In this document: in pieces, positions 1 to 64,000 of the stretch | Layout of the letters: each line of letters opens with the position of its first letter | Numbering within the stretch: the first letter of the stretch is position 1 | IMG/VR virus record: IMGVR_UViG_3300046786_000370 | Coordinates: 15,927 to 79,926 of that record | Reading direction: 5' to 3' (one strand) | Length of the DNA: 64,000 nucleotides | Source of the DNA: a virus | Lineage: Duplodnaviria; Heunggongvirae; Uroviricota; Caudoviricetes | The notes under the pieces: model-generated | The model's database searches: none | The model's input: only the letters and a program-made list of their open reading frames with translations | What the model was told of the DNA's origin: nothing | Translations under genes and position numbers: made by a program

Positions 1-40
1 GTTGATAGCAAAATTCAAAAGGCCATTGACAATCCATTGG

Positions 41-712
41 CTAATAAGTAATAGCGGCTTTAACTAGACTATCTATACTATTAACAATGGGCACACCATT
101 TTCTTCTGTTATCTTAATAGCCAAAGGCAGTTCTGTACAACCAAGTACAACTGCTTTTGCGCCTCTATCTATCAAACTTTGAATTACTGTCATTAACATA
201 GCATATGATTTAACCAAGTCTCCGGCTTTAATCAATTCTATAGAAGGCTGAACTAATGTAGTTATTTCTTCTTGACTAGGAACAATACACGCCCAATCAG
301 TTAAACGATTTTGATACAATTCAGATTGTATTGTACCTTGTGTGGCTATTATTCCAATGGTGCCAACGACATTAATATCACGCAACTCATTGGCAACACT
401 ATCCACAATATGAACAATAGGAACTTTAAGCTTGACTAATTCGTCATACCAGTAATGTGCTGTATTACAGGGAATAACAACCATACTACAGCCAACTGCT
501 TTTAATACCTGTATGCCTTGTAACAAGTATGGTAATGGTCTATCATCGCCATTGCGAATACTTGTGCTTCTATCTGGTATTCTTGGTTCATTCCATAATA
601 CAAATGGAATATGTTCTTGGTCACAACTTGCGGGAGTTTGTTGTATTAATCGTGTTACATACTCGGCACTGGCTGCCGGGCCCATGCCACCTAGTACGCC
701 TATGCGTTTCAT
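41..712 (-). CDS. aspartate racemase (Asp/Glu racemase family)
   Basis: Starts MKRIGVLGGMGP and carries CNTAHYW, the two conserved racemase blocks; 223 aa. Confidence 0.75.
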   Translation of the reverse strand: MKRIGVLGGMGPAASAEYVTRLIQQTPASCDQEHIPFVLWNEPRIPDRSTSIRNGDDRPLPYLLQGIQVLKAVGCSMVVIPCNTAHYWYDELVKLKVPIVHIVDSVANELRDINVVGTIGIIATQGTIQSELYQNRLTDWACIVPSQEEITTLVQPSIELIKAGDLVKSYAMLMTVIQSLIDRGAKAVVLGCTELPLAIKITEENGVPIVNSIDSLVKAAITY

Positions 713-1311
713 TTCTTAAATAATAGAGAAGAAGCAATAACCATCGCAGTCTGTGCCGCTTCTACATCATCTGGTTTTTCTTTCCAGCCTACACTAATCT
801 GTCCTATAAACACACCAGGTTCTGCAGGAACGCTGATACGACACATATAGTTTACTCCGTATTCTTTATATACAAATCCAATAAGACTTTGTGGTTTAAG
901 ATATGGGCTACATGGAATCTTACCAGACATTAAACCTATAACGTCATTGTTGTTGTCATAGTTTTTAGAAAACAGTCCAACTTCTAATCCGTCATTTCGT
1001 TTATCTCTGCCGCCACTGCGAGTAGATAAAAAAACTACCTTACGTGTATTGATTAGTGTATTAACTTCTAAGAACGCAACCATCTCTGCGTCTGTATTCT
1101 TTAATAAGAAATTTAATGCTTCTTCATACTTGCCGTTCATCTTAGGTAATGCTTGTTGAGCACGGTAGGATGCCATAAAAGCATCCTTTTCTGTGTAAAT
1201 GACCCAGCCACCAAATCCTAATATACAAAGGAAGACAACCGTGAATAGGCGAAATGGACTTTCGCCTATATATGTTAATAAACCTAATAAAAAGTCTTTA
1301 AGCTTGTCCAT
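709..1311 (-). CDS. hypothetical membrane-anchored protein
   Basis: ORF with N-terminal TM segment; start moved to the internal Met to avoid overlapping the symporter. Confidence 0.4.
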   Translation of the reverse strand: MDKLKDFLLGLLTYIGESPFRLFTVVFLCILGFGGWVIYTEKDAFMASYRAQQALPKMNGKYEEALNFLLKNTDAEMVAFLEVNTLINTRKVVFLSTRSGGRDKRNDGLEVGLFSKNYDNNNDVIGLMSGKIPCSPYLKPQSLIGFVYKEYGVNYMCRISVPAEPGVFIGQISVGWKEKPDDVEAAQTAMVIASSLLFKK

Positions 1312-2572
1312 GCTCTTTTTCGGTCTCGCAGACAAATGCGGTTACTGCTACATTGCCGTGTACATGGCTTGCTGTGCGAATCATATCCATCAATGGATCA
1401 ACTGCGATCAACAATACCAACACAGCTTCACTTGGTAGTTTTAACAAATCACAGACAACTGCTACAGTGGCAACTGTTAGAATACCTGTTGTACCTGCTG
1501 ATGCCAGACCAGCAAGGATACTACCAAATAATACAACTAACAATCCTGTTACACCCAATGGTGCGTCATAGATGTTAGCAATGAATACTGTAGCGATAGC
1601 ATAGTAAACAATACTACCAATACGGTTAACAGTGAAACTTAGTGGAACCGTTAACTCAACTCCACCTTTGTCAAACTTCAACTTGTGTAGTGCTTCCTGT
1701 GCGTATGGGATACAAGCCAATGAACTACGTGAGCTAACAGCAACAATTAATGTTTCTTTAGTTTCTTTAATAACAGTAGCAAGACTTAAACCGCTTCTTG
1801 CCCAAATTACTGCTGTACCTGCGGCAATAACTAAGAAACCGCCAATTGCTTGTTGCATTACAAAGTCAAACATGGTCATAAAGATACCAACGCCAACTTT
1901 ACCTACTTGCGCTGAAATCATTGCTAATAACGCAATAGGTAGAAAGTAGTTTAGGAATTTGAATATGCTAATACTTGCTTGTTGAATACTTTTTAGTACT
2001 TCAACTAACATCTTTTGGCCTTCTGTTTGTAAGTGTCCAAGAGCGACACCGAATATCAAACAGAAGATAACGATCTTCAAACTTTCACCGTTGTTTAGTG
2101 TATTGAAAATGTTTTCTGGAATAAACTTCTCTGCCATCTTGCCTGCACTAACAGTCGGAGCAACTGGCATTGGTTCTTTTAGAGTGATATTCAGGTCAGT
2201 GCCACTGTCTTTGTCATTGACTAAAACACCGAGTTGTGTTTTCTTTTCCGGAGTCATTTCAGATCCAGTAACTACAACTGTGCCTACACCAATAACTGCG
2301 GCAATAAACATACTACTGACAAAGCCTACGATAATTCTACGAATTAATGTTTGACTGCCTTCTTTTTGTAGCAAACCAATGATACCAACTAGAATAGTTG
2401 CTAACAAGAATGGTAGCACAACTACCTTTAGCAAACTAATATAGATACTACCGATACTTTCAAAGTTCATGCTGAACTCGGGAGCATATACTCCACTTAA
2501 TATACCTACGATGATTGATCCTAAAATAGTCCAAGGACTAACCAGGAAACTTTTTAAATGTGCTGTTGTCAT
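1298..2572 (-). CDS. dicarboxylate/amino acid:cation symporter (DAACS, GltP/DctA-like)
   Basis: 424 aa polytopic protein with the Gly-rich hairpin-loop regions typical of the Na+/H+-dicarboxylate symporter family. Confidence 0.7.
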   Translation of the reverse strand: MTTAHLKSFLVSPWTILGSIIVGILSGVYAPEFSMNFESIGSIYISLLKVVVLPFLLATILVGIIGLLQKEGSQTLIRRIIVGFVSSMFIAAVIGVGTVVVTGSEMTPEKKTQLGVLVNDKDSGTDLNITLKEPMPVAPTVSAGKMAEKFIPENIFNTLNNGESLKIVIFCLIFGVALGHLQTEGQKMLVEVLKSIQQASISIFKFLNYFLPIALLAMISAQVGKVGVGIFMTMFDFVMQQAIGGFLVIAAGTAVIWARSGLSLATVIKETKETLIVAVSSRSSLACIPYAQEALHKLKFDKGGVELTVPLSFTVNRIGSIVYYAIATVFIANIYDAPLGVTGLLVVLFGSILAGLASAGTTGILTVATVAVVCDLLKLPSEAVLVLLIAVDPLMDMIRTASHVHGNVAVTAFVCETEKEHGQA

Positions 2573-2581
2573 GATGTGTCC

Positions 2582-3400
2582 TTATTTCTTTTCAGCTTTA
2601 TATCTGTCCATTAACTTTTTAGTGTCAATGTTACTGTATTCATTTTTAATAACGTAATTAACAATGCTTAACAATTGAACAGCTCGTGGGTTTACCGCTA
2701 TAGCAATGTTGTCTACGCTGTCTGAAATCGTAATACTCTTAGTTGTAATTGCCGCGTCTGGTTTTTCAAAACTAATTTTCTTAATTTCAAACTCATCACG
2801 ATAAGCGGCTGCAATCTCGCCCTTAGTAACTTTATCAATGATCACATCCCATTTATCTTCAGGAAGGAATGTTGCGTTAGGGAAGTTTATGCGAGCAAAT
2901 GTATCATAACTTGAATTGCGAATAAAACTTATCTTGCCATTGAACTCTCTGATGACTTGATAAACTTCTCGACCCTGACTGTTATAACTTAACCATAAGC
3001 GATTAATAACTAAACTTTGTCTTAGTTTAACATAAGGATCGCTAAATCTAACAACTTGTAAACGTGGTCCTGTAACAGACAATTTACTAACTGCTATGTC
3101 TGCACGACCGTCTCTAACCTGTTCTACAACTTCTGCAAAACTTTCTGCATCGCGTCTAAATTGTACTGGTACTCCAAGTAGGACACCAATTCGTCGCGCG
3201 ATCTCGACGTCAAGACCTCGAATATCGTCACCTTCTCCTGAGAAGAATGGTGGAACATCTTTTTTGGTCATTGCTACAACAAGAACGTTGGCTTTCTTAA
3301 TTGCGGCAATATCTGCGGGTAGTGGTACTGTTGATGTCGGCATCTGAGCAGATGCTAATGACGTAACTAGTACAAAAAGTAGAGTGAATAGTTTTTTCAT
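2582..3400 (-). CDS. periplasmic amino-acid-binding protein (family 3 solute-binding)
   Basis: Signal peptide MKKLFTLLFVLVTSLASA followed by a family-3 SBP-like fold; 272 aa. Confidence 0.55.
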   Translation of the reverse strand: MKKLFTLLFVLVTSLASAQMPTSTVPLPADIAAIKKANVLVVAMTKKDVPPFFSGEGDDIRGLDVEIARRIGVLLGVPVQFRRDAESFAEVVEQVRDGRADIAVSKLSVTGPRLQVVRFSDPYVKLRQSLVINRLWLSYNSQGREVYQVIREFNGKISFIRNSSYDTFARINFPNATFLPEDKWDVIIDKVTKGEIAAAYRDEFEIKKISFEKPDAAITTKSITISDSVDNIAIAVNPRAVQLLSIVNYVIKNEYSNIDTKKLMDRYKAEKK

Positions 3401-3448
3401 AGTAATTATATTTATGCTTAATTACTATAAGTATACTGACAACCAATA

Positions 3449-3853
3449 TTACGGGGCTGTAGTAATTTTGTAACTTCCTTCGGGTCTGGCACTATCCCTG
3501 CCAAACAATCTAACACCAAACCATGCGGTCCATGCGCTTACTGGGTTCATCCCATCTTTTCTACAGAATTTACGCATAATCATGTCAGCAGTAGCTCTAT
3601 AATTACGATTAAGCCCATATTCACGCATAAGTTGATAAAGCGCATCATGGACTAATGCGCCTCTCATAAAGTTTTTTGTATCAATAGTGGGACCGCTTGG
3701 GCCATCCCAAGCGTATCCTTTTCTAATTAACAAAGATCCATTGGGACCAAGTTCTATAAAAGGGCTAATAATGTATTCACCAAAGATTTCAACTTCTGTT
3801 ATAAAATCTTTTTCTAGTTGATACTTGTAGCCCCGTGAATATGTTATTTTCAT
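3449..3853 (-). CDS. DUF1353-like protein
   Basis: YAWDGPSGP...VHDALY motif block. Confidence 0.45.
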   Translation of the reverse strand: MKITYSRGYKYQLEKDFITEVEIFGEYIISPFIELGPNGSLLIRKGYAWDGPSGPTIDTKNFMRGALVHDALYQLMREYGLNRNYRATADMIMRKFCRKDGMNPVSAWTAWFGVRLFGRDSARPEGSYKITTAP

Positions 3854-3856
3854 AGT

Positions 3857-4447
3857 TTACATGAATAAGAATACACCCTGAGCACTTAACAACATGCCAA
3901 GGCCAGCAACAAAAAAGCTACCCCAGAACATTGGCATACTGACAGCAAGAATACTTGCTGATAATACAACAATACTCAATTGATACATTGTACTAGCATA
4001 ACCAATCCACGGGCTACGTTTCTTGGCTTCGTCACGTTCAGCTTCTAATGCTCGTGCCTTTTCCATTAGCTCTTTCTTACCTTCGCCAGTCTTAGGATCA
4101 CTTTCGTAACGGTCAATCTTGGCCTGTAGCTTTTCAGCTTTGGCTGTGTCTTTACGATAAACAGCATCATCTAAACTTTGTTCAGCTAGAGTTTGTTTAA
4201 TACTCTTAGCTTGATAGAATGCCCAAATATTGTTTGAGGAAATAGTGTTGTTTAAGGTCTTACTGCTTAAAGTACCACCATACCAGCTGTTAACTGCTAG
4301 TAATAAAGCGAATACAGAAATGACCATACCTGCTTTGTCTTTTAGTTTAGCTTCGCGTTCGCTACGTGAACCGACTGGAGGCTTAGGTGCGTCCGGATCC
4401 TTTGGTTGTTTGTTAATTAAATTTAATACTGAATCTATCAATGCCAT
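3857..4447 (-). CDS. membrane protein with coiled coil (DUF4337-like)
   Basis: N- and C-terminal TM segments flanking a Lys/Glu-rich coiled coil. Confidence 0.35.
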   Translation of the reverse strand: MALIDSVLNLINKQPKDPDAPKPPVGSRSEREAKLKDKAGMVISVFALLLAVNSWYGGTLSSKTLNNTISSNNIWAFYQAKSIKQTLAEQSLDDAVYRKDTAKAEKLQAKIDRYESDPKTGEGKKELMEKARALEAERDEAKKRSPWIGYASTMYQLSIVVLSASILAVSMPMFWGSFFVAGLGMLLSAQGVFLFM

Positions 4448-4459
4448 TTTACTTTCCTT

Positions 4460-5335
4460 TTATAATCCACTGGCACCAGTAGTTGCCCATTCGCGAGCAC
4501 CACTTGGTAATGTGCGTTCACAGGCTAGTTGAGCCACTAATGTAGTCACCACACCTGCTACTACAGCCGCACAGCTTTGTGGTACAATCATTGCACCAGC
4601 TGCCGCATCCATTGACTTAGCCAATGTAAATGCGATCGCGTCTGTTAAAATTTGTTTGTTTGAATTGCCAATAGCTTTACGAATATCTGAACTGATCCAA
4701 ATTAATTCAACGAAAGCTGCCGCAGTTAAATCACAGGCAGCACCTAATGCCACAGCACCTACTGTTTCCTTAGCACTTAGATAAAGAATAGCCGTTGAGC
4801 TTAGTGGCGCCGTAGCCGCAGTAGTTGTTGCTTGACTGCTTGGTTCAGGGCGATATAGTAAAGCCGCAAAGATTGTGCCTAATGCGATACTGACACCAAT
4901 TTGGCAGTAGTTAGCTTCTACCCATTCAGCAATAAGTTCGCCACCTTGTTGGACAGCATACACGCCTTGTTTGGCACCTTGCTCCATGGCCCTGACAGCA
5001 AGTTTACTGCCAGCTTCAACGTCATTTAATGCGGCGCCAGCAACTTTGGCAGTGACCATGGCATTACGAGTAGCAATAGTCTTAGCCTGACCTGCTGAAC
5101 TAACTGCTATGTTCTTAACATTGTTTACAGTTTCGTTGGCAAAGTTAGTTGCTTCACTTGTTACGTTACCTGCTGTATCAACAATAGTTCTACCGGCAAC
5201 ATTAACTGCTTTGGTAGTTTCTTTTGCTACTGTGTTGGCAGTATTAGTAACTGTGTTGGCAACTGTGTTAGCCGCACCTGTTACGGCATTTGATACACTT
5301 TTCCAGCTTTTCTTTTTAAACGGATTCCATCCCAT
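4460..5335 (-). CDS. Ala/Thr/Val-rich hypothetical protein
   Basis: 291 aa ORF with low-complexity ANTVANTVTNTANTV repeats. Confidence 0.4.
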   Translation of the reverse strand: MGWNPFKKKSWKSVSNAVTGAANTVANTVTNTANTVAKETTKAVNVAGRTIVDTAGNVTSEATNFANETVNNVKNIAVSSAGQAKTIATRNAMVTAKVAGAALNDVEAGSKLAVRAMEQGAKQGVYAVQQGGELIAEWVEANYCQIGVSIALGTIFAALLYRPEPSSQATTTAATAPLSSTAILYLSAKETVGAVALGAACDLTAAAFVELIWISSDIRKAIGNSNKQILTDAIAFTLAKSMDAAAGAMIVPQSCAAVVAGVVTTLVAQLACERTLPSGAREWATTGASGL

Positions 5336-5556
5336 GATTATTTTTCCTTTTTAGCCTTGGGCTTTTTTGGTCCGGCTTCTTCAGCCTTCTTTTTAATTTC
5401 CTCTAGAATAGGACTAGAAGTTCTGTGTGGGTGTGTCTTTTCAGGCTCTTTAATATGCGGACGTCTTTTAAACCAACTCATATAAGCTCCTTAATATATA
5501 GTTATTTAGTAGGTTTTGGTTATAGCTATAGATAAATAATCATATAGGAGTCCATT

Positions 5557-6192
5557 ATGGAATTTACATTTGATTTTACTGCTGAACAATTAGCTCAGTG
5601 TATTACTAAGAACAAAAACCCGCAAGAATGGTATGAGGGTTTATACGAACAGCTACCAAAGTTTGCTATCGTGACACCTGCTCGTGTTGCTGGTTTTATC
5701 AGCCAATGCCAACATGAAAGCGCAGACTTTACTATTCTTACAGAAAACCTAAACTACGGTGCTAAAGGTTTGATGGGTATTTTTAAGAAATACTATCCAG
5801 ACGAAGCATTAGCCAAAGCACATGAACGCAAGCCACAGTTAATTGCTAATCGCGTTTACAGTGGACGCATGGGCAATGGGCCAGAATCCAGCGGAGATGG
5901 TTGGAAGTTCAGAGGGCGCGGCCTAGTTCAACTTACAGGTCGCAGTAACTACACACAATGTAGCAGAGACTTGTTTGGAGATGATTGTTTAGTTGATGAT
6001 CCAGATTTGTTGTTAAATCCAGAATGGGCCATTTTAAGTGCCTGCTGGTTCTGGCATAAGAATCGTTTAAATGATATCTGCGACAAGGGCGATGTTGTAT
6101 TACTAAGCAAACGCATTAATGGCGGTACAATTGGCCTTGCTGACCGTATCCATCACTGGAATAAGTGTCTGGAATTATTTGAGCCACATTAA
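5557..6192 (+). CDS. GH19 chitinase-like endolysin
   Basis: QCQHES...NY...GDGWKFRGRGLVQLTGRSNY, the GH19 catalytic signature; followed by a hairpin terminator. Confidence 0.75.
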   Translation: MEFTFDFTAEQLAQCITKNKNPQEWYEGLYEQLPKFAIVTPARVAGFISQCQHESADFTILTENLNYGAKGLMGIFKKYYPDEALAKAHERKPQLIANRVYSGRMGNGPESSGDGWKFRGRGLVQLTGRSNYTQCSRDLFGDDCLVDDPDLLLNPEWAILSACWFWHKNRLNDICDKGDVVLLSKRINGGTIGLADRIHHWNKCLELFEPH

Positions 6193-6362
6193 TGGAACAA
6201 TACATGGATGATTATGAAAGTTACAAGCGGTTCACTGCCGCTTGTAAATGTTCGGTTTGTAGTTGCCGACATCATTGTGGATCAAGTTGCAAGTGTGATA
6301 CTTGCCCTGACTGCGAATGTGAGCATTGTGTTACCAATGACGAATCACTCCGGCAACAATAA
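6192..6362 (+). CDS. small Cys-rich protein (metallothionein-like CxC repeats)
   Basis: 56-codon ORF whose start overlaps the endolysin stop (TAATG); CKCSVCSCRHHCGSSCKCDTCPDCECEHC. Confidence 0.35.
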   Translation: MEQYMDDYESYKRFTAACKCSVCSCRHHCGSSCKCDTCPDCECEHCVTNDESLRQQ

Positions 6363-6401
6363 AAATATTAGTTATAATATAACATAAGACAATACAAGAG
6401 C

Positions 6402-6431
6402 GGATAATAGCAATTTTATCCGCTTCTTTGT
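6402..6431. terminator. hairpin GCGGATAA-N8-TTATCCGC followed by a T-rich run
   Basis: Sits in the convergent gap between the endolysin and isocitrate lyase genes. Confidence 0.45.
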
Positions 6432-6479
6432 CTGTGGCTCCAGATTTTTCACCTAGAGCCTTTGCCCACAACCTCCACA

Positions 6480-7691
6480 TTAATGGAACTGATCTGCTTC
6501 TGTTGAATTGGCCAATGCTGTAGTCGATGTCGCACCAACTGCTGTGGCAATAGCATCAAAGTAAGGAACACCTGCTTCACGTTGGTGACGTACAGTTGTA
6601 AACTTACTATTGTTTCCTGTAGCGAATTCTAATTGTTGTAAATCAGAATACGCACCCATACCTTCTTCAGCATAGGCCTTAGCAAGACTAAATGTAGCTA
6701 GGTTAACTGAGTGGAATCCTGCAAGTGTAATGAACTGGAACTTATATCCCATCTTACCTAATTCAATTTGGAACTGTACACATTCTTCACGTGTCAAATG
6801 CTTACGCCAATTAAAACTAGGACTACAGTTATAAGCAAGCATTTGTTCAGGAAACTCAGCGTGGATGGCTTCAGCAAACTTGCGAGCTTGTGCCAAATCA
6901 GGCGTCGAAGTTTCAAACCATAAGAGATCAGCGTAAGGGGCATAAGCAAGACCTCGCCCAATACAAGCATCAATGCCGTTTTTAAATTTGTAAAAACCTT
7001 CTTCAGTACGTTCATTGATAATAAACTCCTTATCCAATGGATCGTGGTCGCTGGTAATCAGCGTGGCGGCTTCGGCATCAGTGCGAGCCATAATAACTGT
7101 GTCAACGCCTGCTACATCTGCGGCTAAACGTGCGGCATTTAATGTACGAATCATTTGACTTGTTGGTACAAGTACTTTACCACCTAAGTGACCGCATTTC
7201 TTTTCACTTGCCAATTGATCCTCAAAGTGTACGCCCGCGGCACCTGCTTCAATCATTGCTGTCATAAGTTCGTATGCGTTCAATGCGCCACCAAAGCCAG
7301 CTTCGGCATCAGCAACAATAGGAAGGAAGTAATCAGTTTCAACTTTACCTTCCAGGAATTCAATTTGATCAGCACGACGGAAAGCATTATTAATACCTTT
7401 AACAACTTTTGGCACACTATCAACAGGATACAAACTTTGATCCGGATATGTTGTGTTAGCAGTATTGTTAGCGGCAGCAACTTGCCAGCCGCTCAAGTAA
7501 ATTGCTTTCAATCCTGCTTTAGCATGTTGTACTGCCATTTGGCCATTGTAAGCACCTAGCGTGTTTACATAGTCTTCATTGGCTAATAGTTCACGCAACT
7601 TGGCGGCGCCACGTTTAGCTAACGTGTGTTCGATTAATACGCTACCTTGTAGTCGGCGTACATCTTCTTGTGTGTAGTTTCTCTTTTTCAT
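6480..7691 (-). CDS. aceA: isocitrate lyase
   Basis: KKCGHLGGK catalytic signature; 403 aa. Confidence 0.8.
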
Positions 7692-8372
7692 TTAGTTTCC
7701 TTTAATTTTAGTTCTATAATACTGTTTAGCGGTTAAAATAATTCCGCCTGCCCAAGGCAATATGTTTTCATAAAAGTCGTGCATCGGATCAAGATGATTA
7801 TCAATAAAAGGTTCGTGTACAATCATTTTAATTGCTACTACATATAATACAAATGCTCCAACAAAAATACTATCAGGATACTTGTCCATAATCTTAGAGA
7901 CTAATGTACTACCAAACAAGATAATAGGAACACTAACTAATAAACCAAATATAATCAACAACCAATTGCCACCAGCGGCTCCTGCAATAGCTAGAGCATT
8001 GTCAAGACCCATTACAGCGTCAGCCATAACGATCGTACCCATAGCACCCCAGAATGTAGTAGCGGCTTTAATATTATTATGATCTTCATTAGATGAAGTT
8101 AGTTTCCAAGCAATATAAATTAACATCAATCCACCAACTAATCTAAGTCCTGGAATCATCAGCAAATAAGTTAATGCGGCCACACAAACAAATCTAACTG
8201 CTACAGCACCAAAGGTACCCCATAGCATAGCACGTTTACGCAAATGTTCTGGCAGTTGTTTAGCCGCCATAGCAATGACTAATGCGTTTTCACCACCTAG
8301 AACTACGTCGATTAATATAATGGCTAGTAAAGCCCAAATAAATTCCATCATACAAACAAGTCCTCGTTCCAT
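7692..8372 (-). CDS. TerC-family integral membrane protein
   Basis: Duplicated GGENALVIA and DNALAIAGAA motifs; polytopic. Confidence 0.6.
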   Translation of the reverse strand: MERGLVCMMEFIWALLAIILIDVVLGGENALVIAMAAKQLPEHLRKRAMLWGTFGAVAVRFVCVAALTYLLMIPGLRLVGGLMLIYIAWKLTSSNEDHNNIKAATTFWGAMGTIVMADAVMGLDNALAIAGAAGGNWLLIIFGLLVSVPIILFGSTLVSKIMDKYPDSIFVGAFVLYVVAIKMIVHEPFIDNHLDPMHDFYENILPWAGGIILTAKQYYRTKIKGN

Positions 8373-8851
8373 TCACGATGACCTTCTCTGAAAGCCATAT
8401 TGCTTTGAGTTTCTCTAACTTCTACTCTATAGCACCACAAACGTTCTGCTTCACCTGGTCCCCACATCTCAGGGATATAAACTCCGTTAACATACTTATA
8501 AAGCATGTCGCTAAGACCCTCACAGCCCAGTCTAGGTAATACAACTACCTTGGCCATTTTCTTAGCTTCTAACAGTTTATAAGTTTCCATTTCTGGATCA
8601 TCTGCTGCCACAATAAGTGTATGATCAAATTGATCTTCTAGTGTTTTCTTTAGTTCTTTAAGCCCGCCATAGTCAGCGGCCCAATTGCGAACATCCAAGT
8701 TATCAGTACCAAAGTAAAACTTCATGCTAAACGAATAGCCATGTATTAGATTACAGTGACTATCAGCTCTCCACTGGCGATAAGCGCAAGGGAATGCATC
8801 GTGATATTCTTTTGTACTAGTGTACTTGTATGTTATAGGTTGATTTGCCAT
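8348..8851 (-). CDS. 6-pyruvoyl-tetrahydropterin synthase / QueD-like
   Basis: HCNLIHGYSF aligns to the QueD/PTPS zinc-site motif CxxxHGHSF. Confidence 0.5.
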   Translation of the reverse strand: MANQPITYKYTSTKEYHDAFPCAYRQWRADSHCNLIHGYSFSMKFYFGTDNLDVRNWAADYGGLKELKKTLEDQFDHTLIVAADDPEMETYKLLEAKKMAKVVVLPRLGCEGLSDMLYKYVNGVYIPEMWGPGEAERLWCYRVEVRETQSNMAFREGHREWNEDLFV

Positions 8852-8943
8852 CTCTAGTCTCCTTTAATAAGTAGCAAGTTTGACGACATGCAGAATTTAT
8901 ATAGCGGGGTGAATGACGTTGAAAAGGCCGCTGTCAATACTTA

Positions 8944-9777
8944 TTACGGCCTGCCTATTAGCATGACCCTTTTGTATCCTTTTAACTGTAGTTCTCCTTC
9001 AAAAAAGATTTCTTTCATAGGGAACTTCTTTTTCATATGATCCACACTATGAACACAATTAATGTGCTCAGGTATATCAAATAAATTATTACTTTGAATG
9101 GCTACAATAGGATTGCTTTCCAATTCTTTAAAACGAATTTGGTGAAACCATTCTTCACTCATATGCTCAGCACTGGTATTGATGATTAAATCTGGTAAAA
9201 ACTTTTCGCTGTACTTTGTGCTATCTTTGAAGTTTTCCACATCCCATTCGTAGCCATTTTTGTGCAGTGTTAATTCATTTATATTTGCGTTAACTGCTTT
9301 AACTTTATAGTTTTCTAAATTTGTAATGTTAAAAATATAGTCACTGGTTTCGCAGGCTTCTTTGTCTAATTCTATTATACGCATTTTACTGTATGTAAGA
9401 CGCTTGTCGTATATTGTTTTAATTTGACCAAACCATCCTGCCATAACTGCTACATTGTCATAGTTAGAATTAATCTTAGCCAACTCTTCTACCAGCCATA
9501 TTTTGCTACGCATTTGACTACGACTCATTGCATCTTGTATTGGCAAACCTTCATGCTTTTCTTTTAAGTAATTATTAATACCCCTGAAGATTTTATCATT
9601 GGGATTTCTTTTAGAAATAATTCTAACATAGCAAGCCAGCAATGCTTCTTCTATATTGTCAGTACCAAAAGCTTTGCCTATTTCGTTGGTAAGATATACA
9701 TCTTCATCGCTGTTACCGCAAAACTTTAAATACTCTTCTAAACCAAAGAATACTTCTCTAACACTTGTATTTTCCAT
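8944..9777 (-). CDS. hypothetical protein
   Basis: 277 aa ORF with no confident motif. Confidence 0.4.
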   Translation of the reverse strand: MENTSVREVFFGLEEYLKFCGNSDEDVYLTNEIGKAFGTDNIEEALLACYVRIISKRNPNDKIFRGINNYLKEKHEGLPIQDAMSRSQMRSKIWLVEELAKINSNYDNVAVMAGWFGQIKTIYDKRLTYSKMRIIELDKEACETSDYIFNITNLENYKVKAVNANINELTLHKNGYEWDVENFKDSTKYSEKFLPDLIINTSAEHMSEEWFHQIRFKELESNPIVAIQSNNLFDIPEHINCVHSVDHMKKKFPMKEIFFEGELQLKGYKRVMLIGRP

Positions 9778-10340
9778 TATTTTCTCTCAGGATATTTTGT
9801 TATATTTAGATTTCTAAAACAACTTTGTAAGGCAACAATTTGACTCCAACAATCCCAAGCGGCATGGTGTAGTCGAGGATTAGGACGCTCATGTTCTACA
9901 AGTCCATATACAGTTCTAGTATCTTTAACTTGCCAATACTGCCAAGGAAAACCTCTATGTAATTGTTTACAGACTTCTTCTAAAATAACAATATCAAAGG
10001 CAGGACCATTGGCCCACATTGTATTGTAGCCCCCGCACCAACGATGAAAGTCACGCATTACTTCTTGTATAGGATGTCTGTCTTCTTCTGTAAATGCTTC
10101 AAACTGAACTTCGGGACTTTGTTTAGCCCACCATGCTAGTGTATTATCATCAATATGTGCCGTGGGCCAATTAAAACTTTCGGGATCAATTCTACGATAA
10201 AATGTATCCATTAGAATAGTATCACCTTCAAAACTTTCACGGTCGTCGGCAAAAGGATCAAAGCGAATCGCGCCGATTGTAATTACTACACTTTGTGGTG
10301 TGGTGGCTAGAGTTTCGATGTCCACCATTATGTCTGCCAT
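9777..10340 (-). CDS. DEDDh 3'-5' exonuclease (RNase T-like)
   Basis: MADIMVDIETL...HHAAWDCW acidic and His blocks. Confidence 0.6.
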   Translation of the reverse strand: MADIMVDIETLATTPQSVVITIGAIRFDPFADDRESFEGDTILMDTFYRRIDPESFNWPTAHIDDNTLAWWAKQSPEVQFEAFTEEDRHPIQEVMRDFHRWCGGYNTMWANGPAFDIVILEEVCKQLHRGFPWQYWQVKDTRTVYGLVEHERPNPRLHHAAWDCWSQIVALQSCFRNLNITKYPERK

Positions 10341-10341
10341 A

Positions 10342-10575
10342 TTATGCCTTTGTTTGTTTACGTTCGAGGTCCTGCCAGGCTTCCTCTTCTTCTATTGTAA
10401 CACCAGGAAGTTGTTTTGTCAACTGCCAAGAACCGTTACCCAAATCTTTCCATTCCAGTATGTCACCTTCTTTCCAGCCAGTTTGGGCTAAAAGGTCTGC
10501 AGGAAACTCTAACATAGAATCGCCAGTTTTTGGATCTTCTTTTACGTCTAATACCCAACTTGTTTTATTCGTCAT
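10342..10575 (-). CDS. hypothetical protein
   Basis: 77 aa ORF tightly packed in the operon. Confidence 0.35.
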   Translation of the reverse strand: MTNKTSWVLDVKEDPKTGDSMLEFPADLLAQTGWKEGDILEWKDLGNGSWQLTKQLPGVTIEEEEAWQDLERKQTKA

Positions 10576-11062
10576 GTTTAATTACCTCTACTCCGCTTTG
10601 TTTAAGGAATTTGATTCCCGAATCATCACGATAGTCCGCACTATAATACACCCTGCGAATACCTGACTGAAAAATAAGTTTGGAACATTCCATACAAGGA
10701 GCGTGAGTAACAAATATGTCAGCGCCATCACCACTATCGTTAGACTTCGCCAATTTTGATACAGCATTTGATTCAGCATGTAATACCTCTGGTCTTGTTT
10801 TTAATTTGTAACGCCCATGTTCGTCTTCTAAGGGATATTCTTTGTAGGAATAAGCAAAGTAATTACCGTCGAAGTCTCTACTCAAATCGTAGTCTTTATA
10901 TTCGCAGTCGTTTTCCCAACCTGCGGGCATACCATTGTAGCCCATGCTGATAACTCTATCATCTTTGACAATAACTGCGCCAACTTGTAGTCTACGAGCA
11001 TGACTCATTTTGGCTACTTCATGGGCGATATTATTGTATAATTTTTGGAACTTAGGTTTCAT
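10565..11062 (-). CDS. dCMP deaminase
   Basis: HAESNA and PCMECSKLI zinc motifs. Confidence 0.75.
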   Translation of the reverse strand: MKPKFQKLYNNIAHEVAKMSHARRLQVGAVIVKDDRVISMGYNGMPAGWENDCEYKDYDLSRDFDGNYFAYSYKEYPLEDEHGRYKLKTRPEVLHAESNAVSKLAKSNDSGDGADIFVTHAPCMECSKLIFQSGIRRVYYSADYRDDSGIKFLKQSGVEVIKHDE

Positions 11063-11307
11063 TGTCTTAGCTTTAAATTAAGTGTGAAGTTTTCAACTAC
11101 TAATTTGGTAATTGTTGCCAGCATTATTGTTGTACGTTCATCTGGGTCCATGTCAGCCCATGTTGTATTATACTGCTCTAATAGTCCTGTCGCAATCATT
11201 TCTGTGGCCATGTTTTCATCTACTGCCAACATACCCCAATCAATTGGATCTTCGCTGTCTATTTCCTTGACTAAATCAAGAATATCAGTTACTGTGACTT
11301 TAACCAT
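11059..11307 (-). CDS. hypothetical protein
   Basis: 82 aa acidic ORF. Confidence 0.35.
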   Translation of the reverse strand: MVKVTVTDILDLVKEIDSEDPIDWGMLAVDENMATEMIATGLLEQYNTTWADMDPDERTTIMLATITKLVVENFTLNLKLRQ

Positions 11308-11792
11308 TCTAACATTCGTTCAGCTGAAGTGTTTTCAATTACACTAAAATCATCAGAGGTATGATGTTCAATTAATTCATTTTTAACAACTACAGCATAT
11401 CTAATTGATCTTACACTAAGTCCTTGATGTGTAAAATCCTGCTCTAATTTGTGTGCTCTAATAAAGAAAGCATCACCATCTCCGTAGAATTCCACAGCAG
11501 AATCGGGCACTGTTTCTTTAACGTGCTTGTCAAAATGATTCATAACAAAAGCATCTTGACAATACAGGCCATAAACATTGTCCACATATTTCAGCATTTC
11601 TCTGCTGAGTTTTGCGTAAGCTATGGCCTGCTCTGTGTCTAGTCTACTAAATGGCGCTGGACCTGCAAAAATAACAACACGTTTGTCCATGAGCAAATCC
11701 CTTGTCGGAACTGCTTGATGTACGCCGGAGGCATTTATTTTATAAACTGCACCAGCGCCAATCATGTCGCCTATTTTTAGGTCAAATGCCAT
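11289..11792 (-). CDS. hypothetical protein (possible redoxin-like fold, no Cys)
   Basis: 167 aa ORF. Confidence 0.35.
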   Translation of the reverse strand: MAFDLKIGDMIGAGAVYKINASGVHQAVPTRDLLMDKRVVIFAGPAPFSRLDTEQAIAYAKLSREMLKYVDNVYGLYCQDAFVMNHFDKHVKETVPDSAVEFYGDGDAFFIRAHKLEQDFTHQGLSVRSIRYAVVVKNELIEHHTSDDFSVIENTSAERMLEWLKSQ

Positions 11793-12464
11793 TTATTTTC
11801 TGTCTCCAAATAGATTTAGCAAGTTAATAAACAAGTTAATGAAATCCAAATACAATGTTAGTGCTCCACGAATCTCAGCAATACCGTCATTGTCATAACT
11901 AACTTCTTCGCGAATCTTTTGTGTGTCATAAGCTGTTAAACCCAAAAAGATAATAATTGCCAATGCGCTGACCACTGTTTGCATTACTGTGCTACCAATA
12001 AAGATATTAACAATACTGGCAATACAAATCGCAATTAAACCAATAAACATAAACTTGCCCAGACTGTCTAGACTTTGTTTAGTAAAGTATCCGTATCCAC
12101 TCATTACAGCAAACAAAATGGCGGCGCCCATAAAGGCGCTTACAATACTACCCATAGTGAATAGCGCAAATATTGTAGCAAAACTTAGACCCATTAATGC
12201 GGCAAAACCATGTAAACAAAGTTGGGCCATACCTTTAGTAGGGCTTGCGTTTAGTAAAATAGTTACACCAAAGATTGCTACCAATGGCGCAAAGATTACA
12301 ATCCATTTCATTACACCTGTAAAGAAAAATTGTAGTAGTTCTGGACTAGTACCTACAAAATAACTGACTAGCATACTAACAATAACTGCTAGGCTCATGT
12401 AGCCATAAACACGGCCCATGGCTGAGTTAATTTCACTGGCACTTCTATAAACTGCGTATTCCAT
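11793..12464 (-). CDS. Bax inhibitor-1/YccA family membrane protein
   Basis: 7-TM profile; N-terminus MEYAVYRSASE... Confidence 0.55.
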   Translation of the reverse strand: MEYAVYRSASEINSAMGRVYGYMSLAVIVSMLVSYFVGTSPELLQFFFTGVMKWIVIFAPLVAIFGVTILLNASPTKGMAQLCLHGFAALMGLSFATIFALFTMGSIVSAFMGAAILFAVMSGYGYFTKQSLDSLGKFMFIGLIAICIASIVNIFIGSTVMQTVVSALAIIIFLGLTAYDTQKIREEVSYDNDGIAEIRGALTLYLDFINLFINLLNLFGDRK

Positions 12465-12469
12465 TTTGA

Positions 12470-12793
12470 TTACCTTTCTAAAAGATCTCGTTTGTTGGGT
12501 TTACCATCCCATTGTTCAGCATCAGGCAAAGGTTCCCGTTGCTTGGTAATTTTAGGCCAAATCTTGGCCAATTCTGCGTTAATGGCTATAAATTCTCGTT
12601 GACTGTCCGGAATATCCAAGTCAGCGTGAATTGCTTCAGCCGGACATTCTGGTACACATACCGCACAGTCGATACATTCATCGGGATTGATTGCTAGAAA
12701 GTTTGGCCCTTCTACAAAGCAATCCACTGGACATACTGCCACGCAATCTGTATATTTACATTTGATACAATTCTCAGTTACTACGAATGTCAT
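12470..12793 (-). CDS. 7Fe ferredoxin (FdxA type)
   Basis: [18 protein letters not shown]...[12 protein letters not shown]; near-canonical Azotobacter-type ferredoxin I. Confidence 0.85.
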
Positions 12794-12956
12794 TATTATT
12801 TTCCTGTACTTCTATAAATGTTATTTGTTCGTTTACTTCTACAAATCCGCCACATCTTTGGCAGATTACATCTGGTTCTCCGGAGTCACGTGAAAAGGCA
12901 TAACCACATTTTGGGTTAGTACAATGCAGACTCCATTTGCTTATAGGTTGTTTCAT
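12774..12956 (-). CDS. zinc-ribbon small protein
   Basis: CTNPKCG...CQRCGG. Confidence 0.4.
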
Positions 12957-12964
12957 TCATCTAT

Positions 12965-13360
12965 TTACCTACGCATACTTGAAATAGACTTAGCTTCGTC
13001 GTCAGAGAAGATAGGTACGCTATTACTTTTATGCATAACTCCAATACCCAGCATCTTAGTGCCTGTATATTGTGGTGCTTCCTTACTGCTAATAGCACCC
13101 GTATGCCCCGTATCGCGGCTTTTAATGTTGTGGGTGGTACTGCGGCCTGCCGGAGCTGTTAAAGTGTACTGTAGGGGCTCTGCTGTCATTGCTCTACGAC
13201 GTTTCTTTTCATCCGCGTCAATGCCCCACTTCTTTTGAAGCTCACGCCAATCTTCGTCTAATTGCCTAGCTTTTTGGGCTTCGGCGCTGTTACGAAACTT
13301 AACTTTACCCTTGCGTTTGCCACCAAGTGACAGCGCAGGATGCGCTAAATGCATAGTCAT
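12965..13360 (-). CDS. hypothetical basic protein
   Basis: 131 aa ORF with a promoter module just upstream. Confidence 0.4.
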   Translation of the reverse strand: MTMHLAHPALSLGGKRKGKVKFRNSAEAQKARQLDEDWRELQKKWGIDADEKKRRRAMTAEPLQYTLTAPAGRSTTHNIKSRDTGHTGAISSKEAPQYTGTKMLGIGVMHKSNSVPIFSDDEAKSISSMRR

Positions 13361-13383
13361 ACTAATACTCCTATAATGCTATA

Positions 13384-13412
13384 ATTATAGCAGAATATTC
13401 AATTTGTGTCAA
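13384..13412 (-). promoter_or_regulatory. sigma70-like promoter TTGACAcaaatt-N17-TATAAT
   Basis: Exact -35 and -10 hexamers with a 17-nt spacer, upstream of the 12965..13360 gene. Confidence 0.6.
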
Positions 13413-13413
13413 T

Positions 13414-13665
13414 TTATTTGGATAAGTTATAAAGCATGATTGCTTCGTCTAAGGCCCGTTTAATTGTGGGATTAGTTTTTGCGGCTCTGCGTATGTTGCC
13501 CCACAATTTGCTTTCTTCTATCTCTTCCCTAAGGCTCTTAGAATCTTCGCTTTCCCATGCTAGCTTTCTACTTTGTACAGGACTGCCGGGCTCACGCATA
13601 TAAACGGTTTTGCCTCCATCTGGACTTTCGTAGATAACGGCTTCTGTAATTTTATTAACTATCAT
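13414..13665 (-). CDS. hypothetical protein
   Basis: 83 aa ORF. Confidence 0.35.
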   Translation of the reverse strand: MIVNKITEAVIYESPDGGKTVYMREPGSPVQSRKLAWESEDSKSLREEIEESKLWGNIRRAAKTNPTIKRALDEAIMLYNLSK

Positions 13666-14063
13666 TTATCGTCCCACGCTTGCGGAGTTGTCATTTGCTC
13701 ATTGTAAGTCTTAATAAGATCTTTCCAATCACCGATGTCCACTCTGAAATTAAAGTCCATGCCACGATCGCCTACTGTAATACGAACAGCATTGAAATGA
13801 ACTTTCTTCATGACAAACCAATATTGTCCAGCTTTTGATTTCAATTGAACTCCCCATTGTTCATTGGCAGGGTCAATTATATCATAGCCAGCAAATATAT
13901 GTTTAATTTCTTCATGAGTTAGTTTGTACGTAAGTACCAAACTTTTAGTAACCATGATACTCAAATCACAACGATCTGAATTCTTATAAGCATAAAGCTT
14001 GAATGTATCTTTAAATTCTTTAAACACTGAAACTACTCCCGCAACCGCAACTTGTTTGTGCAT
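13662..14063 (-). CDS. hypothetical protein
   Basis: 133 aa ORF. Confidence 0.4.
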
Positions 14064-14343
14064 TAGGATTTTGAATTACAAAATTACTACCTTCAAAATC
14101 TTCTTTGTAATCAATTGTAGCACCTTCTAAGTACTGCATACTCATTGCGTCAACAAGATATTTAACACCCTGCTGTTCAATGATAAAATCATCTTCATTT
14201 TGTACTGTTTCAAGTGTAAAGCCATACTGCATTCCGCTACAGCCTCCACCTTGAACGAATACTCTTAAACTAATGTTCGGATTATTTTCTTCTTGTAGTA
14301 TTTCTGCTACTTTTGTGTTCACGTTTTCTGTAATTGTAATCAT
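14020..14343 (-). CDS. Fe-S cluster insertion protein (IscA/ErpA/HesB family)
   Basis: GGGCSGMQY...CGCGSSF signature. Confidence 0.8.
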
Positions 14344-14344
14344 T

Positions 14345-14863
14345 TTAATTCTCCACTATCATCACTAAATGTAATCTTTTTTCTGTACTTCCATTCATGA
14401 AAGTATGCGGTTTAGTTGTATCCACCCACGTTGTACGACCATCTGCCGGCAAATGAAACATGACCATTGGATCTGTAATTAAAAAATTACATTGTGTATT
14501 AGTTACCAATGGCAAATGTAGTCTGGGACTATAGTCTTTGTGAATACTATAACATCCTTTTTCACGGGCTAACATTATTCTTGCTCTATACACAGGCACT
14601 GCCAGCCATTTAAAATAATCATCTATAGCAGTGCCTATTAGGCTAGGCTGTAAATGACAGAATTTATGTTCCCAGTCTTTAGTTTTAGCTGTACTATGTC
14701 CTGTGCCAGCTAACCAATTATCCACTGAAGGATCATCAGTTTGAATAGAAACTTGCCCGTCGGATCTATATTCCCAATCAACATATAATTTTGCTAGTTT
14801 TACGCATTGCTCGACTACTTCATTATAGCGAGGATACGCTGGCTTAAATTCTTTGTATAACAT
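14345..14863 (-). CDS. small 2OG-Fe(II)/cupin oxygenase (paralog family)
   Basis: [13 protein letters not shown], an HxD...H arrangement. Confidence 0.45.
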
Positions 14864-14871
14864 ACAATTAT

Positions 14872-15372
14872 TTATGAAAGTATGATATCCACTGCGGCAT
14901 CTTCACTGATATAATCATCAGTAGTAAAATGCGGATATTTCGCAAGAATTTTTGCTGTGCCTACATAAGCAAACCATCTATAATCAACTTTGCATTTTGC
15001 TACTTCAGCATAATGCTCTGACAGATATTTTAATGACGATTTCTCAGCATGATAATATCTAAGATGTCTATATTGCATACCAGTTAGTGAGTCATATTGT
15101 GCAATTCTACTGCCCACATTGATAATTCTTTTTTCAGGCAAATCTATCCAAGCATTTAACATATCAATTAACATATATGATTGTGCAAAATTTTCTGTGG
15201 CATTGTTTATAAACACGTCACAGTCGTAGCTTTCGTCGACAATTCGTTGCCTATCTTTTTTCTTATTAATGTCATAACCAGTGCTTCGACTGAATCCAAT
15301 TGAATTTGGGCTCAATCGTTCGAATGCTCTGAGTCCAATTCCTTCAGTATGGCCTGTAATCGCATATTTCAT
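14872..15372 (-). CDS. SDR-like NAD(P)-binding protein (paralog of 60945..61532)
   Basis: ITGHTEGIG glycine-rich N-terminus. Confidence 0.4.
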   Translation of the reverse strand: MKYAITGHTEGIGLRAFERLSPNSIGFSRSTGYDINKKKDRQRIVDESYDCDVFINNATENFAQSYMLIDMLNAWIDLPEKRIINVGSRIAQYDSLTGMQYRHLRYYHAEKSSLKYLSEHYAEVAKCKVDYRWFAYVGTAKILAKYPHFTTDDYISEDAAVDIILS

Positions 15373-16040
15373 TTATGTGCTATCCTTATACTAACGCCTA
15401 ATTTAGATTTACTCATCATTCTTCCTGTAGAATGTATGTGCTGACTGTCAAATACTATAGCTGATCCCGGAGTCCAGGAATATGCTGTTCCGCTCATGCT
15501 ATAAAAATAGTCACGTTCGAAGTGTTGACTGTCTATGTGTTGCCAAATTTCCTGGGGTAATTCAGTATTTGTACCACCTTGGAAAAATTCCCCATCACAG
15601 GGCCTTGAATTTGTTTTCTTATTACTGTAGAAATCACCGTCAATTTCAAAATTGCCTAGCCATGTAATATTCTTACCCTGCCAACGTTGATCAAATACAA
15701 TAAACTTTTGATCCTCTCTGGGCTCAAATCTTTGAATTGGTATAACAATATTCAACCATGCTTTATCTTCTATAGCGTCACAATGTGGAAAGTAACTGTG
15801 ACTGTGCTTATAAAAGTTGTCGCCTACAATTTTGTAGGGTTCATTTATGTTCAATTTGCGTTCAATCAAATTTGTAGCAAATTCATTGAATTCAATTTCG
15901 TCAAATGGCAACAATACTTTGTCCATGCCATGGCTGAATATGTGGTCATGACTGAGAAATATTTGCTTTAAATATTCTAATTCTGAATCAGTGACAATAT
16001 TTTCAACTAATTTGTGCATGTGTTTATTTAAGCCACGCAT
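15369..16040 (-). CDS. hypothetical protein (possible oxygenase)
   Basis: PHCDAIED...QHIHSTG looks like a loose HxD...H motif. Confidence 0.35.
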   Translation of the reverse strand: MRGLNKHMHKLVENIVTDSELEYLKQIFLSHDHIFSHGMDKVLLPFDEIEFNEFATNLIERKLNINEPYKIVGDNFYKHSHSYFPHCDAIEDKAWLNIVIPIQRFEPREDQKFIVFDQRWQGKNITWLGNFEIDGDFYSNKKTNSRPCDGEFFQGGTNTELPQEIWQHIDSQHFERDYFYSMSGTAYSWTPGSAIVFDSQHIHSTGRMMSKSKLGVSIRIAHK

Positions 16041-17043
16041 ACAATTTTTCAGCCTGGCCCTGTGTATGCCATTTATTGTCCCAATCTACGGCCCATTTCT
16101 TATATAAATCTATGCTTTTTAATTTGTCTGTGGTTAAATTAAAATATGGAAGATTTTTATCCCAATATTGTTCTGCGATATGCCTGGGAAATAGATTCAA
16201 TCCTGCGTGTTTCGGATATACAATTGGAAATGTATGTACAGGCAATTTCCAAAATTCCACAGTCTTCGGATAATCAGCTATAGTCCACGGCGTTACGCTG
16301 TAACTTATACTGGCATTACTGTTGTTTTTAATTATATCAACAGAGTCTAATAGTTCATCCCAGCTTGCGTCACGTCGAAACCATTCATAAGTGTCTTTGT
16401 AGCCTTCTATGCTAATGCTACATTGTACACTGGCCCAGCCTTTCCACAGATCCAATCTGGGTTTGATCAATCCATTTGTAATATAAACTAATTTACAATG
16501 ACTTCTATCGTAGTTACTTAAATGTTCTAATATTTTATAATGTGCGGGATCTAGAAATGGCTCGCCACCTGTGAATTTAATGTGATCCAAATTAGGCAAC
16601 AATTCGACTAATTCGGCCAGGAATTCATCTGTAACATCAAACGCATTTATAACATGTGGACTAATTCCCAACAATTTGCGCCAGCCACTGCTACGCTCGG
16701 GTCCACAATGAGCACAAGTCAATTGACATTTGTTGCTCATTTTAAATTGTATTGCACGAATTTCTCTTTGTTCACTGATAAATTTAGTGCCTGTACGCAG
16801 ACTCTGTTGTCCGTGTTCTTCTACTTGTCTACATCTATAACAAGCATATTCAGTGTCTGCGGTATAGCCTGTAGAATTTAAGTTTTCTCTCAGTGTTAAT
16901 AACTTAGGATGATTAAATGCTGTTTTAATTCCATTTTGAATTGGACTGATTCTGGCAGCATTGTCTGTTTCGCCACAGCAGGGTCTTGTCCAACCATCTG
17001 TTTCGATGCTAACCATGTTTTCTACCCAAGCACATTTTTTCAT
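16024..17043 (-). CDS. radical SAM enzyme
   Basis: CQLTCAHC (Cx3Cx2C) plus FTGGEPFL; Cys-rich N-terminal extension. Confidence 0.65.
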   Translation of the reverse strand: MKKCAWVENMVSIETDGWTRPCCGETDNAARISPIQNGIKTAFNHPKLLTLRENLNSTGYTADTEYACYRCRQVEEHGQQSLRTGTKFISEQREIRAIQFKMSNKCQLTCAHCGPERSSGWRKLLGISPHVINAFDVTDEFLAELVELLPNLDHIKFTGGEPFLDPAHYKILEHLSNYDRSHCKLVYITNGLIKPRLDLWKGWASVQCSISIEGYKDTYEWFRRDASWDELLDSVDIIKNNSNASISYSVTPWTIADYPKTVEFWKLPVHTFPIVYPKHAGLNLFPRHIAEQYWDKNLPYFNLTTDKLKSIDLYKKWAVDWDNKWHTQGQAEKLYAWLK

Positions 17044-17528
17044 AAGTTATTGGCCTCGCAGAATTCTTTGACTTGTTTGTAATTTAAAGGCTGATTAAAT
17101 CCCATGCTGAACATATATCTTAGATTGTTTCTGTTAATTACACCGTGCTTTTCATGTGTGTTTAAAAGATAATAACAATCTGGCTCATAGTTTAATTCAC
17201 GAATGTTCATGACTTCTTCTTCATCTGATTGTGTACCATAATATGTTTGACTATCATTACCCACTAATAGCATATTCAAGGCGCAACTTCTAATCGCATC
17301 TGTATGGAATCTATAGAATTGCCATGGTGGCATTCTAAATATAACAGGAACAGCATTAAATTGTTTGATTAATTTCACAATAACAGGATCATCTTTAATC
17401 AATGATTCGTGTACCATGGCAATATCAAAGGCATTTTTATGAATCCACTTAGTGTAATTGCTTTTTGCAAAATCAGTTAGTTGGATTCTACATGTACTTG
17501 TTGATGTTAATTTACTAAATTGTTCCAT
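17040..17528 (-). CDS. small 2OG-Fe(II) oxygenase-like paralog
   Basis: FHTDAIRS...HGVINRNN...R motif. Confidence 0.45.
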   Translation of the reverse strand: MEQFSKLTSTSTCRIQLTDFAKSNYTKWIHKNAFDIAMVHESLIKDDPVIVKLIKQFNAVPVIFRMPPWQFYRFHTDAIRSCALNMLLVGNDSQTYYGTQSDEEEVMNIRELNYEPDCYYLLNTHEKHGVINRNNLRYMFSMGFNQPLNYKQVKEFCEANNL

Positions 17529-18094
17529 GCCGCTAATCTTTTAAATGTGTTGTCGAAATTGTTGTCATGATATCTAATGCTAAAACAATATCTATATTCA
17601 TTGCTGTCATTGCTAATATTATGCGGTACACATACTTCTACCAGCGTTAATTTGTTTAAATTAACACCGTCTATTTTTTCACAGTCTGTGACATTAAAAG
17701 GCATATAACCAGTGCCTGCTTCTGTTACACTATATTTTGTATTAGAATTTAAAAGCCTGTACCAATTCATTGCGCCTATGCCGTTAACAACATAGTTAAT
17801 AGCACTTTTACTATCAAATGAATTGCCGTCGATGTGTATTCTTGTAAACGTTTTTGGCGGCGTTGTAAACATTTGAACTTCTCTTAGTTGAAATCCTAAT
17901 TGACTAAGTTTGTCAATTACTTCGTCAGTTAATACAACATTGGGCTGATATCTTCTAATTGGCTGAAATTCCCCGGGGATTTCAAAGTCACTGCGAATTG
18001 GATTGTAATCTGCAATTTCAAAATAATTCATTCTAGAAAATCCTTCCAATATTCCCTGGCATTGAACAATGGCTTTGGCACAGGAGGATCCCAA
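17507..18094 (-). CDS. small 2OG-Fe(II) oxygenase-like paralog
   Basis: IHIDGNS...PHNIS motif. Confidence 0.45.
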   Translation of the reverse strand: MGSSCAKAIVQCQGILEGFSRMNYFEIADYNPIRSDFEIPGEFQPIRRYQPNVVLTDEVIDKLSQLGFQLREVQMFTTPPKTFTRIHIDGNSFDSKSAINYVVNGIGAMNWYRLLNSNTKYSVTEAGTGYMPFNVTDCEKIDGVNLNKLTLVEVCVPHNISNDSNEYRYCFSIRYHDNNFDNTFKRLAAWNNLVN

Positions 18095-18588
18095 TTTAAA
18101 CTTATAGAAATTCTTTTACGTCCTGGTTCTATGCCACTGGCTGAATGCAGCTCTGGATTTACAGCAATGATATGCCATCTAAATGGTTCTACATGATGAC
18201 TTTCTATTATGTTTTTATCGTTGTCATACCAATGTGTCCATACATTGTCTCCGCCCGTGTCAATGAAATAATTAAATGCGTAATTGCGGCCATAGTCAAA
18301 ATGTATGGGATGACTTTCAGGACCTCTATCTGGGTTAGGTCTATGCTGTGATACGTGAATAAAAGGCATCATTAAATTTTGAGAAATATGTTTAAAATGT
18401 TTGAACACAATGTTTTCGTAGATCCACTTTTGTGCCATGGCAGGTACATAAGTTAGCCTAACAGCCTGTCCTTCTAATTCATTGACCTTCTTTAAAAAAT
18501 TGCTGGATTCAATTAGAGGCACCATATTTAAACATGGCTGTATAAACTCTTGTGGTATCTTGGGGAAATTTACATAACTAAAGTTCAT
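18028..18588 (-). CDS. hypothetical protein (possible oxygenase paralog)
   Basis: IHFDYGRN...HHVEP motif. Confidence 0.35.
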   Translation of the reverse strand: MNFSYVNFPKIPQEFIQPCLNMVPLIESSNFLKKVNELEGQAVRLTYVPAMAQKWIYENIVFKHFKHISQNLMMPFIHVSQHRPNPDRGPESHPIHFDYGRNYAFNYFIDTGGDNVWTHWYDNDKNIIESHHVEPFRWHIIAVNPELHSASGIEPGRKRISISLNWDPPVPKPLFNAREYWKDFLE

Positions 18589-18591
18589 AAA

Positions 18592-19215
18592 CTATTTACT
18601 TTTAATAGTCTCCCAATTAAAGTTCCATGCTGTGTCTAATTTTTCATAGATGACCCATTGTGATGTGTATTGTATAGTAACTGGGAAAGTAACTTCGTTG
18701 AAGTTGCTATAACAGAAATGACGTGGCTCTCTGGGTGTTCGACTTTCTCCCAGTCTAGTTCGCTTCCATATAGCAATGATGTTTTTGTTGTAGTCATTGA
18801 ATGTTAGAGCAACTTGTTTACAGTTGTTTTTAATTGCCCATTGTTTATGCTCTGGTAACAAATAGTTTCTAGCAATGTTTTGATTTCTGTATTCTTCTGA
18901 TATCCATGTTCTAGTGCCAGCTAGTGCTATCAGTGAATTTGTTGCCAGTTTAGCAACACCGCCGCAGGCAATCGCTTTCTTGCCATCATAGACTACATAA
19001 AATGCACCTTCTTGTCCTTGGTATTTGTTTGTTTTTATTAGGATATAAGGCAGGGTGTTGGGTTTGGTATCCCAATGATCGTCCCACATATTTGCCCACG
19101 CAGGATCATCTGTTGTTTGTTGTTCTCGGAGAAAGTTAAAAAACTCAGTGACTTTTTTATCGCTGAGTTTGTAAAAGTCAATGACCTTCATTTTCGTATA
19201 ATTTGAATAACCCAC
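18592..19215 (-). CDS. hypothetical protein
   Basis: 207 aa ORF. Confidence 0.4.
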   Translation of the reverse strand: MGYSNYTKMKVIDFYKLSDKKVTEFFNFLREQQTTDDPAWANMWDDHWDTKPNTLPYILIKTNKYQGQEGAFYVVYDGKKAIACGGVAKLATNSLIALAGTRTWISEEYRNQNIARNYLLPEHKQWAIKNNCKQVALTFNDYNKNIIAIWKRTRLGESRTPREPRHFCYSNFNEVTFPVTIQYTSQWVIYEKLDTAWNFNWETIKSK

Positions 19216-19928
19216 TTAGTCACGTCAAATTCCCACCACTTGACTTGAAAACTGTAGTTGTAAGGATCGCCATGATGATTGTTGTGCCATCCTTCGCCCC
19301 AAGCAATTAAACCAGCAATCCAATTGTTTTTACTTTGTTCTCTTGTATCAGGATAATTTCTATAACCATACTTGTGTCCTAGATAATTAACTAGGCCCAT
19401 AGCAGTCCATAGTATAAAGCTAGGGAATACGTGGAATACCATCCAAGCATGAACTCCGCCGATTAGGTATAACGCAATGGCATAAGCGATGTTTATTTTC
19501 CAATAGTTTTCGTGAACTTTAAGCTGAAATTTATCACGAAGCAAATCAGGAACATATCTAACCTTAGGTTCAGCAAACATACTGCCATAAAAGCAATGTA
19601 CAAAACCCATGTATCTATTTGGAGTATGTGGATCATCTAGTTCTTTGTCGCTGTAACGATGATGTTGTCTATGAACGCTGACCCATCCAATGCTGGATCC
19701 AACACCGCCCAGTGTGCCTAATACTGTGCCAATTTTGCGAAATATATCCAGCGTTTCATAGCTTTTATGTGTAAGCAATCTATGAAAAGTAACTGTAATG
19801 CCTAGACAGCCTGTGATAAAGTAGACGGCAAAAGCGGTTGCATAGTCTATAGATGTAAATGTCATTATACAATAAATGACTGATACGTGGCAGAATAATT
19901 GCCACAAAGGTAGTTTGTATTGTTCCAT
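19188..19928 (-). CDS. membrane fatty-acid desaturase
   Basis: His boxes HRLLTH, HRQHHRY and WHNNHH. Confidence 0.75.
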   Translation of the reverse strand: MEQYKLPLWQLFCHVSVIYCIMTFTSIDYATAFAVYFITGCLGITVTFHRLLTHKSYETLDIFRKIGTVLGTLGGVGSSIGWVSVHRQHHRYSDKELDDPHTPNRYMGFVHCFYGSMFAEPKVRYVPDLLRDKFQLKVHENYWKINIAYAIALYLIGGVHAWMVFHVFPSFILWTAMGLVNYLGHKYGYRNYPDTREQSKNNWIAGLIAWGEGWHNNHHGDPYNYSFQVKWWEFDVTKWVIQIIRK

Positions 19929-19929
19929 G

Positions 19930-20502
19930 TCAGTATTTATCGGGGTCGCTGTCCAAGACTTCCCAGCCTAGCTTTTTCAAATCTGCTTTAATTTCATCTG
20001 TTACAACACTTTCGCTGACATAGGATTTAGATTCAATATATTGTTCTTGCTGTTCTTTGCTTAGTTCAGCAAACTGCTCGTCTAATAGCACAGGGCTATC
20101 GTTACGAATACCACTACAGTACCAATCAATATAGTCGCCTTGTTCGCGCATATCAGCAACAATTCCACCAGCATGGCGCCAACTACAACTCCAAGTCTTG
20201 CCTGCTAGCTTAGGCATAAATTCATTCTTTTGAAAGTCGTTGTTGCACATGGCCGCATAGAGATTCTGAGCATACGATTCTTTAGCACGAACCTTTTCAA
20301 GTATCCAATCAGTACTGCGAAGATCATACTCCATGTTATTTTCCTGCCATTCGGGATCTTCCATGTTAGCTTGATCCTGTTCCCTCCATGACTTGTACAT
20401 ATTAATGTAGTCTTGGTTAGGCAATTTACCTTGTTCTTCACAGCGTTTCACATATCCTTCTTTTTGAAAGGTATGACGATCTGGACTAGTTGATATTTTC
20501 AT
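19930..20502 (-). CDS. hypothetical protein
   Basis: 190 aa ORF. Confidence 0.4.
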   Translation of the reverse strand: MKISTSPDRHTFQKEGYVKRCEEQGKLPNQDYINMYKSWREQDQANMEDPEWQENNMEYDLRSTDWILEKVRAKESYAQNLYAAMCNNDFQKNEFMPKLAGKTWSCSWRHAGGIVADMREQGDYIDWYCSGIRNDSPVLLDEQFAELSKEQQEQYIESKSYVSESVVTDEIKADLKKLGWEVLDSDPDKY

Positions 20503-21227
20503 TATTCAAATTCCGGTAAACTAGGAGCATATACTCCCAAATGTCGAACTGTCACGGCGGCAGCTCTATTCGCATACATTATAGCATCTTCTATGTTATT
20601 TGTCTTTAAGTAAAAATAGCACAGAGTTGCCAAAAATGTATCCCCGGCGCCACAGACATCCACAACTTCTACTAGGGGCGCCGGGTACATTTTCTCTTTA
20701 TATAAACAACCATCTTTGCCCATTGTAACAATTATGTCTGTGGGTACCGAGGTTGTTGTGCTATGTTCAAAATCATTGATCTTAACATAGCATCCTTCAA
20801 ATCTTTTTAAATCTTTTTTCTTTGTATCTACGAAAATTGGACCCGAATATTGTTGCCTGAGTTGTTCGACAAATTCATAGGTTATAGTTCCTTTACAATA
20901 GTCGCTGACTACTATGGCATCATACAAACTTAAATCTACATCAACTTTGAGTGCTGTACAATTTTTGTCTTCGTCTATTCGTAGCATGTGTTGATGACTT
21001 TTAATGTCTAACATTCTTGTTTTAACATTAGTGTCTGTGTGTCTGTAATCAACTGTACAGTGCAATGCTTGTAGATTGCGTTTGACATTCCCAGCCATGC
21101 CAGGAATCTTTTGATAGTGATCCAATTTAACAATTGGAACCGGAGCTTCAGGGCTTAATCGTTCTACGTGACCGTATTGATATATGTCAACACAATCGTC
21201 CCCGCATAATAAAATTTTATAGCTCAT
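20502..21227 (-). CDS. PfkB-family sugar kinase, HldE/RfaE domain-I-like
   Basis: N-terminus ILLCGDDCVDIYQYG...LSPEAPVPIVKL matches the heptose-7-P kinase block; DVCGAGDTF ATP-site motif. Confidence 0.6.
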   Translation of the reverse strand: MSYKILLCGDDCVDIYQYGHVERLSPEAPVPIVKLDHYQKIPGMAGNVKRNLQALHCTVDYRHTDTNVKTRMLDIKSHQHMLRIDEDKNCTALKVDVDLSLYDAIVVSDYCKGTITYEFVEQLRQQYSGPIFVDTKKKDLKRFEGCYVKINDFEHSTTTSVPTDIIVTMGKDGCLYKEKMYPAPLVEVVDVCGAGDTFLATLCYFYLKTNNIEDAIMYANRAAAVTVRHLGVYAPSLPEFE

Positions 21228-21279
21228 ATCCTGTTTTATTTAACTTGGAATTTCGTTATCCATATCTATAAATATTATT

Positions 21280-21834
21280 ATGAAATTGCACACAGAAATA
21301 GATATCCCTGACGTAGAATCAATTAGAACACAGGCTTTAAAAATTATCAGTCCTGATAATTATAACGATGCCAAACCTTTATTTGCTAATATACCAGATA
21401 GCAAAAACGTATTTTTAGGCATACCCGAACTTAAACGATTCTTAGACCGCCAGGGCTGGACTGGATATATTACAGGAATAATGTTCAATGTTATTCAAGC
21501 TAAAACTGTGTCATTGATACATACCGATGCGCCTATGTTCAATAAAAGTTTCAATATACCGCTATGTGGATATGAAGAATCTTATGTTGATTTCTTTGCC
21601 AAAAAAGCTGAACCTACTCTTGTCAATGATGGTAACAATGCTATTTCAACTGAATTTAGATATTGGACATTTGAAAGAGAAGATGTAGAATTAATTGAAC
21701 GTTACAAAACTTCTGGTCCGTATATGCTAAGAACTGAGGTGCCGCATCAAGTAATAAATGATGGACCATCTAAACGTGTTAACTTGTTAGTAAGACTAAG
21801 TCACAAATTAGATATATCTAAGCACTATGTTTAA
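21280..21834 (+). CDS. small 2OG-Fe(II) oxygenase-like paralog
   Basis: IHTDAP...NIPL...PHQVIN...RVNLLVR. Confidence 0.5.
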   Translation: MKLHTEIDIPDVESIRTQALKIISPDNYNDAKPLFANIPDSKNVFLGIPELKRFLDRQGWTGYITGIMFNVIQAKTVSLIHTDAPMFNKSFNIPLCGYEESYVDFFAKKAEPTLVNDGNNAISTEFRYWTFEREDVELIERYKTSGPYMLRTEVPHQVINDGPSKRVNLLVRLSHKLDISKHYV

Positions 21835-21837
21835 AAT

Positions 21838-21914
21838 TGGTCGGAGTACAAGGATTCGAACCTTGGACCCCCTGGTCCCAAACCAGGTGCGCTACCAGAC
21901 TGCGCTACACTCCG
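21838..21914 (-). tRNA. tRNA-Pro (TGG)
   Basis: Cloverleaf folded by eye with GGTTCGAATCC T-arm, anticodon loop TTTGGGA and encoded CCA. Confidence 0.65.
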
Positions 21915-21921
21915 AATTAAT

Positions 21922-21996
21922 TGGTGGGTGATGAGAGGATCGAACTCCCGACAAACTGCGTGTAAGGCAGCGACTCTACCGCTGAGCTAATCACCC
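21922..21996 (-). tRNA. tRNA-Val (TAC)
   Basis: Folded by eye: acceptor GGGTGAT/ATCACCC, loop CTTACAC, CCA encoded. Confidence 0.65.
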
Positions 21997-22003
21997 TGTA
22001 TTT

Positions 22004-22216
22004 TTATTTAACTTCTTGCTTCTGTAGTTTATCAAACTTTGAAACTAATCGTTCATCGTTATAAACTTCTGTAACAGAAGGATCTGTTTTCTTTTCAGCT
22101 TCTATTTCCTTAGAGACTTTATCTCTGCCGAAAATAATGTCCCATCTATTGTTATACTCTTCTTGTGTAACGCTAAATGGGCGTGGTGCTGAACCTTTAC
22201 CTGCTTCATGTGCCAT
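22004..22216 (-). CDS. hypothetical small protein
   Basis: ORF trimmed to the internal Met (MAHEAGKGSAPRPF) because the longer form overlaps tRNA-Gly. Confidence 0.35.
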   Translation of the reverse strand: MAHEAGKGSAPRPFSVTQEEYNNRWDIIFGRDKVSKEIEAEKKTDPSVTEVYNDERLVSKFDKLQKQEVK

Positions 22217-22237
22217 AATGAATCCTTTATAATAATT

Positions 22238-22311
22238 TGGAGCGGGATAACAGAATCGAACTGTCAGCATTAGCTTGGAAGGCTAAGGTATTACCACTAT
22301 ACGAATCCCGC
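22238..22311 (-). tRNA. tRNA-Gly (TCC)
   Basis: GCGGGAT acceptor, loop CTTCCAA, T-arm CAGTTCGATTCTG. Confidence 0.65.
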
Positions 22312-22597
22312 ATCTTATTGAAACACACTTAAACCGTTCTTCAGTGCTATGGACACTATCTCCTAATCCAAGTAGGCGTAGGGTATGTGCTTCAATAAAA
22401 TGTCTAGCTACTCTCACCACAAGAGCCCTAGACCGAGCTGTTACTCTGTCCACGTGCTTTTCCATTTAGACGGGCAACGTCCCCGCCTTTGTGATTTCTC
22501 AAGTCGCTTTAAACAAGCCTTGCGGTAGATCCAATGCACCGTGCCGTTAAGGTGTAGCAATTACCTAACTCTGTTACGTTGAGTTAACACGGGGTTT

Positions 22598-22672
22598 GGT
22601 TGCGGAGGATGGATTCGAACCACCGTCTCCCAGGTTATGAGCCTGATAGTCTGACCTCTGACGTACTCCGCG
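22598..22672 (-). tRNA. tRNA-Met/Ile2 (CAT)
   Basis: Loop CTCATAA, T-arm GGTGGTTCGAATCCATC. Confidence 0.6.
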
Positions 22673-22684
22673 GTAAATATATTT

Positions 22685-23230
22685 ATGGTTAACTGTCTTA
22701 ATATAAACTTAGATATAAATCCTCTGAGAGAAGGTTTAGATATAAATTCATTTGACAAAATTAGACATGTCAAATTTTCGTTTGATGATATCAATCCTAA
22801 ATTAATTTCATTTTTTAATAATTTAAATTTAACAGTAACATGGGCAGAACTATTTTATGTTCCATCTTTCTTTTGTACTACAATACACACTGACATCGAC
22901 TGGCGTGGCAAAGAAAATGACTACACTAAAATAAACTATGTGTTCGGCGGCAAAGATAGTCGAATGTATTGGTGGAAGATTAAACCCGGAGTATCAAATA
23001 CAATTGAACGTACAGCCTTAAGTAGTCAGTATATAAATTACAAACAGGACCAAGTTGACCTAATCGAAGAACAATCTATTGGCTTTCCTAGTATAGTTCA
23101 AGCTGGGATACCACACAATATACGAACTTTTTCAGAAGCTAGACGCTGCCTAAGTTTAGTATTAAGAAAAGAATATAATACTAGATTAACTATGGCAGAG
23201 TCTATAGAAATATTCAAAGAATATTTATAA
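22685..23230 (+). CDS. small 2OG-Fe(II) oxygenase-like paralog
   Basis: IHTDIDW...PHNIRT...R. Confidence 0.45.
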   Translation: MVNCLNINLDINPLREGLDINSFDKIRHVKFSFDDINPKLISFFNNLNLTVTWAELFYVPSFFCTTIHTDIDWRGKENDYTKINYVFGGKDSRMYWWKIKPGVSNTIERTALSSQYINYKQDQVDLIEEQSIGFPSIVQAGIPHNIRTFSEARRCLSLVLRKEYNTRLTMAESIEIFKEYL

Positions 23231-23794
23231 CAATGCCTCTGCCATCAGCGTTTGAACTGTGTCTGCGTTAAGAACAATGTCTGTACGCACATTCAATTCC
23301 AACACTTCGTCTTGAAGCTTTTGTTTAGCTTTTTTAGCCAATCCAACAAATACTTTAAAACCTTTAATGTCTGCTTCTGTAAAAACAGTAGTAGTCACTG
23401 TGCTTTCAAAACCGTAGATACTGCGAGTATCTTCTTTACGGTTCTTAATCTTGTCCAACTTACCAAGTACAACTGCTTCTTGTTCGCGAACTTCATTACC
23501 AGCTAGTGCTGTATAATTTTGAATCTGCTTTTCAAGATAAGCAATCTCTGTAAGTTTGTCGTCAACACCCACACGACTGTTAGCGGCGCTAACTTGCTTG
23601 CGAATGTCATAGAGTGCTTTAACCAAAGAATCACGACGATTCAAATTAGTTTTGAACTCTGTTGTAGCCTTGTCAATTTCCATGATAGGACTATGGAACT
23701 CTGTTAGGCTAACTTGACCCTTTAGGTCAATACCTTTGATAGCATCATTGATGCTGTTTTGCAAAGCACTGGCTTTGCGTAGACTGATATTCAT
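23225..23794 (-). CDS. coiled-coil hypothetical protein
   Basis: 189 aa ORF. Confidence 0.4.
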   Translation of the reverse strand: MNISLRKASALQNSINDAIKGIDLKGQVSLTEFHSPIMEIDKATTEFKTNLNRRDSLVKALYDIRKQVSAANSRVGVDDKLTEIAYLEKQIQNYTALAGNEVREQEAVVLGKLDKIKNRKEDTRSIYGFESTVTTTVFTEADIKGFKVFVGLAKKAKQKLQDEVLELNVRTDIVLNADTVQTLMAEALL

Positions 23795-23968
23795 TTATTT
23801 CTTTTCCTTAAAGTTTCGGTTCTTACTCTGATGAGCATCCGAGATCAACACTTGCACATAACTGCGAATAAATGCGCCACGTTTATGTGCGTCAACAATA
23901 GTTGCCGAACGGCGTTTAATTGCTTTGGGTAGCTTAACTGCTTTGCTATCGTATCCTGTACATGACAT
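23795..23968 (-). CDS. small basic protein (57 aa)
   Basis: ORF MSCTGYDSKAVKLPKAIKRR... below the size cutoff of the ORF track; preceded by TTGACT-N17-TATAAT and an AAGGAAA RBS. Confidence 0.4.
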   Translation of the reverse strand: MSCTGYDSKAVKLPKAIKRRSATIVDAHKRGAFIRSYVQVLISDAHQSKNRNFKEKK

Positions 23969-24284
23969 TGTGTGTTTCCTTTAAAAAATATATTATACAA
24001 CAAAATAAAAGCGGAGTCAAGAAAGTAAGTAACCAACTGGACAAATAACATGCGGATTAGCTTTCACTAAAATCCTGACAAGTCACAATGCACAAGGCAC
24101 AGAGACTTGTATATGTCTGGTCAGCAAATCACAAAGTTGATAGTTAACACCAGTTCACACAAGCACGAGGCGTTTTCAAGGCGCCAGCCAGAGTATTGTT
24201 CGTAATCGCATGAAGCGATAACGGATGTTAGTTCTCGTCTCTTTCTTTTCTCCTAGTATGTAGCATAACTACCTACCTAACTAG

Positions 24285-24323
24285 TATTATAGCAAAGTAT
24301 TTGAATAATGTCAACTAAATTGG
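24285..24323 (-). promoter_or_regulatory. sigma70-like promoter TTGACAttattc-N-TATAAT (distal)
   Basis: 17-nt spacer; would give a ~300-nt leader before the 23968 gene. Confidence 0.4.
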
Positions 24324-24382
24324 CAAACTAAATTTTAGATATAACAACTTAAATAGTCATATACATTTTTAATGAGGTAACT

Positions 24383-24739
24383 ATGTACACAGTGAATGTT
24401 AATTGGATTGGCGGGCCTGAATGGGACAACGAAGCACCCAGCATGTTTAATCCAAACAAAAAGAAAAGCGCCACAGAGCATTTAATTGAAACTGGCGGAC
24501 AATCAATCGATGACGCTATTGAAAGCTTTGATAAATTTAGAAACTATCCTATTAAGGTAGAACAATATAAAAAGCCTGGAGTTAATTGGGTAACAGCTCT
24601 TCACGTCACTGAACAAGATGATGTCAAAGCTTTGGCCATCGTAGAAGAATTAGTTGTTAAGTATAAAAAGAAACAAGAAGAACTTGCTACCAATTCTTCC
24701 GGTTATGCCATTGAAATTGATGTTGTTTCTGATCAATAA
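24383..24739 (+). CDS. hypothetical protein
   Basis: 118 aa ORF; GAGG RBS. Confidence 0.45.
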   Translation: MYTVNVNWIGGPEWDNEAPSMFNPNKKKSATEHLIETGGQSIDDAIESFDKFRNYPIKVEQYKKPGVNWVTALHVTEQDDVKALAIVEELVVKYKKKQEELATNSSGYAIEIDVVSDQ

Positions 24740-25482
24740 GTTGTCAGGTTATCAATACCTAACTTTTGCTTAAACTCGTCAGTAAACACTCCATCAATTC
24801 TCAACGACCAAGTCATACACTCATTTGTATCTCCTCCGTGCATATCTAAATCATTAAAAAAGATAACGGGGGAGTTTACATCGTGTCTTTCTTGCGTGTC
24901 TTCATTATAAACATAAAACTTTTTAATACCTGTTGGATTAATCCACAGAAATTCATTCTTATGCGGTACTTGGGCAACACCATCTCTGTGTACTGGTAAC
25001 TGGCAATCATGCTCATGTAAGAAGAATAAAATTCTTCCATATTCTTTAAATACAGTACCTATCAAATTATCCAGCCAGCTTTTTAGCGTGGGGAAATTAT
25101 TGATATTATTCGTCCAATCAAATGAGTCTGCGTAAGCTTTCTTACGATAAGCAACTAACGGGTCTATGCCCTTTTTATTTTCTCTTAGATAAACAACTGT
25201 GCTAGGATTATAAAGATGAAAGTATAACTTAGCAAAAACATTTTGCTGATTATGAGTCATTGTATTCCAGCCGTATTGATCGCCTTCTTCGCGGGCCAGT
25301 TTACTTTTCATAAGCATAAAGTTACCATAGCGTTCACTTTCCTGAACCCCTGGACCATATACGCCTGCTTTAATATCGCTTTTTGCAATACCCAAGCATA
25401 TTTCCATGTTTATATCTTTAAGTGTTTGTATGTCTAGATGCTCTTGGCAATCTACAAACGGCTTGTTGCCGATGCCTCTCAT
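24733..25482 (-). CDS. hypothetical protein (possible oxygenase)
   Basis: 249 aa ORF containing HEHDCQLPVHRDG. Confidence 0.4.
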   Translation of the reverse strand: MRGIGNKPFVDCQEHLDIQTLKDINMEICLGIAKSDIKAGVYGPGVQESERYGNFMLMKSKLAREEGDQYGWNTMTHNQQNVFAKLYFHLYNPSTVVYLRENKKGIDPLVAYRKKAYADSFDWTNNINNFPTLKSWLDNLIGTVFKEYGRILFFLHEHDCQLPVHRDGVAQVPHKNEFLWINPTGIKKFYVYNEDTQERHDVNSPVIFFNDLDMHGGDTNECMTWSLRIDGVFTDEFKQKLGIDNLTTY

Positions 25483-25483
25483 A

Positions 25484-26032
25484 TTATTCCTTTATTAAAA
25501 AGTCTGGATCAGTTTTAAATCGAAAAGTTAACAACCCTCTTAAATGAGTTGTATTGTTCCATGCGCTGTGTGGTTTAGTTATATTAAGTAATACCGGACA
25601 AAACGATTTGTATTCTCCGATCTTTTCAACATACTCAGGCTCTACTTTAGAGTATACGACTTTGTCTCCATCTCTATGATTGATTTCTACTCGACGATCG
25701 CCAAGGAATTCATATACTCGTGTTGTAGAGGCGCCAGCCAAAGGTGTCAATGGTATATTGATAGCCAATTTTGGCCCGTCTTGCTCTTCATAGTCTACAT
25801 GAATATCTTGTTTAAATCCTGGTCTATGATTTATTAAAAATATCTGTGTGACTACTAGATCGTGTTTACCAAACCAATCAAACAAAGAAGGCATGAGATC
25901 TTTGACTTCTGATACTTCCATTTGCTGGAATTTGGATTCCGTTAATGGCCATTTATTAAGAAAATTATCAATGTCTTGTTTGTTATAATCAATGTACAGA
26001 TACTTAAAATAAAAGTCCGAGTTCTTTTGCAT
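25484..26032 (-). CDS. small 2OG-Fe(II) oxygenase-like paralog
   Basis: IHVDYEE...NIPL...PHSAWN...R. Confidence 0.45.
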   Translation of the reverse strand: MQKNSDFYFKYLYIDYNKQDIDNFLNKWPLTESKFQQMEVSEVKDLMPSLFDWFGKHDLVVTQIFLINHRPGFKQDIHVDYEEQDGPKLAINIPLTPLAGASTTRVYEFLGDRRVEINHRDGDKVVYSKVEPEYVEKIGEYKSFCPVLLNITKPHSAWNNTTHLRGLLTFRFKTDPDFLIKE

Positions 26033-26844
26033 TACGTTCTTTTCTTAATCAAATCAATGACAACGCCGCTGGGATCTACTTCCCACCAATTAACACGACC
26101 GAAATGGTATGCCTTTACGTCACCGTGGTGATTGTTATGCCAACATTCGCCTAATACCAATGGAAATAATATAGGTGCGTTGACGCTATTATCTCCGGTT
26201 TCATAATTTTTATAACCTAAGCTTTGGAAATGATTCAAGCAATTAGTTGCCGCATAGCTGTGAAATGTGATAAAGCTAGGAACTATGACAAACCAAATCC
26301 AAAAATCAAAACTAACTAATGCTATGATTAAATTTACTGCCCAGTACATTGGCATATAGTATTTGTGGCAAAATGCGTAAAAAGGTACTTTAAGTAAATC
26401 AATGATGTCTTTATAGTTAATGTCTTTTTCTTCAACTTTCCACAACCATAAGAACCAACTAGTAGCAATACCTTTTTTAGGTGTATGCGGATCTTTGTCT
26501 CCATCGCTATAAGGATGATGTAAGTTTCTGTGTATAGCGGTCCAGAATATAGGACTGCCCTGTCCTGCTAGCATGGCAAAGAATAGTATAACATATTTAA
26601 TAGGTGCCCAAGTTTCAAAACTCTTGTGACTAACATATCTATGATATCCGATAGTCACGCCTAGAACCATGATACAGAAGTAGCCCATGGCCAAATATAA
26701 CCAATAAATGTTTTGCCAATAACCCATGAATGCGCCAACAATAGCACTTACTGCAATTAAATTCATAGGTATTAAACCTCCCCATAAATTTTTATACTTA
26801 AAGGTTAAAGTTATAAATTCTTTGAATGTTAATTTGTTACGCAT
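26032..26844 (-). CDS. membrane fatty-acid desaturase
   Basis: His boxes HRYVSH, HRNLHH and WHNNHH. Confidence 0.75.
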   Translation of the reverse strand: MRNKLTFKEFITLTFKYKNLWGGLIPMNLIAVSAIVGAFMGYWQNIYWLYLAMGYFCIMVLGVTIGYHRYVSHKSFETWAPIKYVILFFAMLAGQGSPIFWTAIHRNLHHPYSDGDKDPHTPKKGIATSWFLWLWKVEEKDINYKDIIDLLKVPFYAFCHKYYMPMYWAVNLIIALVSFDFWIWFVIVPSFITFHSYAATNCLNHFQSLGYKNYETGDNSVNAPILFPLVLGECWHNNHHGDVKAYHFGRVNWWEVDPSGVVIDLIKKRT

Positions 26845-28015
26845 TTTTATTCCAGTTATAGGTTTTAGGCACCAAGTGTTCCCACTTTTTCGTACCAGTT
26901 CTTACTCTTATTTCACTATTTAGTAGAACTTTGCCCATGCTACCCCAAACCCAGTCTATGTCGGGCTGTGTGTTGGGAGGAACAATAATACTCCATTCAT
27001 AGTCATATGAACTGTCTATTTCTTTAAAATATCTATCTGCCACAGCCTGATATCTTCTGCTGTTTGTAGCAGGGATAACCATGTGCCATTTCTTTAAGCC
27101 GAAGCCTTCGCAGACTTCAAACATCTTAGTCCATAACTCTAGCATGCCGTTTGTTCTCACTGTATAACCAGGACGGCTTTTTAAATTACCTACTACCCAG
27201 CCATCGTTGTATGGTGCCGGTAAATCACATCTCCAACTCATACAACTAACTAACAAATCATCTTCGAAGTATCCATATAAGTGATGTACACTATCTTGAG
27301 GTTCTAAATACCACTTTTGCATGCCTTCTAGCCAGCGTGTTCTATATCGTAGAATGTCGCCAACATCATCAGCAAGCACATCGGTGATATTACCTTTTGT
27401 GTTGACTAAATCTTTTAATTGACCAAAGTCACTCATTGTTAGTCTGTGTATGCCGTTCTTTTTAGGATCTTCAACGTTTTTCCAGTCACTGATTTTACTA
27501 ACATCACCGTGATATATAATCTTTTGCCAGCACGATTCATCTTGTTCATTATTACAAGTTAAAAACTTTTCATCTGGAAGATAAAATTGTAGCCCAGTCA
27601 TTGCTGTCAGCTTTTTAGAAGCCCATCTTTGCCACTTACCGTCGCCTTGACGACTCATGAATACACCGTCGGCTTTTCTAAGTTCACACCAATTGATTTG
27701 ATCTTCTAATACCTTGGCAAATCCTTCATTGATATCAAAAATAGGATTAGACAAAATGTTTGGCTTCCATAGCCTATTTAGAATACGATAAGTGTTGTCT
27801 GGCCAACACGGTCTTTGTAATATGCTACAAACTATCTCGGGCTCTCCTGAATGTCCCCAATAAATAGTCTTAGCACTAACTTCACTGACATGATCCGGGC
27901 TGTAGTTTTTGTATAATCGATGTCCAACTTTGAGATAATGTAATTTTCTCAACTCTTCGTATATACCGTCTAATACTGGATCTGATACCCAAGTTACTGC
28001 TTGATTCTTATACAT
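26837..28015 (-). CDS. hypothetical protein
   Basis: 392 aa ORF. Confidence 0.45.
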   Translation of the reverse strand: MYKNQAVTWVSDPVLDGIYEELRKLHYLKVGHRLYKNYSPDHVSEVSAKTIYWGHSGEPEIVCSILQRPCWPDNTYRILNRLWKPNILSNPIFDINEGFAKVLEDQINWCELRKADGVFMSRQGDGKWQRWASKKLTAMTGLQFYLPDEKFLTCNNEQDESCWQKIIYHGDVSKISDWKNVEDPKKNGIHRLTMSDFGQLKDLVNTKGNITDVLADDVGDILRYRTRWLEGMQKWYLEPQDSVHHLYGYFEDDLLVSCMSWRCDLPAPYNDGWVVGNLKSRPGYTVRTNGMLELWTKMFEVCEGFGLKKWHMVIPATNSRRYQAVADRYFKEIDSSYDYEWSIIVPPNTQPDIDWVWGSMGKVLLNSEIRVRTGTKKWEHLVPKTYNWNKNA

Positions 28016-28186
28016 AATTTAAAAATGAAATTAATTCCTAGTCCTTGCAAAAGTATTTGTAGAATTCAAAACAATGTTTGTGTTGGTTGTAAACGCACTA
28101 AAGACGAAATTAACACTTGGTCTAAGTTGTCTAACGAACAGAAAAAAATCATTGTTGATAGAATTTCTAATCAATCTACTAATTAA
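28001..28186 (+). CDS. DUF1289-like small Cys-rich protein
   Basis: CKSICRIQNNVCVGCKRTKDEINTW pattern; plus-strand ORF in an inter-gene gap. Confidence 0.35.
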   Translation: MILIHNLKMKLIPSPCKSICRIQNNVCVGCKRTKDEINTWSKLSNEQKKIIVDRISNQSTN

Positions 28187-28830
28187 AGATATTTACACCT
28201 GTTAGGGTATTTTTCAGCACTTCTTTTAAAATGCTCTATCATCAAATCTTTGTCTTTGAGATTGTGTAGAGTTAACAAAATAATTTTGTTCACGCCATCT
28301 TCTCTATTAGAGCCATGTAAACATGTTGCATTGTTGTACGCAAACATATTTGTTTCTTTTGGCAAATCCGCATAGTTTACACCGCCTTGTGGATGATAAA
28401 CCTTGAAAGTTGGCAATGGATTTTCGTTGTAGATCATCGATCTAATAGCCACTGCTTCTGGAGCATAATCTCTGTGATATGGTATAGGTTGATTGCTCAT
28501 CCACAATCTACAAAATATAATCTCAGCCCATGGACAGGCCGCTTCTAAGTCTTCTATTACATTTGGAAATATTTCTTTGTAATCTAAAAAAGGCACTTCC
28601 CAGTGATTGTTTTCTAACATACTACTGTGTTTAGCGTAGATGTTTAAGCCTTTAAAGAAATCAATCTTTTTAGAATTTTCCGATGCTGTATTTCCAGCTG
28701 GATCGCTTTTTACAATATGACTAGAACCAGCATGTTTATTCCATGCGTTCCAGAAAAAGTCCCAATCATTTGGCTGTATCGGGGGTGCGTCTAATACAGT
28801 CCACACTAAATTTTCTTCATTAATATTCAT
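28183..28830 (-). CDS. cupin/2OG-Fe(II) oxygenase-like protein (tandem triplet member 1)
   Basis: YHRDYAP...CLHGSNRE. Confidence 0.45.
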   Translation of the reverse strand: MNINEENLVWTVLDAPPIQPNDWDFFWNAWNKHAGSSHIVKSDPAGNTASENSKKIDFFKGLNIYAKHSSMLENNHWEVPFLDYKEIFPNVIEDLEAACPWAEIIFCRLWMSNQPIPYHRDYAPEAVAIRSMIYNENPLPTFKVYHPQGGVNYADLPKETNMFAYNNATCLHGSNREDGVNKIILLTLHNLKDKDLMIEHFKRSAEKYPNRCKYL

Positions 28831-29495
28831 TGTAATTCCCAGGCTAGACCTTTGTCTTTAGATTCTTGTACTTGTTTTAACAATAAACCTTGATCTTTAA
28901 CTCTGCCAAAACTCTTCATCAATACTTTATAGTGACTAGGATCATAATCCGCACCATGGAAGAATTTTAGATTATTAAAGGCAAAGGTATTACGTTCTTG
29001 ATTATATGGAACGTATTTCTCTTCTCTAGTTTCGTTGCTACGTAGTTTAAATGTAGGACTTGGATTGTTGTCATATATTAAACTACGAACAGCCACAGGA
29101 GCAGGCTGTAATGGAGCAGGATCGATGTGATAAAACACTGGCTTAATACAAGCCCATAACACAACTACTTCACATTCGTACCATGGAAGTTTTTCTTCCA
29201 TTTCTTCTACATAAGCATTCCACATCTCAGGAGCATCTAATACAATGTTTTGCTTCCATGTACTACCTTTGAGATAGCTGTCATTCTTCATCCATGTAAT
29301 CATACCTTCGAAGTTGGCAGTATTATAAAGCAGTTGCAAATCATTGCCGCCACTGCTTAAATCTCCTAGGTTGTCTTTTTTCATTTTTGTTAACAACTCT
29401 TTTTTATCATTCCATATGTCCCAAAACAGAGGCATATTATTAGGATATAAAGGTGCAACGTCTGGTATGAAATATCCTATCTTGCTTAAATCCAT
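28827..29495 (-). CDS. cupin/2OG-Fe(II) oxygenase-like protein (tandem triplet member 2)
   Basis: FYHIDPAP...FFHGADYD; ATGA coupling with its neighbour. Confidence 0.45.
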   Translation of the reverse strand: MDLSKIGYFIPDVAPLYPNNMPLFWDIWNDKKELLTKMKKDNLGDLSSGGNDLQLLYNTANFEGMITWMKNDSYLKGSTWKQNIVLDAPEMWNAYVEEMEEKLPWYECEVVVLWACIKPVFYHIDPAPLQPAPVAVRSLIYDNNPSPTFKLRSNETREEKYVPYNQERNTFAFNNLKFFHGADYDPSHYKVLMKSFGRVKDQGLLLKQVQESKDKGLAWELQ

Positions 29496-30139
29496 TATTC
29501 TATTCCTTCATATTTCGAGCCGGCAGCTATTTCATTATTTATATAAGCTTTCAGTCCTTCTGGATCTACTAATGGTCCGTCTATTCTAACTAATACTTTA
29601 CGACCGTTCATCGGTGCATGCGCTCCATGTAGATAGTTTTCATTATTAAACAAAAATAAATTCGGACCTGTTCTTAACTTAGGTGTCAATAATTTGTATC
29701 TTGCTTTACTGACAAGAAAAAATGTATCATTTTCACATTCGTCTAACAACGCAATCCTCGGAGCACTTGGAAATAAATCCTTGGGCAATCCGTCGTGATG
29801 TGCTTTTATTTGTTGCTTGTTTGACCATAACGTGATTCCATGTATGTCATACCACGGCAAAGATTCTAAAATCCTTTTATTCATTTCGCCAAACAATTCA
29901 TCATTTGGTTTGTAGTTAACACGCCAAACAATTTGATTCTGGTAGCCGGGCTTTTGCCATACTGTTACGCCATCCCAAAACTCGCCTTCAAAGCCGCCAC
30001 CATTACCTCTGCTGTCTTTTTGTATTCTTTTAATTGGGATATTAACTTCATTCCACCATGCCCATAATTTTTCGCTGTCGATTTCAAAGCGAGGCAAGTT
30101 TGGTACAATGTATCCTAATTTAGATAAATCATCAACCAT
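29495..30139 (-). CDS. cupin/2OG-Fe(II) oxygenase-like protein (tandem triplet member 3)
   Basis: KAHHDGLP...YLHGAHAP. Confidence 0.45.
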   Translation of the reverse strand: MVDDLSKLGYIVPNLPRFEIDSEKLWAWWNEVNIPIKRIQKDSRGNGGGFEGEFWDGVTVWQKPGYQNQIVWRVNYKPNDELFGEMNKRILESLPWYDIHGITLWSNKQQIKAHHDGLPKDLFPSAPRIALLDECENDTFFLVSKARYKLLTPKLRTGPNLFLFNNENYLHGAHAPMNGRKVLVRIDGPLVDPEGLKAYINNEIAAGSKYEGIE

Positions 30140-31538
30140 TACTTTTTCCTTCTATCAAATGCCATGGGTCATTATAAAATCTAAAACTCAAACTTACTCT
30201 AGGTTTGTCTGTGTTGTTTACTACGCTGTGAACTTTTTTAACATTTAAAATAACCGGCTTATCTAACACATAATTAGCCTGTGGATCAACCCCGCTGACC
30301 AAATATCTATAATAAGGTATATATGTTCCCTTAGTCATTAATTTAATAGACGTTAGACCTTCTTCATCCCACATTTCAGTTGTTACTTGATCAGTATTTG
30401 TAACAGGAAAGTTGATAGCTAAAATCTCGTCGCCGTCATCTAGATGAGGACTTTGCCTTGTGTTTGGCGGCGTAGATATATAAGCAACCTTAATAGGATT
30501 AATTTTATTTGCTGTACACCACTTTTTAAAACTAGGCAATGCTTCTAAAACTTTACGACAGTCGATTATTTTAAAATAACTATCTGGTACAGGATTGTCT
30601 ATGTAAAACTGATCTATTTCTTTTTTGATATCTTCAAAGGCACCGATACCTAAATAATTATAGTAAAATTTTTCGGCACGCCAGTACGGTGCTAGGCCTA
30701 TCCTTCTGTTATGTTTGTCATAAGCAAACAGAATACTCTTTGTCGGAGTTAGATTATACTTTAAACAAATGTTTTCTAATTTGTTTCCGTAAGTATCCCA
30801 CCAATAAGTCAGTGGCATTTTTTCTAATAGCTTAGTAGCTAAATTAACCCCAGATAAATTCACGTAACCTATCCAATTAAGAACCTCTAACTCTGGTATT
30901 TCTTTTTTAGAATATAAAAGACTAATTCTATTGTAAGGTATAGACAGTGATTTACTAAAACTTACGCTAATAGTTTCGAAGGCAGATACATCAATTTGAT
31001 CAGGTTCAGTTAAACCTAAATAAGCGCAATCTAAATGCACTCTCTTAGGATTACATTGTAATGCAAAATCTAGTTCGGTTCTGTCGCCTTGACTATATCC
31101 GGGCCAGGAAACTACCATATCGTCGACATTTTTAGGCTCTTCTAAAATCTGACATTGTTTGCCAGACTTTTCATGCCAGTGAGAATAATAACTATAATCT
31201 CCTTTTTTAAATGCAATGTTACCAACACGTCTGAACAATTCGTCAAGACTGTGCGAATTGCCATTCATAACATATACATACGGGAAATTTCTTTTGGTAA
31301 GATTAAAGAGCCAGTTGCTGGCCCATTGTGTTGCTAATTTTTTTAATTTTGCTGTTGTATCCCATCGTTCTTTCCAATGGAATTCTCTATCCCATGGGCT
31401 ATACATTTCGATAGTATTAGCCTCACGGATAATGTCAGAGACAAAATCATCTCTGATGGGCTTTATAAGTGTTTTATAAAACTCATCTATATGATTTAAA
31501 TCTCTGTGTTCGTCTGCTTTTAAAACGTCATTAGACAT
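30132..31538 (-). CDS. large hypothetical protein
   Basis: 468 aa ORF sitting between the oxygenase triplet and ACP. Confidence 0.45.
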   Translation of the reverse strand: MSNDVLKADEHRDLNHIDEFYKTLIKPIRDDFVSDIIREANTIEMYSPWDREFHWKERWDTTAKLKKLATQWASNWLFNLTKRNFPYVYVMNGNSHSLDELFRRVGNIAFKKGDYSYYSHWHEKSGKQCQILEEPKNVDDMVVSWPGYSQGDRTELDFALQCNPKRVHLDCAYLGLTEPDQIDVSAFETISVSFSKSLSIPYNRISLLYSKKEIPELEVLNWIGYVNLSGVNLATKLLEKMPLTYWWDTYGNKLENICLKYNLTPTKSILFAYDKHNRRIGLAPYWRAEKFYYNYLGIGAFEDIKKEIDQFYIDNPVPDSYFKIIDCRKVLEALPSFKKWCTANKINPIKVAYISTPPNTRQSPHLDDGDEILAINFPVTNTDQVTTEMWDEEGLTSIKLMTKGTYIPYYRYLVSGVDPQANYVLDKPVILNVKKVHSVVNNTDKPRVSLSFRFYNDPWHLIEGKSNG

Positions 31539-31758
31539 TTAAATGATCCAGCAAATGGCCAACAGTTCTGATGTCATTTTCTGGGTCTGGAATTTCTACG
31601 TTATATCGTTTTTCAAATTCCATTTGAAGTTCAACAATATCTAAACTGTCTAATCCAAGATCTTGGATTGGTGTGTCTCTGTTAATTTCTGGAAGTTGCT
31701 TTTTAAATAAATCATCGAAGGCCGATTTTAAAAAGTCAAATTTTTCTTGGTCTGTCAT
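31531..31758 (-). CDS. acyl carrier protein
   Basis: LGLDSLDIVEL phosphopantetheine-attachment motif; 75 aa acidic protein. Confidence 0.7.
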   Translation of the reverse strand: MTDQEKFDFLKSAFDDLFKKQLPEINRDTPIQDLGLDSLDIVELQMEFEKRYNVEIPDPENDIRTVGHLLDHLNV

Positions 31759-31804
31759 GTTGTCCTCATTAAAAAATTATAAAGTATTTAAGAAATTGTG
31801 CCAC

Positions 31805-33235
31805 TTATTTTAATTGGTCGAAGATGTAATTAGAAATAAATGCATGATGTTTGATGCCCATTTCTTTCCAATTTAAATCTACTACCTTTGTGTTTCTTAC
31901 TTCGTCGTAGTCATAGCCTAAATTAGCATAGTTAGGTATGTACCATGTCATAGGCTTTACCATGTTTATTCGCCTGTCGTCATAGTTTAATTTTTGAGCA
32001 ATCGTGATGGCATCTTTAAAATTGTAAGTGCTGTGTTCCCAATAGTCTGTGTCTGCGGGATTAGGAAATGTTATTCCATAGTCAGAGGCATGTTTTTCAA
32101 ACTCTGTGCCTTTGCCGTTTTTATTTAAAAACAATTGAAGGAAGAACCAATTGTCTGCTACTTTGTTTTCTAACAACCATTCCTGTGTTTCTAACAATGA
32201 TTGTTCTGTTTCATAAGGCAAACCTGCGATAAAACTACAAGTAATAGATACGTCGTCTTTCCAAATATCTTTTAGTTTTAATAAAAAGTCTTTGCCGTAC
32301 TTGCCATTCCAGCCTTTGCCTAGACAAGAACTTGCTTCTGGATGAAAACTTTCTATGCCAAAATATGTTGATTTAAGTCCACTTAATTTTAACAGTTCAA
32401 TGGTATGCGGATTAACGCCGATGACATCTAATCTATTATAACCCAGCCATTCAAATTTAAACGGCATTTTTTCTGCAATTTTAGCCAGCCTTTCTATTTT
32501 AGATGAGCTTTCATTTACAGTATCATCCATGATTTGATATCGAGTAGTGCCAAACATTTCATAGTTACGCAGTAATTCATCTTCGATATGAGACTCATCT
32601 CTTAGATAAGTATCTACCTTTTTTCCCACTAATGGATAGCTACAAAATTTACATCTAAACTGACAGCCACGTGCAAGTTCTATGGGCAACGATTCTCCTG
32701 GCTGAATACTAGCATCATCATAAAAACATGCTGTTAAATTTTTAATATCAAAAGGTGAATATGCTGGTGTATTTTCAGTCTTTTCATTCATGTACTTTAA
32801 AAGACTGTCTTCGGCAAAGCTAACAAATTTTCTCCATTTAAATCTGTCTTCTTTACCCAAGTGGCCTACACCTGTATGGCCTCCTAATAACCAATCTAAC
32901 TTTGGATGTTTGATTTGTAGAATAAATCTAGCTGATTGTACCCATTGCGGTTCATAATACTGATCTTGATTTAAGTCGTAGTAATCTTTATGTTGCCTAT
33001 TTGAGTAAGCAGTAGGCTTCCAAAAAGTTGAACTAACGCCAATGGCAATAGTTTCAGGACCAATATGTTTTTGTGTAATTTCTATTAGTCTTCGAGTGGG
33101 TATAGCATGACAAAAATCAATAACCTTTGCGGTATATCCGTGCTGTCGTAGCCAATGAGCTAGAATGTGCGGTCCGATTGGTCTAGTTACGTTTACTGGT
33201 TCGTTAAAACTATTCCATAAAATTATTTGTGCCAT
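31805..33235 (-). CDS. B12-binding-domain radical SAM enzyme
   Basis: CQFRCKFC (Cx3Cx2C) at residue ~190 after an N-terminal B12-binding-like domain. Confidence 0.65.
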   Translation of the reverse strand: MAQIILWNSFNEPVNVTRPIGPHILAHWLRQHGYTAKVIDFCHAIPTRRLIEITQKHIGPETIAIGVSSTFWKPTAYSNRQHKDYYDLNQDQYYEPQWVQSARFILQIKHPKLDWLLGGHTGVGHLGKEDRFKWRKFVSFAEDSLLKYMNEKTENTPAYSPFDIKNLTACFYDDASIQPGESLPIELARGCQFRCKFCSYPLVGKKVDTYLRDESHIEDELLRNYEMFGTTRYQIMDDTVNESSSKIERLAKIAEKMPFKFEWLGYNRLDVIGVNPHTIELLKLSGLKSTYFGIESFHPEASSCLGKGWNGKYGKDFLLKLKDIWKDDVSITCSFIAGLPYETEQSLLETQEWLLENKVADNWFFLQLFLNKNGKGTEFEKHASDYGITFPNPADTDYWEHSTYNFKDAITIAQKLNYDDRRINMVKPMTWYIPNYANLGYDYDEVRNTKVVDLNWKEMGIKHHAFISNYIFDQLK

Positions 33236-33284
33236 GCGTGTCTATTGTAAAGTATAGTCTATTTATATCATAAGATATTAAAAA

Positions 33285-33378
33285 TTTATATTAAAGCACA
33301 CTAATGTCCTGTAGCTTTAACAGGCCTCAGACTTTTTCAAATCTCGCAGTCACACGTCAATGTGCTTTAATATAAATG
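33285..33378. repeat. inverted repeat TTTATATTAAAGCACAC ... GTGTGCTTTAATATAAA
   Basis: About 17-nt arms separated by ~55 nt; the core TTAAAGCAC also appears in the inverted repeat at 46645-46690. Confidence 0.55.
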
Positions 33379-33379
33379 C

Positions 33380-33600
33380 TCTGCATCCCCCGGCGGTAAT
33401 TATAGAGTATCAAGATACGATGCTATCGTACCCATCACACACTCCTTCCACCCGCTCCCCGCAGGGACCGTTCTCGCATTGCCAGCGGCCTTTCGGTTTA
33501 AAGACTACCACCCGTAGTTGTCACGCTACTTCTCATCGTGTGGGTCACACTATCCGGAGACACCCGGAACGTTCTTTCGCATAAATATTTTATGCGTCCA
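33380..33600. other. GC-rich ORF-poor island (candidate structured RNA)
   Basis: Locally GC-rich compared with the AT-rich flanks; several hairpins; contains CCGCAG and GTTTAAAGACTAC, which weakly resemble group-I intron Q/R elements. Confidence 0.3.
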
Positions 33601-33741
33601 TCTAATATAGATAACTTCTTAATGTTGTATAAAAACAATAACAAAGAGCCTTATCGTATAGATAGTAGATTCAAACCTGACGAGTTATTACACTTGCCTA
33701 AAAAAGAATTCATACCAGATGAATTAATTCATCCAAATACT

Positions 33742-33816
33742 TGGAAGAGCCACGGGGAATCGAACCCCGCTTCTCAGGATGAAAACCTGATGTCCTAACC
33801 GATAGACGATGGCTCC
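33742..33816 (-). tRNA. tRNA-Glu (TTC)
   Basis: Loop TTTTCAT, T-arm GCGGGGTTCGATTCCCCG. Confidence 0.65.
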
Positions 33817-33897
33817 ATATAGAAACACACTAGAGTCCCTCGGGCTATACTACCCAAAGTTAACATATCCCTATGACAACTACAATGTGTTTTTATA

Positions 33898-33973
33898 TGG
33901 TGGAGGAGACAGGGATCGAACCTGCGACCTATTGCTTGCAAAGCAACCGCTCTCCCAACTGAGCTACACCCCC
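33898..33973 (-). tRNA. tRNA-Ala (TGC)
   Basis: G3:U70 pair, loop TTTGCAA, D-arm GCTCAGTTGGGAGAGC. Confidence 0.65.
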
Positions 33974-33983
33974 ACATAAAAAT

Positions 33984-34058
33984 TGGCTCCAGAGGCAGGG
34001 ATCGAACCTACGACCAATTGATTAACAGTCAACTGCACTACCGCTGTGCTACTCTGGA
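33984..34058 (-). tRNA. tRNA-Asn (GTT)
   Basis: Loop CTGTTAA. Confidence 0.6.
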
Positions 34059-34435
34059 ATATTGAATTTGTAAGTAGTATCACCATCGTTATTGATACCA
34101 TTCACCCAAGTATATAAAGCCGGCTGGGACTCGGTACGTCACTTGGGATACTAGTCCAGTTAGCAACCAATCTGCGGAGATCTTCCGATCTCCCGGGAGT
34201 TGAACCCGTCCCCTTTTACTATTTCGGTAGTTCGAACTTACCTAGATAGCGTGACATTCTCTTGCTGACACTTACAAAAATGGCGGGAGCCTAACTATCT
34301 TGTTGTTAGCAAGCCTCGTTAGATTGTCTCGAATAGGCAAGTTTATACACCCATCAATCATACTATAGTGTCATCACAGTTAACCCCACTGTGACTAGAT
34401 TGACAGGGACTCAAACCTATCGTCTATCCCATAAT

Positions 34436-34512
34436 TGGCGCACCGGAGGGGACTCGAACCCCTGGCCTCCGCCGTGACAGGGCGGCGTTATAACCAACTT
34501 AACTACCGGTGC
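34436..34512 (-). tRNA. tRNA-Asp (GTC)
   Basis: Loop CTGTCAC, acceptor GCACCGG/CCGGTGC. Confidence 0.65.
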
Positions 34513-34602
34513 AAAATCGTATCGCAATCGGATCAGTACTCCGATATCTATACTAAGGTACCTTAGTATTGTTTTGTTCTAGTATTAAACTATGCGAATT
34601 CT

Positions 34603-34692
34603 TGGTGGAAGACTAGGGAGTCGAACCCTATGACCGTATTACTACAGTCTACAGATTAGCAATCTGCTGCATTACCGTCCTGCCCGTCTTCC
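34603..34692 (-). tRNA. tRNA-Ser (GCT), type II
   Basis: 90 nt with a long variable arm; loop TTGCTAA. Confidence 0.6.
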
Positions 34693-34915
34693 GGTAACCA
34701 TATTAAAACACACTAAGGGAACTAGAACAAATACATAGCACCGTCTGCTGGTTCTTTGTTTTCGTCATTACTGCCTAACTGCCCGTCACGTTCCACTGCA
34801 CGGCTTACACCGTCGTCTATACGCTTCATGTAACTCTATGCGAAGCCAGTCCGTCAACTGGTTATACTTCCATAGAGTACCTAACGGATTAAGTAACCCT
34901 TAATATATTTTAATA

Positions 34916-34992
34916 TGGTGCCCAGGGCGAGACTCGAACTCGCAAAATTTGGCTTCTAAGACCAACACGTATACCAATTCCATCACCTGGGC
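34916..34992 (-). tRNA. tRNA-Leu (TAG)?, type-I-like
   Basis: Loop CTTAGAA but a short variable arm, which is unusual for Leu. Confidence 0.45.
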
Positions 34993-35053
34993 GAAAAAAA
35001 TACTTTACAACATTTTAAAGAACAATTACATCAATTTCTTAATGTATACATGT

Positions 35054-35082
35054 ATTATACATGTTCAGTTAATTTGTGTCAA
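35054..35082 (-). promoter_or_regulatory. sigma70-like promoter (TTGACAcaaatt-N-TATAAT) upstream of the tRNA island
   Basis: 17-nt spacer; a second copy lies at 35138..35166. Confidence 0.55.
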
Positions 35083-35137
35083 CTAATTCTTTTTACTTTT
35101 GTAAAAGTCTTTGCTAACACATTTAACTAACTTAAAT

Positions 35138-35166
35138 CTATTATAGCAAAATAATTGATTTGTGTC
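35138..35166 (-). promoter_or_regulatory. sigma70-like promoter module, tandem copy
   Basis: TTGACAcaaatc-N17-TATAAT. Confidence 0.55.
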
Positions 35167-35318
35167 AATTATCTTCCTTGAATTTTTCGCAGTAGCTTTA
35201 GCCAATAAAACCTAAAGCCACGGAATGTGAGTATGTCAAAGTCAATATTGACCATTGGTTCTTTGGGAATACTTCCATAAGCTTTGTCTAATGTGTCAGA
35301 TATTTTTTTTGGCATACG

Positions 35319-35918
35319 CTATTTATTTCCGTGGTTCTTAAAGCCTACTTGGCCACCTTCTGCTTCAATGCGTTTGATCACATCTTCAAATAATATAGGA
35401 GCAAAGTCAGGAGTCTGTTCCACGCATACACAATGATAACGAACATCTATTTCATCACCATATAAAACTTCTCCTGTCTTAGCATCGACACCACGAGCCT
35501 TACGAACGCGATTAGCGTGAGTATGTCCATGTATGTTAACGCCAAAGCGACCAATTGAATCACTGTGTACAGGAATGTGACTTAAAATCATTCCGTTCAT
35601 TACATGATAAGCACGTAACTCACGAAAGTATTGTCTATATTCGTCATCACGGAAGATATCGTGGTTACCGCGGATTAACACTTTGTCGCCATTTAAGCGA
35701 GCTAACGTAGATAATGACTTGCGGTTAATAACAACATCACCTAAGTGATAAACCTTATCTGTGGGCTTGACACGTTCGTTCCAAGCCTTGACCATTTCTT
35801 CGTCCATCTCGTTGGCGTCATCCCATGGGCGAAGTTTTGTAACTCCATCGTTACGAGTGAATCTACAAACTCCGGTATGCCCGAAGTGTGTGTCACTGAC
35901 TAAAAATACTGAAGGCAT
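35319..35918 (-). CDS. calcineurin-like metallophosphoesterase
   Basis: DTHFGH...GDVV...GNHD...GHTH motifs; start sits 2 nt after the release-factor stop (TAATATG). Confidence 0.65.
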   Translation of the reverse strand: MPSVFLVSDTHFGHTGVCRFTRNDGVTKLRPWDDANEMDEEMVKAWNERVKPTDKVYHLGDVVINRKSLSTLARLNGDKVLIRGNHDIFRDDEYRQYFRELRAYHVMNGMILSHIPVHSDSIGRFGVNIHGHTHANRVRKARGVDAKTGEVLYGDEIDVRYHCVCVEQTPDFAPILFEDVIKRIEAEGGQVGFKNHGNK

Positions 35919-35919
35919 A

Positions 35920-36591
35920 TTAACTCCAAAGTAGGTCAAAGTTTCCTTGTAGCACTTTTTTTGTACTGGATACTTTGTCGGTTATGTGATCTTGTACCCT
36001 ATCATCTTGAAAGCGGTACGTTCTTATTTTATCTCCTCGCATCCCGGAACCAACTTGTTCTCGTCTATTTGAGGCTATACTGTTATTATACTCTGCGCTG
36101 ACTATGTTGTCAACTTTATTGGTTATTGTAGACATTGCTTCGTTATAACTGTTTTCTCTACTGCGGCATTGTGCTGTAGCAACTATACCAGAAGGTATGT
36201 GTGTTATGCGGCAACTGTTTTGATGTTTATTGCGATGTTGTCCGCCAGCACCAGTTCCGCTGTACCATTCTATTTTAAGATCCCGTTCAGCGATAGTTGT
36301 TTTAACTATTTCGGGATCTACAATGGCCACGGTTACTGTGCTGGTATGTACTCTGCCTTTACGTTCAGTGGGAGGAACACGTTGTATTCTATGTCCGCCA
36401 CTTTCGTTATACAAGCCTGATAAATCAGCACCCTCGACTAATATATGTACTTCGCCAAGATACTCACCTATTAGGCGGGTAGTTCAGCCAAGTTTACCAG
36501 CGAATTTTGTATATGCTTGAGCAAGGTCTTTGACAAACAACTTGCTGTCTTCGCCGCCTTCTGCGGCTCTAATTTCTATAACTCGTTTCAT
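35920..36591 (-). CDS. class-I peptide chain release factor homolog (RF1-type PPT motif, GGQ; lacks domain 1) with one in-frame TGA
   Basis: Hand translation: MKRVIEIRAAEGGEDSKLFVKDLAQAYTKFAGKLG-TGA-TTRLIGE...ESGGHRIQRVPPTERKGRVHTS...GTGAGGQHRNKHQNSCRITHIPSGIV...RTYRFQDDRVQDH; a single frame from 36591 to 35920 broken only by TGA at 36486..36484. Confidence 0.7.
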
Positions 36592-36830
36592 ACTCTTTCC
36601 TTTTTAACACGACCAATTCTACTGGCCTTATTCCAATCGTATTTAACACCGTCAGGACATAATCCATCTTTAACGCTGTCAACTCCAAACTTGCCGCAGA
36701 CTTCAAAGTTTGGACCTACAATAGATACAAACTCGTTTAATGCTTTGGCGTGTGCCATTGCTGAATCTAAGTCAGCAAACTCTTTTTCTTTAATTTTAAA
36801 TATCACCTTCTCGTTCCTTAGGAAGAACAA
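36588..36830 (-). CDS. hypothetical protein
   Basis: 80 aa ORF; ATGA-coupled to the release-factor start. Confidence 0.4.
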   Translation of the reverse strand: MFFLRNEKVIFKIKEKEFADLDSAMAHAKALNEFVSIVGPNFEVCGKFGVDSVKDGLCPDGVKYDWNKASRIGRVKKERV

Positions 36831-37287
36831 AGCCCCAATCAGTGGTCACGCCATTGATAGTATGGGGCTCGTTTTCGTCGTAGGTCCAACCCAAGACTTT
36901 CATCATCTTGTGCTTGACCATTAAGTTAGGGCTACGAAAAACTTCAGTGTCATCAAAGCCCATCATCACACCAACTTCGCAGACTGCGCCACTACGGCAA
37001 ACACCTGCTACACAATGAACAACTACATTCATTCTTTTATCAAGAGCATGTTGCAATAGCTTAACTAGCTGTTCTGCTTGAGCATCTGTTACTTTAAACT
37101 CTTCGCCAAAAGCATCGCCTTGCTCAAGATCCAGAAACTCAAACTGATGTGTCTCTTTGAACTTGTGAATAGGACTAGGAAACTCCATAGCAGGATCTAC
37201 AATTTGTATCAGCATGGAATTTTCACCAGCATTGTGATGACGACCCTTTGGGATATCTCCCAAGCTAACATTTTCAATCCATGGCAT
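36796..37287 (-). CDS. Cys-based protein-tyrosine/dual-specificity phosphatase
   Basis: VHCVAGVCRSG (HCx5R) P-loop. Confidence 0.7.
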   Translation of the reverse strand: MPWIENVSLGDIPKGRHHNAGENSMLIQIVDPAMEFPSPIHKFKETHQFEFLDLEQGDAFGEEFKVTDAQAEQLVKLLQHALDKRMNVVVHCVAGVCRSGAVCEVGVMMGFDDTEVFRSPNLMVKHKMMKVLGWTYDENEPHTINGVTTDWGFVLPKEREGDI

Positions 37288-37296
37288 ACATTATCC

Positions 37297-37650
37297 TTAT
37301 TTGACTAATTTAAACAATTCTTCCCATTGTTTTTCTGGGTTTGTGCCTGCTTCTAGGCCACGCAGAGCCAGCAACATCTTTTCATCATCTGGAACTTTGA
37401 AGTAAATGTCTGCGTAAGTGTTATCGAAGTCTCCATCCTCATCATGACTGTACCAAGGATGATCTTCAACCCAATCCGGAAAGTAGTCATCTCGATTGTT
37501 ACCACCACAACGAGTGTGAACAACGATAAAACCATCTTCCATATAAACATTGCGAAAACGTCCAAAATCTTCACGTGTTGAATCCAGCAAAGCCAACAAT
37601 TTGTCAGCGTCTGGATTCATTCCAAAAACCAAGTTATATAGACTCATATT
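37297..37650 (-). CDS. hypothetical protein
   Basis: Start moved to MSLYNLVFG, which has a TAAGGAGA RBS. Confidence 0.45.
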   Translation of the reverse strand, partial: NMSLYNLVFGMNPDADKLLALLDSTREDFGRFRNVYMEDGFIVVHTRCGGNNRDDYFPDWVEDHPWYSHDEDGDFDNTYADIYFKVPDDEKMLLALRGLEAGTNPEKQWEELFKLVK

Positions 37651-37657
37651 ATTCTCC

Positions 37658-37849
37658 TTAAAAACAAAATTCACGAACCCATTCAAAACGAGTGCTAGCA
37701 GGCACCCATCGGAATTGGCTTTTCTTACGTTCAGCCTGTTCAAAGTCAAAGCATACCATAACCCAGCCACGCTCTTGTGAGAAGGCAACTGTGTCTGCTG
37801 TGCGAACTACTTCGACAACTCTGTCATTCATTTTTGCTACTACAGTCAT
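37658..37849 (-). CDS. hypothetical small protein
   Basis: 63 aa ORF. Confidence 0.35.
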   Translation of the reverse strand: MTVVAKMNDRVVEVVRTADTVAFSQERGWVMVCFDFEQAERKKSQFRWVPASTRFEWVREFCF

Positions 37850-37875
37850 TGGCTTCTCCTTTCAAATTATAGTGT

Positions 37876-37904
37876 ATTATACAACCAAAACCAATTTGTG
37901 TCAA
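37876..37904 (-). promoter_or_regulatory. sigma70-like promoter TTGACAcaaattgg-N-TATAAT
   Basis: 17-nt spacer. Confidence 0.55.
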
Positions 37905-38180
37905 TCAAACGACTCCAGCCAATTGCGCTATGAAAATCATTTCTTCGTCTCTGACACCAATATAGTATGGCCGTGGAGTGTGTTTACCTGGCTTGCCCCA
38001 ATGAGTCTTCCAAGGTCCATAACTGTTATAAGCATATTCACTGCCGTATCTTTCCCGCAGGAATTTCTCCACCTTGCCAATTTCTGAGGTCCACGAACTA
38101 AATCTAATGGCGTGAGAACACCCATGTTCTTTATACAGTTTATATCGTCTGTTTAATTTGATTACTTTAACTTTGTTCAT
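37905..38180 (-). CDS. hypothetical protein
   Basis: 91 aa ORF. Confidence 0.4.
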   Translation of the reverse strand: MNKVKVIKLNRRYKLYKEHGCSHAIRFSSWTSEIGKVEKFLRERYGSEYAYNSYGPWKTHWGKPGKHTPRPYYIGVRDEEMIFIAQLAGVV

Positions 38181-38391
38181 AATCTTCTTCTTCTATTGTG
38201 TGTTCATGATATTCCCAGCCTTTTCCGCCAAGAGCTTTCATAAGATCGTATTTGTTCTTTTCTTCTCGACATTCTTGTGGCTGTCCGATGCTACCAACCA
38301 CTGCCATACAGGTCCAGCATCGATAACTATAGTCACCATCGAATTCAGCGATGCTACTGCAGGGCAATTTAATATTAGGTAATACGTTCAT
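38167..38391 (-). CDS. hypothetical Cys-containing small protein
   Basis: 74 aa ORF. Confidence 0.35.
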   Translation of the reverse strand: MNVLPNIKLPCSSIAEFDGDYSYRCWTCMAVVGSIGQPQECREEKNKYDLMKALGGKGWEYHEHTIEEEDYEQS

Positions 38392-38400
38392 GTTTAATAA

Positions 38401-38425
38401 AAAGCCCCTTGCGGGGCTTTTGTAG
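38401..38425 (-). terminator. rho-independent terminator AAAGCCCCGCAAGGGGCTTTTT
   Basis: GC hairpin followed by a T-run, just downstream of the 38430 gene on the minus strand. Confidence 0.5.
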
Positions 38426-38429
38426 TACT

Positions 38430-38636
38430 TTAGACTCTACCTTCGTAGTCTGCTCTCACATACCATTCAGGAACATAATCTAGGTTGTTGTGTTCTTTGT
38501 TGTAGTTAATAGCCCATTGACGGGCTTCAGCTTCATCATCAAAATACTTTGTATCCCAATGCTTCTGACCACTAAACCGATCATACTCAGTTAGAACAAC
38601 TTTGAACAGAGCCTTATTAAGAGTGACTTGTGCCAT
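38430..38636 (-). CDS. hypothetical protein
   Basis: 68 aa ORF. Confidence 0.4.
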   Translation of the reverse strand: MAQVTLNKALFKVVLTEYDRFSGQKHWDTKYFDDEAEARQWAINYNKEHNNLDYVPEWYVRADYEGRV

Positions 38637-38676
38637 ATCGTCTTCCTTTCTCGGGGTTATTAACTACTGTATATAC

Positions 38677-38705
38677 AGTATAACGCCAATTGGAATTTGT
38701 GTCAA
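38677..38705 (-). promoter_or_regulatory. sigma70-like promoter TTGACAcaaattcc-N-TATACT
   Basis: 17-nt spacer. Confidence 0.5.
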
Positions 38706-39071
38706 TTAATCTGCCTGACGTGTTATATAATATTCTCTAATCGCACCAGTGTCAAAATGTTTGATTACACTTTGCTTAACTGTTTCTTTGTCAAACTTTT
38801 TACAACTGAAAACATCTAAATATATCTGTTTTGTACTATCGACAAAATGTGCTGATATGTGCGATGTTACAATAGCTTGTATAGCTGTGTATCCACCTTT
38901 ATCTGGTTGATCCATTGCTACTTGCGTGATCCACGGTTCGCCCACTGGCTCCATGTCAATATTATTAACTAGACTTTTAATCCAGTGTTCGATATTATCT
39001 TTGTCCTGCATTTTTTTAAGATCGCATTGTCCGCAATCCAACATCAGATGATGACCCCAATATTTTTTCAT
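38706..39071 (-). CDS. S-adenosylmethionine decarboxylase-like (SpeD/SpeH family)
   Basis: HLMLDCGQCD...SHISAHF...YLDVFSCKKFD. Confidence 0.55.
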   Translation of the reverse strand: MKKYWGHHLMLDCGQCDLKKMQDKDNIEHWIKSLVNNIDMEPVGEPWITQVAMDQPDKGGYTAIQAIVTSHISAHFVDSTKQIYLDVFSCKKFDKETVKQSVIKHFDTGAIREYYITRQAD

Positions 39072-39179
39072 ACTAACTCCTTATATAATATATAATTAAT
39101 TATGGTAAAGGTTGGTAATTTATCTAATACTTAATACATACACCGTCTTTTTTATTTTTGTGTATATAAATATCGCTAT

Positions 39180-40361
39180 ATGATTAATAAGAAACTAGGG
39201 TACTATACTGTAGGCGAATTCGAATTTGATTCAAAGATACAGGCCTGCTTATTTGCTAATAAAAACAATCAAGAAGTTTCTTGGCACTTTAACGAAAACG
39301 TTTTTAAAAACTATCCGTGGTCCAAAGAGCCTAGTGAATCATTGGATCAACTCTACGATCGTCGAACTAGACAACTTAGAGAAGAATACGATTATATCAT
39401 TATCAGCTATAGTGGCGGCGCTGATAGTCATAATATTGTAGAAAGCTTTATACGTCAAGGTTTACACATCGACGAGCTTATAATCAATACCATGGAAAAA
39501 GGCAGTAGCAAATTTACTGTTGTTGATCCTAACATAAAGAATCCAGAAAATGCGGCCGCAGAGCATCAACTACAAACAATACCAAGACTTAAAGAAATAC
39601 AAAATCGTATTCCAAAAACTAAAATAACTATTTTAGACCTGACGGATCACCTGTTTGATAGTTGGCTTAATGTTGGCGATGCCAGTTGGGTTATGGATAA
39701 GAGAGAAGGCTTGAATCCACTAAATGTAACCAGATTTAACTACATGCATTTCAGTGATGTAAGAAAACAATTTGACAAAGACAAAAAGATTGCGCTAATA
39801 CTAGGCGTCGAAAAGCCCAGAACATTTATTCATTCTAATAATAAGTTTTATATACGATTCACTGATAGAGCAACAAACATCATTACAATAGCCGAACACA
39901 TAAAAGAATACCCAAACGCTGTTGTTGAGTATTTTTATTGGAGTCCCGATAGCTGTGATATTTTATGTAAACAAGCTCATGTAATTAAACGTTGGCTGGA
40001 AGCCTTTCCGGAGAATCAGCCAATGTGGTTTCATAAAAATATGACTGCTGAATCTTTTAGATTAACGCACGAACGAATACTAAGAAATCTCATGTATACA
40101 ACGTGGGATCCTACATGGTGGCAAGCAGACAAAGCGACCAAAGACTGGTACAGTGAATTCGACTCTTGGTTTATCAAAGGATATGCGGGTACTAAACAAC
40201 ATAGTATTTGGTTAGAGGGTATCAACTACATAAGAGATAATGCCAGTAACTTTGTTAACAATAGTCACGGTTACGATGATGGACTCAATGTATTTGCTTA
40301 TAACTTTCCTGTAGCAGAAATGAATCCGCCAATCAACGTCGACAAGTTGTTAAACAATTAA
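39180..40361 (+). CDS. PP-loop ATP pyrophosphatase family protein
   Basis: IISYSGGADS (SGGxDS) motif; 393 aa. Confidence 0.6.
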   Translation: MINKKLGYYTVGEFEFDSKIQACLFANKNNQEVSWHFNENVFKNYPWSKEPSESLDQLYDRRTRQLREEYDYIIISYSGGADSHNIVESFIRQGLHIDELIINTMEKGSSKFTVVDPNIKNPENAAAEHQLQTIPRLKEIQNRIPKTKITILDLTDHLFDSWLNVGDASWVMDKREGLNPLNVTRFNYMHFSDVRKQFDKDKKIALILGVEKPRTFIHSNNKFYIRFTDRATNIITIAEHIKEYPNAVVEYFYWSPDSCDILCKQAHVIKRWLEAFPENQPMWFHKNMTAESFRLTHERILRNLMYTTWDPTWWQADKATKDWYSEFDSWFIKGYAGTKQHSIWLEGINYIRDNASNFVNNSHGYDDGLNVFAYNFPVAEMNPPINVDKLLNN

Positions 40362-41290
40362 ATTTTATATTTCTCTGCTCTGAGATCGTTTGGACATGGG
40401 CAATACTTAAATGGACATAGTATATCTTTTTTATCTAAGATAAAATTATTGATACGTCCCAATGATTTTGCCTTACATAAGCCTGCGCTAACTTCGCCAT
40501 TAAATCTAACTACCAAGCTTTGACTGGTTACCTTACAACGCCAGCCTTCAAATTCATTCCAATTATTAATAGTAATTTTACCTAGAGATAATTCTTCTAT
40601 AGAACCATCGTCGAAATAGACCATTGAGTTAACAAAGTTATCAGAACTAGTTGGTGCACCCATGTGAGTTTTGATCCACGTAGACTGTTCGTCTGTGTAT
40701 ATATAATTCTTTTTTGTATCTGTACCTATATAATTTAAAACCTTGGGCATTACAACACCACGAAGACTTGGAGTTATATTGTTATACAATTCTAAAACTG
40801 TGTCCCAGTTAGCAGGGTCGCAACTAAGGTTAAACAGAATAGAAGTGCCCGAATCAACTATAAGCTTTGATACTGCGTTTACTTTGTCTATTTTTGTAAA
40901 CTCTGGATGTAAGGATATTGTTACGTTATCTAAAAAAGGTAACGCTTCTTCCCACCATTCTTCACTTCTAGATCCGTTTGTTGTTACACCTATATAAACT
41001 TTTTCTGAGTGCATGTATTTTATAATGTCTAGAAAATTAGGATGTAACGTTGGCTCACCACCACCAAATTGAAGATTTATATGTGTTCCTTCTTCGGCCA
41101 ATGATTTTAATGTGTTCATAAAGACTGTAATGTCTTCATAGGATGGAAAGCCGGGTACTTTACCAGTGGCAAATTTTCCATTATGTAAAAAATCCGGACA
41201 GTAATTACATTTAAAATTACAAAAATCCGTAAGCATCCAATATACGTTAACAGTTGGTTTCTTAGGTATTATTTTAATAGGCTGTTTCAT
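40358..41290 (-). CDS. radical SAM enzyme with a Cys-rich (SPASM/twitch-like) C-terminal region
   Basis: CNFKCNYC plus GGGEPTL; C-terminal CKAKS...CPFKYCPCP; start trimmed to avoid tRNA-Phe. Confidence 0.6.
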   Translation of the reverse strand: MKQPIKIIPKKPTVNVYWMLTDFCNFKCNYCPDFLHNGKFATGKVPGFPSYEDITVFMNTLKSLAEEGTHINLQFGGGEPTLHPNFLDIIKYMHSEKVYIGVTTNGSRSEEWWEEALPFLDNVTISLHPEFTKIDKVNAVSKLIVDSGTSILFNLSCDPANWDTVLELYNNITPSLRGVVMPKVLNYIGTDTKKNYIYTDEQSTWIKTHMGAPTSSDNFVNSMVYFDDGSIEELSLGKITINNWNEFEGWRCKVTSQSLVVRFNGEVSAGLCKAKSLGRINNFILDKKDILCPFKYCPCPNDLRAEKYKI

Positions 41291-41305
41291 TCTATTATTT
41301 ATAAG

Positions 41306-41380
41306 TGGTGCCACAGACTGGACTCGAACCAGTAACACAAGAATTTTCAGTCCTCTGCTCTACCATTGGAGCTACTGTGG
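41306..41380 (-). tRNA. tRNA-Phe (GAA)
   Basis: Loop CTGAAAA, D-arm GCTCCAATGGTAGAGC. Confidence 0.65.
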
Positions 41381-41382
41381 CT

Positions 41383-41916
41383 TTATATGTGATTGGTTTC
41401 TCGTAACATATCAAGAGTTTGATCAAAATTGTATTTGTAAGATTGTAGCACCAATGCAATTCTATCTACTGGCTCTGTGCCTATGTTTTTAACACTATGC
41501 GGATTAGACACATTTAATAACCACGCATCTCCGGATTCAGCTATAAACGATCCAGTAAATTCTAAATCATCTTCTTTGAATGTTCTGCCAGTTGTTTGTG
41601 TTGTCATTTTTACGCCGATATCACTGTCTACATTTTTATAAAAATTAGTTTTACAGTCTTTGGCTCTGACATAAAAATTTATTGTAGCAGATACATGACT
41701 GTCTGTATGCGGTGGAATATTATAATTTATTTTCATCTCGCGCACAAAAAAATCATCTCTGTACCTCTCGGGGATAACTGATAAAATTAAATCTTTATTA
41801 TAATCATCTACACCATACAATGAAATGCCTTTGCCATTGATAGCGTATGCGTTAATCAAGTTGGTTTCAGTAAATTTTCCAAGATCGAACTTTTTATTGA
41901 GTTTGGCGAATTGCAT
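41383..41916 (-). CDS. small 2OG-Fe(II) oxygenase-like paralog
   Basis: PHTDSH...NPHSVKN...R. Confidence 0.45.
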   Translation of the reverse strand: MQFAKLNKKFDLGKFTETNLINAYAINGKGISLYGVDDYNKDLILSVIPERYRDDFFVREMKINYNIPPHTDSHVSATINFYVRAKDCKTNFYKNVDSDIGVKMTTQTTGRTFKEDDLEFTGSFIAESGDAWLLNVSNPHSVKNIGTEPVDRIALVLQSYKYNFDQTLDMLRETNHI

Positions 41917-41945
41917 GATTATATTTATAAGGTATAAATATTTTA

Positions 41946-42491
41946 ATGAATAACCCCGACTTTTACCGACCGATACATATTGAAAACCTTAAAGAAATTC
42001 AAGAAGAGGTAATGAATCTGTTGCCAGAAAAATTACTCACTTACTCAAGCTTAACTTATATAGAAAATAATAAAGAAATTTTTTTAAGTTCTAATAAATT
42101 ATCTGATTACTTAAAAAGTAAAAAAATATATGATACTACTGGCGCCATTGCAGTTAATATTACTAAGGGTTTCGGTGCCGGAACTTATCACGTAGATAGC
42201 GGTCCGTATAAACATAGTCTAAATATACCGATTTCTGGCTGCGAAAATACTTGGATTAATTTCTTTAAAGTCAATAGTGATTATACCACCGTTACAGTAG
42301 AAAATGACGGGTTAGCTCATCGTTATTTTAGATACACAGAAGATCAGTGTGAATTAATCTATGAAGCAGAAACATCAGTGCCTTATCTACTTGGAACAAA
42401 AACTCCGCATCGTGTTATTAATAAATCAAACAATACAAGAGTTATGCTATTAGTAAGATTATTTTCTAGTCCTTATATAAATGAGTTATAA
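41946..42491 (+). CDS. small 2OG-Fe(II) oxygenase-like paralog
   Basis: YHVDSGP...NIPI...PHRVIN...RVMLLVR. Confidence 0.5.
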   Translation: MNNPDFYRPIHIENLKEIQEEVMNLLPEKLLTYSSLTYIENNKEIFLSSNKLSDYLKSKKIYDTTGAIAVNITKGFGAGTYHVDSGPYKHSLNIPISGCENTWINFFKVNSDYTTVTVENDGLAHRYFRYTEDQCELIYEAETSVPYLLGTKTPHRVINKSNNTRVMLLVRLFSSPYINEL

Positions 42492-43013
42492 TAGACTCAA
42501 TGGCTGACATTTAAACCCTATAGTAGCTGATAATCTTATATCAGTATTCTCTTCATTTATAAACACCTTGTGCGGGATTCCAGAATCAAAGACTATAGGT
42601 TCTGTTAATTCTAATTCATCAGATACTGTACATAATTCAGGATTCGAAATTTCTATATAAGGTAAATTATTAACACCCAATTTTTTTTGTAATTTAGAAT
42701 CATTTAGATTATAAAATACTGTTTTAGAACCACGACAGTTATGTACTGGCCACAGAAATCTTACATCACCGGCATAATCAACATGTAATATTCCTGAGGC
42801 AGTTAATTTAACTACAGCAATCATACTAATTTCTAAGTTAAATGAATCAGCCACTGCTTTTAGTTCGGGTATTGATTTCAGTACTTTTTTATAATTTAAT
42901 TCATTCCATGTTACTTTAGAATCTAGTACACTAGTATCATTTACAATATAATCATATAATTTATTTGATATGATTTGATGGTCGACTAAATTTAAAAATT
43001 TAAAAGGCTTCAT
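42486..43013 (-). CDS. small 2OG-Fe(II) oxygenase-like paralog
   Basis: LHVDYAGD...PHKVF. Confidence 0.45.
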   Translation of the reverse strand: MKPFKFLNLVDHQIISNKLYDYIVNDTSVLDSKVTWNELNYKKVLKSIPELKAVADSFNLEISMIAVVKLTASGILHVDYAGDVRFLWPVHNCRGSKTVFYNLNDSKLQKKLGVNNLPYIEISNPELCTVSDELELTEPIVFDSGIPHKVFINEENTDIRLSATIGFKCQPLSLL

Positions 43014-43027
43014 GCTGTTATTTAAGT

Positions 43028-43101
43028 TGGTGCCCCACGACAGAATCGAACTGCCATATTCGGATTACAAAACCGACGTAATGCCATTATACGAGTAGGG
43101 C
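43028..43101 (-). tRNA. tRNA-Thr (TGT)
   Basis: Loop TTTGTAA. Confidence 0.55.
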
Positions 43102-43108
43102 TAAAATT

Positions 43109-43184
43109 TGGGGTAAAGGATGGGACTCGAACCCACAACAACTGGAATCACAATCCAGGGCTCTACCATTGAGCTACCTTCACC
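43109..43184 (-). tRNA. tRNA-His (GTG)
   Basis: Extra G-1 opposite C73, loop TTGTGAT. Confidence 0.65.
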
Positions 43185-43185
43185 A

Positions 43186-43260
43186 TGGTGGTGATAGTTA
43201 GATTCGAACTAACGACCGGCCGCGTATGAAGCGGATGCACTACCACTGTGCTATATCACC
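43186..43260 (-). tRNA. tRNA-Met/Ile2 (CAT)
   Basis: Loop TTCATAC, acceptor GGTGATA/TATCACC. Confidence 0.6.
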
Positions 43261-43265
43261 TAATA

Positions 43266-43832
43266 TTATTGAGGAATAAAATACTGTCCTAATTCAGCAA
43301 CTAGTTTATCCCAAGTTGCGAATTCTCCAGTTTCGTTATCACCTATTGAATAACTAACACACCAACGTCCTTCGTCAGTGCTGTTAAATACTGTGTGAGG
43401 TATGCCTCCTTGTACAATACAAGGATGTTTTATTTCTGTTTCGTACAATAGGTTGCATTTGTCTTTATTAAAGACATAAGCGTATGTACCAGCTTTAGTA
43501 GTTCTTAATGCAGGCGTGTAGTCGGGTTGTACTTCGTACCATTTCATAGTACTACCATCAGCACCATATACCCAATTAAACTTAAACAAGTCTATGCCTA
43601 TAGTTTCGCCGTCGATATGAATCGTACGCCAAGTTTGCGGTGCTGTATAAAATAATTCAGAGAATACTATATTCAGTCCATGGTCATCTAAAAATTTAAT
43701 TACATCTGGATCGCGTTCGGATTTTGGTATCGGAAAATGCTGTGTAGAAGCTGTAGGATCTACACGAAGTTGTCGAACCATATTATAATTTGCTCTATGT
43801 GGTATAGATAATTCTTGAAATAACTTGTTCAT
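43266..43832 (-). CDS. small 2OG-Fe(II) oxygenase-like paralog
   Basis: IHIDGET...PHTVFNS; start trimmed to avoid tRNA-Arg. Confidence 0.45.
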   Translation of the reverse strand: MNKLFQELSIPHRANYNMVRQLRVDPTASTQHFPIPKSERDPDVIKFLDDHGLNIVFSELFYTAPQTWRTIHIDGETIGIDLFKFNWVYGADGSTMKWYEVQPDYTPALRTTKAGTYAYVFNKDKCNLLYETEIKHPCIVQGGIPHTVFNSTDEGRWCVSYSIGDNETGEFATWDKLVAELGQYFIPQ

Positions 43833-43856
43833 ATAACTATTTAGTAATCTTATAAC

Positions 43857-43933
43857 TGGCCGGCCCTGAGAGATTCGAACTCCCAACTTCCAGTTTCGAA
43901 GACTGGCACTCTATCCAATTGAGTTAAGGACCG
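43857..43933 (-). tRNA. tRNA-Arg (TCG)
   Basis: Loop CTTCGAA. Confidence 0.6.
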
Positions 43934-43937
43934 TTAT

Positions 43938-44027
43938 TGGTGGAAGCGGTGAGATTCGAACTCACGGACCGTTGCCAGTCGACAGTTTTCAAGACTGTTG
44001 CAATAAACCGGGCTCTGCCACACTTCC
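43938..44027 (-). tRNA. tRNA-Ser (TGA), type II
   Basis: 90 nt; loop CTTGAAA. Confidence 0.6.
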
Positions 44028-44029
44028 TA

Positions 44030-44215
44030 TTATGCTTGTTTATCTACGTTGCGACCTTTGTCGGGTTCTTCTATACGACCTTCTTTGGTGTATAGATATT
44101 GTACAACTTCGATGATTTTCTTTTGTGTGATAGGATCTTCCAAAGTTTTATATACAGTATTGCGATACTGATTATAAATCGTGTCCCATGCGTTATGTAT
44201 ACTTTGGATGATCAT
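44030..44215 (-). CDS. hypothetical small protein
   Basis: 61 aa ORF lying between tRNAs. Confidence 0.3.
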   Translation of the reverse strand: MIIQSIHNAWDTIYNQYRNTVYKTLEDPITQKKIIEVVQYLYTKEGRIEEPDKGRNVDKQA

Positions 44216-44221
44216 ATTATT

Positions 44222-44295
44222 TGGAGCGGGATAGGAGAATCGAACTCCTAACTAAACCTTGGCAAGGTTTCGTTTGACCATTAAACTAATCCCGC
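44222..44295 (-). tRNA. tRNA-Gly (GCC)
   Basis: Loop TTGCCAA. Confidence 0.6.
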
Positions 44296-44301
44296 ATTTT
44301 A

Positions 44302-44841
44302 TTATTTAATAAGATATTCTGGACTAATACCTTTAAAGCTACAAGTAAAACTTATTCTAGGACCTGGCAAGTCGGGTGGTGTGTAGACACCGTGCGGTAT
44401 ACCCGGATCAAAGAAAACTGGCTTTAATAATTCTAATCGATCTATTTCTTTAAGTGGAAAATCTTTGCCTATTCTCCACCAAACGTTGCCTTTTCCTTCG
44501 ACTACTCTTGTTATTGTATTGCCATTTAGATCATAAAATTTAGTATATGATCTTTGACAATTTCTAACAGGAAATAAAAACCTAATGTCTTTACCATCAT
44601 CTATGTGTGTTTCTTCATAGCCAATGCGTCTAAAAACAAACGCACTTATATCAACTGGCTGGTCGACAAATTTTTTAAGCTCGATGAACAACTCTGGAAT
44701 ATAGTTTTGTAATACACTAGTTGACACTGGTGTCCAATCTCTTTTTGCTTGTAAAATATCTGTACGATTTACAACAAAATCATAGAGCTTGTTTGCTATT
44801 AAAGTTTCATTTTCGATGTCAACGAATTTGTATATTGCCAT
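44302..44841 (-). CDS. small 2OG-Fe(II) oxygenase-like paralog
   Basis: THIDDGKD...PHGVYTP. Confidence 0.45.
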   Translation of the reverse strand: MAIYKFVDIENETLIANKLYDFVVNRTDILQAKRDWTPVSTSVLQNYIPELFIELKKFVDQPVDISAFVFRRIGYEETHIDDGKDIRFLFPVRNCQRSYTKFYDLNGNTITRVVEGKGNVWWRIGKDFPLKEIDRLELLKPVFFDPGIPHGVYTPPDLPGPRISFTCSFKGISPEYLIK

Positions 44842-44855
44842 GAAAATATTTAGTC

Positions 44856-44929
44856 TGGCATACCCCCAAGGATTCGAACCTTGACCAGCGGTTTTGGAGA
44901 CCGATATGCTGCCATTACACTAGGGATAC
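44856..44929 (-). tRNA. tRNA-Trp (CCA)
   Basis: Loop CTCCAAA. Confidence 0.55.
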
Positions 44930-44932
44930 ACA

Positions 44933-45010
44933 TGGAGTAGGGGGTCGGATTTGAACCGACGGTTTTAGGGATTTGCAATCCCTTGCATTGGGCCGCTCTG
45001 CCACCCCTAC
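44933..45010 (-). tRNA. tRNA-Cys (GCA)
   Basis: Loop TTGCAAA, acceptor GTAGGGG/CCCCTAC. Confidence 0.6.
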
Positions 45011-45083
45011 ATAAATTGGCCACGATTTTTGTCATTTTAACTCAGGCTAACGACGACTCCCTGAGATTAGTTGCAACACAACT

Positions 45084-45158
45084 TGGTAGCCATGGACAGT
45101 TTCGAAATGTCGACCTATCGCTTATCAAGCGATTGCTCTTCCTCTGAGCTACACGGCT
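45084..45158 (-). tRNA. tRNA-Ile (GAT)
   Basis: Loop TTGATAA. Confidence 0.6.
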
Positions 45159-45162
45159 AAAT

Positions 45163-45238
45163 TGGTCTCGCATGTAGGACTCGAACCTACGATGTCTCCG
45201 CCCCAAACGGAGTGGTATAGCCACTAACCGAATGCGAG
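45163..45238 (-). tRNA. tRNA-Pro (TGG), second copy
   Basis: Loop TTTGGGG; sequence differs from the copy at 21838. Confidence 0.55.
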
Positions 45239-45245
45239 ATAAAAT

Positions 45246-45320
45246 TGGTATCACTGGATGGAATCGAACCACCGTTCCGAACTTCGTAGGATCGTGTATT
45301 CTCCACTATACGACAGTGAT
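45246..45320 (-). tRNA. tRNA-Arg (ACG)
   Basis: Loop CTACGAA. Confidence 0.55.
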
Positions 45321-45325
45321 GTATT

Positions 45326-45399
45326 TGGCAGAGGGTACAAGAATCGAACTTGTGACAACGGAATCAAAATCCGTGGTTATACCATTTAACTAACCCCCA
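45326..45399 (-). tRNA. tRNA-Gln (TTG)
   Basis: Loop TTTTGAT; acceptor stem imperfect. Confidence 0.5.
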
Positions 45400-45407
45400 A
45401 CAAAAAC

Positions 45408-45483
45408 TGGTACCTGGTGTAAGGATCGAACTTACGACATCCCACTTGTAAGGAGGGTGCTACTACCTCTGAGCTAACCAGGC
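45408..45483 (-). tRNA. tRNA-Val (TAC), second copy
   Basis: Loop CTTACAA. Confidence 0.55.
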
Positions 45484-45486
45484 AAA

Positions 45487-45575
45487 AATTGGTGCAGCCA
45501 AAGGACTCGAACCTTTGTGGCAACTAGTATTAGACGCTCGTCGCTCGTTGCCGGGCGCCCGCCTTCTCCATCACT
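45487..45575 (-). tRNA. atypical tRNA-like element (type II or degenerate)
   Basis: Good T-arm AAAGGTTCGAGTCCTTT and CCA end, but the body carries a GC palindrome (GCCGGGCGCCCGCC) and a CGCTCG direct repeat; no clean anticodon arm. Confidence 0.3.
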
Positions 45576-45583
45576 GCTTAACT

Positions 45584-45658
45584 TGGTGGACCAGTAGGGA
45601 CTCGAACCCTAATTCACGACGTGCAAAGCCGTTGTAATTCCCTCTATACTACAAGCCC
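45584..45658 (-). tRNA. tRNA-Ala (TGC), second copy
   Basis: G3:U70 pair, loop TTTGCAC, and the same position-6/67 mismatch as the first Ala copy. Confidence 0.5.
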
Positions 45659-45777
45659 ATATAGAAACACTTTCGATATTAGTTCAATGCTGGCACATTG
45701 AACCGTTCGCTACTGCCAGGTAACCGAATAATACACCGCGCCATTGCGATGCCATACCCGTCAAAAATGTTTTTATA

Positions 45778-45852
45778 TGGCGACTCGTGGGAGAATCGAA
45801 CTCCCGTCTACGGATAGACAATCCGCGATAATAACCACTATATGAACGAGCC
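45778..45852 (-). tRNA. tRNA-Asp (GTC)?, second copy
   Basis: Loop TTGTCTA, which has a pyrimidine at position 37. Confidence 0.45.
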
Positions 45853-45858
45853 TAAATT

Positions 45859-45933
45859 TGGCACTCGGTACGGGAATCGAACCCGTCTTTACAACTTGAA
45901 AGGCTGTCGTCCTAACCGATAGACGAACCGAGT
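45859..45933 (-). tRNA. tRNA-Glu (TTC), second copy
   Basis: Loop CTTTCAA; shares the TCGTCTATCGGTTAGGAC D-arm with the copy at 33742. Confidence 0.55.
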
Positions 45934-45938
45934 ATATA

Positions 45939-46014
45939 TGGTAGGACCAGCGAGATTCGAACTCGCGACCAATGGATTAAAAGTCCACTGCTCTACCAGC
46001 TGAGCTATAGTCCC
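45939..46014 (-). tRNA. tRNA-Lys (TTT)
   Basis: Loop CTTTTAA, D-arm GCTCAGCTGGTAGAGC. Confidence 0.65.
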
Positions 46015-46028
46015 ATTAAAAAGATTTA

Positions 46029-46400
46029 TTGTCGATAAGTATTCTTACTATGTACTTTGGATATCACTTAATGCTAGATTGTAGCGGATGCGCTAACATC
46101 GACAACAAAGAGAACATTTACAATTTCGTAAAAGATCTCGTTAAACAAATTGATATGGTTGCTCATGGAGAACCTATCATTGAATATTTGTTACCTGGAG
46201 ATCCTAAACAAGGTTATAGCTTAATGCAACTAATAACCACAAGTAATATCTGTGGACACTTCATGGAACTTGATGGTACTGCTTACTTTGATATTTTTAG
46301 TTGTAAACAATACGACATCGAAGTAGCCAAGAAAGTTGTACAAGAATACTTTAATCCTGCTAAAATGCGAGTTAATTTCATAACTCGCAATGCTTCTTAA
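46029..46400 (+). CDS. S-adenosylmethionine decarboxylase-like (second paralog)
   Basis: HLMLDCSGC...NICGHFME...YFDIFSCKQYD; paralog of 38706..39071. Confidence 0.55.
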   Translation: MSISILTMYFGYHLMLDCSGCANIDNKENIYNFVKDLVKQIDMVAHGEPIIEYLLPGDPKQGYSLMQLITTSNICGHFMELDGTAYFDIFSCKQYDIEVAKKVVQEYFNPAKMRVNFITRNAS

Positions 46401-46403
46401 AAT

Positions 46404-46490
46404 TGGTGGAGACGACTGGAGTCGAACCAGTAGTGCCTTTCGGGCGGCGGATTTACAGTCCACTGGGGTTACCAATTTTCCTACATCTCC
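46404..46490 (-). tRNA. tRNA-Tyr (GTA), type II
   Basis: 87 nt; loop CTGTAAA; long variable arm GCCCGAAAGGC. Confidence 0.6.
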
Positions 46491-46494
46491 AATT

Positions 46495-46586
46495 TGGTAC
46501 CCCCGGCGGGAATCGAACCCACATGAACCAATTATCTGTTGCTTACGGGATATAAATCCGCCGTTTTACCGTTAAACTACAGGGGC
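46495..46586 (-). tRNA. atypical 92-nt tRNA-like gene (anticodon loop TTTATAT, anticodon TAT?)
   Basis: Good acceptor, D-arm and T-arm, but a 22-nt extra region without a clean variable stem. Confidence 0.35.
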
Positions 46587-46644
46587 ATATTTGTAAACAC
46601 ACTGTCTGCGACATTTCAGTCCATGCCAGCTCAATGTGTGTATT

Positions 46645-46690
46645 AAAGCACTCTAGGGGTCTGTGTTCTAGATTGCTCTAGACTAGAGTG
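46645..46690. repeat. inverted repeat GTATTAAAGCACTCTAG ... CTAGAGTGCTTTAATAC
   Basis: 17-nt arms; shares the TTAAAGCAC core with the inverted repeat at 33285. Confidence 0.5.
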
Positions 46691-46804
46691 CTTTAATACG
46701 AACTAATTTTTCCTCCCACACAAGGGATTCCATCCTAGTCGCCGCCCGTTTGCTCCATGTTTTAAGTGCGGAGCCAGGACCTCGTTTCCTGCTATTCACA
46801 CTTT

Positions 46805-46972
46805 GCGATCATCGATGTTTGTGAAGGAACATCTCCCGCTTTGATAAAGCTAAGTGCATTTCTTCAGCACGTTTTAACTTATTAAGAATCAGTTGTTTAG
46901 TCTGATCCTGAGTTAAAGTATTCTGTCGAAGCCACTCTACTTCTTTTAATTTTTTAATATCTGTCTCTGTCA
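46805..46972 (-). CDS. hypothetical small protein (56 aa)
   Basis: ORF MTETDIKKLKEVEWLRQN... with AAGGAAT RBS; shorter than the ORF-track cutoff. Confidence 0.35.
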
Positions 46973-47007
46973 TAATTCCTTGTTACAAACAAAAAACCCT
47001 AGGGTTT

Positions 47008-47040
47008 TTAAGCCTAGGGTCCTTGGAAGTTAAAATGTAA
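47008..47040 (-). terminator. rho-independent terminator CCCTAGG-loop-CCTAGGG followed by TTTTTT
   Basis: Hairpin plus T-run on the minus strand, downstream of the 47063..47200 gene. Confidence 0.5.
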
Positions 47041-47062
47041 TATTATTACACTTTGGTCTCCT

Positions 47063-47200
47063 GGACCCTAATTTGCTCCGGTGTGCGATCATAACTAATT
47101 TCAATAGATATCCAATTAGATGAAGGCACGAAGCCCATCTGCTTGGCAGTATTAAAATGTTTATGACATACAATCGTTTGCATCTTTTTATTTCCTTTAC
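47063..47200 (-). CDS. hypothetical small protein (45 aa)
   Basis: ORF with AAAGGAAATAAAAAG RBS; promoter module at 47225..47253. Confidence 0.35.
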
Positions 47201-47224
47201 ACGCTTTCTTTAGCGTATGTGTCT

Positions 47225-47253
47225 ATTATATACTTATTTAGTCTTTGTGTCAA
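47225..47253 (-). promoter_or_regulatory. sigma70-like promoter TTGACAcaaag-N-TATAAT
   Basis: 17-nt spacer. Confidence 0.5.
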
Positions 47254-47285
47254 TATCTTTTGGACATCAACATAAAAATATTTTT

Positions 47286-47359
47286 GGTGCCCAATGTCTG
47301 ATTCGAACAGACGACCTACCGCTTACAAGGCGGTTGCTCTACCCCTGAGCTAATCGGGC
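47286..47359 (-). tRNA. tRNA-Thr (TGT), second copy
   Basis: Loop CTTGTAA, D-arm GCTCAGGGGTAGAGC; promoter-like TTGACA-N17-TACAAT ends about 10 nt upstream. Confidence 0.6.
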
Positions 47360-47407
47360 TTTGTTTAACTTGTATCTATTGTATGTTATTTACTAGTTTG
47401 TGTCAAA

Positions 47408-48166
47408 TTATTTCTTAACTTCTACTAATTTAATTAGCCAAGCTAATGGATCTATTTCCCAGAACTTGTGTCTAGTACTATAATTTTTTGCATCACTATG
47501 GTGATTGTTGTGCCATGCTTCGCCTAGTATGATGGGCCACAACCAAGCATTGTTTCTACTTTGATCTTTTGTTTCATAATTCCTATAACCGTGTGTGTGA
47601 CCAAAATAATTGAAGTTGCTGGTACTAAGCTGAATTAACATAGCAGGAACAATCCAAGACCAATATAAAAATTCCAAGTCAATGATTCCTACAACAACTA
47701 CAACGGGCAACAATAAAAGCATATACCACTTATGTATGAATAACTGTGCGGGAGTCATTAGTTCCTTGACTAAGAAAATCTTCATTTCACCTTCCTGTTT
47801 TTTCATATGACCAAAGCCAAATAGTTTATAGCCAAGGTTGTAAGGGCTATGTGGATCTTTTTCTTCATCACTGTAAGCATGATGTAGTCTATGTAAATAA
47901 ACCCAACCTAATACACTACCGCGGCCCGCCAGTAATGCTATAGCAGAAAACAACCAATGAAGAACAGGATTTAATTCAAAGCTTTTGTGGCTATAATATC
48001 TATGTAACGTCATCCATATGCCCAGGATGTTTAATACATAGAAACTAATTAACATCAGTAATATATTACTTAATGTGTAGTCAACAAAGAATAAACCAAC
48101 AATACTTACTATGAAAAGAAAAATTGTTAGTATTCCTATATTTCTACTAGTAGATCCAAATGTCAT
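47408..48166 (-). CDS. membrane fatty-acid desaturase
   Basis: His boxes HRYYSH, HRLHH and WHNNHH. Confidence 0.7.
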   Translation of the reverse strand: MTFGSTSRNIGILTIFLFIVSIVGLFFVDYTLSNILLMLISFYVLNILGIWMTLHRYYSHKSFELNPVLHWLFSAIALLAGRGSVLGWVYLHRLHHAYSDEEKDPHSPYNLGYKLFGFGHMKKQEGEMKIFLVKELMTPAQLFIHKWYMLLLLPVVVVVGIIDLEFLYWSWIVPAMLIQLSTSNFNYFGHTHGYRNYETKDQSRNNAWLWPIILGEAWHNNHHSDAKNYSTRHKFWEIDPLAWLIKLVEVKK

Positions 48167-48942
48167 TTGCGTATAACTTCTATTATTCTAGCTGTGGGAT
48201 CAAACTCCCACCACTTGCCGCTAGTACCTGTACCAAAATCATAGTTACCAGGACGAGCATGATGGTTGTTATGCCATCCTTCGCCAAATGTAAAAATAGC
48301 GTTGATCCATAAGTTACGACTGTTGTCAGTTGTTTCGAAGTTTCTATAACCCCACTTATGGTTCATATAGTTGCTGGTTGTACTACTCCATACGCTGATA
48401 ACTGCAGGAATAATAACAACGTGAATGGCTAACACAGGATCAATCAATGCCCATAATAGCGTCCATAACAATAGTAAACCAAAGTACCATTTATGCATAA
48501 AAACATGATACTTGTCAAAAATTAAATGACGAATCTTCCATTTGTTTGGTTCATAGTCATATGCGGCTACCAGCATCTTAGGACCGCTGACTAATGGGCT
48601 ATGCGGATCGCCAGGCTTATCGCTGTATTTGTGATGGTCTCTGTGCATACCTACCCATCCAATGGCACTACCTGTAAATGCCAAGGCGCCCCAAGTAGAA
48701 CAAAAGTATTCCCAGAATTTAGTTGTCTTGAAACTTTTATGTGTTAGTAGCCTATGAAAGCCAATGCTAATACCAAAACAGCCGATACCTACGTACATTA
48801 GCACACTTAATAGCCAAAGCGATGCTATTTGTGGAAATGAAAATGCATAGAGTAAAACAATTACTGTTGCAGTAATTTGAACGCCGGGTAAGTATTCTGT
48901 GTTAGACGCAAATACGTTGTTAATGATTCTTTTATAGGACAT
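48163..48942 (-). CDS. membrane fatty-acid desaturase
   Basis: His boxes HRLLTH, HRDHH and WHNNHH; ATGA-coupled to the neighbouring desaturase. Confidence 0.7.
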   Translation of the reverse strand: MSYKRIINNVFASNTEYLPGVQITATVIVLLYAFSFPQIASLWLLSVLMYVGIGCFGISIGFHRLLTHKSFKTTKFWEYFCSTWGALAFTGSAIGWVGMHRDHHKYSDKPGDPHSPLVSGPKMLVAAYDYEPNKWKIRHLIFDKYHVFMHKWYFGLLLLWTLLWALIDPVLAIHVVIIPAVISVWSSTTSNYMNHKWGYRNFETTDNSRNLWINAIFTFGEGWHNNHHARPGNYDFGTGTSGKWWEFDPTARIIEVIRK

Positions 48943-48972
48943 AAACGTATTTATCGACTAACAATTTTATAA

Positions 48973-49047
48973 TGGTCCGGCCAGCAGGAATCGAACCCAC
49001 ATTCGCGAGGTAGAAGCTCGCTGTATTATCCATTATACTATGGCCAG
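48973..49047 (-). tRNA. tRNA-Arg (TCT)
   Basis: Loop CTTCTAC. Confidence 0.55.
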
Positions 49048-49053
49048 GTAAAT

Positions 49054-49128
49054 TGGTGCGCCCACGTGGGATCGAACCACGACTCAAGGGATTATGAGTC
49101 CCCTGCTTTACCATTAAGCTATAGGCGC
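49054..49128 (-). tRNA. tRNA-Met/Ile2 (CAT), third CAT tRNA
   Basis: Loop CTCATAA; GGG/CCC pairs in the anticodon stem. Confidence 0.55.
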
Positions 49129-49135
49129 AATTATT

Positions 49136-49219
49136 TGGTGCCCGGGGCCGGACTCGAACCGGCATGCCTTTCGACGGGAGATTTTAAGTCTCCTGTGTAT
49201 ACCATTTCACCACCCGGGC
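49136..49219 (-). tRNA. tRNA-Leu (TAA), type II
   Basis: 85 nt; loop CTTAAAA; acceptor GCCCGGG/CCCGGGC. Confidence 0.65.
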
Positions 49220-49267
49220 AATTAATTTTAAAGAACGTTTCAGTTATTTCTAACTGTCTAAGTATCT

Positions 49268-49296
49268 ATTATAGCAGTTCTTCGTATTTGTGTCAA
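49268..49296 (-). promoter_or_regulatory. sigma70-like promoter upstream of the Leu/CAT/Arg tRNA trio
   Basis: TTGACAcaaatacg-N-TATAAT with a 17-nt spacer. Confidence 0.5.
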
Positions 49297-49323
49297 CATT
49301 ATTTAATTTTATTTTTCACTATA

Positions 49324-49510
49324 TTATCCACCCCATCGTAGTACGAACATTAACGCATCTTTTTCGTCGCTGAAAAAATAATCAATCTTAGTATGATCGT
49401 AGGTGTTATATCCATCCTGATGCATATCGTTTGTGATATAACTTGGACAATGTTCTTTGGCCCATACCAAAGGTTCCCAAAACGGATCGTATGGTATAGT
49501 AACTGTCATG
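49324..49510 (-). CDS. tandem-array small protein 1 (C-terminus LRWGG)
   Basis: ATGA-coupled; C-terminal DALMFVLRWGG. Confidence 0.45.
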
Positions 49511-49763
49511 AAAACTTCAATGCAAACATAAATGCTTCTTCGTCGCATTCAAACTCAATAAACTTTTCCATAAGATAACCAGGACTGTGATAATAACCAT
49601 GCTTACAGTTTTCTTCAAGCCACTTGTTTACAATATAATCCTTGTAGCTTATTTGCCACTGTGCTTGTACACGGTCAACAGTTTTAGCGTAGACTACTTT
49701 GTGCAACACCGGCATCTTGAGGATTAGACTGCCAATTTCATGATCCTTGTATGTTACAGTCAT
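49506..49763 (-). CDS. tandem-array small protein 2 (C-terminus LKFS)
   Basis: C-terminal EAFMFALKFS. Confidence 0.45.
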   Translation of the reverse strand: MTVTYKDHEIGSLILKMPVLHKVVYAKTVDRVQAQWQISYKDYIVNKWLEENCKHGYYHSPGYLMEKFIEFECDEEAFMFALKFS

Positions 49764-50176
49764 TCTCCGCCCCAAGTTAGCTTAAACATAAAAGCATCAT
49801 TGACATCTTTAAACGCAAAGAATAACACATCTCCTCCGCCAATATCGTTCATTTCCCAGTTGCCCCAGTAATCTTGGATAACTCGGTGTATATCAGTTTG
49901 CCATTTACCATCACAGTTTTCTTCACACCAAGTCTCTATGGTTGTATATGCTTGTATCCAACTAGGATATCTCGTCCATGGATCACCCTGTGAACTTTCA
50001 AATGCTACAATGTGAGGATAGCCGTGATAATAATCTTTAATACGACTAGCACGTAGATTTCTATCAGGATCGTTAACATCTTGATAGTGTTCTTCTGTCC
50101 AGCCCATTTTCTTTAAGTAAGCGGCATGACGATAAAAGTTCCACTTACTTTTTAAGTCTTTTAAGAATGGTATCAT
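49760..50176 (-). CDS. tandem-array small protein 3 (C-terminus LTWGGE)
   Basis: C-terminal DAFMFKLTWGGE. Confidence 0.45.
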   Translation of the reverse strand: MIPFLKDLKSKWNFYRHAAYLKKMGWTEEHYQDVNDPDRNLRASRIKDYYHGYPHIVAFESSQGDPWTRYPSWIQAYTTIETWCEENCDGKWQTDIHRVIQDYWGNWEMNDIGGGDVLFFAFKDVNDAFMFKLTWGGE

Positions 50177-50415
50177 GACCACCTCAGTACAAATAGCATA
50201 AACTTTTCTTTGTCAACTATTTTGCACGTTACAATATCTTTAAAGTCTTTTGTTAGTTCTAATTCTAGTCCACTGGCATCTTGAAAGTAATGCATTTGAC
50301 CGTCTGATTTGTAACTGCCAGTAAGAACCTTTGCTTCCGGAGGACAATGTGTTATTTTGAAGCCTTCTTCAACGGCCCATTTCCACATTAGTTTTTTTAT
50401 AAATTCTAAATCCAT
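50173..50415 (-). CDS. tandem-array small protein 4 (C-terminus LRWS)
   Basis: C-terminal EKFMLFVLRWS. Confidence 0.45.
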   Translation of the reverse strand: MDLEFIKKLMWKWAVEEGFKITHCPPEAKVLTGSYKSDGQMHYFQDASGLELELTKDFKDIVTCKIVDKEKFMLFVLRWS

Positions 50416-50624
50416 TAACTCCACCTCAGAGCAAATAGTGTAGCATCGCTACTTTCACGAAAGTAAAAATATGTATGTTTAAATTGATAAACAACATTCC
50501 ACCGACCTTTGAATGTACCCAACTGTTCTCCCAACCATACTTCCATTTCAGTAACATTAGTAGTAAACTCATCCCCATTAACCTCAACTTTGTAAGGCCA
50601 CAGTTCTTTCTTTAATGTTCTCAT
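50415..50624 (-). CDS. tandem-array small protein 5 (C-terminus LRWS)
   Basis: C-terminal DATLFALRWS. Confidence 0.45.
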   Translation of the reverse strand: MRTLKKELWPYKVEVNGDEFTTNVTEMEVWLGEQLGTFKGRWNVVYQFKHTYFYFRESSDATLFALRWS

Positions 50625-50926
50625 GACCACTTCAGTGTAAACATTACAGCATCTTCTTTATTTTTAAACAACCATTGCCCTTTAAGCAATTTATAATCGT
50701 CAGTGGCATTGATATGAATCCATTCAGCTGTGTTAGCATACCAATCAATTTCATTGACAATAGAACCATTACCATATGCAGGATTAATATTGGTAACTGC
50801 CCAGCCTTCGTCTTTGAGCACATCAATCATAATTGTATCCACAATCTCTTTATCTATTTGTTTAGCAAGATCTTTTCCAGCCTGATCAAGCATTTCATCT
50901 AAGAGCTTACTCAATCTCCACCCCAT
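50621..50926 (-). CDS. tandem-array small protein 6 (C-terminus LKWS)
   Basis: C-terminal DAVMFTLKWS. Confidence 0.45.
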   Translation of the reverse strand: MGWRLSKLLDEMLDQAGKDLAKQIDKEIVDTIMIDVLKDEGWAVTNINPAYGNGSIVNEIDWYANTAEWIHINATDDYKLLKGQWLFKNKEDAVMFTLKWS

Positions 50927-51144
50927 CGTAACTTAAACAAGACAGCAGGTTCATGTCTTTCGAATTGAATTTCTCTTTTACCATCTTGGCGTGTGTTTAA
51001 CCAGTTAATATAAAATCTATCAAAGCATTCTAATCCCGGGTGTTCCTGTAGCCAACCATACATTTCAGCACTAGGACCAGACACCCATACTGTATATCTA
51101 AATCTAGGATTCTGTGCTCCTCCGCCGCCGTAGTATAGTTCCAT
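50911..51144 (-). CDS. tandem-array small protein 7 (C-terminus LRWGGD)
   Basis: C-terminal PAVLFKLRWGGD. Confidence 0.45.
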   Translation of the reverse strand: MELYYGGGGAQNPRFRYTVWVSGPSAEMYGWLQEHPGLECFDRFYINWLNTRQDGKREIQFERHEPAVLFKLRWGGD

Positions 51145-51488
51145 TATTTGCCAAACCTCAACACTATCATCATATACAGTTCTTCTGGCATGTCGAAGAT
51201 GTTTTTATACATCGTCCAATTAGAATCAATATGTTCCATCCAATCAGTATGATTTTTTCTGATCCACTCTGCAACTTCTGACGAACATTGAACTGTATGC
51301 CACGGTTTGCCGTCTACTTGGGCACTAGTGATAATTTTATATTTTGGTTGTTGGGATTCTTGCATACTATGCCATTGATTAATATATTGATTAATAGTGC
51401 TTTTACCCATGCGACGTCCAGCGGTATAGTGTATGTCTGCTTTATTAAGTCTATCAAGAATATGTTCTTGGAACGGGGTTAATTTCAT
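51144..51488 (-). CDS. tandem-array small protein 8 (C-terminus LRFGK)
   Basis: C-terminal LYMMIVLRFGK. Confidence 0.4.
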   Translation of the reverse strand: MKLTPFQEHILDRLNKADIHYTAGRRMGKSTINQYINQWHSMQESQQPKYKIITSAQVDGKPWHTVQCSSEVAEWIRKNHTDWMEHIDSNWTMYKNIFDMPEELYMMIVLRFGK

Positions 51489-51697
51489 GACCATTTCAAT
51501 ATCGCCAACATTCTATCTTTTTCATTTTTAACATACCATAAGTCTGAACCACTTAAAGTTCCATGATATTCGGTTTCTATGTGATTAGTTTGACACCAAT
51601 CCCAATACATTTTTCTTTGTTTTGAACTGATAGTAAACCCACGAGGATCTCCCACTAATTTAACTCTTCCTTTTTCGACGAAAACTTTAGTTGTCAT
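51485..51697 (-). CDS. tandem-array small protein 9 (C-terminus LKWS)
   Basis: C-terminal DRMLAILKWS. Confidence 0.45.
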   Translation of the reverse strand: MTTKVFVEKGRVKLVGDPRGFTISSKQRKMYWDWCQTNHIETEYHGTLSGSDLWYVKNEKDRMLAILKWS

Positions 51698-52050
51698 GAC
51701 CACATTAGTTTAGCAATTATAGCATAGTCTTGGTATTTTCGCCTAATTTTTATGGTTAACCGATTTTCTGCGGCATCATTGTTAGCTATACCCCAGTTCC
51801 AATCCCAACCTTGTCGACCTACGTGTTTTTCCATCCAGGGTCTATAATGATCGTTGGGATCAGCTGATTCCACAGCAGTCTGACCACCATCTGGGTCTTC
51901 ATCTAGTACAGCCCAGCCAGTGGGCCAACGTACATTGATAATAACGCCTGGCATAAAACGCCACCAAAGTTGGTGTACAATGTTAAGACCGCAGGGAAGA
52001 TATCTTCCCGAGGGCATTTGAAAAAGACCGTTGACTTCCCACTTACTCAT
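51694..52050 (-). CDS. tandem-array small protein 10 (C-terminus LMWS)
   Basis: C-terminal YAIIAKLMWS. Confidence 0.45.
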   Translation of the reverse strand: MSKWEVNGLFQMPSGRYLPCGLNIVHQLWWRFMPGVIINVRWPTGWAVLDEDPDGGQTAVESADPNDHYRPWMEKHVGRQGWDWNWGIANNDAAENRLTIKIRRKYQDYAIIAKLMWS

Positions 52051-52259
52051 GACCACTTCAACTTAAACATTAAATATCCAGGACCTTCTGTTTTTACACT
52101 GAATCCGTATCCTTGCGGACCTGTAAACTCGTGTAGATAGTCTACATCATTTTCCCACATCCATTTAATGATGGAATGGAATTCGGGCATAGTCTTAACT
52201 CTATAAACATCACCACGATGACTGCGATGATAAGGCCAGCGTTCTACTTGAATATTCAT
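52047..52259 (-). CDS. tandem-array small protein 11 (C-terminus LKWS)
   Basis: C-terminal GYLMFKLKWS. Confidence 0.45.
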   Translation of the reverse strand: MNIQVERWPYHRSHRGDVYRVKTMPEFHSIIKWMWENDVDYLHEFTGPQGYGFSVKTEGPGYLMFKLKWS

Positions 52260-52486
52260 GACCATTTCAACTTAAAAAACATAGCATCCTCTGCTTTTTC
52301 AAAAGCAAAGCGACTTAGATAACCTTGATAGTAATTAGAAATATAATTACCCATGGTATTTCTATCAGCCCATATACACAAGCCAAAATGACTGACAGGA
52401 TGTTTACTCCTATCATCGATACCCATTTCGACTACATGCCAGCCGCTTCTTTGGGCTTTTGTGACACTACGGAAATTTGTTGTCAT
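52256..52486 (-). CDS. tandem-array small protein 12 (C-terminus LKWS)
   Basis: C-terminal DAMFFKLKWS. Confidence 0.45.
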   Translation of the reverse strand: MTTNFRSVTKAQRSGWHVVEMGIDDRSKHPVSHFGLCIWADRNTMGNYISNYYQGYLSRFAFEKAEDAMFFKLKWS

Positions 52487-52887
52487 GCTGCCAAAGATCT
52501 AATCATTGTGTAATGATTCCATGCTTCGCGCACACTTTCATTATCTGTCATTGGACTAGGCATAATGTCATACCAAGTGTCTTTTAGGCTATGAGCGTTA
52601 CCCCAAACTTGACTACCCACTACTCTGGGTTGATGTAGCTTGCCATTTTCAAACAACCGTTGAGCTACGGCACAAGCTTCTTCTAAACTGTATGCGCTCA
52701 TATCGTAGGCTTTTTCTCTGGGCATATGAGTGCCTTGATATTGGTAGTAGTATTCTTCAATGACACCCATTAGCTTAACCAAATCTGGACACTTGGTATT
52801 GCTAACAACAAACAATACATCTTCTTCTTTAACTTCGCCAGCAAGGATACTTTTAACACACTTGCCGAGACTTGTTCCGATTTTCAT
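52483..52887 (-). CDS. hypothetical protein
   Basis: ATGA-coupled on both sides; start taken at MKIGTS. Confidence 0.4.
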   Translation of the reverse strand: MKIGTSLGKCVKSILAGEVKEEDVLFVVSNTKCPDLVKLMGVIEEYYYQYQGTHMPREKAYDMSAYSLEEACAVAQRLFENGKLHQPRVVGSQVWGNAHSLKDTWYDIMPSPMTDNESVREAWNHYTMIRSLAA

Positions 52888-53027
52888 TTGTTCTTCCAAA
52901 GAAATTTTAGAGTCAGGCCGTCAATGAGACCTTGTTTAAAAGATGTGTCTGGTGCCCATAAAATGTATCCAACCATAAGGCCCTGCGTAAACATCAAGGT
53001 GGCAACCATTGCTATTTCAATATCGTT
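52884..53027 (-). CDS. small hydrophobic peptide (47 aa)
   Basis: ORF MNDIEIAMVATLMFTQGLMVGYILW... with one TM segment; ATGA-coupled. Confidence 0.3.
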   Translation of the reverse strand, partial: NDIEIAMVATLMFTQGLMVGYILWAPDTSFKQGLIDGLTLKFLWKNK

Positions 53028-53152
53028 CATTCTTTTTCCTTAACGCAAGAGATTTTGTCCGGGCTATACATCATTACAAAATTACCCACACCAAATGCTC
53101 CAAGGATGCCCAGAGCTACAGTAAACGCACCTACAATAGCAAACATTGTTTT
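53027..53152 (-). CDS. small hydrophobic peptide (41 aa)
   Basis: ORF MKTMFAIVGAFTVALGILGAFGVGNFVMMY... Confidence 0.3.
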   Translation of the reverse strand, partial: KTMFAIVGAFTVALGILGAFGVGNFVMMYSPDKISCVKEKE

Positions 53153-53427
53153 CATTCTTCAACTCCAAAATGTAGTATACCACCTCGCCCATTGTCAAAA
53201 TGCTGTTCAATACGCATAGCGTAATGGTCTCCTTCTTTGGTGCCATCCATCACAGCATTAACACATTCTAACACAAGCAACTCGGCGAACTTTTCAATCT
53301 TATCATCCCACAGCTCGATAGATTCTATATGTTGAACAGGATTACTTGCTAAATTTCGCATAGAAATATGTCCGCCAGACTGTTTAACAAGTTCTTTAAT
53401 TCTATCGTTCATCTGGATCTTTCTCAT
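53152..53427 (-). CDS. NERIKEL-family small protein (paralog A1)
   Basis: NDRIKELVKQ...KFAELLVLECVNAV. Confidence 0.4.
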   Translation of the reverse strand: MRKIQMNDRIKELVKQSGGHISMRNLASNPVQHIESIELWDDKIEKFAELLVLECVNAVMDGTKEGDHYAMRIEQHFDNGRGGILHFGVEE

Positions 53428-53617
53428 AACAAGTTAAACATACTGCATCATATCGCGGACCCATACAATGATAGATACTACCATTACAATACTTACAAAG
53501 GATAAATGCATGAGTAACAATATAACCTTTGCCAGGCGCATACAAAGGATAAAATCCTTCTTCACGTTCTGTATAGCCAATTAGCTTAGGTTCATCCATC
53601 ACTTGCTCCTTACGCAA
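53402..53617 (-). CDS. zinc-ribbon small protein
   Basis: CKYCNGSIYHC...CLTCYEKDPDER. Confidence 0.4.
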   Translation of the reverse strand: MRKEQVMDEPKLIGYTEREEGFYPLYAPGKGYIVTHAFILCKYCNGSIYHCMGPRYDAVCLTCYEKDPDER

Positions 53618-53826
53618 CGATAAGCGTCTGTTTTCAATCCAAGTTGTTGCGCGGCATCTTCACACATTTGTCGAGCATTCTTGCCTATATCAACTGAATT
53701 ATAAAATTCACCTAGAGGTCGCCAATCAGCTACCTTGCCGCCTATACCATGACGATCACCGCCTACAGCAACTACCGTCCAAATCATTAGAATGTAAATC
53801 ATTGTGCCTCCGCTGTCATAGGACAA
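53599..53826 (-). CDS. hypothetical small protein
   Basis: 75 aa ORF. Confidence 0.35.
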   Translation of the reverse strand: MSYDSGGTMIYILMIWTVVAVGGDRHGIGGKVADWRPLGEFYNSVDIGKNARQMCEDAAQQLGLKTDAYRCVRSK

Positions 53827-54116
53827 TCACTTGTTATTGCCGCGGCGTGACCTTTTGGACATACATCTTTAGTTCTGTCAATACCGCACTTGGGGCAAAC
53901 CCAACCTTTAGATTTTTCAACTCCGAAATGTTGTTTAAGCATATATGAGATATGATTACGTGAATCCGTTTCCCACACTTCCACTTTATTAATACATTCC
54001 TTAATAATCAACTCAGCATACTTTTCCAAAGCCTTTTCCCACTTGTCTCGCCTGGCGCCAAGGCCGAAGATTTCGAGTTTACTTTCTTTTTCAAATTCTC
54101 TTAATCGTTCGTTCAT
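53799..54116 (-). CDS. NERIKEL-family small protein (paralog A2) with a C-terminal Zn-ribbon
   Basis: MNERLREFEKE...KYAELIIKECINKV...CPKCG...CPKGH. Confidence 0.4.
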   Translation of the reverse strand: MNERLREFEKESKLEIFGLGARRDKWEKALEKYAELIIKECINKVEVWETDSRNHISYMLKQHFGVEKSKGWVCPKCGIDRTKDVCPKGHAAAITSDCPMTAEAQ

Positions 54117-54317
54117 TTATGTACCACCATAATATTTGATAACTTCTGTAAACGCACCAATCAATCGTGCATTGTTTTGTTGATCCTCTGGATGTAAATA
54201 GTCTCCGCTTTCTAGCATATCAACGAGATACTTTCTATGGTCATTTAAACTTATTAAAGCCAAGCGATCCAATGTATCTAAGTCTAATTCTACTTTGTCA
54301 TTCTTCTTCATTTTCAC
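54117..54317 (-). CDS. hypothetical small protein
   Basis: 66 aa ORF. Confidence 0.35.
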   Translation of the reverse strand: MKMKKNDKVELDLDTLDRLALISLNDHRKYLVDMLESGDYLHPEDQQNNARLIGAFTEVIKYYGGT

Positions 54318-54864
54318 TTTCCCATTCGGCCATTTGTTCGCTGATACTAAATTCTTCGTCTATCTCTGTGGGCAATGTATCTTTGACTTCTTCACTGTCC
54401 ATGCTAGACAAGTCATAACAGTCATCTTCGCCGTCGTAATATTGACCTGCAAACATCACGCCTGGTTCATAATAAAATGCGTTGATAGCAAAGCCCAAGT
54501 CTTCCAGTTTCCTGTATGCTTCTACTGGAGGACTCCAAGCACTTTGGAAATAAAACTTAACATTGTTCTTGTCGATTTTATTAACGTCGCCTCCACCTAT
54601 GTCCCATTTAGTACCCCACTCGCCAATGGCAAAGTCATACCAAGTTGAATAACCATAGTTCTTTACATTACTTGCTTGCTGGGCCATGAGCAGAGCTTGT
54701 TCTTCTTTATCACCAAAACTACCCGAAGTTGTATCCGATAGTTCTTTGGGACAAGGAATAAACTCATTTAAGAATGTGCTATTTTCAAAAGAGCGAATAG
54801 CTCGTTTAATCATAGCAGGGTCATCGTGTGTTAGTGTCAAACTGTTATCGCACCAATTCGGCAT
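54298..54864 (-). CDS. hypothetical protein with an acidic C-terminus
   Basis: 188 aa ORF. Confidence 0.4.
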   Translation of the reverse strand: MPNWCDNSLTLTHDDPAMIKRAIRSFENSTFLNEFIPCPKELSDTTSGSFGDKEEQALLMAQQASNVKNYGYSTWYDFAIGEWGTKWDIGGGDVNKIDKNNVKFYFQSAWSPPVEAYRKLEDLGFAINAFYYEPGVMFAGQYYDGEDDCYDLSSMDSEEVKDTLPTEIDEEFSISEQMAEWESENEEE

Positions 54865-54878
54865 ATTAGCCTCCGTGT

Positions 54879-55676
54879 TTATTTGTTCAACATCAAACCA
54901 GTCATGTTACTAGGAACAATGATAGTATTAACCTTACCAGCTTTGATACCTTCGGAGATGTTAAGCGCGGCTTGTGCGTTCATGTAAGCGATAGAGCTAG
55001 CACTTTGGTTACTCAATGCCTGCATACGACGAGCTTCTGCTTCAGCTGTCTTAACTTCAACTTCTTTCTGCTTGAGCTCGTTCTTAGCACGAACCAAGTC
55101 GTTGGCACTTTGAACCACGCTATCAGCAGGAACAACATTACGAACAAGAACTTGACTGATAGTCAACGAACCATCTAGCTTTTCTTCTACCAATGCCTTT
55201 TGCATCAGTTCTTTAACTTTGGTTTCGATAGATTGACGATTGTCTGCCATATCCAACGCTTCGTAATCACGTGCGGCTTTATAGATACTATTGCGAGCAA
55301 TTTGCATGACATAGTTATACATCAAGTAAGTGTCGCCTTTGTGTTCAATGTGAAATGCTCGGCTCTTAGAGTTATACAACTCCGCGACCTGTGCTTGGTT
55401 CAAGTTATAGATAACCACAGCATCAAAGTCTTTCATTGTGCTATTGTCTTTGGCCAAAGGAGTCATGTCATCAAGTTTGACGTTAACGTCTTTGACTGGG
55501 AAAGTCATAACCTCGCCGATGATAGTTTGATTCCAAGAACCAGGCAAGAGTTCTTGTGTACTAACTTGTTTACTGATATCACGACGGAGACCAACCTCGC
55601 CGGTTTCAATGCGAGTACAACCTGTTGCGACTACAACTGCGGCCATAATCAAACCAATTTTAAAAACGTTTTTCAT
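54879..55676 (-). CDS. SPFH/band-7 domain lipoprotein
   Basis: Lipobox VATGC followed by an SPFH-like coiled-coil region. Confidence 0.55.
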   Translation of the reverse strand: MKNVFKIGLIMAAVVVATGCTRIETGEVGLRRDISKQVSTQELLPGSWNQTIIGEVMTFPVKDVNVKLDDMTPLAKDNSTMKDFDAVVIYNLNQAQVAELYNSKSRAFHIEHKGDTYLMYNYVMQIARNSIYKAARDYEALDMADNRQSIETKVKELMQKALVEEKLDGSLTISQVLVRNVVPADSVVQSANDLVRAKNELKQKEVEVKTAEAEARRMQALSNQSASSIAYMNAQAALNISEGIKAGKVNTIIVPSNMTGLMLNK

Positions 55677-55773
55677 TTTAGAGGATACCTTTTACAAAGA
55701 GAAAGAAACAAAAAATAAAACCAAGTACGAAATACAATGGTCTAACCAAAAAGTCAGTAAACATATTGATCCT

Positions 55774-55950
55774 TAGAAGAGAATTACTAAACCAAACATT
55801 AGCAAGATTGCTACTGTAGAACTAATTATAGCTTGAACTGCTATTTTTGTCAAGTTAAGTGCTTGCTTACCTGACATCTTTTGTACTGCGATCATGCCCA
55901 AATAAACGAGCACACTCAGTACCAAAAACAAAAATACTACTCTAATCATA
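55774..55950 (-). CDS. small membrane protein (58 aa)
   Basis: ORF MIRVVFLFLVLSVLVYLGMIAVQ... with two TM segments, immediately downstream of the SPFH gene. Confidence 0.3.
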
Positions 55951-56622
55951 TCATACCACCTTTACACGAGTTAACCAAGATTCTTTTACTCCATTGCGAT
56001 CATTGACGCTGTTACGCTTTACTGTGCCTTTAAGTGTAACCTTGCCGTTAAGTGGAAACAATTCTTTATCTTTACTGGTAAAGAATTTAACAACATTGCC
56101 TCCTGCGATAGCAGTGACAATGAGACTTTCATATTTTCTGCTGTAAAAGGTTTCAAGAATTTCAGCAGTGATTTCTTGCTTACTACCTTCTTGGCCAAGA
56201 TATTCACTGTTAGCTGTAAGTAAATCCATTTTTTCTTTATGCTGTTCTCGAACCAAGTCTTTGCGGTAAACATTTACCAAACAAGCCATACAAGCGATTT
56301 CATATTTGCCCACAGTTTCCATGCCAACAATGTTAGCAATGGTGCTCATAAAGCCATTGGCAATTGGACCTGACAAAGTTTTGAACAGTAGGCCTGAAAA
56401 GTGACTGGCGAGTTTTTCGCCCATGGCCTTGTCTTCGTCGGTGAGATTAAAAGGACTGATACAAAAATCAAGAGCTAAGTCTTTGTTGAGTTTGAAAACA
56501 GGGTCACCGCTGTAAAGGGTGTTAATATATTTGCCTTCATTGATACGATCGGCACCGGCAATTGCCGCCCATACAAGTGAAATTGGAAAAGGTTTTTTGT
56601 TTACTGTCTTTGCGTTGGACAT
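55951..56622 (-). CDS. hypothetical protein
   Basis: 223 aa ORF; promoter module at 56654..56682. Confidence 0.45.
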   Translation of the reverse strand: MSNAKTVNKKPFPISLVWAAIAGADRINEGKYINTLYSGDPVFKLNKDLALDFCISPFNLTDEDKAMGEKLASHFSGLLFKTLSGPIANGFMSTIANIVGMETVGKYEIACMACLVNVYRKDLVREQHKEKMDLLTANSEYLGQEGSKQEITAEILETFYSRKYESLIVTAIAGGNVVKFFTSKDKELFPLNGKVTLKGTVKRNSVNDRNGVKESWLTRVKVV

Positions 56623-56653
56623 AAAAAATTCCCCGTTGTTTAACTATACTTGT

Positions 56654-56682
56654 ATTATAGCATAACGGGGAATTTGTGTCAA
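56654..56682 (-). promoter_or_regulatory. sigma70-like promoter TTGACAcaaattcc-N-TATAAT
   Basis: 17-nt spacer. Confidence 0.55.
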
Positions 56683-56689
56683 TTTAAAA

Positions 56690-56992
56690 TTAAATTGTTG
56701 TGATCTGTCTTTCGCCTGCGAAAATACCATTTGCGTTATTATAACTAGCAAATTTGGCAAGATAACTTTGAACAATTGGATCAACCATAAAAGCATCATA
56801 GTGTTCACGACTAGTGATATCCGATGACAAAGTTGCTGTTAGTTTGTCTTGGCTAAGCGAACTCGACGGATTAGTTATTCTTGAGCCATAGTTCTGTAAT
56901 TTGTAATTACCGTACGCGATTCCATCTGCAGTATCATACCAAAATGGAACATTAGTATTTGGTCGGATTTGTGTCATAGTTACTCTAATCAT
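56690..56992 (-). CDS. hypothetical protein
   Basis: 100 aa ORF. Confidence 0.4.
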   Translation of the reverse strand: MIRVTMTQIRPNTNVPFWYDTADGIAYGNYKLQNYGSRITNPSSSLSQDKLTATLSSDITSREHYDAFMVDPIVQSYLAKFASYNNANGIFAGERQITTI

Positions 56993-57039
56993 AAGAGTTT
57001 CTCCTTTATTAATAAATTTATTTATCTAGAAATATAAAA

Positions 57040-57342
57040 TTACCTAGTCATACAAGAGTTATAGTAATTTCGTTCACTAGCCTGACATGTTCGTTCGTCG
57101 TAAGTTGTTCGCAATCCGCTACAATTAGCATATCTACGCAGATAAATCTCGCACTGAGCATACCTATTAGGATTAACTGGGTGTATTACTTGCTGTTCGA
57201 CATAAACCCTGGGCTGTGATTGTTGAGCCATACCGTAGCCAATAACTCCGCCGACAACGGCAGGACCTACCCAATGTTGTTGATGCCCGCAACCAGCTAA
57301 ACCGGCTACTAGGGCTGTAATTAGTGCTACTTTCTTAAGCAT
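57040..57342 (-). CDS. putative lipoprotein
   Basis: MLKKVALITALVAGLAGCG signal and lipobox; start moved to the internal Met. Confidence 0.4.
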   Translation of the reverse strand: MLKKVALITALVAGLAGCGHQQHWVGPAVVGGVIGYGMAQQSQPRVYVEQQVIHPVNPNRYAQCEIYLRRYANCSGLRTTYDERTCQASERNYYNSCMTR

Positions 57343-57694
57343 ATTCTTTCTCCTTGACATGCTTGCAGGTTCGACGAAATTGAAAACCACTACAAGTACA
57401 ATGACTTTTGCCACTATCAATGGTTACAGTATAAGTGTCACCTTTACTGCCTTTGACTGTAAAGGTTTTTACCGCAGATACTCGATGTTCCATTACTTGA
57501 TTATTTATAGAAACAATCAGTGACTTTTGAATCACTCTAAATGGAAACTCTGGATTGCCTGTGCTCAAGGCAATCTCTCCAGGTTTTAACCATTTAACTT
57601 GAACTTCATTACCTTCGAATTCAAAGAATTCGGGCTGGTCAAACATCCAAATACCAGGACGATTAAACTGCGGATTTTGTACTTTAACTTTCAT
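57335..57694 (-). CDS. SWIM-type zinc-finger protein
   Basis: C-terminal HCTCSGFQFRRTCKH (CxCxnCxH); promoter -10 abuts the ATG, so the transcript may be leaderless. Confidence 0.45.
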   Translation of the reverse strand: MKVKVQNPQFNRPGIWMFDQPEFFEFEGNEVQVKWLKPGEIALSTGNPEFPFRVIQKSLIVSINNQVMEHRVSAVKTFTVKGSKGDTYTVTIDSGKSHCTCSGFQFRRTCKHVKEKEYA

Positions 57695-57700
57695 ATGTAA

Positions 57701-57729
57701 AGTATAACACCGAACCCAATTTGTGTCAA
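57701..57729 (-). promoter_or_regulatory. sigma70-like promoter TTGACAcaaattgg-N-TATACT
   Basis: 17-nt spacer. Confidence 0.5.
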
Positions 57730-58239
57730 TTAAGCTGTTAAACGTTCTAATTGTTCACGTAATACTTGCTCAATAAAATCGTTGAATGTCATATCACGCT
57801 CATGTGCCATTTTAAATAGAACCATAAGTTCTTCTTCGGGCAAGTCGATGGGAATACTTACGCGAGTATCGTAGTCTTCTCCTGCCGCAATAGCCAATGC
57901 CTTTTGAATCCAATCATCGTCTGACTCTAAATCAACATAGTTGACATCGTCCCATGCTTCGTCTAATGACACATCTCGTTCGGTGCTTTCGCTATCTCGT
58001 TGATCCTTAAAGTCTGGATTAATTCTACGATAAGCACGGTCGTTTTTAAAATCATGACTTTGAACTTCGTAGACTGTTTGTGTCTTAGTATCAAAGATGA
58101 TAGTAAAACTGCGGCCATCGTGGTCGCCATCCCAACTGTCTAAGCTGTAAGCATTGGGTCCATAACATTGCCAACAAAATGTGCTACCTTCAGTAACACG
58201 GTACTCTACTACTTCCATCCATTCTTTCAACGTAATCAT
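57730..58239 (-). CDS. hypothetical acidic protein
   Basis: 169 aa ORF. Confidence 0.4.
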   Translation of the reverse strand: MITLKEWMEVVEYRVTEGSTFCWQCYGPNAYSLDSWDGDHDGRSFTIIFDTKTQTVYEVQSHDFKNDRAYRRINPDFKDQRDSESTERDVSLDEAWDDVNYVDLESDDDWIQKALAIAAGEDYDTRVSIPIDLPEEELMVLFKMAHERDMTFNDFIEQVLREQLERLTA

Positions 58240-58247
58240 ATTAGTCC

Positions 58248-59096
58248 TTAAATTTCAATAAACATTTTAACGTTCCAACCACTGTCAGGTTCGTGTCCTT
58301 CATAGCCACGTGGGTTACATACGACACGAGTTTCACCAATAACATAATCAAAACAATGATGAGTATGACCATGTGTCCACAGTTTAATCTGTGGACGATC
58401 CATAATGAATTCTTCTAAGTTGCTGTGGTAAGCACCATTCATTATGTATTCTCCCTTGTACCACTCGTGAGTGCTTTGATGACTAGGACTGTGATGCCCT
58501 ACTACAACGCACTTCTTATCTTTGTTTTCATCAACTATCAATTTAATATAGTCAACTGTTTGTTTATGACGCATAGCGGTATCAACTGGCTTTAGTCGAG
58601 TAAAATCCAAATCGTCTCGTTTGATAACTTTGTAGTCATTCATCATATCACGGACGCCATGTAGCGTCAATGGATCACCTTTGTTTAGGTCAGTCCATAA
58701 TGTTCCGCCAACAAATACTACATCGTCGATGACTTTACAGTCACGCTCTAGGAAATAAACGTTAGGAAACTTAGCACATTCTTTTCGCAGATGCGTTAAA
58801 CTACCAATCCAACGTCCATGATAAAATTCATGATTGCCTGCTACATAGATGACATGAGGGAATTGAAAACTCACACGTTTTAAGAAGTCCCTAAACCTTA
58901 AAGCAGTTTGTTGCCTGCGTCCAAGATCAGCAAGGTTGACATTGCTGTACATACCGTAATCCATTTCTGGATGGTCGTGGAGATCTTGAGCAACCATAAT
59001 ATCTCCACTAAGGATGAGAACATCGCAGTTCTCATCATTTGAGATATTAACGTCACTGAACTCTAAATGGAGGTCTGATACTACTTTAATTTTCAT
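58248..59096 (-). CDS. calcineurin-like metallophosphoesterase
   Basis: DLH...GDI...GNHE...GHH...GHTH motifs. Confidence 0.6.
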   Translation of the reverse strand: MKIKVVSDLHLEFSDVNISNDENCDVLILSGDIMVAQDLHDHPEMDYGMYSNVNLADLGRRQQTALRFRDFLKRVSFQFPHVIYVAGNHEFYHGRWIGSLTHLRKECAKFPNVYFLERDCKVIDDVVFVGGTLWTDLNKGDPLTLHGVRDMMNDYKVIKRDDLDFTRLKPVDTAMRHKQTVDYIKLIVDENKDKKCVVVGHHSPSHQSTHEWYKGEYIMNGAYHSNLEEFIMDRPQIKLWTHGHTHHCFDYVIGETRVVCNPRGYEGHEPDSGWNVKMFIEI

Positions 59097-59107
59097 AGTT
59101 CATTATA

Positions 59108-59524
59108 CTATGAAGTTGCTGATTGTGTCAACCTTTGTTGGCGTTCAGCTTCGTGTTCATCGCAGAGTGTTTTGATCCAACCACCACTACGTTGATAGCC
59201 AGGCCGGCCACATGTTTCACAAGTATTTCCTGCCCATACTTCTGCCATAGTGACCATGCCTCGAACAGTATCGTCGCCACCATCGTAGTAAAACCGTAGG
59301 CCGCCAAACTTTTCTTTAATTTGTGCCACAACTACTTGAGGAACAACTTCAGAAGTTTTATTCTTCCAATCTAGATGATGTTGAATATTAGCACAAAGGT
59401 TAGTCAGGATCGGCCACCATCCTTCACCACAGCAAAATCCGCCGTAGGGCTCGCTAAACATTTTTGGAAAACGAGTTTCCATTTGTTTAGCGAACTCATC
59501 ATACTTTTCAAATTCGTCAGTCAT
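59108..59524 (-). CDS. hypothetical Cys-containing protein
   Basis: 138 aa ORF with CCGEGW...CETCGRPG. Confidence 0.4.
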   Translation of the reverse strand: MTDEFEKYDEFAKQMETRFPKMFSEPYGGFCCGEGWWPILTNLCANIQHHLDWKNKTSEVVPQVVVAQIKEKFGGLRFYYDGGDDTVRGMVTMAEVWAGNTCETCGRPGYQRSGGWIKTLCDEHEAERQQRLTQSATS

Positions 59525-59751
59525 TTTTTAATTCCAAAGTGCTCTTTAAGTTTGGTAGACATAACATCATAGCGTAAATATCTACCTTGATTTTCTACTA
59601 TATTGGCACATTCTGTAATAATCAACTCGGCATATTTTTTGTTATAATTATCTATTGTCCAATTAGGAATATTATTTCTACAAAAATTATCAGCCTCCTC
59701 AGCAAGCTCTTTGATTCGTTCGTTCATGCTAAACTCCAAACAATACGTCAC
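59521..59751 (-). CDS. NERIKEL-family small protein (paralog A3)
   Basis: MNERIKELAEE...KYAELIITECANIVE. Confidence 0.4.
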   Translation of the reverse strand: MTYCLEFSMNERIKELAEEADNFCRNNIPNWTIDNYNKKYAELIITECANIVENQGRYLRYDVMSTKLKEHFGIKK

Positions 59752-59950
59752 CTGCTAGCTTATCAAATGGTACTCCATAGTCTGCGATGTGTTGGGCATC
59801 ATCTCGTTCGTTTTGCCCTTGACCTACACCAATGTAGTATTTAAAATTAGCTAGCCCTGTTTGACGATAAGTATCACGCTCATGCTCTTGCACAATTTGT
59901 ACAATGCCAATACATTCATTACCAGCATACCAACGCATACCTGTAATCAT
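59729..59950 (-). CDS. hypothetical small protein
   Basis: 73 aa ORF. Confidence 0.35.
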   Translation of the reverse strand: MITGMRWYAGNECIGIVQIVQEHERDTYRQTGLANFKYYIGVGQGQNERDDAQHIADYGVPFDKLAGDVLFGV

Positions 59951-60064
59951 ATTTACTCCTAATTTTTTATATTGCTGCCAACCAAAAGATAAAAACTGCT
60001 ATCCAAGGATGACCAGTAAAGGCAACGAACAATGCCAGAACGGTTCCTAGGAATAGTTTATCGC

Positions 60065-60304
60065 TCATACTTCAAAGTGATCTCGTAGGTCTACTGAAGC
60101 TGCCTTTAGCATAGATGCTACTGCGTCATTGTCATGATCTCGAGCTTTTGATTTAATGATATCCGAGCACTCATTAACTGTAGCAGAAATTACCGCAAGT
60201 ACATAAGCATCGATGGTAGTCTCTAGATTAGTCATATCAATTTTTTTGCCAGCAGTAACTTTGTTATAAGTTTCAGTGGCAATTCGTCTTACATTTTTAT
60301 TCAT
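60065..60304 (-). CDS. hypothetical small protein
   Basis: 79 aa ORF. Confidence 0.35.
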   Translation of the reverse strand: MNKNVRRIATETYNKVTAGKKIDMTNLETTIDAYVLAVISATVNECSDIIKSKARDHDNDAVASMLKAASVDLRDHFEV

Positions 60305-60516
60305 TTTTTAAGTTTTTCCATTAAACGTTCATGTAACCATTCTTCTTCGCCAACAAATGTCGGACATCCTTCAATGAGATCTTCTACAAGAAATTTAACT
60401 TCCATTAATTTCTTTTTAAGTTCAAATGCCGAATATCCGTCATTGCCTGGCCAAGAACATTCATAGGCAATCATTTGTAGATTGCCTTTGATTTCGCTAA
60501 TGCTCCAACTTGGCAT
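60301..60516 (-). CDS. hypothetical small protein
   Basis: 71 aa ORF; ATGA-coupled. Confidence 0.35.
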   Translation of the reverse strand: MPSWSISEIKGNLQMIAYECSWPGNDGYSAFELKKKLMEVKFLVEDLIEGCPTFVGEEEWLHERLMEKLKK

Positions 60517-60518
60517 TA

Positions 60519-60698
60519 TGCAAATTCTGGCTTACGAACACGAACACGTTTAATCTTGCCCAGGTTAGTTTTAATCTCTGCGGCTCGGTCTTGCAACCAG
60601 CTTTCCTTTTCAGCATCTGCCTTAGCACTCTGAAAGTCCTGATAGGTTTTACGAAACTTACCGCATGTTACTGTCCAAGTCATTCCACTCATTTTAAA
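60519..60698 (-). CDS. hypothetical small basic protein (59 aa)
   Basis: ORF MSGMTWTVTCGKFRKTYQDF... with GAGGTA RBS. Confidence 0.35.
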
Positions 60699-60780
60699 TA
60701 CCTCAAAAGTTTAAAAACACAGCCTGATTATACGATGATTCAGATGGGCTGTCAACATCTAAATTCTTCAATAAATAATG

Positions 60781-60954
60781 TATGTTAGAAAAAGTTGACG
60801 AACAAGAAAAAGAAAGACGTTTAAGCATTTGTCGAGAATGTCATCATTATGTTAGTAGAGTCAGTTCTTGTGGTTTTTGTTGGTGTTACTTGCCAATGAA
60901 AACTAGCTATAAACGTAATTCTTGTCCTATTCGTAAATGGGGTTCTAAGAGTTA
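60781..60954 (+). CDS. Cys-rich zinc-ribbon-like small protein (57 aa)
   Basis: Plus-strand ORF in a gap between minus-strand genes; CRECHHY...CGFCWCY...CPIRKW. Confidence 0.3.
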
Positions 60955-61532
60955 AATTTAGGATACATTGATATTTCAGTTATACGCATTGTATCTAAAT
61001 TTGTAAAAGCAAAATCAAATACCTTCATAACTTGATCAATATCAAGTTTACCAATGTCAGGCCAATTAGTACTGTCTTTAGCAACATCGGGCCAACGAGC
61101 ATTTACCCATTCAGTGGCTACCCAGTAAGGTTTTAAGTTGATGGTATGCAATTTCTTTGTTGTATGACTTACAAGTTTCAAATGTCCGTCCTGGTGGCTC
61201 TTATTAATATTATAAGGTACTTTGTTGCCAGGAAAGTCTCCGCCGATACTAGAAACGTTAACAATTAATTTAGATTGATTTTCCCAAATTGTAGTCATTG
61301 ACCTTAGTACCAGTGTTTGGCCAGCATCGTCAGTTTTAAAATTATAAGCATTGTTAACAAAAATATCTGCGTTTTTTGATTCGTTGATAACACGGACTCT
61401 GCCTTCTTCTGTTGAAATGTCATAGCCATTACTTCTAGAAAAACCAAGTACTTGATAATTTTTAGCAATAAAATAATCAGACATAGCTTTACCGATACCA
61501 GCTGTATGTCCTGTTATCGCAACTAATGGCAT
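60945..61532 (-). CDS. SDR-like NAD(P)-binding protein (paralog of 14872..15372)
   Basis: ITGHTAGIG N-terminus. Confidence 0.4.
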   Translation of the reverse strand: MPLVAITGHTAGIGKAMSDYFIAKNYQVLGFSRSNGYDISTEEGRVRVINESKNADIFVNNAYNFKTDDAGQTLVLRSMTTIWENQSKLIVNVSSIGGDFPGNKVPYNINKSHQDGHLKLVSHTTKKLHTINLKPYWVATEWVNARWPDVAKDSTNWPDIGKLDIDQVMKVFDFAFTNLDTMRITEISMYPKFNS

Positions 61533-61849
61533 TATTCTAATCCGTATTTTTTAAGTTCATCGGAATCTGCAACAATCACAGCATCTTTAAATCTGTCGGC
61601 ACACTTCTTTTTGATCTCATTGATATCAGAACCTTGTGCAATAAACCTATCAGTTTCTCTTTCATAAAGATAAAACACACTTCCATGTTTTTCTACATTA
61701 ACATGAATAATTTTATCCTTAAGCTTCTTTGTCAAGTCGTCGATTTCTTCTTGAAGTATCTCGTTTTTTGCTTGAAGATAAAATAAGATAAACTTAGATG
61801 CTAGCCAAACTAAAGCGCAGATGATAATAAATTCTACAGCAAAATCCAT
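61532..61849 (-). CDS. hypothetical protein with an N-terminal TM segment
   Basis: 105 aa ORF. Confidence 0.4.
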   Translation of the reverse strand: MDFAVEFIIICALVWLASKFILFYLQAKNEILQEEIDDLTKKLKDKIIHVNVEKHGSVFYLYERETDRFIAQGSDINEIKKKCADRFKDAVIVADSDELKKYGLE

Positions 61850-62436
61850 TATCTGCTTTCAATAACTTTGTCTGCCAAACCATATTCCATTGCTTGATGT
61901 GCGCTCATGAAATAATCTCGTTCCATGTCACGAGCAAGAGTTTCGTAGTCTTTGCCACGGCTATTATGTCTGACATAAATGTTAGTAAGATTCTTCTTCA
62001 TTTCCAAAATCTCATTAACTTGGATCTGCATATCCGTAGCTTGTCCACGTGCTCCGCCACTGGGTTGGTGAATCATGTGTCTTGCGTTGGGAAGGATGAA
62101 CCGTTTACCCGGCGCTCCGGCTTGGGCGAGTAAACTACCCATTGAGCAGGCCTGCCCCATAACATAAGTGGATACATCTGGTTTGATAAACTGCATTGTA
62201 TCATAAATTGCCATCCCGGCTGTGACACTACCACCTGGGCTGTTAATAAACATTGTAATATCTCTGCTGGCATCTTCGCTTTCCAAGAATAGAAGTTGAC
62301 CTACAATAAGGTTAGCCATTTGATCATGGACTTCGCCTTCCAATAAAATAACACGATCTCGCATTAAGCGACTATACAAATCCATGGCACGTTCACTGTT
62401 GCCAGTACGTTCAAGGACCATTGGGACTAGACTCAT
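61849..62436 (-). CDS. clpP: ATP-dependent Clp protease proteolytic subunit
   Basis: GQACSMGS (catalytic Ser) and HQP (catalytic His) blocks; 195 aa. Confidence 0.8.
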
Positions 62437-62440
62437 TTAA

Positions 62441-62611
62441 TTTCCTTTTGTTTAAGTTGTTCTTTAATTGTAACAGGAATATTGTTTTTGTTCAACCTTA
62501 TCTCGTCCATAATGCGTTCAAGATAAGGATCACGATGTTCGTTGTGAGGAGTGTCAGATAAATCTGCAGGAGTTTTTAGTCGGCGAAGGAAGAATTTTAG
62601 CATAATTGTAT
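62441..62611 (-). CDS. hypothetical small protein (56 aa)
   Basis: ORF MLKFFLRRLKTPADLSD... Confidence 0.3.
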
Positions 62612-62628
62612 TTAAATGATTTTGCCAA

Positions 62629-62964
62629 TTATGCTACCACCTCCAGCATATTAGCAGGGACGTTCCACTTTGAAACACCATTCTCTAGAACTGTAATGTT
62701 TTTAATTTTAATTTTTAGCACTGAGCCAGTATGAACTCGACCTGTTTTAGGATGAGTGAACTTAACAGTACTACCTACTGTCACATTTCGCTTGGTTTGC
62801 TTTGTAAGCTGAGCCCGATAGTATCGAATTGCTTCGCCAATGCTAGTCAATTCTTCGTTGGTAAAAGAGCCAAACATAATAGCTTGATTGATTTCTTTAA
62901 TAGACAACATGTCAAATTCCTTATTTGCGAGTAACTGTAGCGATAGCAAAACCTTTGAGTACAA
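62629..62964 (-). CDS. hypothetical protein
   Basis: 111 aa ORF. Confidence 0.4.
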   Translation of the reverse strand: MYSKVLLSLQLLANKEFDMLSIKEINQAIMFGSFTNEELTSIGEAIRYYRAQLTKQTKRNVTVGSTVKFTHPKTGRVHTGSVLKIKIKNITVLENGVSKWNVPANMLEVVA

Positions 62965-63100
62965 TCACAGCACACCATGTATCAAGGTTATAAGGGATTG
63001 CCAAAGCAGGGAAAATTGTATTCAATGCCCATAGTGTAGCAAATGGACCAAGTACAATTAGAGCAAGTGCGACAAGAATAACAACTAGTTCTTTCATTTT
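62927..63100 (-). CDS. small membrane protein (58 aa)
   Basis: ORF MKELVVILVALALIVLGPFATLWALN... Confidence 0.3.
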
Positions 63101-63109
63101 AGTCTCTTA

Positions 63110-63268
63110 AGAGTTAATAGTTTCAAATGGGCTAAGTTCGTCTTGCTCAACTTCCTCAAATACCCAAGTAATAGGTACGTCAAGTTCTCGAGCAATGGTC
63201 ACTGGCAAGTAACCTTCTTCTAGCATATCTTTAATTTCCACGGACAGTTCTGACATTCTGCTCATTGT
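63110..63268 (-). CDS. hypothetical small acidic protein (52 aa)
   Basis: ORF MSRMSELSVEIKDMLEEGY... Confidence 0.3.
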
Positions 63269-63274
63269 TTTTCC

Positions 63275-63538
63275 TTAGGCAAATTCATACATATACTGAG
63301 CAACACTAGGATCCAATTGGATCAACTGTTTTGCGGCAGTAGTCAATTCTTTGTAACGACGATCGACTTCTGCTCGGGGCAATTCGCCATCGCAGGTCAA
63401 GTTCTCAGGACTCAAACTAGAATCAATCATTTCTGCGACTCGACGACGACCTTGAGCAGTTTGAATTTCATACTGTTCGCCTTTGAAAAAACTGTTCCAG
63501 TGATTCTTGTCTGCGATGAATTTGTTTAGTGCTTTCAT
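63275..63538 (-). CDS. hypothetical protein
   Basis: 87 aa ORF. Confidence 0.4.
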   Translation of the reverse strand: MKALNKFIADKNHWNSFFKGEQYEIQTAQGRRRVAEMIDSSLSPENLTCDGELPRAEVDRRYKELTTAAKQLIQLDPSVAQYMYEFA

Positions 63539-63552
63539 TATGAGCTCCTTAA

Positions 63553-63930
63553 TTAAGCGGCTTTACGGAAATATTGATAGGGCAAACCCAAAGTCCAAGC
63601 AAGGTAATCATTGTCGCCTTGCGTACCTTCAGCTTCGTGAATCCAACGCATAGCCATTGCCATGTCCTTGGCACCAATGCTGATCAATTCAGCACAACGG
63701 CGTTCGAACTTTTCAATTGCTTTAGCTTCTTCGATGCCTTGCTGGATATCGTTGGCTTTCATAATCTCAACCAACTCAGCAAACTCTTGGTCGAACTGCT
63801 CCAGGGTCCAAGTAGAAGTATCAATGTGACGAGGACGAATGCCATGGGCATCTTTGTACATATCAGAAAAAGTGGCTTGGGCCTGCTCCAATGGAGTGTA
63901 ATCTTCCCAGCTCTTAAATTCGTTGCTCAT
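63553..63930 (-). CDS. hypothetical protein
   Basis: Start at MSNEFKS with TAAGGAG RBS; perfect promoter immediately upstream. Confidence 0.45.
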   Translation of the reverse strand: MSNEFKSWEDYTPLEQAQATFSDMYKDAHGIRPRHIDTSTWTLEQFDQEFAELVEIMKANDIQQGIEEAKAIEKFERRCAELISIGAKDMAMAMRWIHEAEGTQGDNDYLAWTLGLPYQYFRKAA

Positions 63931-63947
63931 CTTGTGCTCCTTATTAC

Positions 63948-63986
63948 TTACTATACTTCGTATTATACAGTAGGACCCAATTTGTG
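63948..63986 (-). promoter_or_regulatory. consensus sigma70 promoter TTGACA-N17-TATAAT
   Basis: Minus-strand sequence TTGACAcaaattgggtcctactgTATAAT, followed about 30 nt later by TAAGGAG and the ATG. Confidence 0.65.
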
Positions 63987-64000
63987 TCAATTAAACGTAT

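Follow-up and report, generated by a model that had tools for sequence, protein, structure and literature searches.

A binding-protein, carrier and racemase operon in a proposed accessory island of a jumbo phage

Positions 1-8372 of the window (the whole 64-kb stretch of viral DNA that was analysed) are read here, with a probability of about three in four, as an accessory island of a jumbo phage of about 360 kb, in which three independently gained units, with the roles proposed below, are set on a conserved backbone. The units are an operon of four genes on the minus strand, in the order family-3 solute-binding protein (SBP3), DAACS/SDF carrier, membrane protein orf208 and two-cysteine racemase (the cassette); an isocitrate lyase (ICL) gene; and a TerC gene (Table 1). 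The binding-protein/transporter/racemase operon is undescribed, while the ICL is an already known type of phage gene. A sequence-only reading had named the racemase, the DAACS symporter, the family-3 binding protein, ICL and TerC, all of which are present, and had taken them as a single combination. The genes do lie together here, but as three units that are distributed independently of each other, and in none of about 115 other contigs do the cassette and ICL occur at most 10 kb apart; the window-start genes are not one co-inherited module.

Table 1. Features of the window discussed in the text
Feature	Position	Strand	Matches and remarks
Backbone ORF (195-206 aa family), C-terminus	1..51	+	last 16 codons and stop
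PLP-independent two-cysteine amino-acid racemase (Asp racemase/CuyB clade)	41..712	-	PF01177, E 1.6e-43; last cassette gene
orf208, single-pass membrane protein	709..1311	-	phrog_31287; alternative TTG start at 1335
Divergent DAACS/SDF elevator-type transporter	1298..2572	-	PF00375, E 7e-66
SBP_bac_3, secreted family-3 solute-binding protein	2582..3400	-	PF00497, E 2e-16; first cassette gene
DUF1353 protein, backbone	3449..3853	-	PF07087; phrog_1158 'tail assembly chaperone', E 3.2e-23; right flank of cassette; collinear with L152
DUF4337 membrane protein, backbone	3857..4447	-	PF14235, E 2e-30; collinear with L152
Conserved hypothetical protein, 291 aa, backbone	4460..5335	-	77% identical protein homologue in L083
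GH19-type endolysin, backbone	5557..6192	+	phrog_181, E 3.8e-76; PF00182
Putative 49-aa hydrophobic ORF	6331..6480	-	directly downstream of ICL
Isocitrate lyase, AceA type	6480-7691	-	NCBIfam equivalog NF011645, 680 bits (cut-off 562); KKCGH motif
TerC, YjbE subfamily membrane protein	7692..8372	-	PF03741, E 6.5e-44; TIGR03717, 204.8 bits (cut-off 134.8); phrog_7180
6-pyruvoyl-tetrahydropterin synthase-like (PTPS), backbone	8348..8851	-	right flank of TerC/ICL; collinear with L152
ClpP-like 'head maturation protease' match	61849-62436		phrog_94, E 8e-51

Phage origin and backbone

The evidence supports the view that positions 1-8372 are DNA of a giant or jumbo phage and not flanking bacterial DNA. 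The closest genome, L152, is a contig of 360,465 bp that is collinear with the window and has no cassette. The cassette genes and TerC have a GC content of 0.37-0.39 and a GC3 of 0.25-0.30, the remaining window genes 0.375 ± 0.037 and 0.317 ± 0.052, respectively, and the codon-usage distances of the former fall at the 48th-81st percentile of the distribution for the other window genes. The GC of the ICL gene is somewhat raised (0.428, 95th percentile), but its GC3 (0.307) is typical. Cellular homologues are remote even at their closest (at most 47% identity for the racemase among 185,579 species-representative genomes, about 34% for DAACS, 60-68% for ICL), and phage homologues of the window-start genes show 54-99% identity. 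The phage-typical GH19 endolysin and DUF1353 genes sit between the cassette and ICL. At the left edge, bases 1-51 belong to a phage backbone ORF; their translation, VDSKIQKAIDNPLANK followed by the stop codon, matches without a difference the C-terminal end encoded by the homologous ORF of L152, L111, L083 and over 15 further viral loci; compared at full length, these proteins share 83-93% identity. Thus, the absence of a composition shift and of att-like repeats, the backbone gene at the edge and the distant cellular homologues bear out the sequence-only reading, which had held the genes to be virus-carried and like the rest of the window in composition and packing.

This backbone ORF converges on the racemase gene and overlaps its 3' end. 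It comes after the racemase in cassette-bearing contigs, and it follows DUF1353 in L152 at a distance of 179 nt, with a 60-aa ORF between them. The 291-aa hypothetical protein has no family match in the Pfam or PHROG profile search; the syntenic position of L152 holds a 291-aa gene of equal length, with no DNA match by blastn. The GH19 endolysin gene adjoins ICL in L152 and L153, and the 49-aa ORF recurs downstream of ICL in 14 viral loci with about 80% identity. The L152 counterpart of the PTPS-like gene (9493-9999) carries PF01242, and this gene adjoins ICL in L001, L008 and L012.

Two other origins were considered. It is very improbable that IMG/VR has misfiled the whole lineage and that it is in fact a megaplasmid, a reduced symbiont genome or some other large element. 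Capsid, portal and terminase genes were not found in the window or in the analysed flanks of its closest relatives, where the ClpP-like match comes nearest, and most ORFs lack a family match. Against this stand the endolysin and the ClpP-like protease, a phage-type metallophosphoesterase (phrog_1649, E 6e-54), 34 clustered tRNAs with no rRNA found in the 64-kb window, and short genes, of which 79 of the 86 predicted are on one strand. Moreover, ICL contigs of relatives encode a DNA polymerase (phrog_262), ribonucleotide reductase (RNR), DNA ligase and a weak match to a virion structural protein (phrog_14154, E 1.3e-6), and ICL genes occur in curated huge-phage genomes (see below). It is extremely improbable that host chromosome beside a prophage, or an assembly chimera, makes up positions 1-3400 or the whole region: every gene has cellular homologues and none is a virion gene, but backbone genes lie on both flanks of the cassette, the same cassette is found in about 35 viral contigs of several distinct viral contexts, neither a composition shift nor att-like repeats flanking the cassette or TerC were seen, and the best cellular identities are 34-47%.

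Isocitrate lyase and TerC

The ICL lacks about 25 N-terminal residues relative to its cellular counterparts. Its 60-68% identity refers to cellular or PDB ICLs; among phage and metagenome contigs the identity is 82-99% (82-93% in 207 IMG/VR contigs, 99% in L152), and a copy in the deposited phage C48C1, annotated as hypothetical, is 63% identical. In a recent preprint, 98 ICL genes were found in curated huge-phage genomes (10.1101/2025.02.27.640493), and aceA/aceB reads had been reported from ocean viromes (PMC4053976). As in the window, the huge-phage enzymes are of AceA type on phages of at least 200 kb, including freshwater ones, and the freshwater phage ICLs occur without malate synthase (10.1101/2025.02.27.640493). 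In the IMG/VR contigs, ICL genes are mostly found between the two RNR genes (between those of the large and small subunits in 55-60 of 80 other viral loci); that of the window instead has PTPS and TerC on one side and the endolysin on the other. Glyoxylate-shunt rewiring had been suggested from the sequence: the isocitrate lyase of that proposal is present, but malate synthase is absent from the window, since its longest ORF has 476 aa, which leaves the claim with ICL.

TerC is inserted between the PTPS gene and ICL among tightly packed neighbours and is a lineage-specific or strain-level gene, missing from the corresponding position of L152. It is 64-86% identical to copies in 24 IMG/VR contigs. 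The match to the YjbE subfamily model is full-length and above the curated cut-off, and the phrog_7180 family indicates that phage copies of TerC exist. The window gene differs from the TerC/YjbE family in that no yybP-ykoY riboswitch was found upstream.

The cassette operon and its transporter

The cassette is predicted to be a translationally coupled operon: SBP3 and DAACS are 9 nt apart, DAACS and orf208 overlap by 14 nt, and the racemase start codon overlaps the orf208 stop codon (ATGA). About 35 IMG/VR contigs of up to 524 kb carry it intact and with its gene order unchanged; they span several different viral contexts, and their DAACS is 87-95% identical.

The sequence-only reading overlooked the fourth conserved cassette gene, orf208. 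Its product has no Pfam or NCBIfam match, its PHROG family has no assigned function, and none of its 606 metagenomic homologues is named. It is seen only in phage cassettes and is absent from cellular SBP3-SDF-racemase loci; its AlphaFold model is unusable (pLDDT 41.8).

The binding protein had been described as a lipoprotein. It carries a signal peptidase I-type signal peptide, MKKLFTLLFVLVTSLASA|Q (ending in ASA|Q), with no cysteine, and the Gln at +1 is invariant across 33 phage homologues; hence, lacking a lipobox cysteine, it is not a lipoprotein. The carrier shares the PF00375 fold family with GltPh, GltTk, GltP, DctA and the EAATs, and it aligns with the aspartate transporter 9BGZ. Like the canonical carriers, it has a serine-rich HP1 and retains the acidic-amino-acid-binding Asp and Arg-Thr of TM8 (D...RT). 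It differs from them in having NRIGS for NMDGT and His and Asn at the positions of GltPh N401 and D405, and in scoring about 110 bits against NCBIfam equivalog cut-offs of 510-640, so that every equivalog is missed by far. Uptake of C4 compounds or amino acids had been proposed; an acidic amino acid is the predicted ligand, and the C4-dicarboxylate part is not demonstrable.

The DAACS belongs to a large subfamily with xRxG in place of NMDGT. An SBP3 gene adjoins the xRxG-type SDF gene in 62 of 67 phage and 4 of 5 cellular cases, and it was found beside none of 20 canonical N(T/L)DGS SDF genes. Two natural fusions, P0471 and P0481, combine a signal peptide, SBP3, a TM helix and SDF in single proteins, and their N-terminal domains are 33-34% identical to the window SBP. 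The pairing and these two fusions suggest that xRxG-type DAACS and SBP3 form an undescribed SBP-dependent DAACS transporter. In four other SDF-SBP3 fusions the SBP3-like domain is C-terminal and the linker TM helix is missing; such a domain would be cytoplasmic, and hence SBP3 domains of this subfamily are probably not always periplasmic receptors.

The TRAP, TTT and TAXI-GltS systems likewise have a periplasmic binding protein gene and an elevator-type secondary carrier gene, and for TAXI-GltS, as for the phage-type pair, natural SBP-carrier fusions back the link (PMC12344293). The phage-type pair, known from sequence alone, combines a DAACS carrier with a family-3 SBP and not with DctP, TAXI or TctC binding proteins, and DAACS is not among the SBP-dependent families listed in that study. 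The same order of SBP3, xRxG-type SDF and racemase was observed in Derxia gummosa, Derxia lacustris, Thiocystis minor and a betaproteobacterial MAG, with identities to the phage proteins of 37-40% (SBP), 33-35% (SDF) and 36-40% (racemase). These cellular modules lack orf208, and those of Derxia and the MAG lie within a type VI secretion cluster and include a second SDF.

Racemase and substrate

Ten phage homologues all share the catalytic cysteines of the racemase, C82 and C192 (PCNTAH, LGCTE), and in a rough NJ tree the phage enzymes group in a clade of their own. The best PDB matches are the aspartate racemases 3S7Z and 1JFL. The name aspartate racemase, given to it from the sequence, holds as regards the two-cysteine family; the best NCBIfam match is the cysteate racemase CuyB (NF052483, 215.6 bits, cut-off 190) rather than asp_race (TIGR00035, 169.6 bits). 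However, the CuyB model was passed by every cellular relative tested, including racemases encoded beside DcuA/B, LysR and beta-aspartyl peptidase genes; it is thus broad and does not discriminate the substrate. Of 80 cellular loci, 25 have an SDF gene directly upstream of that for the racemase, and some cellular racemases have aspartate-related neighbours (DcuA/B in Pasteurellaceae, iadA in Salmonella). DAACS carriers accept both D-Asp and L-Asp, and D-Asp is abundant in dissolved organic matter. Aspartate is the most likely substrate of the cassette, with cysteate as the main alternative.

If the cassette is an organosulfonate module, which is doubtful, SBP and DAACS would import L-cysteate, the CuyB-type racemase would convert it to D-cysteate, and host CuyA would give pyruvate, ammonium and sulfite; this departs from the preferred explanation in substrate alone. 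Besides the CuyB match, it draws on the characterised cysteate cluster of Bilophila wadsworthia, which consists of an SDF transporter, CuyB racemase, CuyA and RidA (PMC11193023) and thus likewise joins an SDF-family carrier to a PF01177 two-cysteine racemase. In addition, PALP (CuyA-like) genes adjoin the racemase in four cellular loci (L157, L170, L226 and L208), with L157 (44%) and L170 (41%) among the closer racemase relatives. Yet in the rough tree the PALP-linked group is not the sister of the phage racemases, and a search of the window and of 2.5 Mb from related viral loci found no CuyA-like gene. Compared with the Bilophila cluster, the phage cassette lacks CuyA and RidA, has an additional SBP3 and membrane protein, and its carrier is assigned by motif to the xRxG subfamily. 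Still less probable is envelope remodelling, in which racemase-made D-Asp or D-Glu would be carried into the periplasm or sensed there, and would serve to edit peptidoglycan; possible uses would be lysis timing or a superinfection block. A Peptidase_S11 (DD-carboxypeptidase-like) gene directly follows the cassette in L260, and homologues lie a few kb from it in L084 and L090/L148; the best NCBIfam match of the SBP, far under the cut-off, is to the lytic transglycosylase MltF, in its SBP-like N-terminal domain, and cellular SBP3-SDF-racemase modules are located in the secretion clusters mentioned above. Nevertheless, the Peptidase_S11 gene is missing from the window and most cassette contigs, no ligase or transpeptidase lies alongside the cassette, and the pairing of an SBP with an elevator carrier points to import.

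Proposed function

In the preferred reading, the binding protein would be exported via Sec, capture an acidic amino acid in the periplasm and pass it to the divergent elevator-type carrier, which keeps the residues predicted to bind the alpha-amino group and the acidic side chain and has lost the NMDGT cation-site motif. The two are accompanied by the orf208 product, a phage-specific single-pass membrane protein. In the cytoplasm, the racemase would interconvert the D and L forms, so that the imported compound could enter host metabolism. The ICL, which appears catalytically intact, would cleave isocitrate to succinate and glyoxylate and so conserve carbon in C4 and C2 form; for the second enzyme of the shunt the phage would depend on the host. 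The TerC/YjbE protein probably handles Mn or another metal. The operon may represent a new kind of binding-protein-dependent transporter, and a possible payoff for the phage would be the feeding of aspartate-derived nucleotide synthesis for its replication.

Gene content of the window

The first 8.4 kb of the window contain 11 closely packed genes of at least 130 aa, ten of which lie on the minus strand, and two additional short ORFs are putative at 6192-6480. A sequence-only reading had proposed here a virus-carried nutrient and central-metabolism module comprising a racemase, a DAACS symporter, a binding lipoprotein, isocitrate lyase (ICL) and TerC; family searches bore out the racemase, the DAACS carrier (family SDF), a family-3 solute-binding protein (SBP3), ICL and TerC, and a further gene, orf208, was added. 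The genes for SBP3, the carrier, orf208 and the racemase constitute one operon, referred to below as the cassette. The interval between SBP3 and ICL encodes a DUF1353 protein matching phrog_1158 (labelled 'tail assembly chaperone'), a DUF4337 protein, a 291-aa protein without assignment and a GH19 endolysin (phrog_181, E 3.8e-76).

Principal features of the window and cellular modules lying inside type VI secretion clusters
Feature	Position	Strand	Remark
Racemase	41-712	-	Family searches
orf208	709-1311	-	Single-pass membrane protein, no known family; missing from the sequence-only reading
DAACS/SDF carrier	1298-2572	-	Family searches
Family-3 solute-binding protein	2582-3400	-	Family searches
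Isocitrate lyase	6480-7691	-	Family searches
TerC	7692-8372	-	Family searches
Radical-SAM gene	16024-17043
Radical-SAM gene	31805-33235
Radical-SAM gene	40358-41338
phrog_35201 match	19188-19928
phrog_35201 match	26032-26844		Also matches Pfam FA_desaturase
phrog_35201 match	47408-48166
phrog_35201 match	48163-48942
Module within type VI secretion cluster, Derxia gummosa	1243-19023		Locus L168
Module in Derxia lacustris			Locus L163
Module within type VI secretion cluster, betaproteobacterial MAG	1643-18884		Locus L173

The remaining window holds 34 tRNA genes and numerous ORFs without a family match. Judging from their sequences, the four phrog_35201 genes may be fatty-acid-desaturase-like paralogues. 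Proteins with Fe-S clusters are unusually abundant in the lineage: in addition to the three radical-SAM genes of the window, genes for SufB, an IscA-like Fe-S assembly protein and a ferredoxin occur in its relatives (L111, a cassette-bearing contig, 18211-19626; L152, the closest relative, 4215-4535 and 5613-5936). The SufB of a relative shares 61% identity with sufB of Microcystis phage MaAM05.

The 15-nt sequence CCACATTAATGGAAC occurs as two identical direct copies at 6184-6198 (endolysin stop) and 6475-6489 (ICL stop), 291 nt apart from start to start. The stretch that they delimit contains two ORFs, one of 56 aa that is rich in cysteine (6192-6362, plus strand) and a conserved hydrophobic one of 49 aa (6331-6480, minus strand), and the repeat pair may be a recombination scar. 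Matches to a sigma-70-like promoter were rarer than in shuffled sequence (12 against 24.3 +/- 5; window 1-9000 / whole window) and terminator-like hairpins were commoner (15 against 6.5 +/- 2.4; window 1-9000 / whole window). On megablast comparison with deposited phages, window 1-8400 gave no match and the sole match in window 8400-33000 was the short stretch 13438-13523, which is 84-88% identical to a stretch annotated as tRNA-Pro in Sinorhizobium and Rhizobium phages and as 'hypothetical protein' in Agrobacterium phage Atu_ph07; neither ARAGORN nor Rfam found a tRNA there.

Residence in phage DNA

Synteny, the left edge, composition and phylogenetic distance agree in indicating that the region is phage DNA. 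The 360,465-bp ENA contig L152 (ERZ4227942 NODE_2) carries an ICL 99% identical to that of the window and is collinear with window 3447-15000, without TerC and without the four-gene cassette. In this contig, a 60-aa ORF separates DUF1353 from the next block, which is on the opposite strand and comprises 195, 813 and 464 aa; in the cassette contigs (L111, L083, L098 and others), a homologous block comes after the racemase, with the 195-206 aa protein being 83-93% identical. Window 1-51 translates as VDSKIQKAIDNPLANK followed by a stop, which is identical to the C-terminus of this conserved backbone protein both in L152 and in over 15 cassette loci. From the synteny and this match, it was concluded that the cassette is an indel between two genes of the backbone and that the window starts inside this backbone, of which the DUF1353, DUF4337 and endolysin genes form the right flank. 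An exact 58-nt search of metagenome contigs with the left edge of the window gave no match; hence, the sequence to the left of position 1 is inferred from relatives. Exact-sequence look-ups of the window ICL, the window racemase and the 100%-identical hit P0001 likewise returned no contig.

The cassette genes and TerC lie mid-distribution with respect to the window in GC, GC3 and codon usage, their RSCU distance falling inside the window's own distribution, and no compositional shift was seen; ICL is slightly GC-richer than the window genes with a typical GC3. No att-like direct repeats were detected around the cassette or TerC. The best cellular homologue of the racemase is at most 47% identical (one genome per species, 185,579 species), those of the carrier and the binding protein are about 34% and 40% identical, and viral and metagenome copies of these proteins and of ICL are 54-99% identical. 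In a rough neighbour-joining tree, a long stem leads to one clade made up of the phage racemases. Flanking host DNA was thus set aside in favour of carriage by the virus, as originally proposed, on the grounds of backbone genes on both sides, recurrence in viral contigs, matching composition and remote cellular homologues.

The nearest thing to a virion hallmark within the window is a match to a ClpP-like 'head maturation protease'. Other, not closely related ICL contigs encode a DNA polymerase (phrog_262, E 1e-195) and show a weak match to a virion structural protein (phrog_14154, E 1.3e-6). The INPHARED records AGRM01000005, AFYI01000007 and CAKLQH02/CAKLQF02 ('Acinetobacter phage MD-2021a') are bacterial whole-genome contigs (0.1-0.5 Mb) catalogued as phage, and their matches to ICL, DAACS and racemase are therefore no evidence of phage carriage. 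As regards the host, the invariant A/Q cleavage motif of the signal peptides (slash at the cleavage site) is presumably a pointer to Bacteroidota; this candidate was rejected, as Shine-Dalgarno-like motifs precede 35% of genes against a background of 6% and the Bacteroidota -7 promoter motif TANNTTTG was not enriched.

Three independently distributed units

The cassette was found in about 35 IMG/VR contigs of up to 524 kb with a constant gene order, and none of these had ICL within 10 kb of it. ICL occurs in 207 IMG/VR contigs, and the cassette was absent from all 80 ICL loci examined. In 55-60 of these 80 viral loci, ICL is flanked by the two ribonucleotide-reductase subunit genes, the large one on one side and the small one on the other (for example, L079 7620-9989 and L004 4740-5918), some contigs of this type also having a DNA ligase; the arrangement of the window is common only to L001, L008, L012, L152 and L153. 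TerC is present in 24 IMG/VR contigs and absent from the closest relative. No other examined locus has the window's combination of units, and a single co-inherited module of cassette and ICL was rejected because no other examined locus carries both. Of the proposed module, the adjacency of the genes in the window stands, but the independent distributions indicate an accessory-gene hotspot and not a co-inherited functional unit.

The cassette operon

The junctions within the cassette consist of a 9-nt gap (SBP3-carrier), a 14-nt overlap and an ATGA overlap, and hence the four genes are almost certainly co-translated. The signal peptide of the binding protein ends in ASA/Q; in 33 phage homologues, the signal peptides end in A/Q or S/Q, with an invariant Gln at +1 and a variable hydrophobic core, and none of the 33 has a Cys in the first 40 residues. 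The earlier designation as a lipoprotein was consequently abandoned, as the lipobox Cys at +1 is missing from every homologue, and the sequences identify SBP3 as a secreted protein. The orf208 protein is confined to phage cassettes and has 606 metagenome homologues, none of them named; an AlphaFold2 model built with 21 close homologues reached a pLDDT of 41.8, and a profile search of the PDB gave no match.

The cassette is abundant in metagenomes, where as many as 672 sequences fall into a single protein cluster at 90% identity. No close homologue of the carrier or racemase was found in deposited phage genomes, the weak matches being bacterial contigs filed as phage or gut fragments, and no description of an AMG cassette of this kind was found in the literature searched. 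The cassette is an undescribed AMG operon. A Peptidase_S11 (DD-carboxypeptidase-like) gene follows it directly in one locus (L260 12971-13666) and lies within a few kb of it in two others (L084 3701-4369 and L090 7767-8402).

Racemase

The racemase matches PF01177 with 149.4 bits (Pfam gathering cut-off 31), its catalytic cysteines C82 and C192 are invariant, and its best structural relatives are aspartate racemases. It also passes the NCBIfam equivalog model for the cysteate racemase CuyB (215.6 bits, cut-off 190). This match was rejected as proof of cysteate specificity, since all eight cellular relatives tested pass the model regardless of genomic context. In Bilophila, the characterised cluster comprises an SDF carrier, CuyB, CuyA and RidA (PMC11193023). 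The CuyB-passing clade includes racemases whose gene neighbours encode C4-dicarboxylate carriers (DcuA/B), LysR regulators or the beta-aspartyl peptidase iadA, and neither the window nor the related viral loci (2.5 Mb) contained a CuyA-like homologue (PALP, PF00291). Owing to the unselective model, the mixed contexts of the clade and the missing CuyA-like gene, the enzyme was labelled an acidic-amino-acid racemase; aspartate is most likely the substrate, as predicted from sequence, with cysteate as the main alternative. The Salmonella homologue STM4510 has an orphan Hcp gene and iadA as neighbours.

Carrier and binding protein

The carrier matches PF00375 with 223 bits (cut-off 27.9) and can be aligned over its full length with aspartate transporters. 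It retains the serine motif SSRSS of HP1 and DMIRT in TM8, of which the Asp and the Arg-Thr are responsible, in GltPh and the EAATs, for binding of the alpha-amino group and of the acidic side chain. TM7 reads NRIGS instead of the canonical cation/substrate motif NMDGT, and the positions of GltPh N401 and D405 are occupied by His and Asn. Of the 150 nearest cluster representatives of a 1.84-billion-protein library, about 118 carry an Arg at the second motif position (xRxG), so the pattern is not a phage oddity. The xRxG subfamily comprises 317 cluster representatives at E <= 1e-30, with the motif form xR(F/Y/I/V/L)G.

Among the loci examined, an SBP3 gene adjoins 62 of 67 phage and four of five cellular xRxG SDF genes; it adjoins none of the 20 canonical N(T/L)DGS SDF genes found beside racemase genes. 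Two library proteins, P0471 and P0481, are fusions in which the SDF carrier is preceded by a signal peptide, SBP3 and an additional hydrophobic helix with basic residues after it. Their SBP3 domains are 33-34% identical to the phage SBP3 (E 2e-41 and 4e-32), and the predicted topology would be that of a periplasmic receptor tethered to an N-in carrier. Four other SDF fusions have a weaker, C-terminal SBP3-like domain and no linker helix; the fusion picture is hence not uniform, as this domain would be cytoplasmic in these four. Three further proteins with an xRxG-type SDF domain (P0396, P0458 and P0467, about 1150-1200 aa) carry C-terminal extensions of about 750 residues.

The order SBP3-xRxG carrier-racemase of the cassette was also encountered in the cellular genomes of Derxia gummosa, Derxia lacustris, Thiocystis minor and a betaproteobacterial MAG. 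In both Derxia species and the MAG, the module has a second carrier (SBP3-SDF-racemase-SDF2) and is enclosed by a type VI secretion cluster, with ClpV/VgrG/MORN/DUF4280 on one side and TssK/TssL/TssM on the other.

It was stated in a report on TAXI-GltS in Communications Biology that only TRAP and TTT carriers were previously known, until 2025, to use soluble binding proteins, TAXI-GltS being the later addition, and DAACS is not mentioned there (PMC12344293). Taken together, the motif, neighbourhood and fusion patterns make the phage SBP3-DAACS pair a tentative candidate for a previously unrecognised class of binding-protein-dependent secondary transporter, to which we assign a probability of about 0.4. 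In such a system, the xRxG carrier would receive an acidic amino acid from the family-3 binding protein, which is encoded by a neighbouring gene or fused via an extra TM helix, and the arginine of the motif might replace a coupling Na+ ion.

Isocitrate lyase and TerC

ICL matches the NCBIfam equivalog NF011645 with 680 bits (cut-off 562) over profile positions 27-428 of 430 and carries the catalytic KKCGH signature, as aligned to PDB 7CMX. Solved ICLs can be aligned with it over their whole length apart from about 25 N-terminal residues of the cellular enzymes, which it lacks, and it is 60-68% identical to AceA of actinobacteria, Azospirillum, enterobacteria and the PDB set. No window ORF has the size of a malate synthase, the longest being a radical-SAM protein of 476 aa. 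The proposed rewiring of the glyoxylate shunt was therefore retained with respect to ICL but not as a complete shunt, malate synthase not having been found in the window. In a preprint on huge phages, 98 ICL genes were reported from 98 phages, the freshwater ones being without malate synthase (10.1101/2025.02.27.640493), and ocean viromes were reported with both aceA and aceB (PMC4053976). The deposited phage C48C1 carries an unannotated copy. Phage ICL is thus an already reported kind of phage gene.

TerC passes both TIGR03717, the YjbE subfamily (204.8 bits, cut-off 134.8), and PF03741 (150 bits, cut-off 27.8). Many cellular members of this subfamily are preceded by a yybP-ykoY (Mn) riboswitch; none was found upstream of TerC, whose start overlaps the upstream gene by 25 nt, and Rfam detected only tRNAs in the window. 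The putative function of TerC is probably the handling of Mn or another metal.

Proposed function and significance

The operon would be expressed early or in the middle of infection. In the periplasm, an acidic amino acid would be caught by the binding protein; it would then be imported by the DAACS carrier, and the racemase would equilibrate its D and L forms, so that either enantiomer could be used. The separately acquired ICL would convert isocitrate to succinate and glyoxylate with conservation of carbon. Aspartate feeds pyrimidine and purine synthesis, ICL mostly lies within the RNR operon of other phages, and a dCMP deaminase gene is found nearby in relatives of the window; a tie of the cassette and ICL to nucleotide supply is plausible on the basis of gene content.

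If it works in this manner, the cassette would be a complete, phage-supplied route to capture a dilute acidic amino acid and invert its stereochemistry in the infected cell. The phage-borne ICL extends the current view of giant phages as agents that reprogram central carbon flow. The carrier possibly represents a new class of SBP-dependent DAACS transporter. If this is true, jumbo phages carry and spread a complete high-affinity uptake system plus a racemase, and, since no elevator family is better understood than DAACS, a branch that depends on an SBP and whose ion site is altered would offer a direct test of the proposal that it is elevator mechanics that permit coupling to a binding protein.

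Follow-up and report, generated by a model that had tools for sequence, protein, structure and literature searches.

What are the short repeats that recur on the minus strand of this DNA, and what reads them? The sequence analysed is a 64-kb stretch (the window) from an uncultivated, large phage of freshwater type, and the first-pass annotation had described in it a conserved module of roughly 45 bp, reused at least 12 times and possibly recognised with the help of a phage factor. We consider it probable that these modules are strong host sigma70-type promoters that are used early, are fused to stop codons, belong to recombining cassettes and in some cases give leaderless transcripts, with a YAAA block next to the -35 hexamer kept by selection and homogenisation.

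All 12 of the previously listed sites were found on the minus strand, with the first T of TTGACA at 13412, 35082, 35168, 37904, 38705, 47253, 47406, 49296, 56682, 57729, 59131, and 63990. Ten of the listed positions were exact, while two (35166 and 63986) were corrected to 35168 and 63990, and one further variant at 55853, TTGACAaaaata-N11-TATAAT, had been missed. Eleven sites consist of TTGACA-CAAA with a 17-nt spacer, and seven contain the exact word TTGACACAAATT; the outlier at 59131 has CAATCA and an 18-nt spacer. An exact TTGACA-N17-TATAAT occurs 12 times on the minus strand and not once on the plus strand of the window, and the listed sites other than these differ by one base or by an 18-bp spacer. 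The sites therefore have the layout of sigma70-type promoters (TTGACA and TATAAT, 17 ± 1 bp apart), and the TGn of a canonical extended -10 is present in only 4 of 13.

The minus-strand counts of these words were compared with 200 first-order Markov simulations. TTGACA-N17-TATAAT was observed 12 times against a simulated mean of 0.005, TTGACACAAA 11 times against 0.225, and TTGACACAAATT seven times against 0.025. Moreover, the most over-represented intergenic 8-mers of the window are words of the module. The conserved part is much shorter than the 45 bp proposed before, since only (TAA)TTGACA-CAAAtt and TATAAT(A) are shared among the copies in the window. Across the 11 sites, the mean pairwise identity at -29 to -24 was 0.86, a value inflated at the first four bases because the sites had been picked for CAAA, while that of the other 11 spacer bases was 0.28, compared with 0.27 for random sequence. 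Upstream of the -35, TTAA alone is conserved, largely as the preceding stop codon, with no information farther upstream and no conserved UP element among the aligned module flanks. It can also be read from the sequences that AATTG is repeated 10 bp apart, flanking the -35 on both sides. The earlier claim that CAAATT exceeds a generic sigma70 site was upheld: YAAA follows the -35 in 11 of 17 strong window sites, compared with none of 41 near-consensus promoters from unrelated bacterial loci, and the motif is typical of one phage clade, whose sublineages have variants of their own. Promoters of the form TTGACA-N17-TATAAT lacking the CAAA extension coexist in the same window, as at 60727–60755 (minus strand), whose ortholog in the related locus L241 likewise lacks it, and at 24286–24314 (minus strand), which is resembled by sites at 24020 (about 290 nt downstream), 36113, and 10422.

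Every site lies on the gene strand and points at minus-strand ORFs or tRNA clusters, exactly as had been annotated. In the window, ATGs with ribosome-binding sites lie about 17–35 nt, and tRNAs 12–141 nt, downstream of the predicted transcription start site (TSS). The module TTGACAcaaatt-N11-TATAAT at 13384–13412 is predicted to drive ORF 12965–13360, whose ATG, preceded by an AGGAG ribosome-binding site, is at TSS+17, and the stop codon of the upstream ORF (13414–13665) ends 1 nt before the -35. The full-consensus module TTGACAcaaattggttttggttgTATAAT at 37876–37904 and the module at 38677–38705 (-10 TATACT) would drive ORFs of 63 aa (37658–37849) and 68 aa (38430–38636), respectively, and at both the stop codon of the preceding ORF (37905–38180 and 38706–39071) adjoins the -35 with zero gap. 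The module TTGACAcaaattgggtcctactgTATAAT at 63962–63990, with TAA in front, precedes the ORF starting at ATG 63930, which has an AAGGAG ribosome-binding site, while the variant module at 55825–55853 lies 142 nt upstream of ORF 54879–55676, which matches a PHROG family annotated as lipoprotein. Among the predicted tRNA promoters, a tandem pair faces a cluster of six tRNAs (33742–34992); its proximal member (35054–35082) has tRNA-Leu 34992 about 55 nt downstream, and its distal member (35140–35168, CAAATC) has its -35 within the perfect inverted repeat ATAATTGA-CACAAA-TCAATTAT. The module at 47225–47253 (CAAAGA) precedes the small ORF 47046–47183 and then a long tRNA array from 46586. At 47378–47406 (CAAACT, -10 TACAAT), tRNA-Thr 47359 begins about 12 nt after the predicted TSS and the stop codon of ORF 47408–48166 ends 1 nt before the -35, and the module at 49268–49296 (CAAATA, TGn extended -10) is followed after about 42 nt by tRNA-Leu 49219 and then by two more tRNAs. 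All of these modules are on the minus strand.

The minus-strand module at 56623–56682 is located inside a terminator-like hairpin and is directly followed by ATG 56622 of a 223-aa ORF. A 12-bp stem, AAATTCCCCGTT/AACGGGGAATTT (56626–56675), surrounds the -10 and the predicted TSS, and a T-run comes after it. The folding energy was -19.6 kcal/mol (z = -5.6), and in the ortholog in L242 the pairing is kept through a C-to-T change that gives a G.U pair. Apart from this hairpin and the inverted repeats at 35082 and 35168, the folding of the copies did not differ from that of shuffled sequences, and a terminator scan of the window was at chance level, with none adjoining any module.

One copy had been noted to abut ATG 57694, implying a leaderless transcript, and this proposal found support at the sequence level and could be extended. 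At the minus-strand module at 57701–57729, whose -35 is adjoined with zero gap by the stop codon of ORF 57730–58239, exactly 6 nt separate the -10 (TATACT) from ATG 57694, so that the ATG of this gene (57335–57694, minus strand; 119 aa, SWIM zinc finger) coincides with the predicted +1. A gap of 6 nt is also kept in the diverged orthologs in L241, L096, and L312, where the intervening bases differ. The atypical member at 59102–59131 (minus strand; TTGACAcaatca, 18-nt spacer, TATAAT), which overlaps the end of the upstream ORF, leaves 5 nt between the -10 and ATG 59096 of a predicted leaderless metallophosphoesterase gene (58248–59096, minus strand; 282 aa). The PHROG match of this protein starts at residue 1, its N-terminus MKIKVVSDLH is conserved among relatives, and in L306 and L318 the -10 is also 5–6 nt ahead of its ATG. 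Over 241 promoters of the phage family, the first long-ORF ATG follows the -10 after 5–6 nt in 28, including the two in the window (57694 and 59096), and the distances were bimodal, with zero cases at 3, 4, 7, and 8 nt and a second peak at 29–35 nt. This layout, found at about 12% of the strong family promoters and before at least 10 different genes, coincides with domain N-termini, the domain matches beginning at residues 1–3. The transcripts of ATG 57694 and ATG 59096 are thus predicted to be leaderless and to start at the A of the ATG. A known leaderless mRNA is that of lambda cI transcribed from P_RM. Both the lambda start and the starts predicted here lie at the A of AUG and have no ribosome-binding site, but here the design would recur at strong promoters of many genes instead of being confined to one regulatory gene. 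Leaderless mRNAs are covered by Brock et al. (2008, as cited in PMC5312081).

Among 209 sites of the family, 90 have a -35 that is adjoined with zero gap by the stop codon of the gene before it. When a position 37 nt farther upstream was taken as the control, zero-gap stop codons were found at 0 of 209 sites, and stop codons at any gap of up to 7 nt at 10 of 209. The usual fusion TAA|TTGACA would make the variable region a chain of self-contained units. In a comparison of L241 with L242, two homology blocks border a 3.3-kb indel, and their 22-nt overlap falls within the spacer of a module. The promoter-plus-ORF cassette at 37904 has other neighbours in L241, L058, and L004. On the basis of this one clean junction, the module copies appear to recombine and to shuffle cassettes between relatives. 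Ends of homology blocks near modules numbered 15, compared with 1.5 expected, but downstream ends of any block in the same interval just upstream of the -35 reach 10, which means that most of this enrichment reflects plain gene boundaries.

The distribution of the motif was then compared between phages and bacteria. Of the 120 IMG/VR loci retrieved with the pattern, 39 carry 2–8 copies that are always on a single strand and have a median spacing of 378 bp. The 120 bacterial loci each had no more than one copy, as single matches with uninformative flanks, and flank conservation was seen in the phage loci only. Many of the IMG/VR motif loci have proteins in common with the window, and 80 further loci, retrieved by protein and not by motif, showed the same architecture with sublineage-specific variants of the hexamer (CAAATT, CAAAAT, GAAATT, and ATAAAT), one variant being used throughout the copies of each genome. 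Close relatives keep the whole 45 bp, unlike the window copies among themselves, and L314, L307, and L242 carry near-identical copies of at least 45 bp that include the transcribed leader. Orthologous promoters accept TGAATT and TAAACT, and the family prefers TATAATA as its -10. In many relatives at 70–76% protein identity, no extended module was found in the 20 kb sampled from each, which indicates that promoter function in itself does not require the element. By this distribution, the motif is a mark of a large uncultivated phage clade in IMG/VR.

Promoter function of the sites is strongly supported by the perfect sigma70 consensus, the restriction to one strand, the placement before ATGs and tRNAs, and the phasing of the -10 with the ATG. 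Under the reading that we favour, the modules would be very strong promoters read by the housekeeping (sigma70-type) RNA polymerase of the host, an attribution that draws on the universality of the TTGACA/TATAAT consensus. They would most likely be read right after infection, a timing suggested by analogy with T4-type phages and PA5oct. Each combines a perfect -35, a 17-bp spacer, a perfect or near-perfect TATAAT(A), and sometimes a TGn extended -10. With the -35 usually joined directly to the upstream stop codon, each unit would run from promoter through a short or no leader and a small gene or tRNA block to a stop codon, usually with no terminator between units. YAAA (mostly CAAATT, at -29 to -24) would be a lineage-specific trait of this promoter family, selected probably for an A-tract DNA shape beside the -35 that aids polymerase binding, and homogenised by recombination among the copies. 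This recombination would also move, insert, and delete cassettes among related phages, and a subset of the promoters would initiate on the A of the ATG to give leaderless mRNAs.

We know of no RNA polymerase contact that accounts for a requirement at -29 to -24. An alternative, which we regard as unlikely, is that YAAAWT at these positions is an additional recognition element for a phage-encoded or phage-modified transcription component, such as an early shut-off repressor, a co-activator, or a polymerase with a T4 Alt-like modification, which would set the modules apart from host promoters and co-evolve in each sublineage. The conservation of -29 to -24 within an otherwise random spacer, the lack of YAAA in all 41 unrelated bacterial promoters, the AATTG on both sides of the -35, and the extra consensus positions of T4 early promoters, which are tied to Alt-modified polymerase, are consistent with such a factor. 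Hexamer variants common to all copies within a genome would also be expected from co-evolution with a lineage-specific DNA-binding factor, but recombination between copies can account for them by itself. Moreover, no candidate was identified, the perfect -35 and -10 need no activator, CAAA alone is retained in some copies (above all those before tRNAs), and orthologous promoters tolerate TGAATT and TAAACT. The phage recognition factor proposed by the first-pass annotation thus found no support, as the intact TTGACA/TATAAT needs none and concerted evolution of recombining promoter copies can explain the variants, and its overall interpretation was partly supported. If such a component does exist, the clade, which is widespread, uncultivated and composed of large phages, would have a private promoter class on top of the host consensus, coupled to systematic leaderless early mRNAs.

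It is more doubtful still that a sigma-like factor reads an extended -35, which could mirror a longer contact of the recognition helix. Large phages often encode sigma-like factors. Such factors are discussed for large phages by Lood et al. (2020, PMC7318152). Among the 34 larger window ORFs scanned (a minority of the ORFs), none was a sigma or polymerase gene, and the perfect promoters lacking the extension, which coexist in the window, also argue against this reading. The middle and late phage sigma factors known to us use divergent motifs, unlike the host consensus. Finally, it is highly improbable that the repeats are mainly recombination or mobile-element sites, or recent duplicates resembling promoters through shared ancestry, since the long near-identical copies in L314, L307, and L242 and the one junction within a module are outweighed by the opposing evidence: in the window, the hexamers and CAAA do not vary although the bases between them are randomised, which is the mark of selection acting on promoter elements; the modules are strictly co-oriented with genes; their -10 is phased exactly to ATGs; and their distance to ribosome-binding sites is fixed.

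The host-type promoter reading is in agreement with several known systems. The PeSL cassettes (promoter-early stem-loops) of the T4-type phages RB49/phi1, nt-1/KVP40, and PST/T4 (Arbiol et al., 2010, PMC2839356; Comeau et al., 2014, PMC4122927) likewise comprise many near-perfect sigma70 promoter copies (TTGACA-N17-TATAAT in RB49/phi1) that precede small orphan genes in variable regions, differ slightly between phage lineages, and serve recombination leading to insertion, deletion, and shuffling of promoter-plus-gene cassettes. Unlike in PeSLs, the defining stem-loop terminator is missing from most copies here and is clear at 56682 only, a conserved YAAA(TT) block is added, and the AT-rich tract upstream of the -35, which was looked for at the modules, was not found, its place being taken by the stop codon of the gene before. 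The window phage is also not a close T4 relative; among cultured phages it is nearest to the PA5oct-like jumbo phages, with identities of 50% or less. The early "uber" UP/-35/TGn/-10 promoters of T4 (Hinton, 2010, PMC2988021; Nolan et al., 2006, PMC1524935) outcompete host promoters and have a GTTTAC -35, an A-rich UP element at -40 to -44, and a GT-rich stretch before -12. As appears to be the case here, they are host-polymerase promoters with an excellent consensus plus extra phage-specific positions, driving early genes, orphan ORFs, and tRNA genes. The window modules differ in having the canonical TTGACA and an extra block downstream of it, and the combination of UP element and TGn was not found at them. 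The system appears to be an ordinary kind of phage early promoter, a stem-loop-poor relative of the T4-type PeSL and early promoters. T4 middle promoters, which depend on a MotA box and sigma appropriation by AsiA, also have a phage-specific element centred near -30, but there the MotA box TGCTT replaces the -35; a middle-promoter reading was rejected, as TTGACA is intact in every copy and the YAAAtt block is unrelated to TGCTT.

The closest cultured relative found was the distant jumbo phage PA5oct (RNase H, 50% identity), which depends on host RNA polymerase and has 32 TTGAC/TATAATA promoters near mapped transcript starts (Lood et al., 2020, PMC7318152). The 41 kb of PA5oct inspected contained no CAAATT or YAAA extension. 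The preference for TATAATA is common to PA5oct and the family of the window phage, while the RNase H gene of PA5oct lies inside an operon and its ortholog in the family is often predicted to be leaderless.

All 12 minus-strand promoter sites proposed in the first-pass annotation were recovered in the window by pattern search and direct extraction. Each module, typically composed of a TTGACA -35 hexamer, a CAAA(TT) block at -29 to -24 and a TATAAT -10 hexamer, is named here by the first T of TTGACA: 13412, 35082, 35168, 37904, 38705, 47253, 47406, 49296, 56682, 57729, 59131 and 63990. An additional variant site was found at 55853. The exact arrangement TTGACA-N17-TATAAT occurred 12 times on the minus strand and never on the plus strand, with a mean of 0.005 in Markov simulations. 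The same type of simulation gave 0.225 expected copies of TTGACACAAA and 0.025 of TTGACACAAATT, where 11 and 7, respectively, were observed. A generic promoter scanner returned eleven 12/12 matches in the region of 33-64 kb, all on the minus strand, and its weak matches showed no excess over chance. The motif check on intergenic regions, run as a crude word count, placed three words first, TTGACACA, GACACAAA and CACAAATT, and no other word came close.

The 11 copies with a 17-nt spacer have in common T-A/T-A-A ahead of the -35, TTGACA, CAAA, mostly TT, TATAAT and then mostly A. The mean pairwise identity was 0.86 at -29 to -24, where the share of CAAA is partly circular since the sites were selected for it, and 0.28 at the other 11 spacer positions, compared with 0.27 in random sequence. 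The conserved 45-bp module described earlier is thus reduced, in the window, to the extended -35 block and the -10 hexamer, which are indeed conserved, with the other spacer positions nearly random. Traces of a longer spacer similarity (GGnTT..GGT) were seen at 37904, 57729 and 63990 only. The site at 59131 seems to be a promoter that evolved separately: it has CAATCA and an 18-nt spacer, and it overlaps the 3' end of the ORF upstream. CAAA was also absent from the perfect promoters at 24314, 24020, 36113, 60755 and 10422 of the window. Around the -10 of promoter 60755 (60720-60755, minus strand), ACAGCC...GGCTGT arms are followed by a T-run; this arrangement is kept in L241 (position 9539), one of the related uncultivated phage loci in IMG/VR designated by L-numbers, and its folding stability was not significant. 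Promoter strength may be set in part by the conserved A-tract at -28 to -26 of the modules, a spacer-proximal candidate determinant that is cheap to examine.

The window, which appears to come from a large phage, has nearly all of its ORFs on the minus strand and holds 34 tRNA genes; these tRNAs were the only matches in an Rfam scan. Site-by-site inspection agreed with the earlier proposal that every copy faces a minus-strand target, either an ORF or a tRNA cluster. The modules at 13412, 37904, 38705, 47253, 56682 and 63990 (ATG at 63930) precede minus-strand ORFs that are led by a ribosome-binding site and lie 17-35 nt past the predicted start, and the tandem pair 35168/35082, 47406 and 49296 precede minus-strand tRNA clusters. 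At 13412, 37904, 38705, 47406 and 57729, the upstream ORF has its stop codon 0-1 nt ahead of the -35. Across the family, a zero-gap stop codon (ORF of at least 40 codons) was found at the -35 of 90 of the 209 module-type sites, compared with 0/209 at a control position 37 nt upstream, where any gap up to 7 nt gave 10/209. These results indicate that the conserved "TTAA" is largely the stop codon of the upstream gene. Upstream of the -35, neither an AT-rich tract nor an UP element was conserved.

The ATG at 57694 is located 6 nt past TATACT, in line with the leaderless placement originally assigned to it, and the ATG of the metallophosphoesterase gene at 59096 is 5 nt past TATAAT. The phasing was then scored in the window and 80 loci retrieved via the metallophosphoesterase protein, independently of the motif, using the first ATG of an ORF with 40 or more codons downstream of 241 distinct TTGACA-N16-18-TATAAT sites with at most one mismatch. 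The -10-to-ATG spacing was 5-6 nt at 28 sites (23 at 6 nt and 5 at 5 nt), with no cases at 3, 4, 7 or 8 nt and a second mode at 29-35 nt. Genes with the 5-6-nt phasing include those for a 5'-3' exonuclease of 327 aa (Pfam match from residue 3), an NT5C-like nucleotidase, a UDP-glucose dehydrogenase-like protein and, in the window, a SWIM zinc-finger protein; the PHROG match of the metallophosphoesterase begins at residue 1. In L241, L096 and L312, the SWIM gene retains the 6-nt phasing over bases that differ (ttacat, gctaat and tatagc), and in L285 it has a leader and a ribosome-binding site instead. Such phasing makes sense only with a start about 7 nt past the -10, which supports both the promoter assignment and the predicted leaderless translation, so that exact phasing serves as an internal promoter validation from sequence alone. 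About one in eight strong promoters of this family is predicted to give leaderless mRNA, including those of the flap endonuclease and the metallophosphoesterase. In most of the loci L241-L320, the metallophosphoesterase gene lacks both a ribosome-binding site and a promoter of its own, and has an ATG that adjoins or overlaps the stop codon of the gene upstream, as in gatataaATG and gaggactaaATG. The gene is thus coupled, leaderless or independently promoted, depending on the lineage.

At promoter 56682, a 12-bp stem with a T-run closes a loop that contains both the -10 and the predicted start (56623-56682, minus strand; dG -19.6 kcal/mol, z -5.6). On this folding, a transcript derived from upstream could terminate there, and one started in the loop, free of the 5' arm, could read on. 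The pairing is kept in the L242 ortholog via a G.U change. A terminator scan found hairpins at chance frequency and none adjoining a module, and the folding of the copies other than those at 56682, 35168 and 35082 did not differ from that of shuffled sequence; an intrinsic terminator as the second half of the module was therefore ruled out for most copies. In the family consensus, CACAAA...TTTGGTG could form a hairpin in the spacer, which was also rejected, being weak and not retained in the window copies. At the tandem tRNA promoters, 8-bp inverted repeats flank CACAAA at 35168 (35140-35175) and 35082 (35054-35090) on the minus strand. The repeat, ATAATTGA-CACAAA-TCAATTAT, encloses the -35, is perfect at 35168, imperfect at 35082 and absent elsewhere, and may serve as a hairpin or an operator. 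Dyad symmetry around the -35, as of an operator, was discarded as a module feature, since these two sites alone show it.

The window and its relatives show mosaic synteny. Together with the 63-aa ORF that follows it, the 37904 promoter adjoins the 63.9-kb cassette in L241 and lies in other places in L058 and L004. A 3.3-kb indel separates L241 from L242, and the homology blocks on either side of it overlap by 22 nt, TTGACACAAATTGGGTTTGGCG. The L241 module is thus chimeric: its left half matches one copy in L242 and its right half a different one, which is the hallmark of recombination between copies of the module. Another indel between these loci, of 888 bp, has one end 4 nt before a module and the other end without a module. 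Homology-block ends were found just upstream of the -35 in 15 cases, compared with 1.5 expected; since downstream block ends reached 10 in the same scoring window, this enrichment mostly reflects gene boundaries. Block ends were therefore rejected as proof of module-driven shuffling, the L241/L242 junction being the sole clean one. The modules extend the notion of regulatory cassettes as handles for recombination past T4-type phages, in a terminator-free, stop-codon-fused form.

A scan of IMG/VR for TTGACACAAATT-N11-TATAAT matched at least 120 loci. Of the 120 loci listed, 39 carried between 2 and 8 exact copies; within each locus these all lay on one strand, at a median spacing of 378 bp. At least 33 of the listed loci have proteins in common with the window. 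The same pattern in 185,579 bacterial and archaeal genomes gave at least 120 matches and, among those listed, single copies only, in diverse, mostly Firmicutes, genomes. Since only singletons appeared among those listed, the scan was rejected as a guide to the host and kept as a negative control. At the unsearched positions, the phage matches conserved tTAA-TTGACACAAATT-ggtTttggtg-n-TATAAT-AcatacaTa, and the bacterial matches held zero information. YAAA followed the -35 in 0 of 41 other near-consensus bacterial-locus promoters compared with 11 of 17 in the window, which bears out the view that the extension goes beyond a generic sigma70 site. The protein-retrieved loci showed one architecture with its own version in each sublineage, namely (C/T)AAATT-G(A/G)TTTTGGTGT in L241-243, CAAAAT-CGGTTTGGTAC in L312, GAAATT in L285 and ATAAAT-CATTTTGGGTA in L307, L308, L314 and L316. 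The core common to these variants is TTGACA-nnAAAT-nnnTTTGG-nnn-TATAATA. Copies in L314 and L307 were near-identical across at least 45 bp, a stretch that takes in the start of the transcribed part. Many relatives with 70-76% protein identity carried, in the 20 kb sampled, ordinary strong promoters that were each different.

The modules are probably maximal-consensus host sigma70-type early promoters in stop-codon-fused, shuffling-competent cassettes, with the extension, generalised as YAAA(TT), maintained by selection and homogenisation. Selection would act probably through A-tract geometry beside the -35, and homogenisation among recombining copies would also keep the block. The main rival, in which YAAA(TT) is a factor-binding element, is compatible with both the conservation pattern and the sublineage variants, but the phage factor suggested in the first-pass annotation was neither found nor needed, and we consider this reading unlikely. 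Recognition by a phage sigma factor fits the data poorly and is quite improbable, and a non-promoter repeat, also a poor fit, is hardly credible. The modules work like the promoter-early stem-loop (PeSL) cassettes of T4-type phages (PMC2839356, PMC4122927) and like T4 early promoters (PMC2988021, PMC1524935), but without the T4 UP element; they are unrelated to MotA-box middle promoters. The stop-codon fusion, the block on the downstream side of the -35 and the leaderless subclass are distinctive here.

Megablast of window positions 30-50 kb against 50,697 phage records gave tRNA matches only, and by such comparisons this is a phage without a close cultured relative. The nearest cultured group is that of the jumbo phage PA5oct, with 50% identity for RNase H. 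PA5oct depends on the host polymerase and has TTGAC/TATAATA promoters (PMC7318152). In the PA5oct region inspected, there was no CAAATT extension and RNase H was not leaderless. The motif strings gave irrelevant primer matches only in the searchable literature. The marker protein alone retrieved 372 related stretches in IMG/VR. For a large and, it seems, abundant clade of big uncultivated phages, the modules supply a ready-made promoter model, which flags the variable and probably early portion of the genomes.

Genes of metabolic type and a ClpP-like protease are also present in the window. Pfam matches on the minus strand include a Na+:dicarboxylate symporter (1298-2572), a solute-binding protein (2582-3400), an isocitrate lyase (6480-7691) and a fatty-acid desaturase (26032-26844). 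Three separate radical-SAM proteins are encoded on the same strand (16024-17043, 31805-33235 and 40358-41338), and tblastn of the 476-aa radical-SAM ORF against 50,697 phage records gave zero matches. The ClpP-like or head-maturation protease (61849-62436, minus strand; phrog_94, E 8e-51) lies amid small early-type cassettes. A 393-aa ORF on the plus strand (39180-40361), antisense to all its neighbours and with no Pfam or PHROG match, has two full-length copies with 51-56% identity in L013, L029 and L032, and may be a mobile gene or a homing endonuclease. Several specificities are duplicated among the 34 tRNAs. An unusually long tRNA of 92 nt (46495-46586, minus strand) was called tRNA-Ile with the anticodon TAT by ARAGORN and was also found as tRNA by Rfam. 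Two overlapping adjacent paralogous ORFs of 252 and 259 aa (47408-48166 and 48163-48942, minus strand; phrog_35201, unknown function) are flanked by two tRNA islands.

Follow-up and report, generated by a model that had tools for sequence, protein, structure and literature searches.

Eighteen highly diverged small genes of the oxygenase type were found scattered among the tRNA genes of a 30-kb accessory region in an uncultured large phage. We consider it very likely that this stretch represents the hyperplastic, i.e. accessory, portion of the phage genome and that it encodes at least 17, and probably 18, small stand-alone Fe(II)/2-oxoglutarate (2OG)-dependent dioxygenases with a double-stranded beta-helix (DSBH) fold, which fall into three families. 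All copies lie within positions 14345-44841 of the window, i.e. the whole 64,000-nt stretch that was analyzed (cf. Table 1). ORF calls recovered, at the listed coordinates, each of the 17 ORFs that a sequence-only reading of this DNA had listed as a single paralog family, while an 18th copy, absent from that list, forms the C-terminal ~180 amino acids of the protein encoded by 30132-31538. The assumption of one family had to be abandoned, as the profile-profile comparison of families A and B gave no match and the copies form at least three sequence families with the same fold: family A (13 copies), family B (four copies: the 28183/28827/29495 triplet and 24733) and 15369 alone. The proposed 2OG-oxygenase fold, on the other hand, was borne out, with no assignment to unrelated folds in HMM searches or predicted models. 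The metal triad and the basic residue were kept in 18/18 copies, Lys replacing Arg in the triplet and 15369. The arrangement HxD...PHxVxN...R(+10), ascribed by that reading to all 17 ORFs, is the consensus of family A (12 of them), whereas the other five carry looser versions of the motif. A loose pattern, H.D.{30,130}H.{9,13}[RK], was present in all 18 oxygenase ORFs versus 5 of the 72 other ORFs of at least 100 amino acids, and in 16% of shuffled copies; the motif alone is thus weak evidence, and the claim is carried by homology and fold. The catalytic motif was conserved in 418 homologs (four alignments), while no copy except 14345 exceeded a curated Pfam threshold. In each enzyme, Fe(II) would be bound by the H-x-D...H triad and the C5 carboxylate of 2OG by an Arg or Lys about 10 residues past the second His; the fold and the conserved residues predict substrate hydroxylation with release of succinate and CO2.

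Table 1. Oxygenase copies, operon genes and tRNA genes, in window coordinates
Feature	Coordinates	Strand	Evidence
Family A oxygenase, 172 aa	14345..14863	-	only copy above Pfam PF05118 (Asp_Arg_Hydrox) cut-off; local HMM; TAAATA-N5-ATG upstream
Probable oxygenase, third family (A6)	15369..16019	-	homolog motif conservation; weak links to known oxygenases
Family A oxygenase, 162 aa	17040..17528	-	local HMM round 1, E 4e-5; invariant H/D/H/R
Family A oxygenase	17507..18094	-	BLASTP to 43266, 29% identity, E 4e-13; family A alignment
Family A oxygenase, 186 aa	18028..18588	-	local HMM round 2, E 5e-5; orthologs 84% identical
Family A oxygenase	21280..21834	+	BLASTP, alignment; tRNA-Pro 3 bp from gene end
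tRNA island 1 (Pro, Val, Gly, Met)	21838..22672	-	ARAGORN, Rfam
Family A oxygenase	22685..23230	+	BLASTP, alignment; tRNA-Met 12 bp away; TAAATA-N5-ATG
Distant family B member, 249 aa, last operon gene	24733..25482	-	homolog alignment, hhalign
Family A oxygenase, 182 aa, operon gene	25484..26032	-	BLASTP to C-terminal part of 30132, 31% identity, E 3e-15
Fatty acid desaturase, operon gene, one of four in window	26032..26844	-	PF00487, E 3.6e-14
Family B oxygenase, triplet member 1, 215 aa	28183..28830	-	AlphaFold, Foldseek, alignment
Family B oxygenase, triplet member 2, 222 aa	28827..29495	-	BLASTP, alignment
Family B oxygenase, triplet member 3, 214 aa	29495..30139	-	BLASTP, alignment
Family A oxygenase domain, C-terminal ~180 aa of 468-aa protein	30132..30671	-	local HMM E 2e-23; invariant H/D/H/R
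N-terminal ~290-aa domain fused to oxygenase	30669..31538	-	split/fused forms in relatives
Acyl/peptidyl carrier protein, 75 aa	31531..31758	-	PF00550, E 1.3e-11; directly upstream of 30132-31538, overlapping its start
Radical SAM enzyme, operon head	31805..33235	-	PF04055; TATAAATA 25 bp upstream
tRNA-Phe, 1 bp from 41383	41306..41381	-	tRNA calls
Family A oxygenase	41383..41916	-	local HMM, alignment; tRNA-Phe 1 bp away
Family A oxygenase, 181 aa, modelled copy	41946..42491	+	AlphaFold, Foldseek
Family A oxygenase	42486..43013	-	BLASTP; tRNA-Thr 14 bp away; TAAATA-N5-ATG
tRNA island (Thr, His, Met)	43028..43260	-	ARAGORN, Rfam
Family A oxygenase	43266..43832	-	BLASTP; flanked by two tRNA islands
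tRNA island (Arg-tcg, Ser-tga, Gly-gcc)	43857..44295	-	ARAGORN, Rfam
Family A oxygenase	44302..44841	-	BLASTP; tRNA-Gly 6 bp, tRNA-Trp 14 bp away; TAAATA-N5-ATG
Main array of 17 tRNAs, with an AdoMet decarboxylase gene and two desaturase genes in between	44856..49219	-	ARAGORN, Rfam

Family A, delimited with BLASTP and an iterated local HMM, comprises 12 of the 17 listed ORFs and the C-terminal part of 30132-31538. Its alignment (13 sequences) contains exactly four invariant columns, H82, D84, H155, and R165 (41946 numbering), and its consensus is the PHxVxN...R(+10) noted before. The family profile picked out Cpz10, an Fe(II)/2OG hydroxylase of solved structure (E 2.4e-9), the H, D, H, and R of the profile aligning residue for residue with the iron ligands H115, D117, and H160 and the 2OG-binding R170. 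Cpz10 (PDB 7V4F/7V4M), which is small and acts as an Fe(II)/2OG beta-hydroxylase in the biosynthesis of caprazamycin, is grouped with PF05118 Asp_Arg_Hydrox (AspH, LpxO). PF05118 was found on many metagenomic homologs of family A, and 14345 scored 25.2 bits against a cut-off of 22.6. The AlphaFold model of 41946 (pLDDT 90) retrieved Cpz10 (7v4f) as the best Foldseek match, followed by PHD2, AspH, and P3H. Taken together, these data support the assignment of family A to the Fe(II)/2OG oxygenases, as far as a predicted model allows. Cpz10 is also a single-domain DSBH protein of similar size (about 180 amino acids), but sequence identity is only ~10%, the TM-score to the family A model is only 0.55-0.6, and it is a single gene in an actinomycete biosynthetic cluster, whereas family A consists of 13 diverged phage copies.

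For family B, no match was obtained in Pfam, PHROG, or NCBIfam, nor in the PDB by sequence, and no sequence relationship to family A was detected by profile-profile comparison. The fold common to A and B rests on predicted structures, whose TM-scores to solved structures are modest (0.45-0.6). The 28183 model was confident (pLDDT 95.5), and its best Foldseek matches were PHD2, ABH2, and EvdMO1, which supports the triplet being 2OG oxygenases. PHD2/EGLN1 and ABH2 (AlkB-type) matched with a probability of about 1 and TM-scores of 0.43-0.57, sharing the H-x-D...H triad as well as a basic residue located on the final strands; the triplet differs from them in lacking detectable sequence similarity, in having Lys at +10 as the basic residue, and in a distinct N-terminal region (~100 aa) in which Trp residues are conserved. 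In the triplet motif, H119-x-D121...H172...K182(+10), the first three residues are invariant and K182 is kept in 120 of 121 homologs. The corresponding residues of 24733, H165-x-D167...H215...R228(+13), are kept in 94-95 of 95 homologs, and hhalign joined it to the triplet family (E 1.7e-4, 107 columns, motifs in register). The triplet family is essentially limited to viral contigs; the related family of 24733 gave one weak match in 185,579 species genomes. 24733, which the sequence-only reading had called probable, is assigned as a distant family B member, whereas 15369 stays only probable. The latter motif, H86-x-D88...H203...K213(+10), is kept in 68-70 of 70 homologs; its family (A6) had no curated-threshold match in Pfam, PHROG, or NCBIfam, nor in the PDB by sequence, and all its links are weak (family B by hhalign, E 0.0019; WelO5 in 3 of 70 members; PF05118, E 0.14). 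On these sequence data, 15369 is a probable oxygenase, its gene probably starting at 16019. That part of the set, especially 15369, 24733, and the triplet, carries the motif by coincidence and consists of cupin-like or other beta-sandwich proteins devoid of oxygenase activity is very unlikely in our view. The frequency of the loose motif in shuffled sequences and unrelated ORFs, the lack of database matches for families B and A6, and the empty A versus B comparison fit such coincidence, but in the 121, 95, and 70 homologs the residues vary little or not at all, the triplet model matches 2OG oxygenases best, and 24733 aligns with the triplet family with its H-x-D, H, and basic residue in register.

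The triplet belongs to an operon (24733-33235) of translationally coupled genes with overlapping start and stop codons, in the order radical SAM, carrier protein, PLP-like domain plus oxygenase, three oxygenases, 392-aa protein, desaturase, and two oxygenases, which is kept in the related loci L004 and L005; the position of the carrier protein is kept in L004, L005, L006, and L013. We counted seven copies in it: the 30132 C-terminal domain, the triplet, 25484 (56% identical to its L004 ortholog), 24733, and, by proximity, the fused N-domain partner. The N-terminal domain of 30132-31538 is a separate gene in several relatives and fused in others. Its invariant residues are D170, A172, S195, K196, N203, and R204, and its best PDB matches were PLP decarboxylases (E 0.6, not significant), a weak hint that it is possibly a PLP-dependent enzyme. 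Judging from the gene neighborhood, the operon may tailor a carrier-protein-bound or lipid/amino-acid-derived molecule, in the manner of the LpxO/OlsC lipid hydroxylases or of natural-product beta-hydroxylases such as Cpz10. For the single-gene copies, hydroxylation of proteins or small molecules would be a guess.

A viral contig collection yielded related loci, in keeping with a viral origin, on contigs of up to 525 kb with 1-10 such genes per 20 kb. Identity among the paralogs of the window does not exceed 34%, compared with 56-97% for their orthologs in these contigs (60-73% for 41946, up to 86% for 14345); this marks the expansion as an old, maintained one and not a recent one. By this sequence measure, the copies are old paralogs held as separate orthologous lines in related phages, which would imply different substrates and not gene dosage; the earlier idea of substrate diversification is thereby favored over recent repeated duplication. 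Sullivan et al. 2010 proposed a 2OG-modulating role for the 2OG oxygenases of cyanophages (cyanomyoviruses). By analogy, the copies might act as a sink or modulator converting host 2OG to succinate and so steer nitrogen-status signalling or energy supply, the prime substrate being secondary, and the window does encode an isocitrate lyase, a sodium:dicarboxylate symporter, and a solute-binding protein, which all touch the 2OG/succinate/glutamate pool. We regard this as quite unlikely, given that one active copy would be enough and 18 such diverged copies in separate lines needless, and that the variable N-terminal regions and the carrier-protein operon favor specific substrates.

For T4-like cyanophages, published arrays comprise 10-24 2OG oxygenases (Syn9, 10 tandem dioxygenases; S-CREM1, 10; S-SCSM1, 24), and the present array is a bigger version of them, differently composed. 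In both cases many diverged dioxygenase genes of low mutual identity (0-41% in S-CREM1) are found per genome, clustered in variable regions that also hold tRNA and host-like metabolic genes. The cyanophage copies belong, however, to TIGR02466, PF13759, PF13640, and JmjC/MINA, whereas those described here are PF05118-like or fall into two families that have no curated model; PF13759, PF13640, and JmjC/MINA were not matched here, and TIGR02466 gave no match in the four of 18 copies checked. Further differences are that the relatives of the window are contigs of 235-525 kb and that seven copies are tied to the carrier-protein operon. Cultured cyanophages gave no DNA or protein match to the window, and the only isolate match was a single gene of Pelagibacter phage Mosig.

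TAAATA-N5-ATG had 15 matches versus 2.0 expected, and nine of these matches are at oxygenase start codons; it also precedes oxygenases in L006 and L011. TATAAATA as such was not above chance in the window (9 versus 8.65 expected); 21280 has its own TATAAATA-N5-ATG and two back-to-back TATAAATA occupy the gap between the divergent 41383 and 41946, whose start codons are 29 bp apart. TAAATA-N5-ATG resembles the T4 late promoter, which would suggest promoter function and late timing, but it could be a translation signal instead. With nine copies bearing this motif, the oxygenases might be late-expressed hydroxylases of virion proteins (for example collagen-like or tail-fibre proteins) or of host proteins such as translation factors, comparable with AspH, PHD, and ribosomal oxygenases. 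The founding member of PF05118, with which family A groups, hydroxylates Asp/Asn in proteins, and both PHD2 and AspH are among the fold matches. Iyer et al. 2010, furthermore, predicted tail-collar or collagen-like proteins as targets of the beta-hydroxylases of bacteria and phages. Nevertheless, we consider this reading unlikely, because the window yielded no candidate for a substrate protein, the promoter role and its timing are deduced from a sequence motif, and an operon with a carrier protein and a desaturase suits small-molecule or lipid chemistry better.

ARAGORN and Rfam confirmed 34 tRNA genes. The copies had been described as lying next to or between tRNA genes, which is true of 6 of the 18 (21280, 22685, 41383, 42486, 43266, and 44302; gaps of 1-14 bp), while the other 12 are 0.5-8 kb off. 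One could imagine that the adjacent copies modify tRNA or other nucleic acids, by base/nucleoside hydroxylation or AlkB-type repair, which would explain the interleaving; JmjC enzymes that modify tRNA are a precedent, the triplet model matches human ABH2 (TM 0.5-0.57), and the substrate of Cpz10, to which family A is closest among solved structures, is a nucleoside derived from uridine. This appears highly improbable to us, as (i) the adjacency was not significant when tested within the accessory region (p = 0.29), (ii) desaturase, radical SAM, and AdoMet decarboxylase genes adjoin tRNAs equally closely, (iii) L004 has the same tRNA island without flanking oxygenases, (iv) the ABH2-matching triplet is not among the tRNA-adjacent copies, and (v) domain-family searches found no nucleic-acid-binding domain. 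The interleaving most likely stems from gene flux around the tRNA genes and not from a functional link with tRNA, and the single-gene copies among the tRNA genes, each with its own late-promoter-like TAAATA-N5-ATG, would behave as independently gained or lost cassettes. A recombination hotspot at the tRNA loci, as suggested earlier, is upheld in part: relatives show indels exactly at tRNA borders, but no junction or flanking repeats and no homing endonuclease genes were seen there, and the adjacency is not significant within the accessory region. The hyperplastic or 'hot-spot' regions of T4-like phages likewise have accessory genes clustered near tRNA genes and differ in content between relatives; here, by contrast, the breakpoints coincide exactly with the ends of single tRNA genes, many of the inserted genes have TAAATA-N5-ATG near the start codon, and flanking repeats and homing endonuclease genes were not seen. 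L004 lacks 22685 as well as 20502-21834, including 21280, exactly at tRNA island borders, and in L006 a radical SAM gene separates tRNA-Arg from tRNA-Ser, which are 4 bp apart in the window. The long ORF starts of 43266 and of the radical SAM gene at 40358 overlap tRNA genes. The latter gene probably starts at 41290, and 43266 probably at 43832, because the TTG at 43886 overlaps tRNA-Arg; 17507 probably begins with the ATG at 18031, as its translation suggests.

All 17 ORFs that the sequence-only reading had put forward as small 2OG oxygenases (named here by their start coordinates in the window) were found, and an all-against-all BLASTP comparison, which joined nine ORFs, brought in one absent from its list, namely the last ~180 residues of ORF 30132-31538 (468 aa), giving 18 copies. 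An iterated HMM search of the window's own ORFs added 41383, 17040, 14345 and 18028 and stopped at 13 members (family A), whose alignment contains four invariant columns, H82, D84, H155 and R165 (41946 numbering); its consensus agrees exactly with the PHxVxN...R arrangement described in that reading. The triplet 28183/28827/29495 formed a separate BLAST cluster with H119-x-D121, H172 and K182, and in single-sequence comparisons 24733 and 15369 joined neither family A nor the triplet cluster. All 18 window proteins carry the iron-binding H-x-D...H triad, which shows little or no variation across the four family alignments (418 sequences in total). By itself, the loose motif is weak evidence: it occurs in 18/18 candidates, in 5 of the 72 other ORFs and in 16% of shuffled copies. 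Since single-sequence searches of Pfam, PHROGs and NCBIfam found almost nothing for the candidates, profiles and structure prediction were needed. PF13759 and PF13640 matched none of the 18 copies at E-values up to 1, and NCBIfam/TIGR models, including the cyanophage TIGR02466 set, matched none of the four copies searched. The proposed 2OG-oxygenase fold was borne out by homology and by structure models of the main families, and the 18 copies are predicted to catalyze 2OG-dependent substrate oxidation.

The sole copy above the gathering threshold of PF05118 (Asp_Arg_Hydrox; 22.6 bits) was 14345, with 25.2 bits; 15369 scored 12.4 bits (E 0.14, weak), and the other 16 copies gave no match. A profile of the 13 family A copies found 182 metagenomic proteins, many of them tagged PF05118. 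As judged from these comparisons, 14345 would be a member of PF05118 and the other 12 family A copies its distant relatives, and family B (the triplet and 24733) and the 15369 family would not belong to it. A 132-sequence family A profile matched the solved structure of Cpz10 (E 2.4e-9), a 182-residue Fe(II)/2OG beta-hydroxylase in which H115, D117 and H160 are the iron ligands and R170 holds 2OG; in the crystal structure of its R170A variant, iron and 2OG are both gone. The H, D, H and R(+10) of family A line up with these four Cpz10 residues; within the family, H-x-D is invariant and R(+10) is found in 130 of the 132 sequences. The AlphaFold model of 41946 (pLDDT 90) had Cpz10 as its best match among solved structures, followed by PHD2, AspH, PiuC and proline 3-hydroxylase, and among predicted viral structures it was closest to many proteins of 'uncultured Caudovirales phage', then to giant-virus and cyanophage hydroxylases. 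For the other family A copies, a DSBH core is assigned by homology, and for 24733 by its hhalign alignment (see below).

The triplet has about 120 homologs in three orthologous sets, none of which carries a precomputed Pfam domain. H119, D121 and H172 are invariant among them, and K182 (+10) is found in 120/121 sequences. The model of 28183 (pLDDT 95.5) best matched PHD2, ABH2, EvdMO1 and other 2OG oxygenases; the family B profile had no match among PDB sequences, and its profile-profile comparison with family A found nothing. The 24733 family (n = 95) keeps H165, D167, H215 and R228, the arginine standing at +13 in 94/95 members, and it aligns to the triplet family over 107 columns (hhalign E 1.7e-4) with H-x-D, distal His and basic residue all in register. 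This family was found on 35 viral contigs and gave one weak match in 185,579 species genomes. An exhaustive search for the 15369 family yielded 70 sequences, in which H86, D88, H203 and K213 are kept (K at +10 in 68/70). It aligned weakly to family B (hhalign E 0.0019), three of its 70 members weakly matched the halogenase WelO5, and profile linking revealed no connection with family A or with the 24733 family; neither the 24733 nor the 15369 family profile matched PDB sequences. From its conserved residues and these distant matches, 15369 is a probable oxygenase. The locus holds two oxygenase families that are without a curated model and almost confined to viral contigs.

The sequence-only reading had seen the array as a massive paralog expansion. 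No two window copies share more than 34% identity, so recent tandem duplication was rejected, whereas the orthologs of each copy, wherever relatives are sampled, are 56-97% identical. The copies are therefore old and have been individually maintained, which argues for different substrates for different copies and against recent amplification.

The window has a G+C content of ~38% and contains 34 tRNA genes (ARAGORN and Rfam agree), which cover all 20 amino acids; every one of them is on the minus strand, within 21.8-49.2 kb. When its 21-45 kb part was searched at near-identity DNA level against 50,697 phage records, only tRNA-sized matches were obtained; a tblastn search of these records with 41946 gave no match, and no similarity to cultured cyanophages was found. 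Close orthologs of the window proteins lie on contigs of 235,561, 289,863 and 345,731 bp, and orthologs are also present on viral contigs of up to 524,565 bp. The source genome thus appears to have no cultured close relative, and we take the window to be an accessory region of an uncultured large phage. Its ClpP-type protease is closest to the ClpP of the jumbo phages Atu_ph07 and Phosso, and its isocitrate lyase is 63% identical to a gene product of Phage C48C1. Over 36 kb (~14-50 kb), the region combines 18 oxygenases, four desaturases (34-38% mutual identity, two of them inside the tRNA array), three radical SAM enzymes, a carrier protein and an Fe-S assembly protein; a dCMP deaminase gene is among the genes around the oxygenases, and the wider region additionally encodes a GNAT protein, a PfkB-type kinase and two short-chain-dehydrogenase-like ORFs. 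The coordinates are collected in the table. As side observations, the host-like metabolic block could affect the supply of 2OG, succinate and glutamate for the oxygenases, and the Fe-S assembly and radical SAM genes beside the oxygenases represent a large outlay on iron enzymes. The 164-aa protein, which is a truncated protein resembling release factors or peptidyl-tRNA hydrolases, is encoded next to the tRNA islands and two phosphatase genes.

Table. Positions of features accompanying the oxygenase genes in the window
Feature	Position	Strand	Remarks
Host-like metabolic block	1298-8372		sodium:dicarboxylate symporter (PF00375), solute-binding protein (PF00497), isocitrate lyase (PF00463), TerC
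IscA/ErpA-type Fe-S assembly protein and three radical SAM enzymes	14020-14343, 16024-17043, 31805-33235, 40358-41290	minus
Fatty acid desaturases (PF00487)	19188-19928, 26032-26844, 47408-48166, 48163-48942	minus	four paralogs
Conserved gene run with overlapping start/stop codons (operon)	24733-33235	minus	holds seven copies, counting the fused N-domain partner by proximity
Radical SAM enzyme of the operon	31805-33235	minus
Carrier protein	31531-31758	minus	PF00550, E 1.3e-11
164-aa protein	35920-36414	minus	RF-1 domain (GGQ), with the PCRF domain reduced to its tail
S-adenosylmethionine decarboxylase paralogs (PF02675)	38706-39071; 46029-46400	minus; plus	two paralogs, 41% identical
TAAATA-N5-ATG sites, including	14861-14874, 16017-16030, 19926-19939, 21269-21282, 22674-22687, 41288-41301, 41914-41927, 41935-41948, 43011-43024, 43830-43843, 44839-44852, 48940-48953		and others

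The operon is headed by the radical SAM gene; the carrier protein gene comes second, and after it those for the 468-aa protein, the triplet, a 392-aa protein, a desaturase, 25484 and 24733. This order is kept in two related viral loci, L004 and L005, both of which carry an additional TylF-type methyltransferase, and the 392-aa protein is represented by two split parts in the loci L017-L020. The first ~290 residues of the 468-aa protein (30669-31538, minus strand) form a gene of their own in six related loci (L006, L013 and L018-L021). This gene adjoins the carrier protein gene in L006 and L013, and the gene after it encodes a stand-alone oxygenase in L006 and L018. The 468-aa protein is a fusion that would tie the N-domain and oxygenase activities together. 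The N-domain has the invariant motifs D170-x-A172 and S195-K196...N203-R204, and the only PDB matches of its profile were PLP-dependent decarboxylases, which aligned at the D-x-A motif with a non-significant E-value of 0.6; it may be a small PLP enzyme. Its phmmer matches to tubulin were dismissed as chance. PF05118 includes the lipid hydroxylase LpxO; in view of this and of the gene neighbourhood, the simplest guess is that the operon copies would act on a lipid or a carrier-bound substrate. The physical linkage of oxygenases to a carrier protein, one gene fusion included, offers a concrete handle on the substrate.

A recombination hotspot formed by the tRNA loci had also been proposed, and related genomes indeed show single genes gained and lost at tRNA borders. 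L004 keeps collinearity with the window over 31.8-23.9 kb; 22685-23230 and 20502-21834 are missing from it, exactly at either border of the Met...Pro tRNA island. In L006, the gene order of the window is reshuffled, with blocks of one gene or one tRNA each, and a radical SAM gene stands between tRNA-Arg(tcg) and tRNA-Ser(tga), which are 4 bp apart in the window. Gene flux at the tRNA sites is thus real, and the presence/absence breakpoints at tRNA ends uphold this part of the proposal. However, specificity of the hotspot for oxygenases is not supported, and no junction repeats were found. Six copies lie within 1-14 bp of tRNA genes, and desaturase, radical SAM and AdoMet decarboxylase genes likewise abut tRNAs (the second decarboxylase gene, on the opposite strand, sits between tRNA-Lys and tRNA-Tyr). 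Fisher's test for oxygenase enrichment at tRNA junctions gave p = 0.01 with the whole window as background, but p = 0.29 when confined to the accessory region (14-50 kb); a search for direct or inverted repeats flanking the inserted genes found none beyond tRNA-tRNA and paralog similarity. Based on the latter p value and the L004 comparison, a specific functional link between oxygenases and tRNAs was judged unlikely. Across 35 viral loci there are 1-10 oxygenase genes per 20 kb, and 17 of these loci have tRNA genes too.

The motif TAAATA-N5-ATG occurs 15 times in the window against 2.0 expected, a number reached in 0/100 shuffles. Nine of the 15 sites are oxygenase start codons, the others including desaturase and radical SAM starts, and several gene starts were corrected by means of the motif, which recurs at oxygenase starts in L006 and in another related locus, L011. 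It is often part of a full TATAAATA, which contains TATAAAT, the T4 late promoter sequence. TATAAATA alone is not over-represented in the window (9 occurrences vs 8.65 expected). In the divergent pair 41383/41946, two TATAAATA-type elements stand back to back within the 29 bp between the start codons. If the motif is a T4-late-type promoter, the spacing of T4 late promoters would let transcripts start on or next to the ATG and so be leaderless or near-leaderless; it could instead be a translation signal.

Multi-copy 2OG oxygenase arrays of phages have already been published, and the present locus belongs with them in kind. Syn9 has ten tandem dioxygenases, S-CREM1 has ten 2OG oxygenases and S-SCSM1 has 24, and 14 of 16 cyanomyoviruses carry several per genome, with hot-spots near tRNAs. 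In common with these arrays, many diverged 2OG oxygenases reside in one phage genome. The locus differs from them in its families (one PF05118-like and two without a curated model), in belonging to an uncultured lineage with large contigs, in the operon and the fusion associated with a carrier protein, and in the cassette-like arrangement of genes behind TAAATA-N5-ATG. To our knowledge, no phage 2OG oxygenase array has a known substrate. Large aquatic phages invest heavily in such oxygen- and iron-dependent tailoring enzymes. A joint reading, which we consider rather improbable as a whole, is that the operon would be a phage biosynthetic pathway that builds or remodels a multiply hydroxylated, carrier-protein-bound lipid or amino-acid-derived metabolite during infection, the stand-alone cassettes of the tRNA region would be leaderless late genes with TATAAATA elements setting the start of transcription on the ATG, and family B would form a branch of the 2OG oxygenases that is specific to viruses. 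Should the operon make a product, it would represent a new class of phage-directed metabolism; should it make none, the locus would be a further case of the known cyanophage-type oxygenase expansion.

Some minor features concern the tRNA genes themselves. The tRNA-Ile with anticodon TAT (46495-46586, minus strand) is unusually long, with 92 nt according to ARAGORN and 89 nt according to Rfam (54.9 bits). In L011, ARAGORN predicts a tRNA-like gene whose anticodon has four bases (gtaa; 15147-15220), which may be a frameshift-suppressor-like tRNA or an artefact. The stretch from tRNA-Met to tRNA-Val (window 22126-22593) is 76% identical to L004 15855-16328; ARAGORN calls a tRNA-Gly(tcc) there in the window only, and the remainder, which has no long ORF or Rfam match, is perhaps a small gene or else a non-coding element under conservation.
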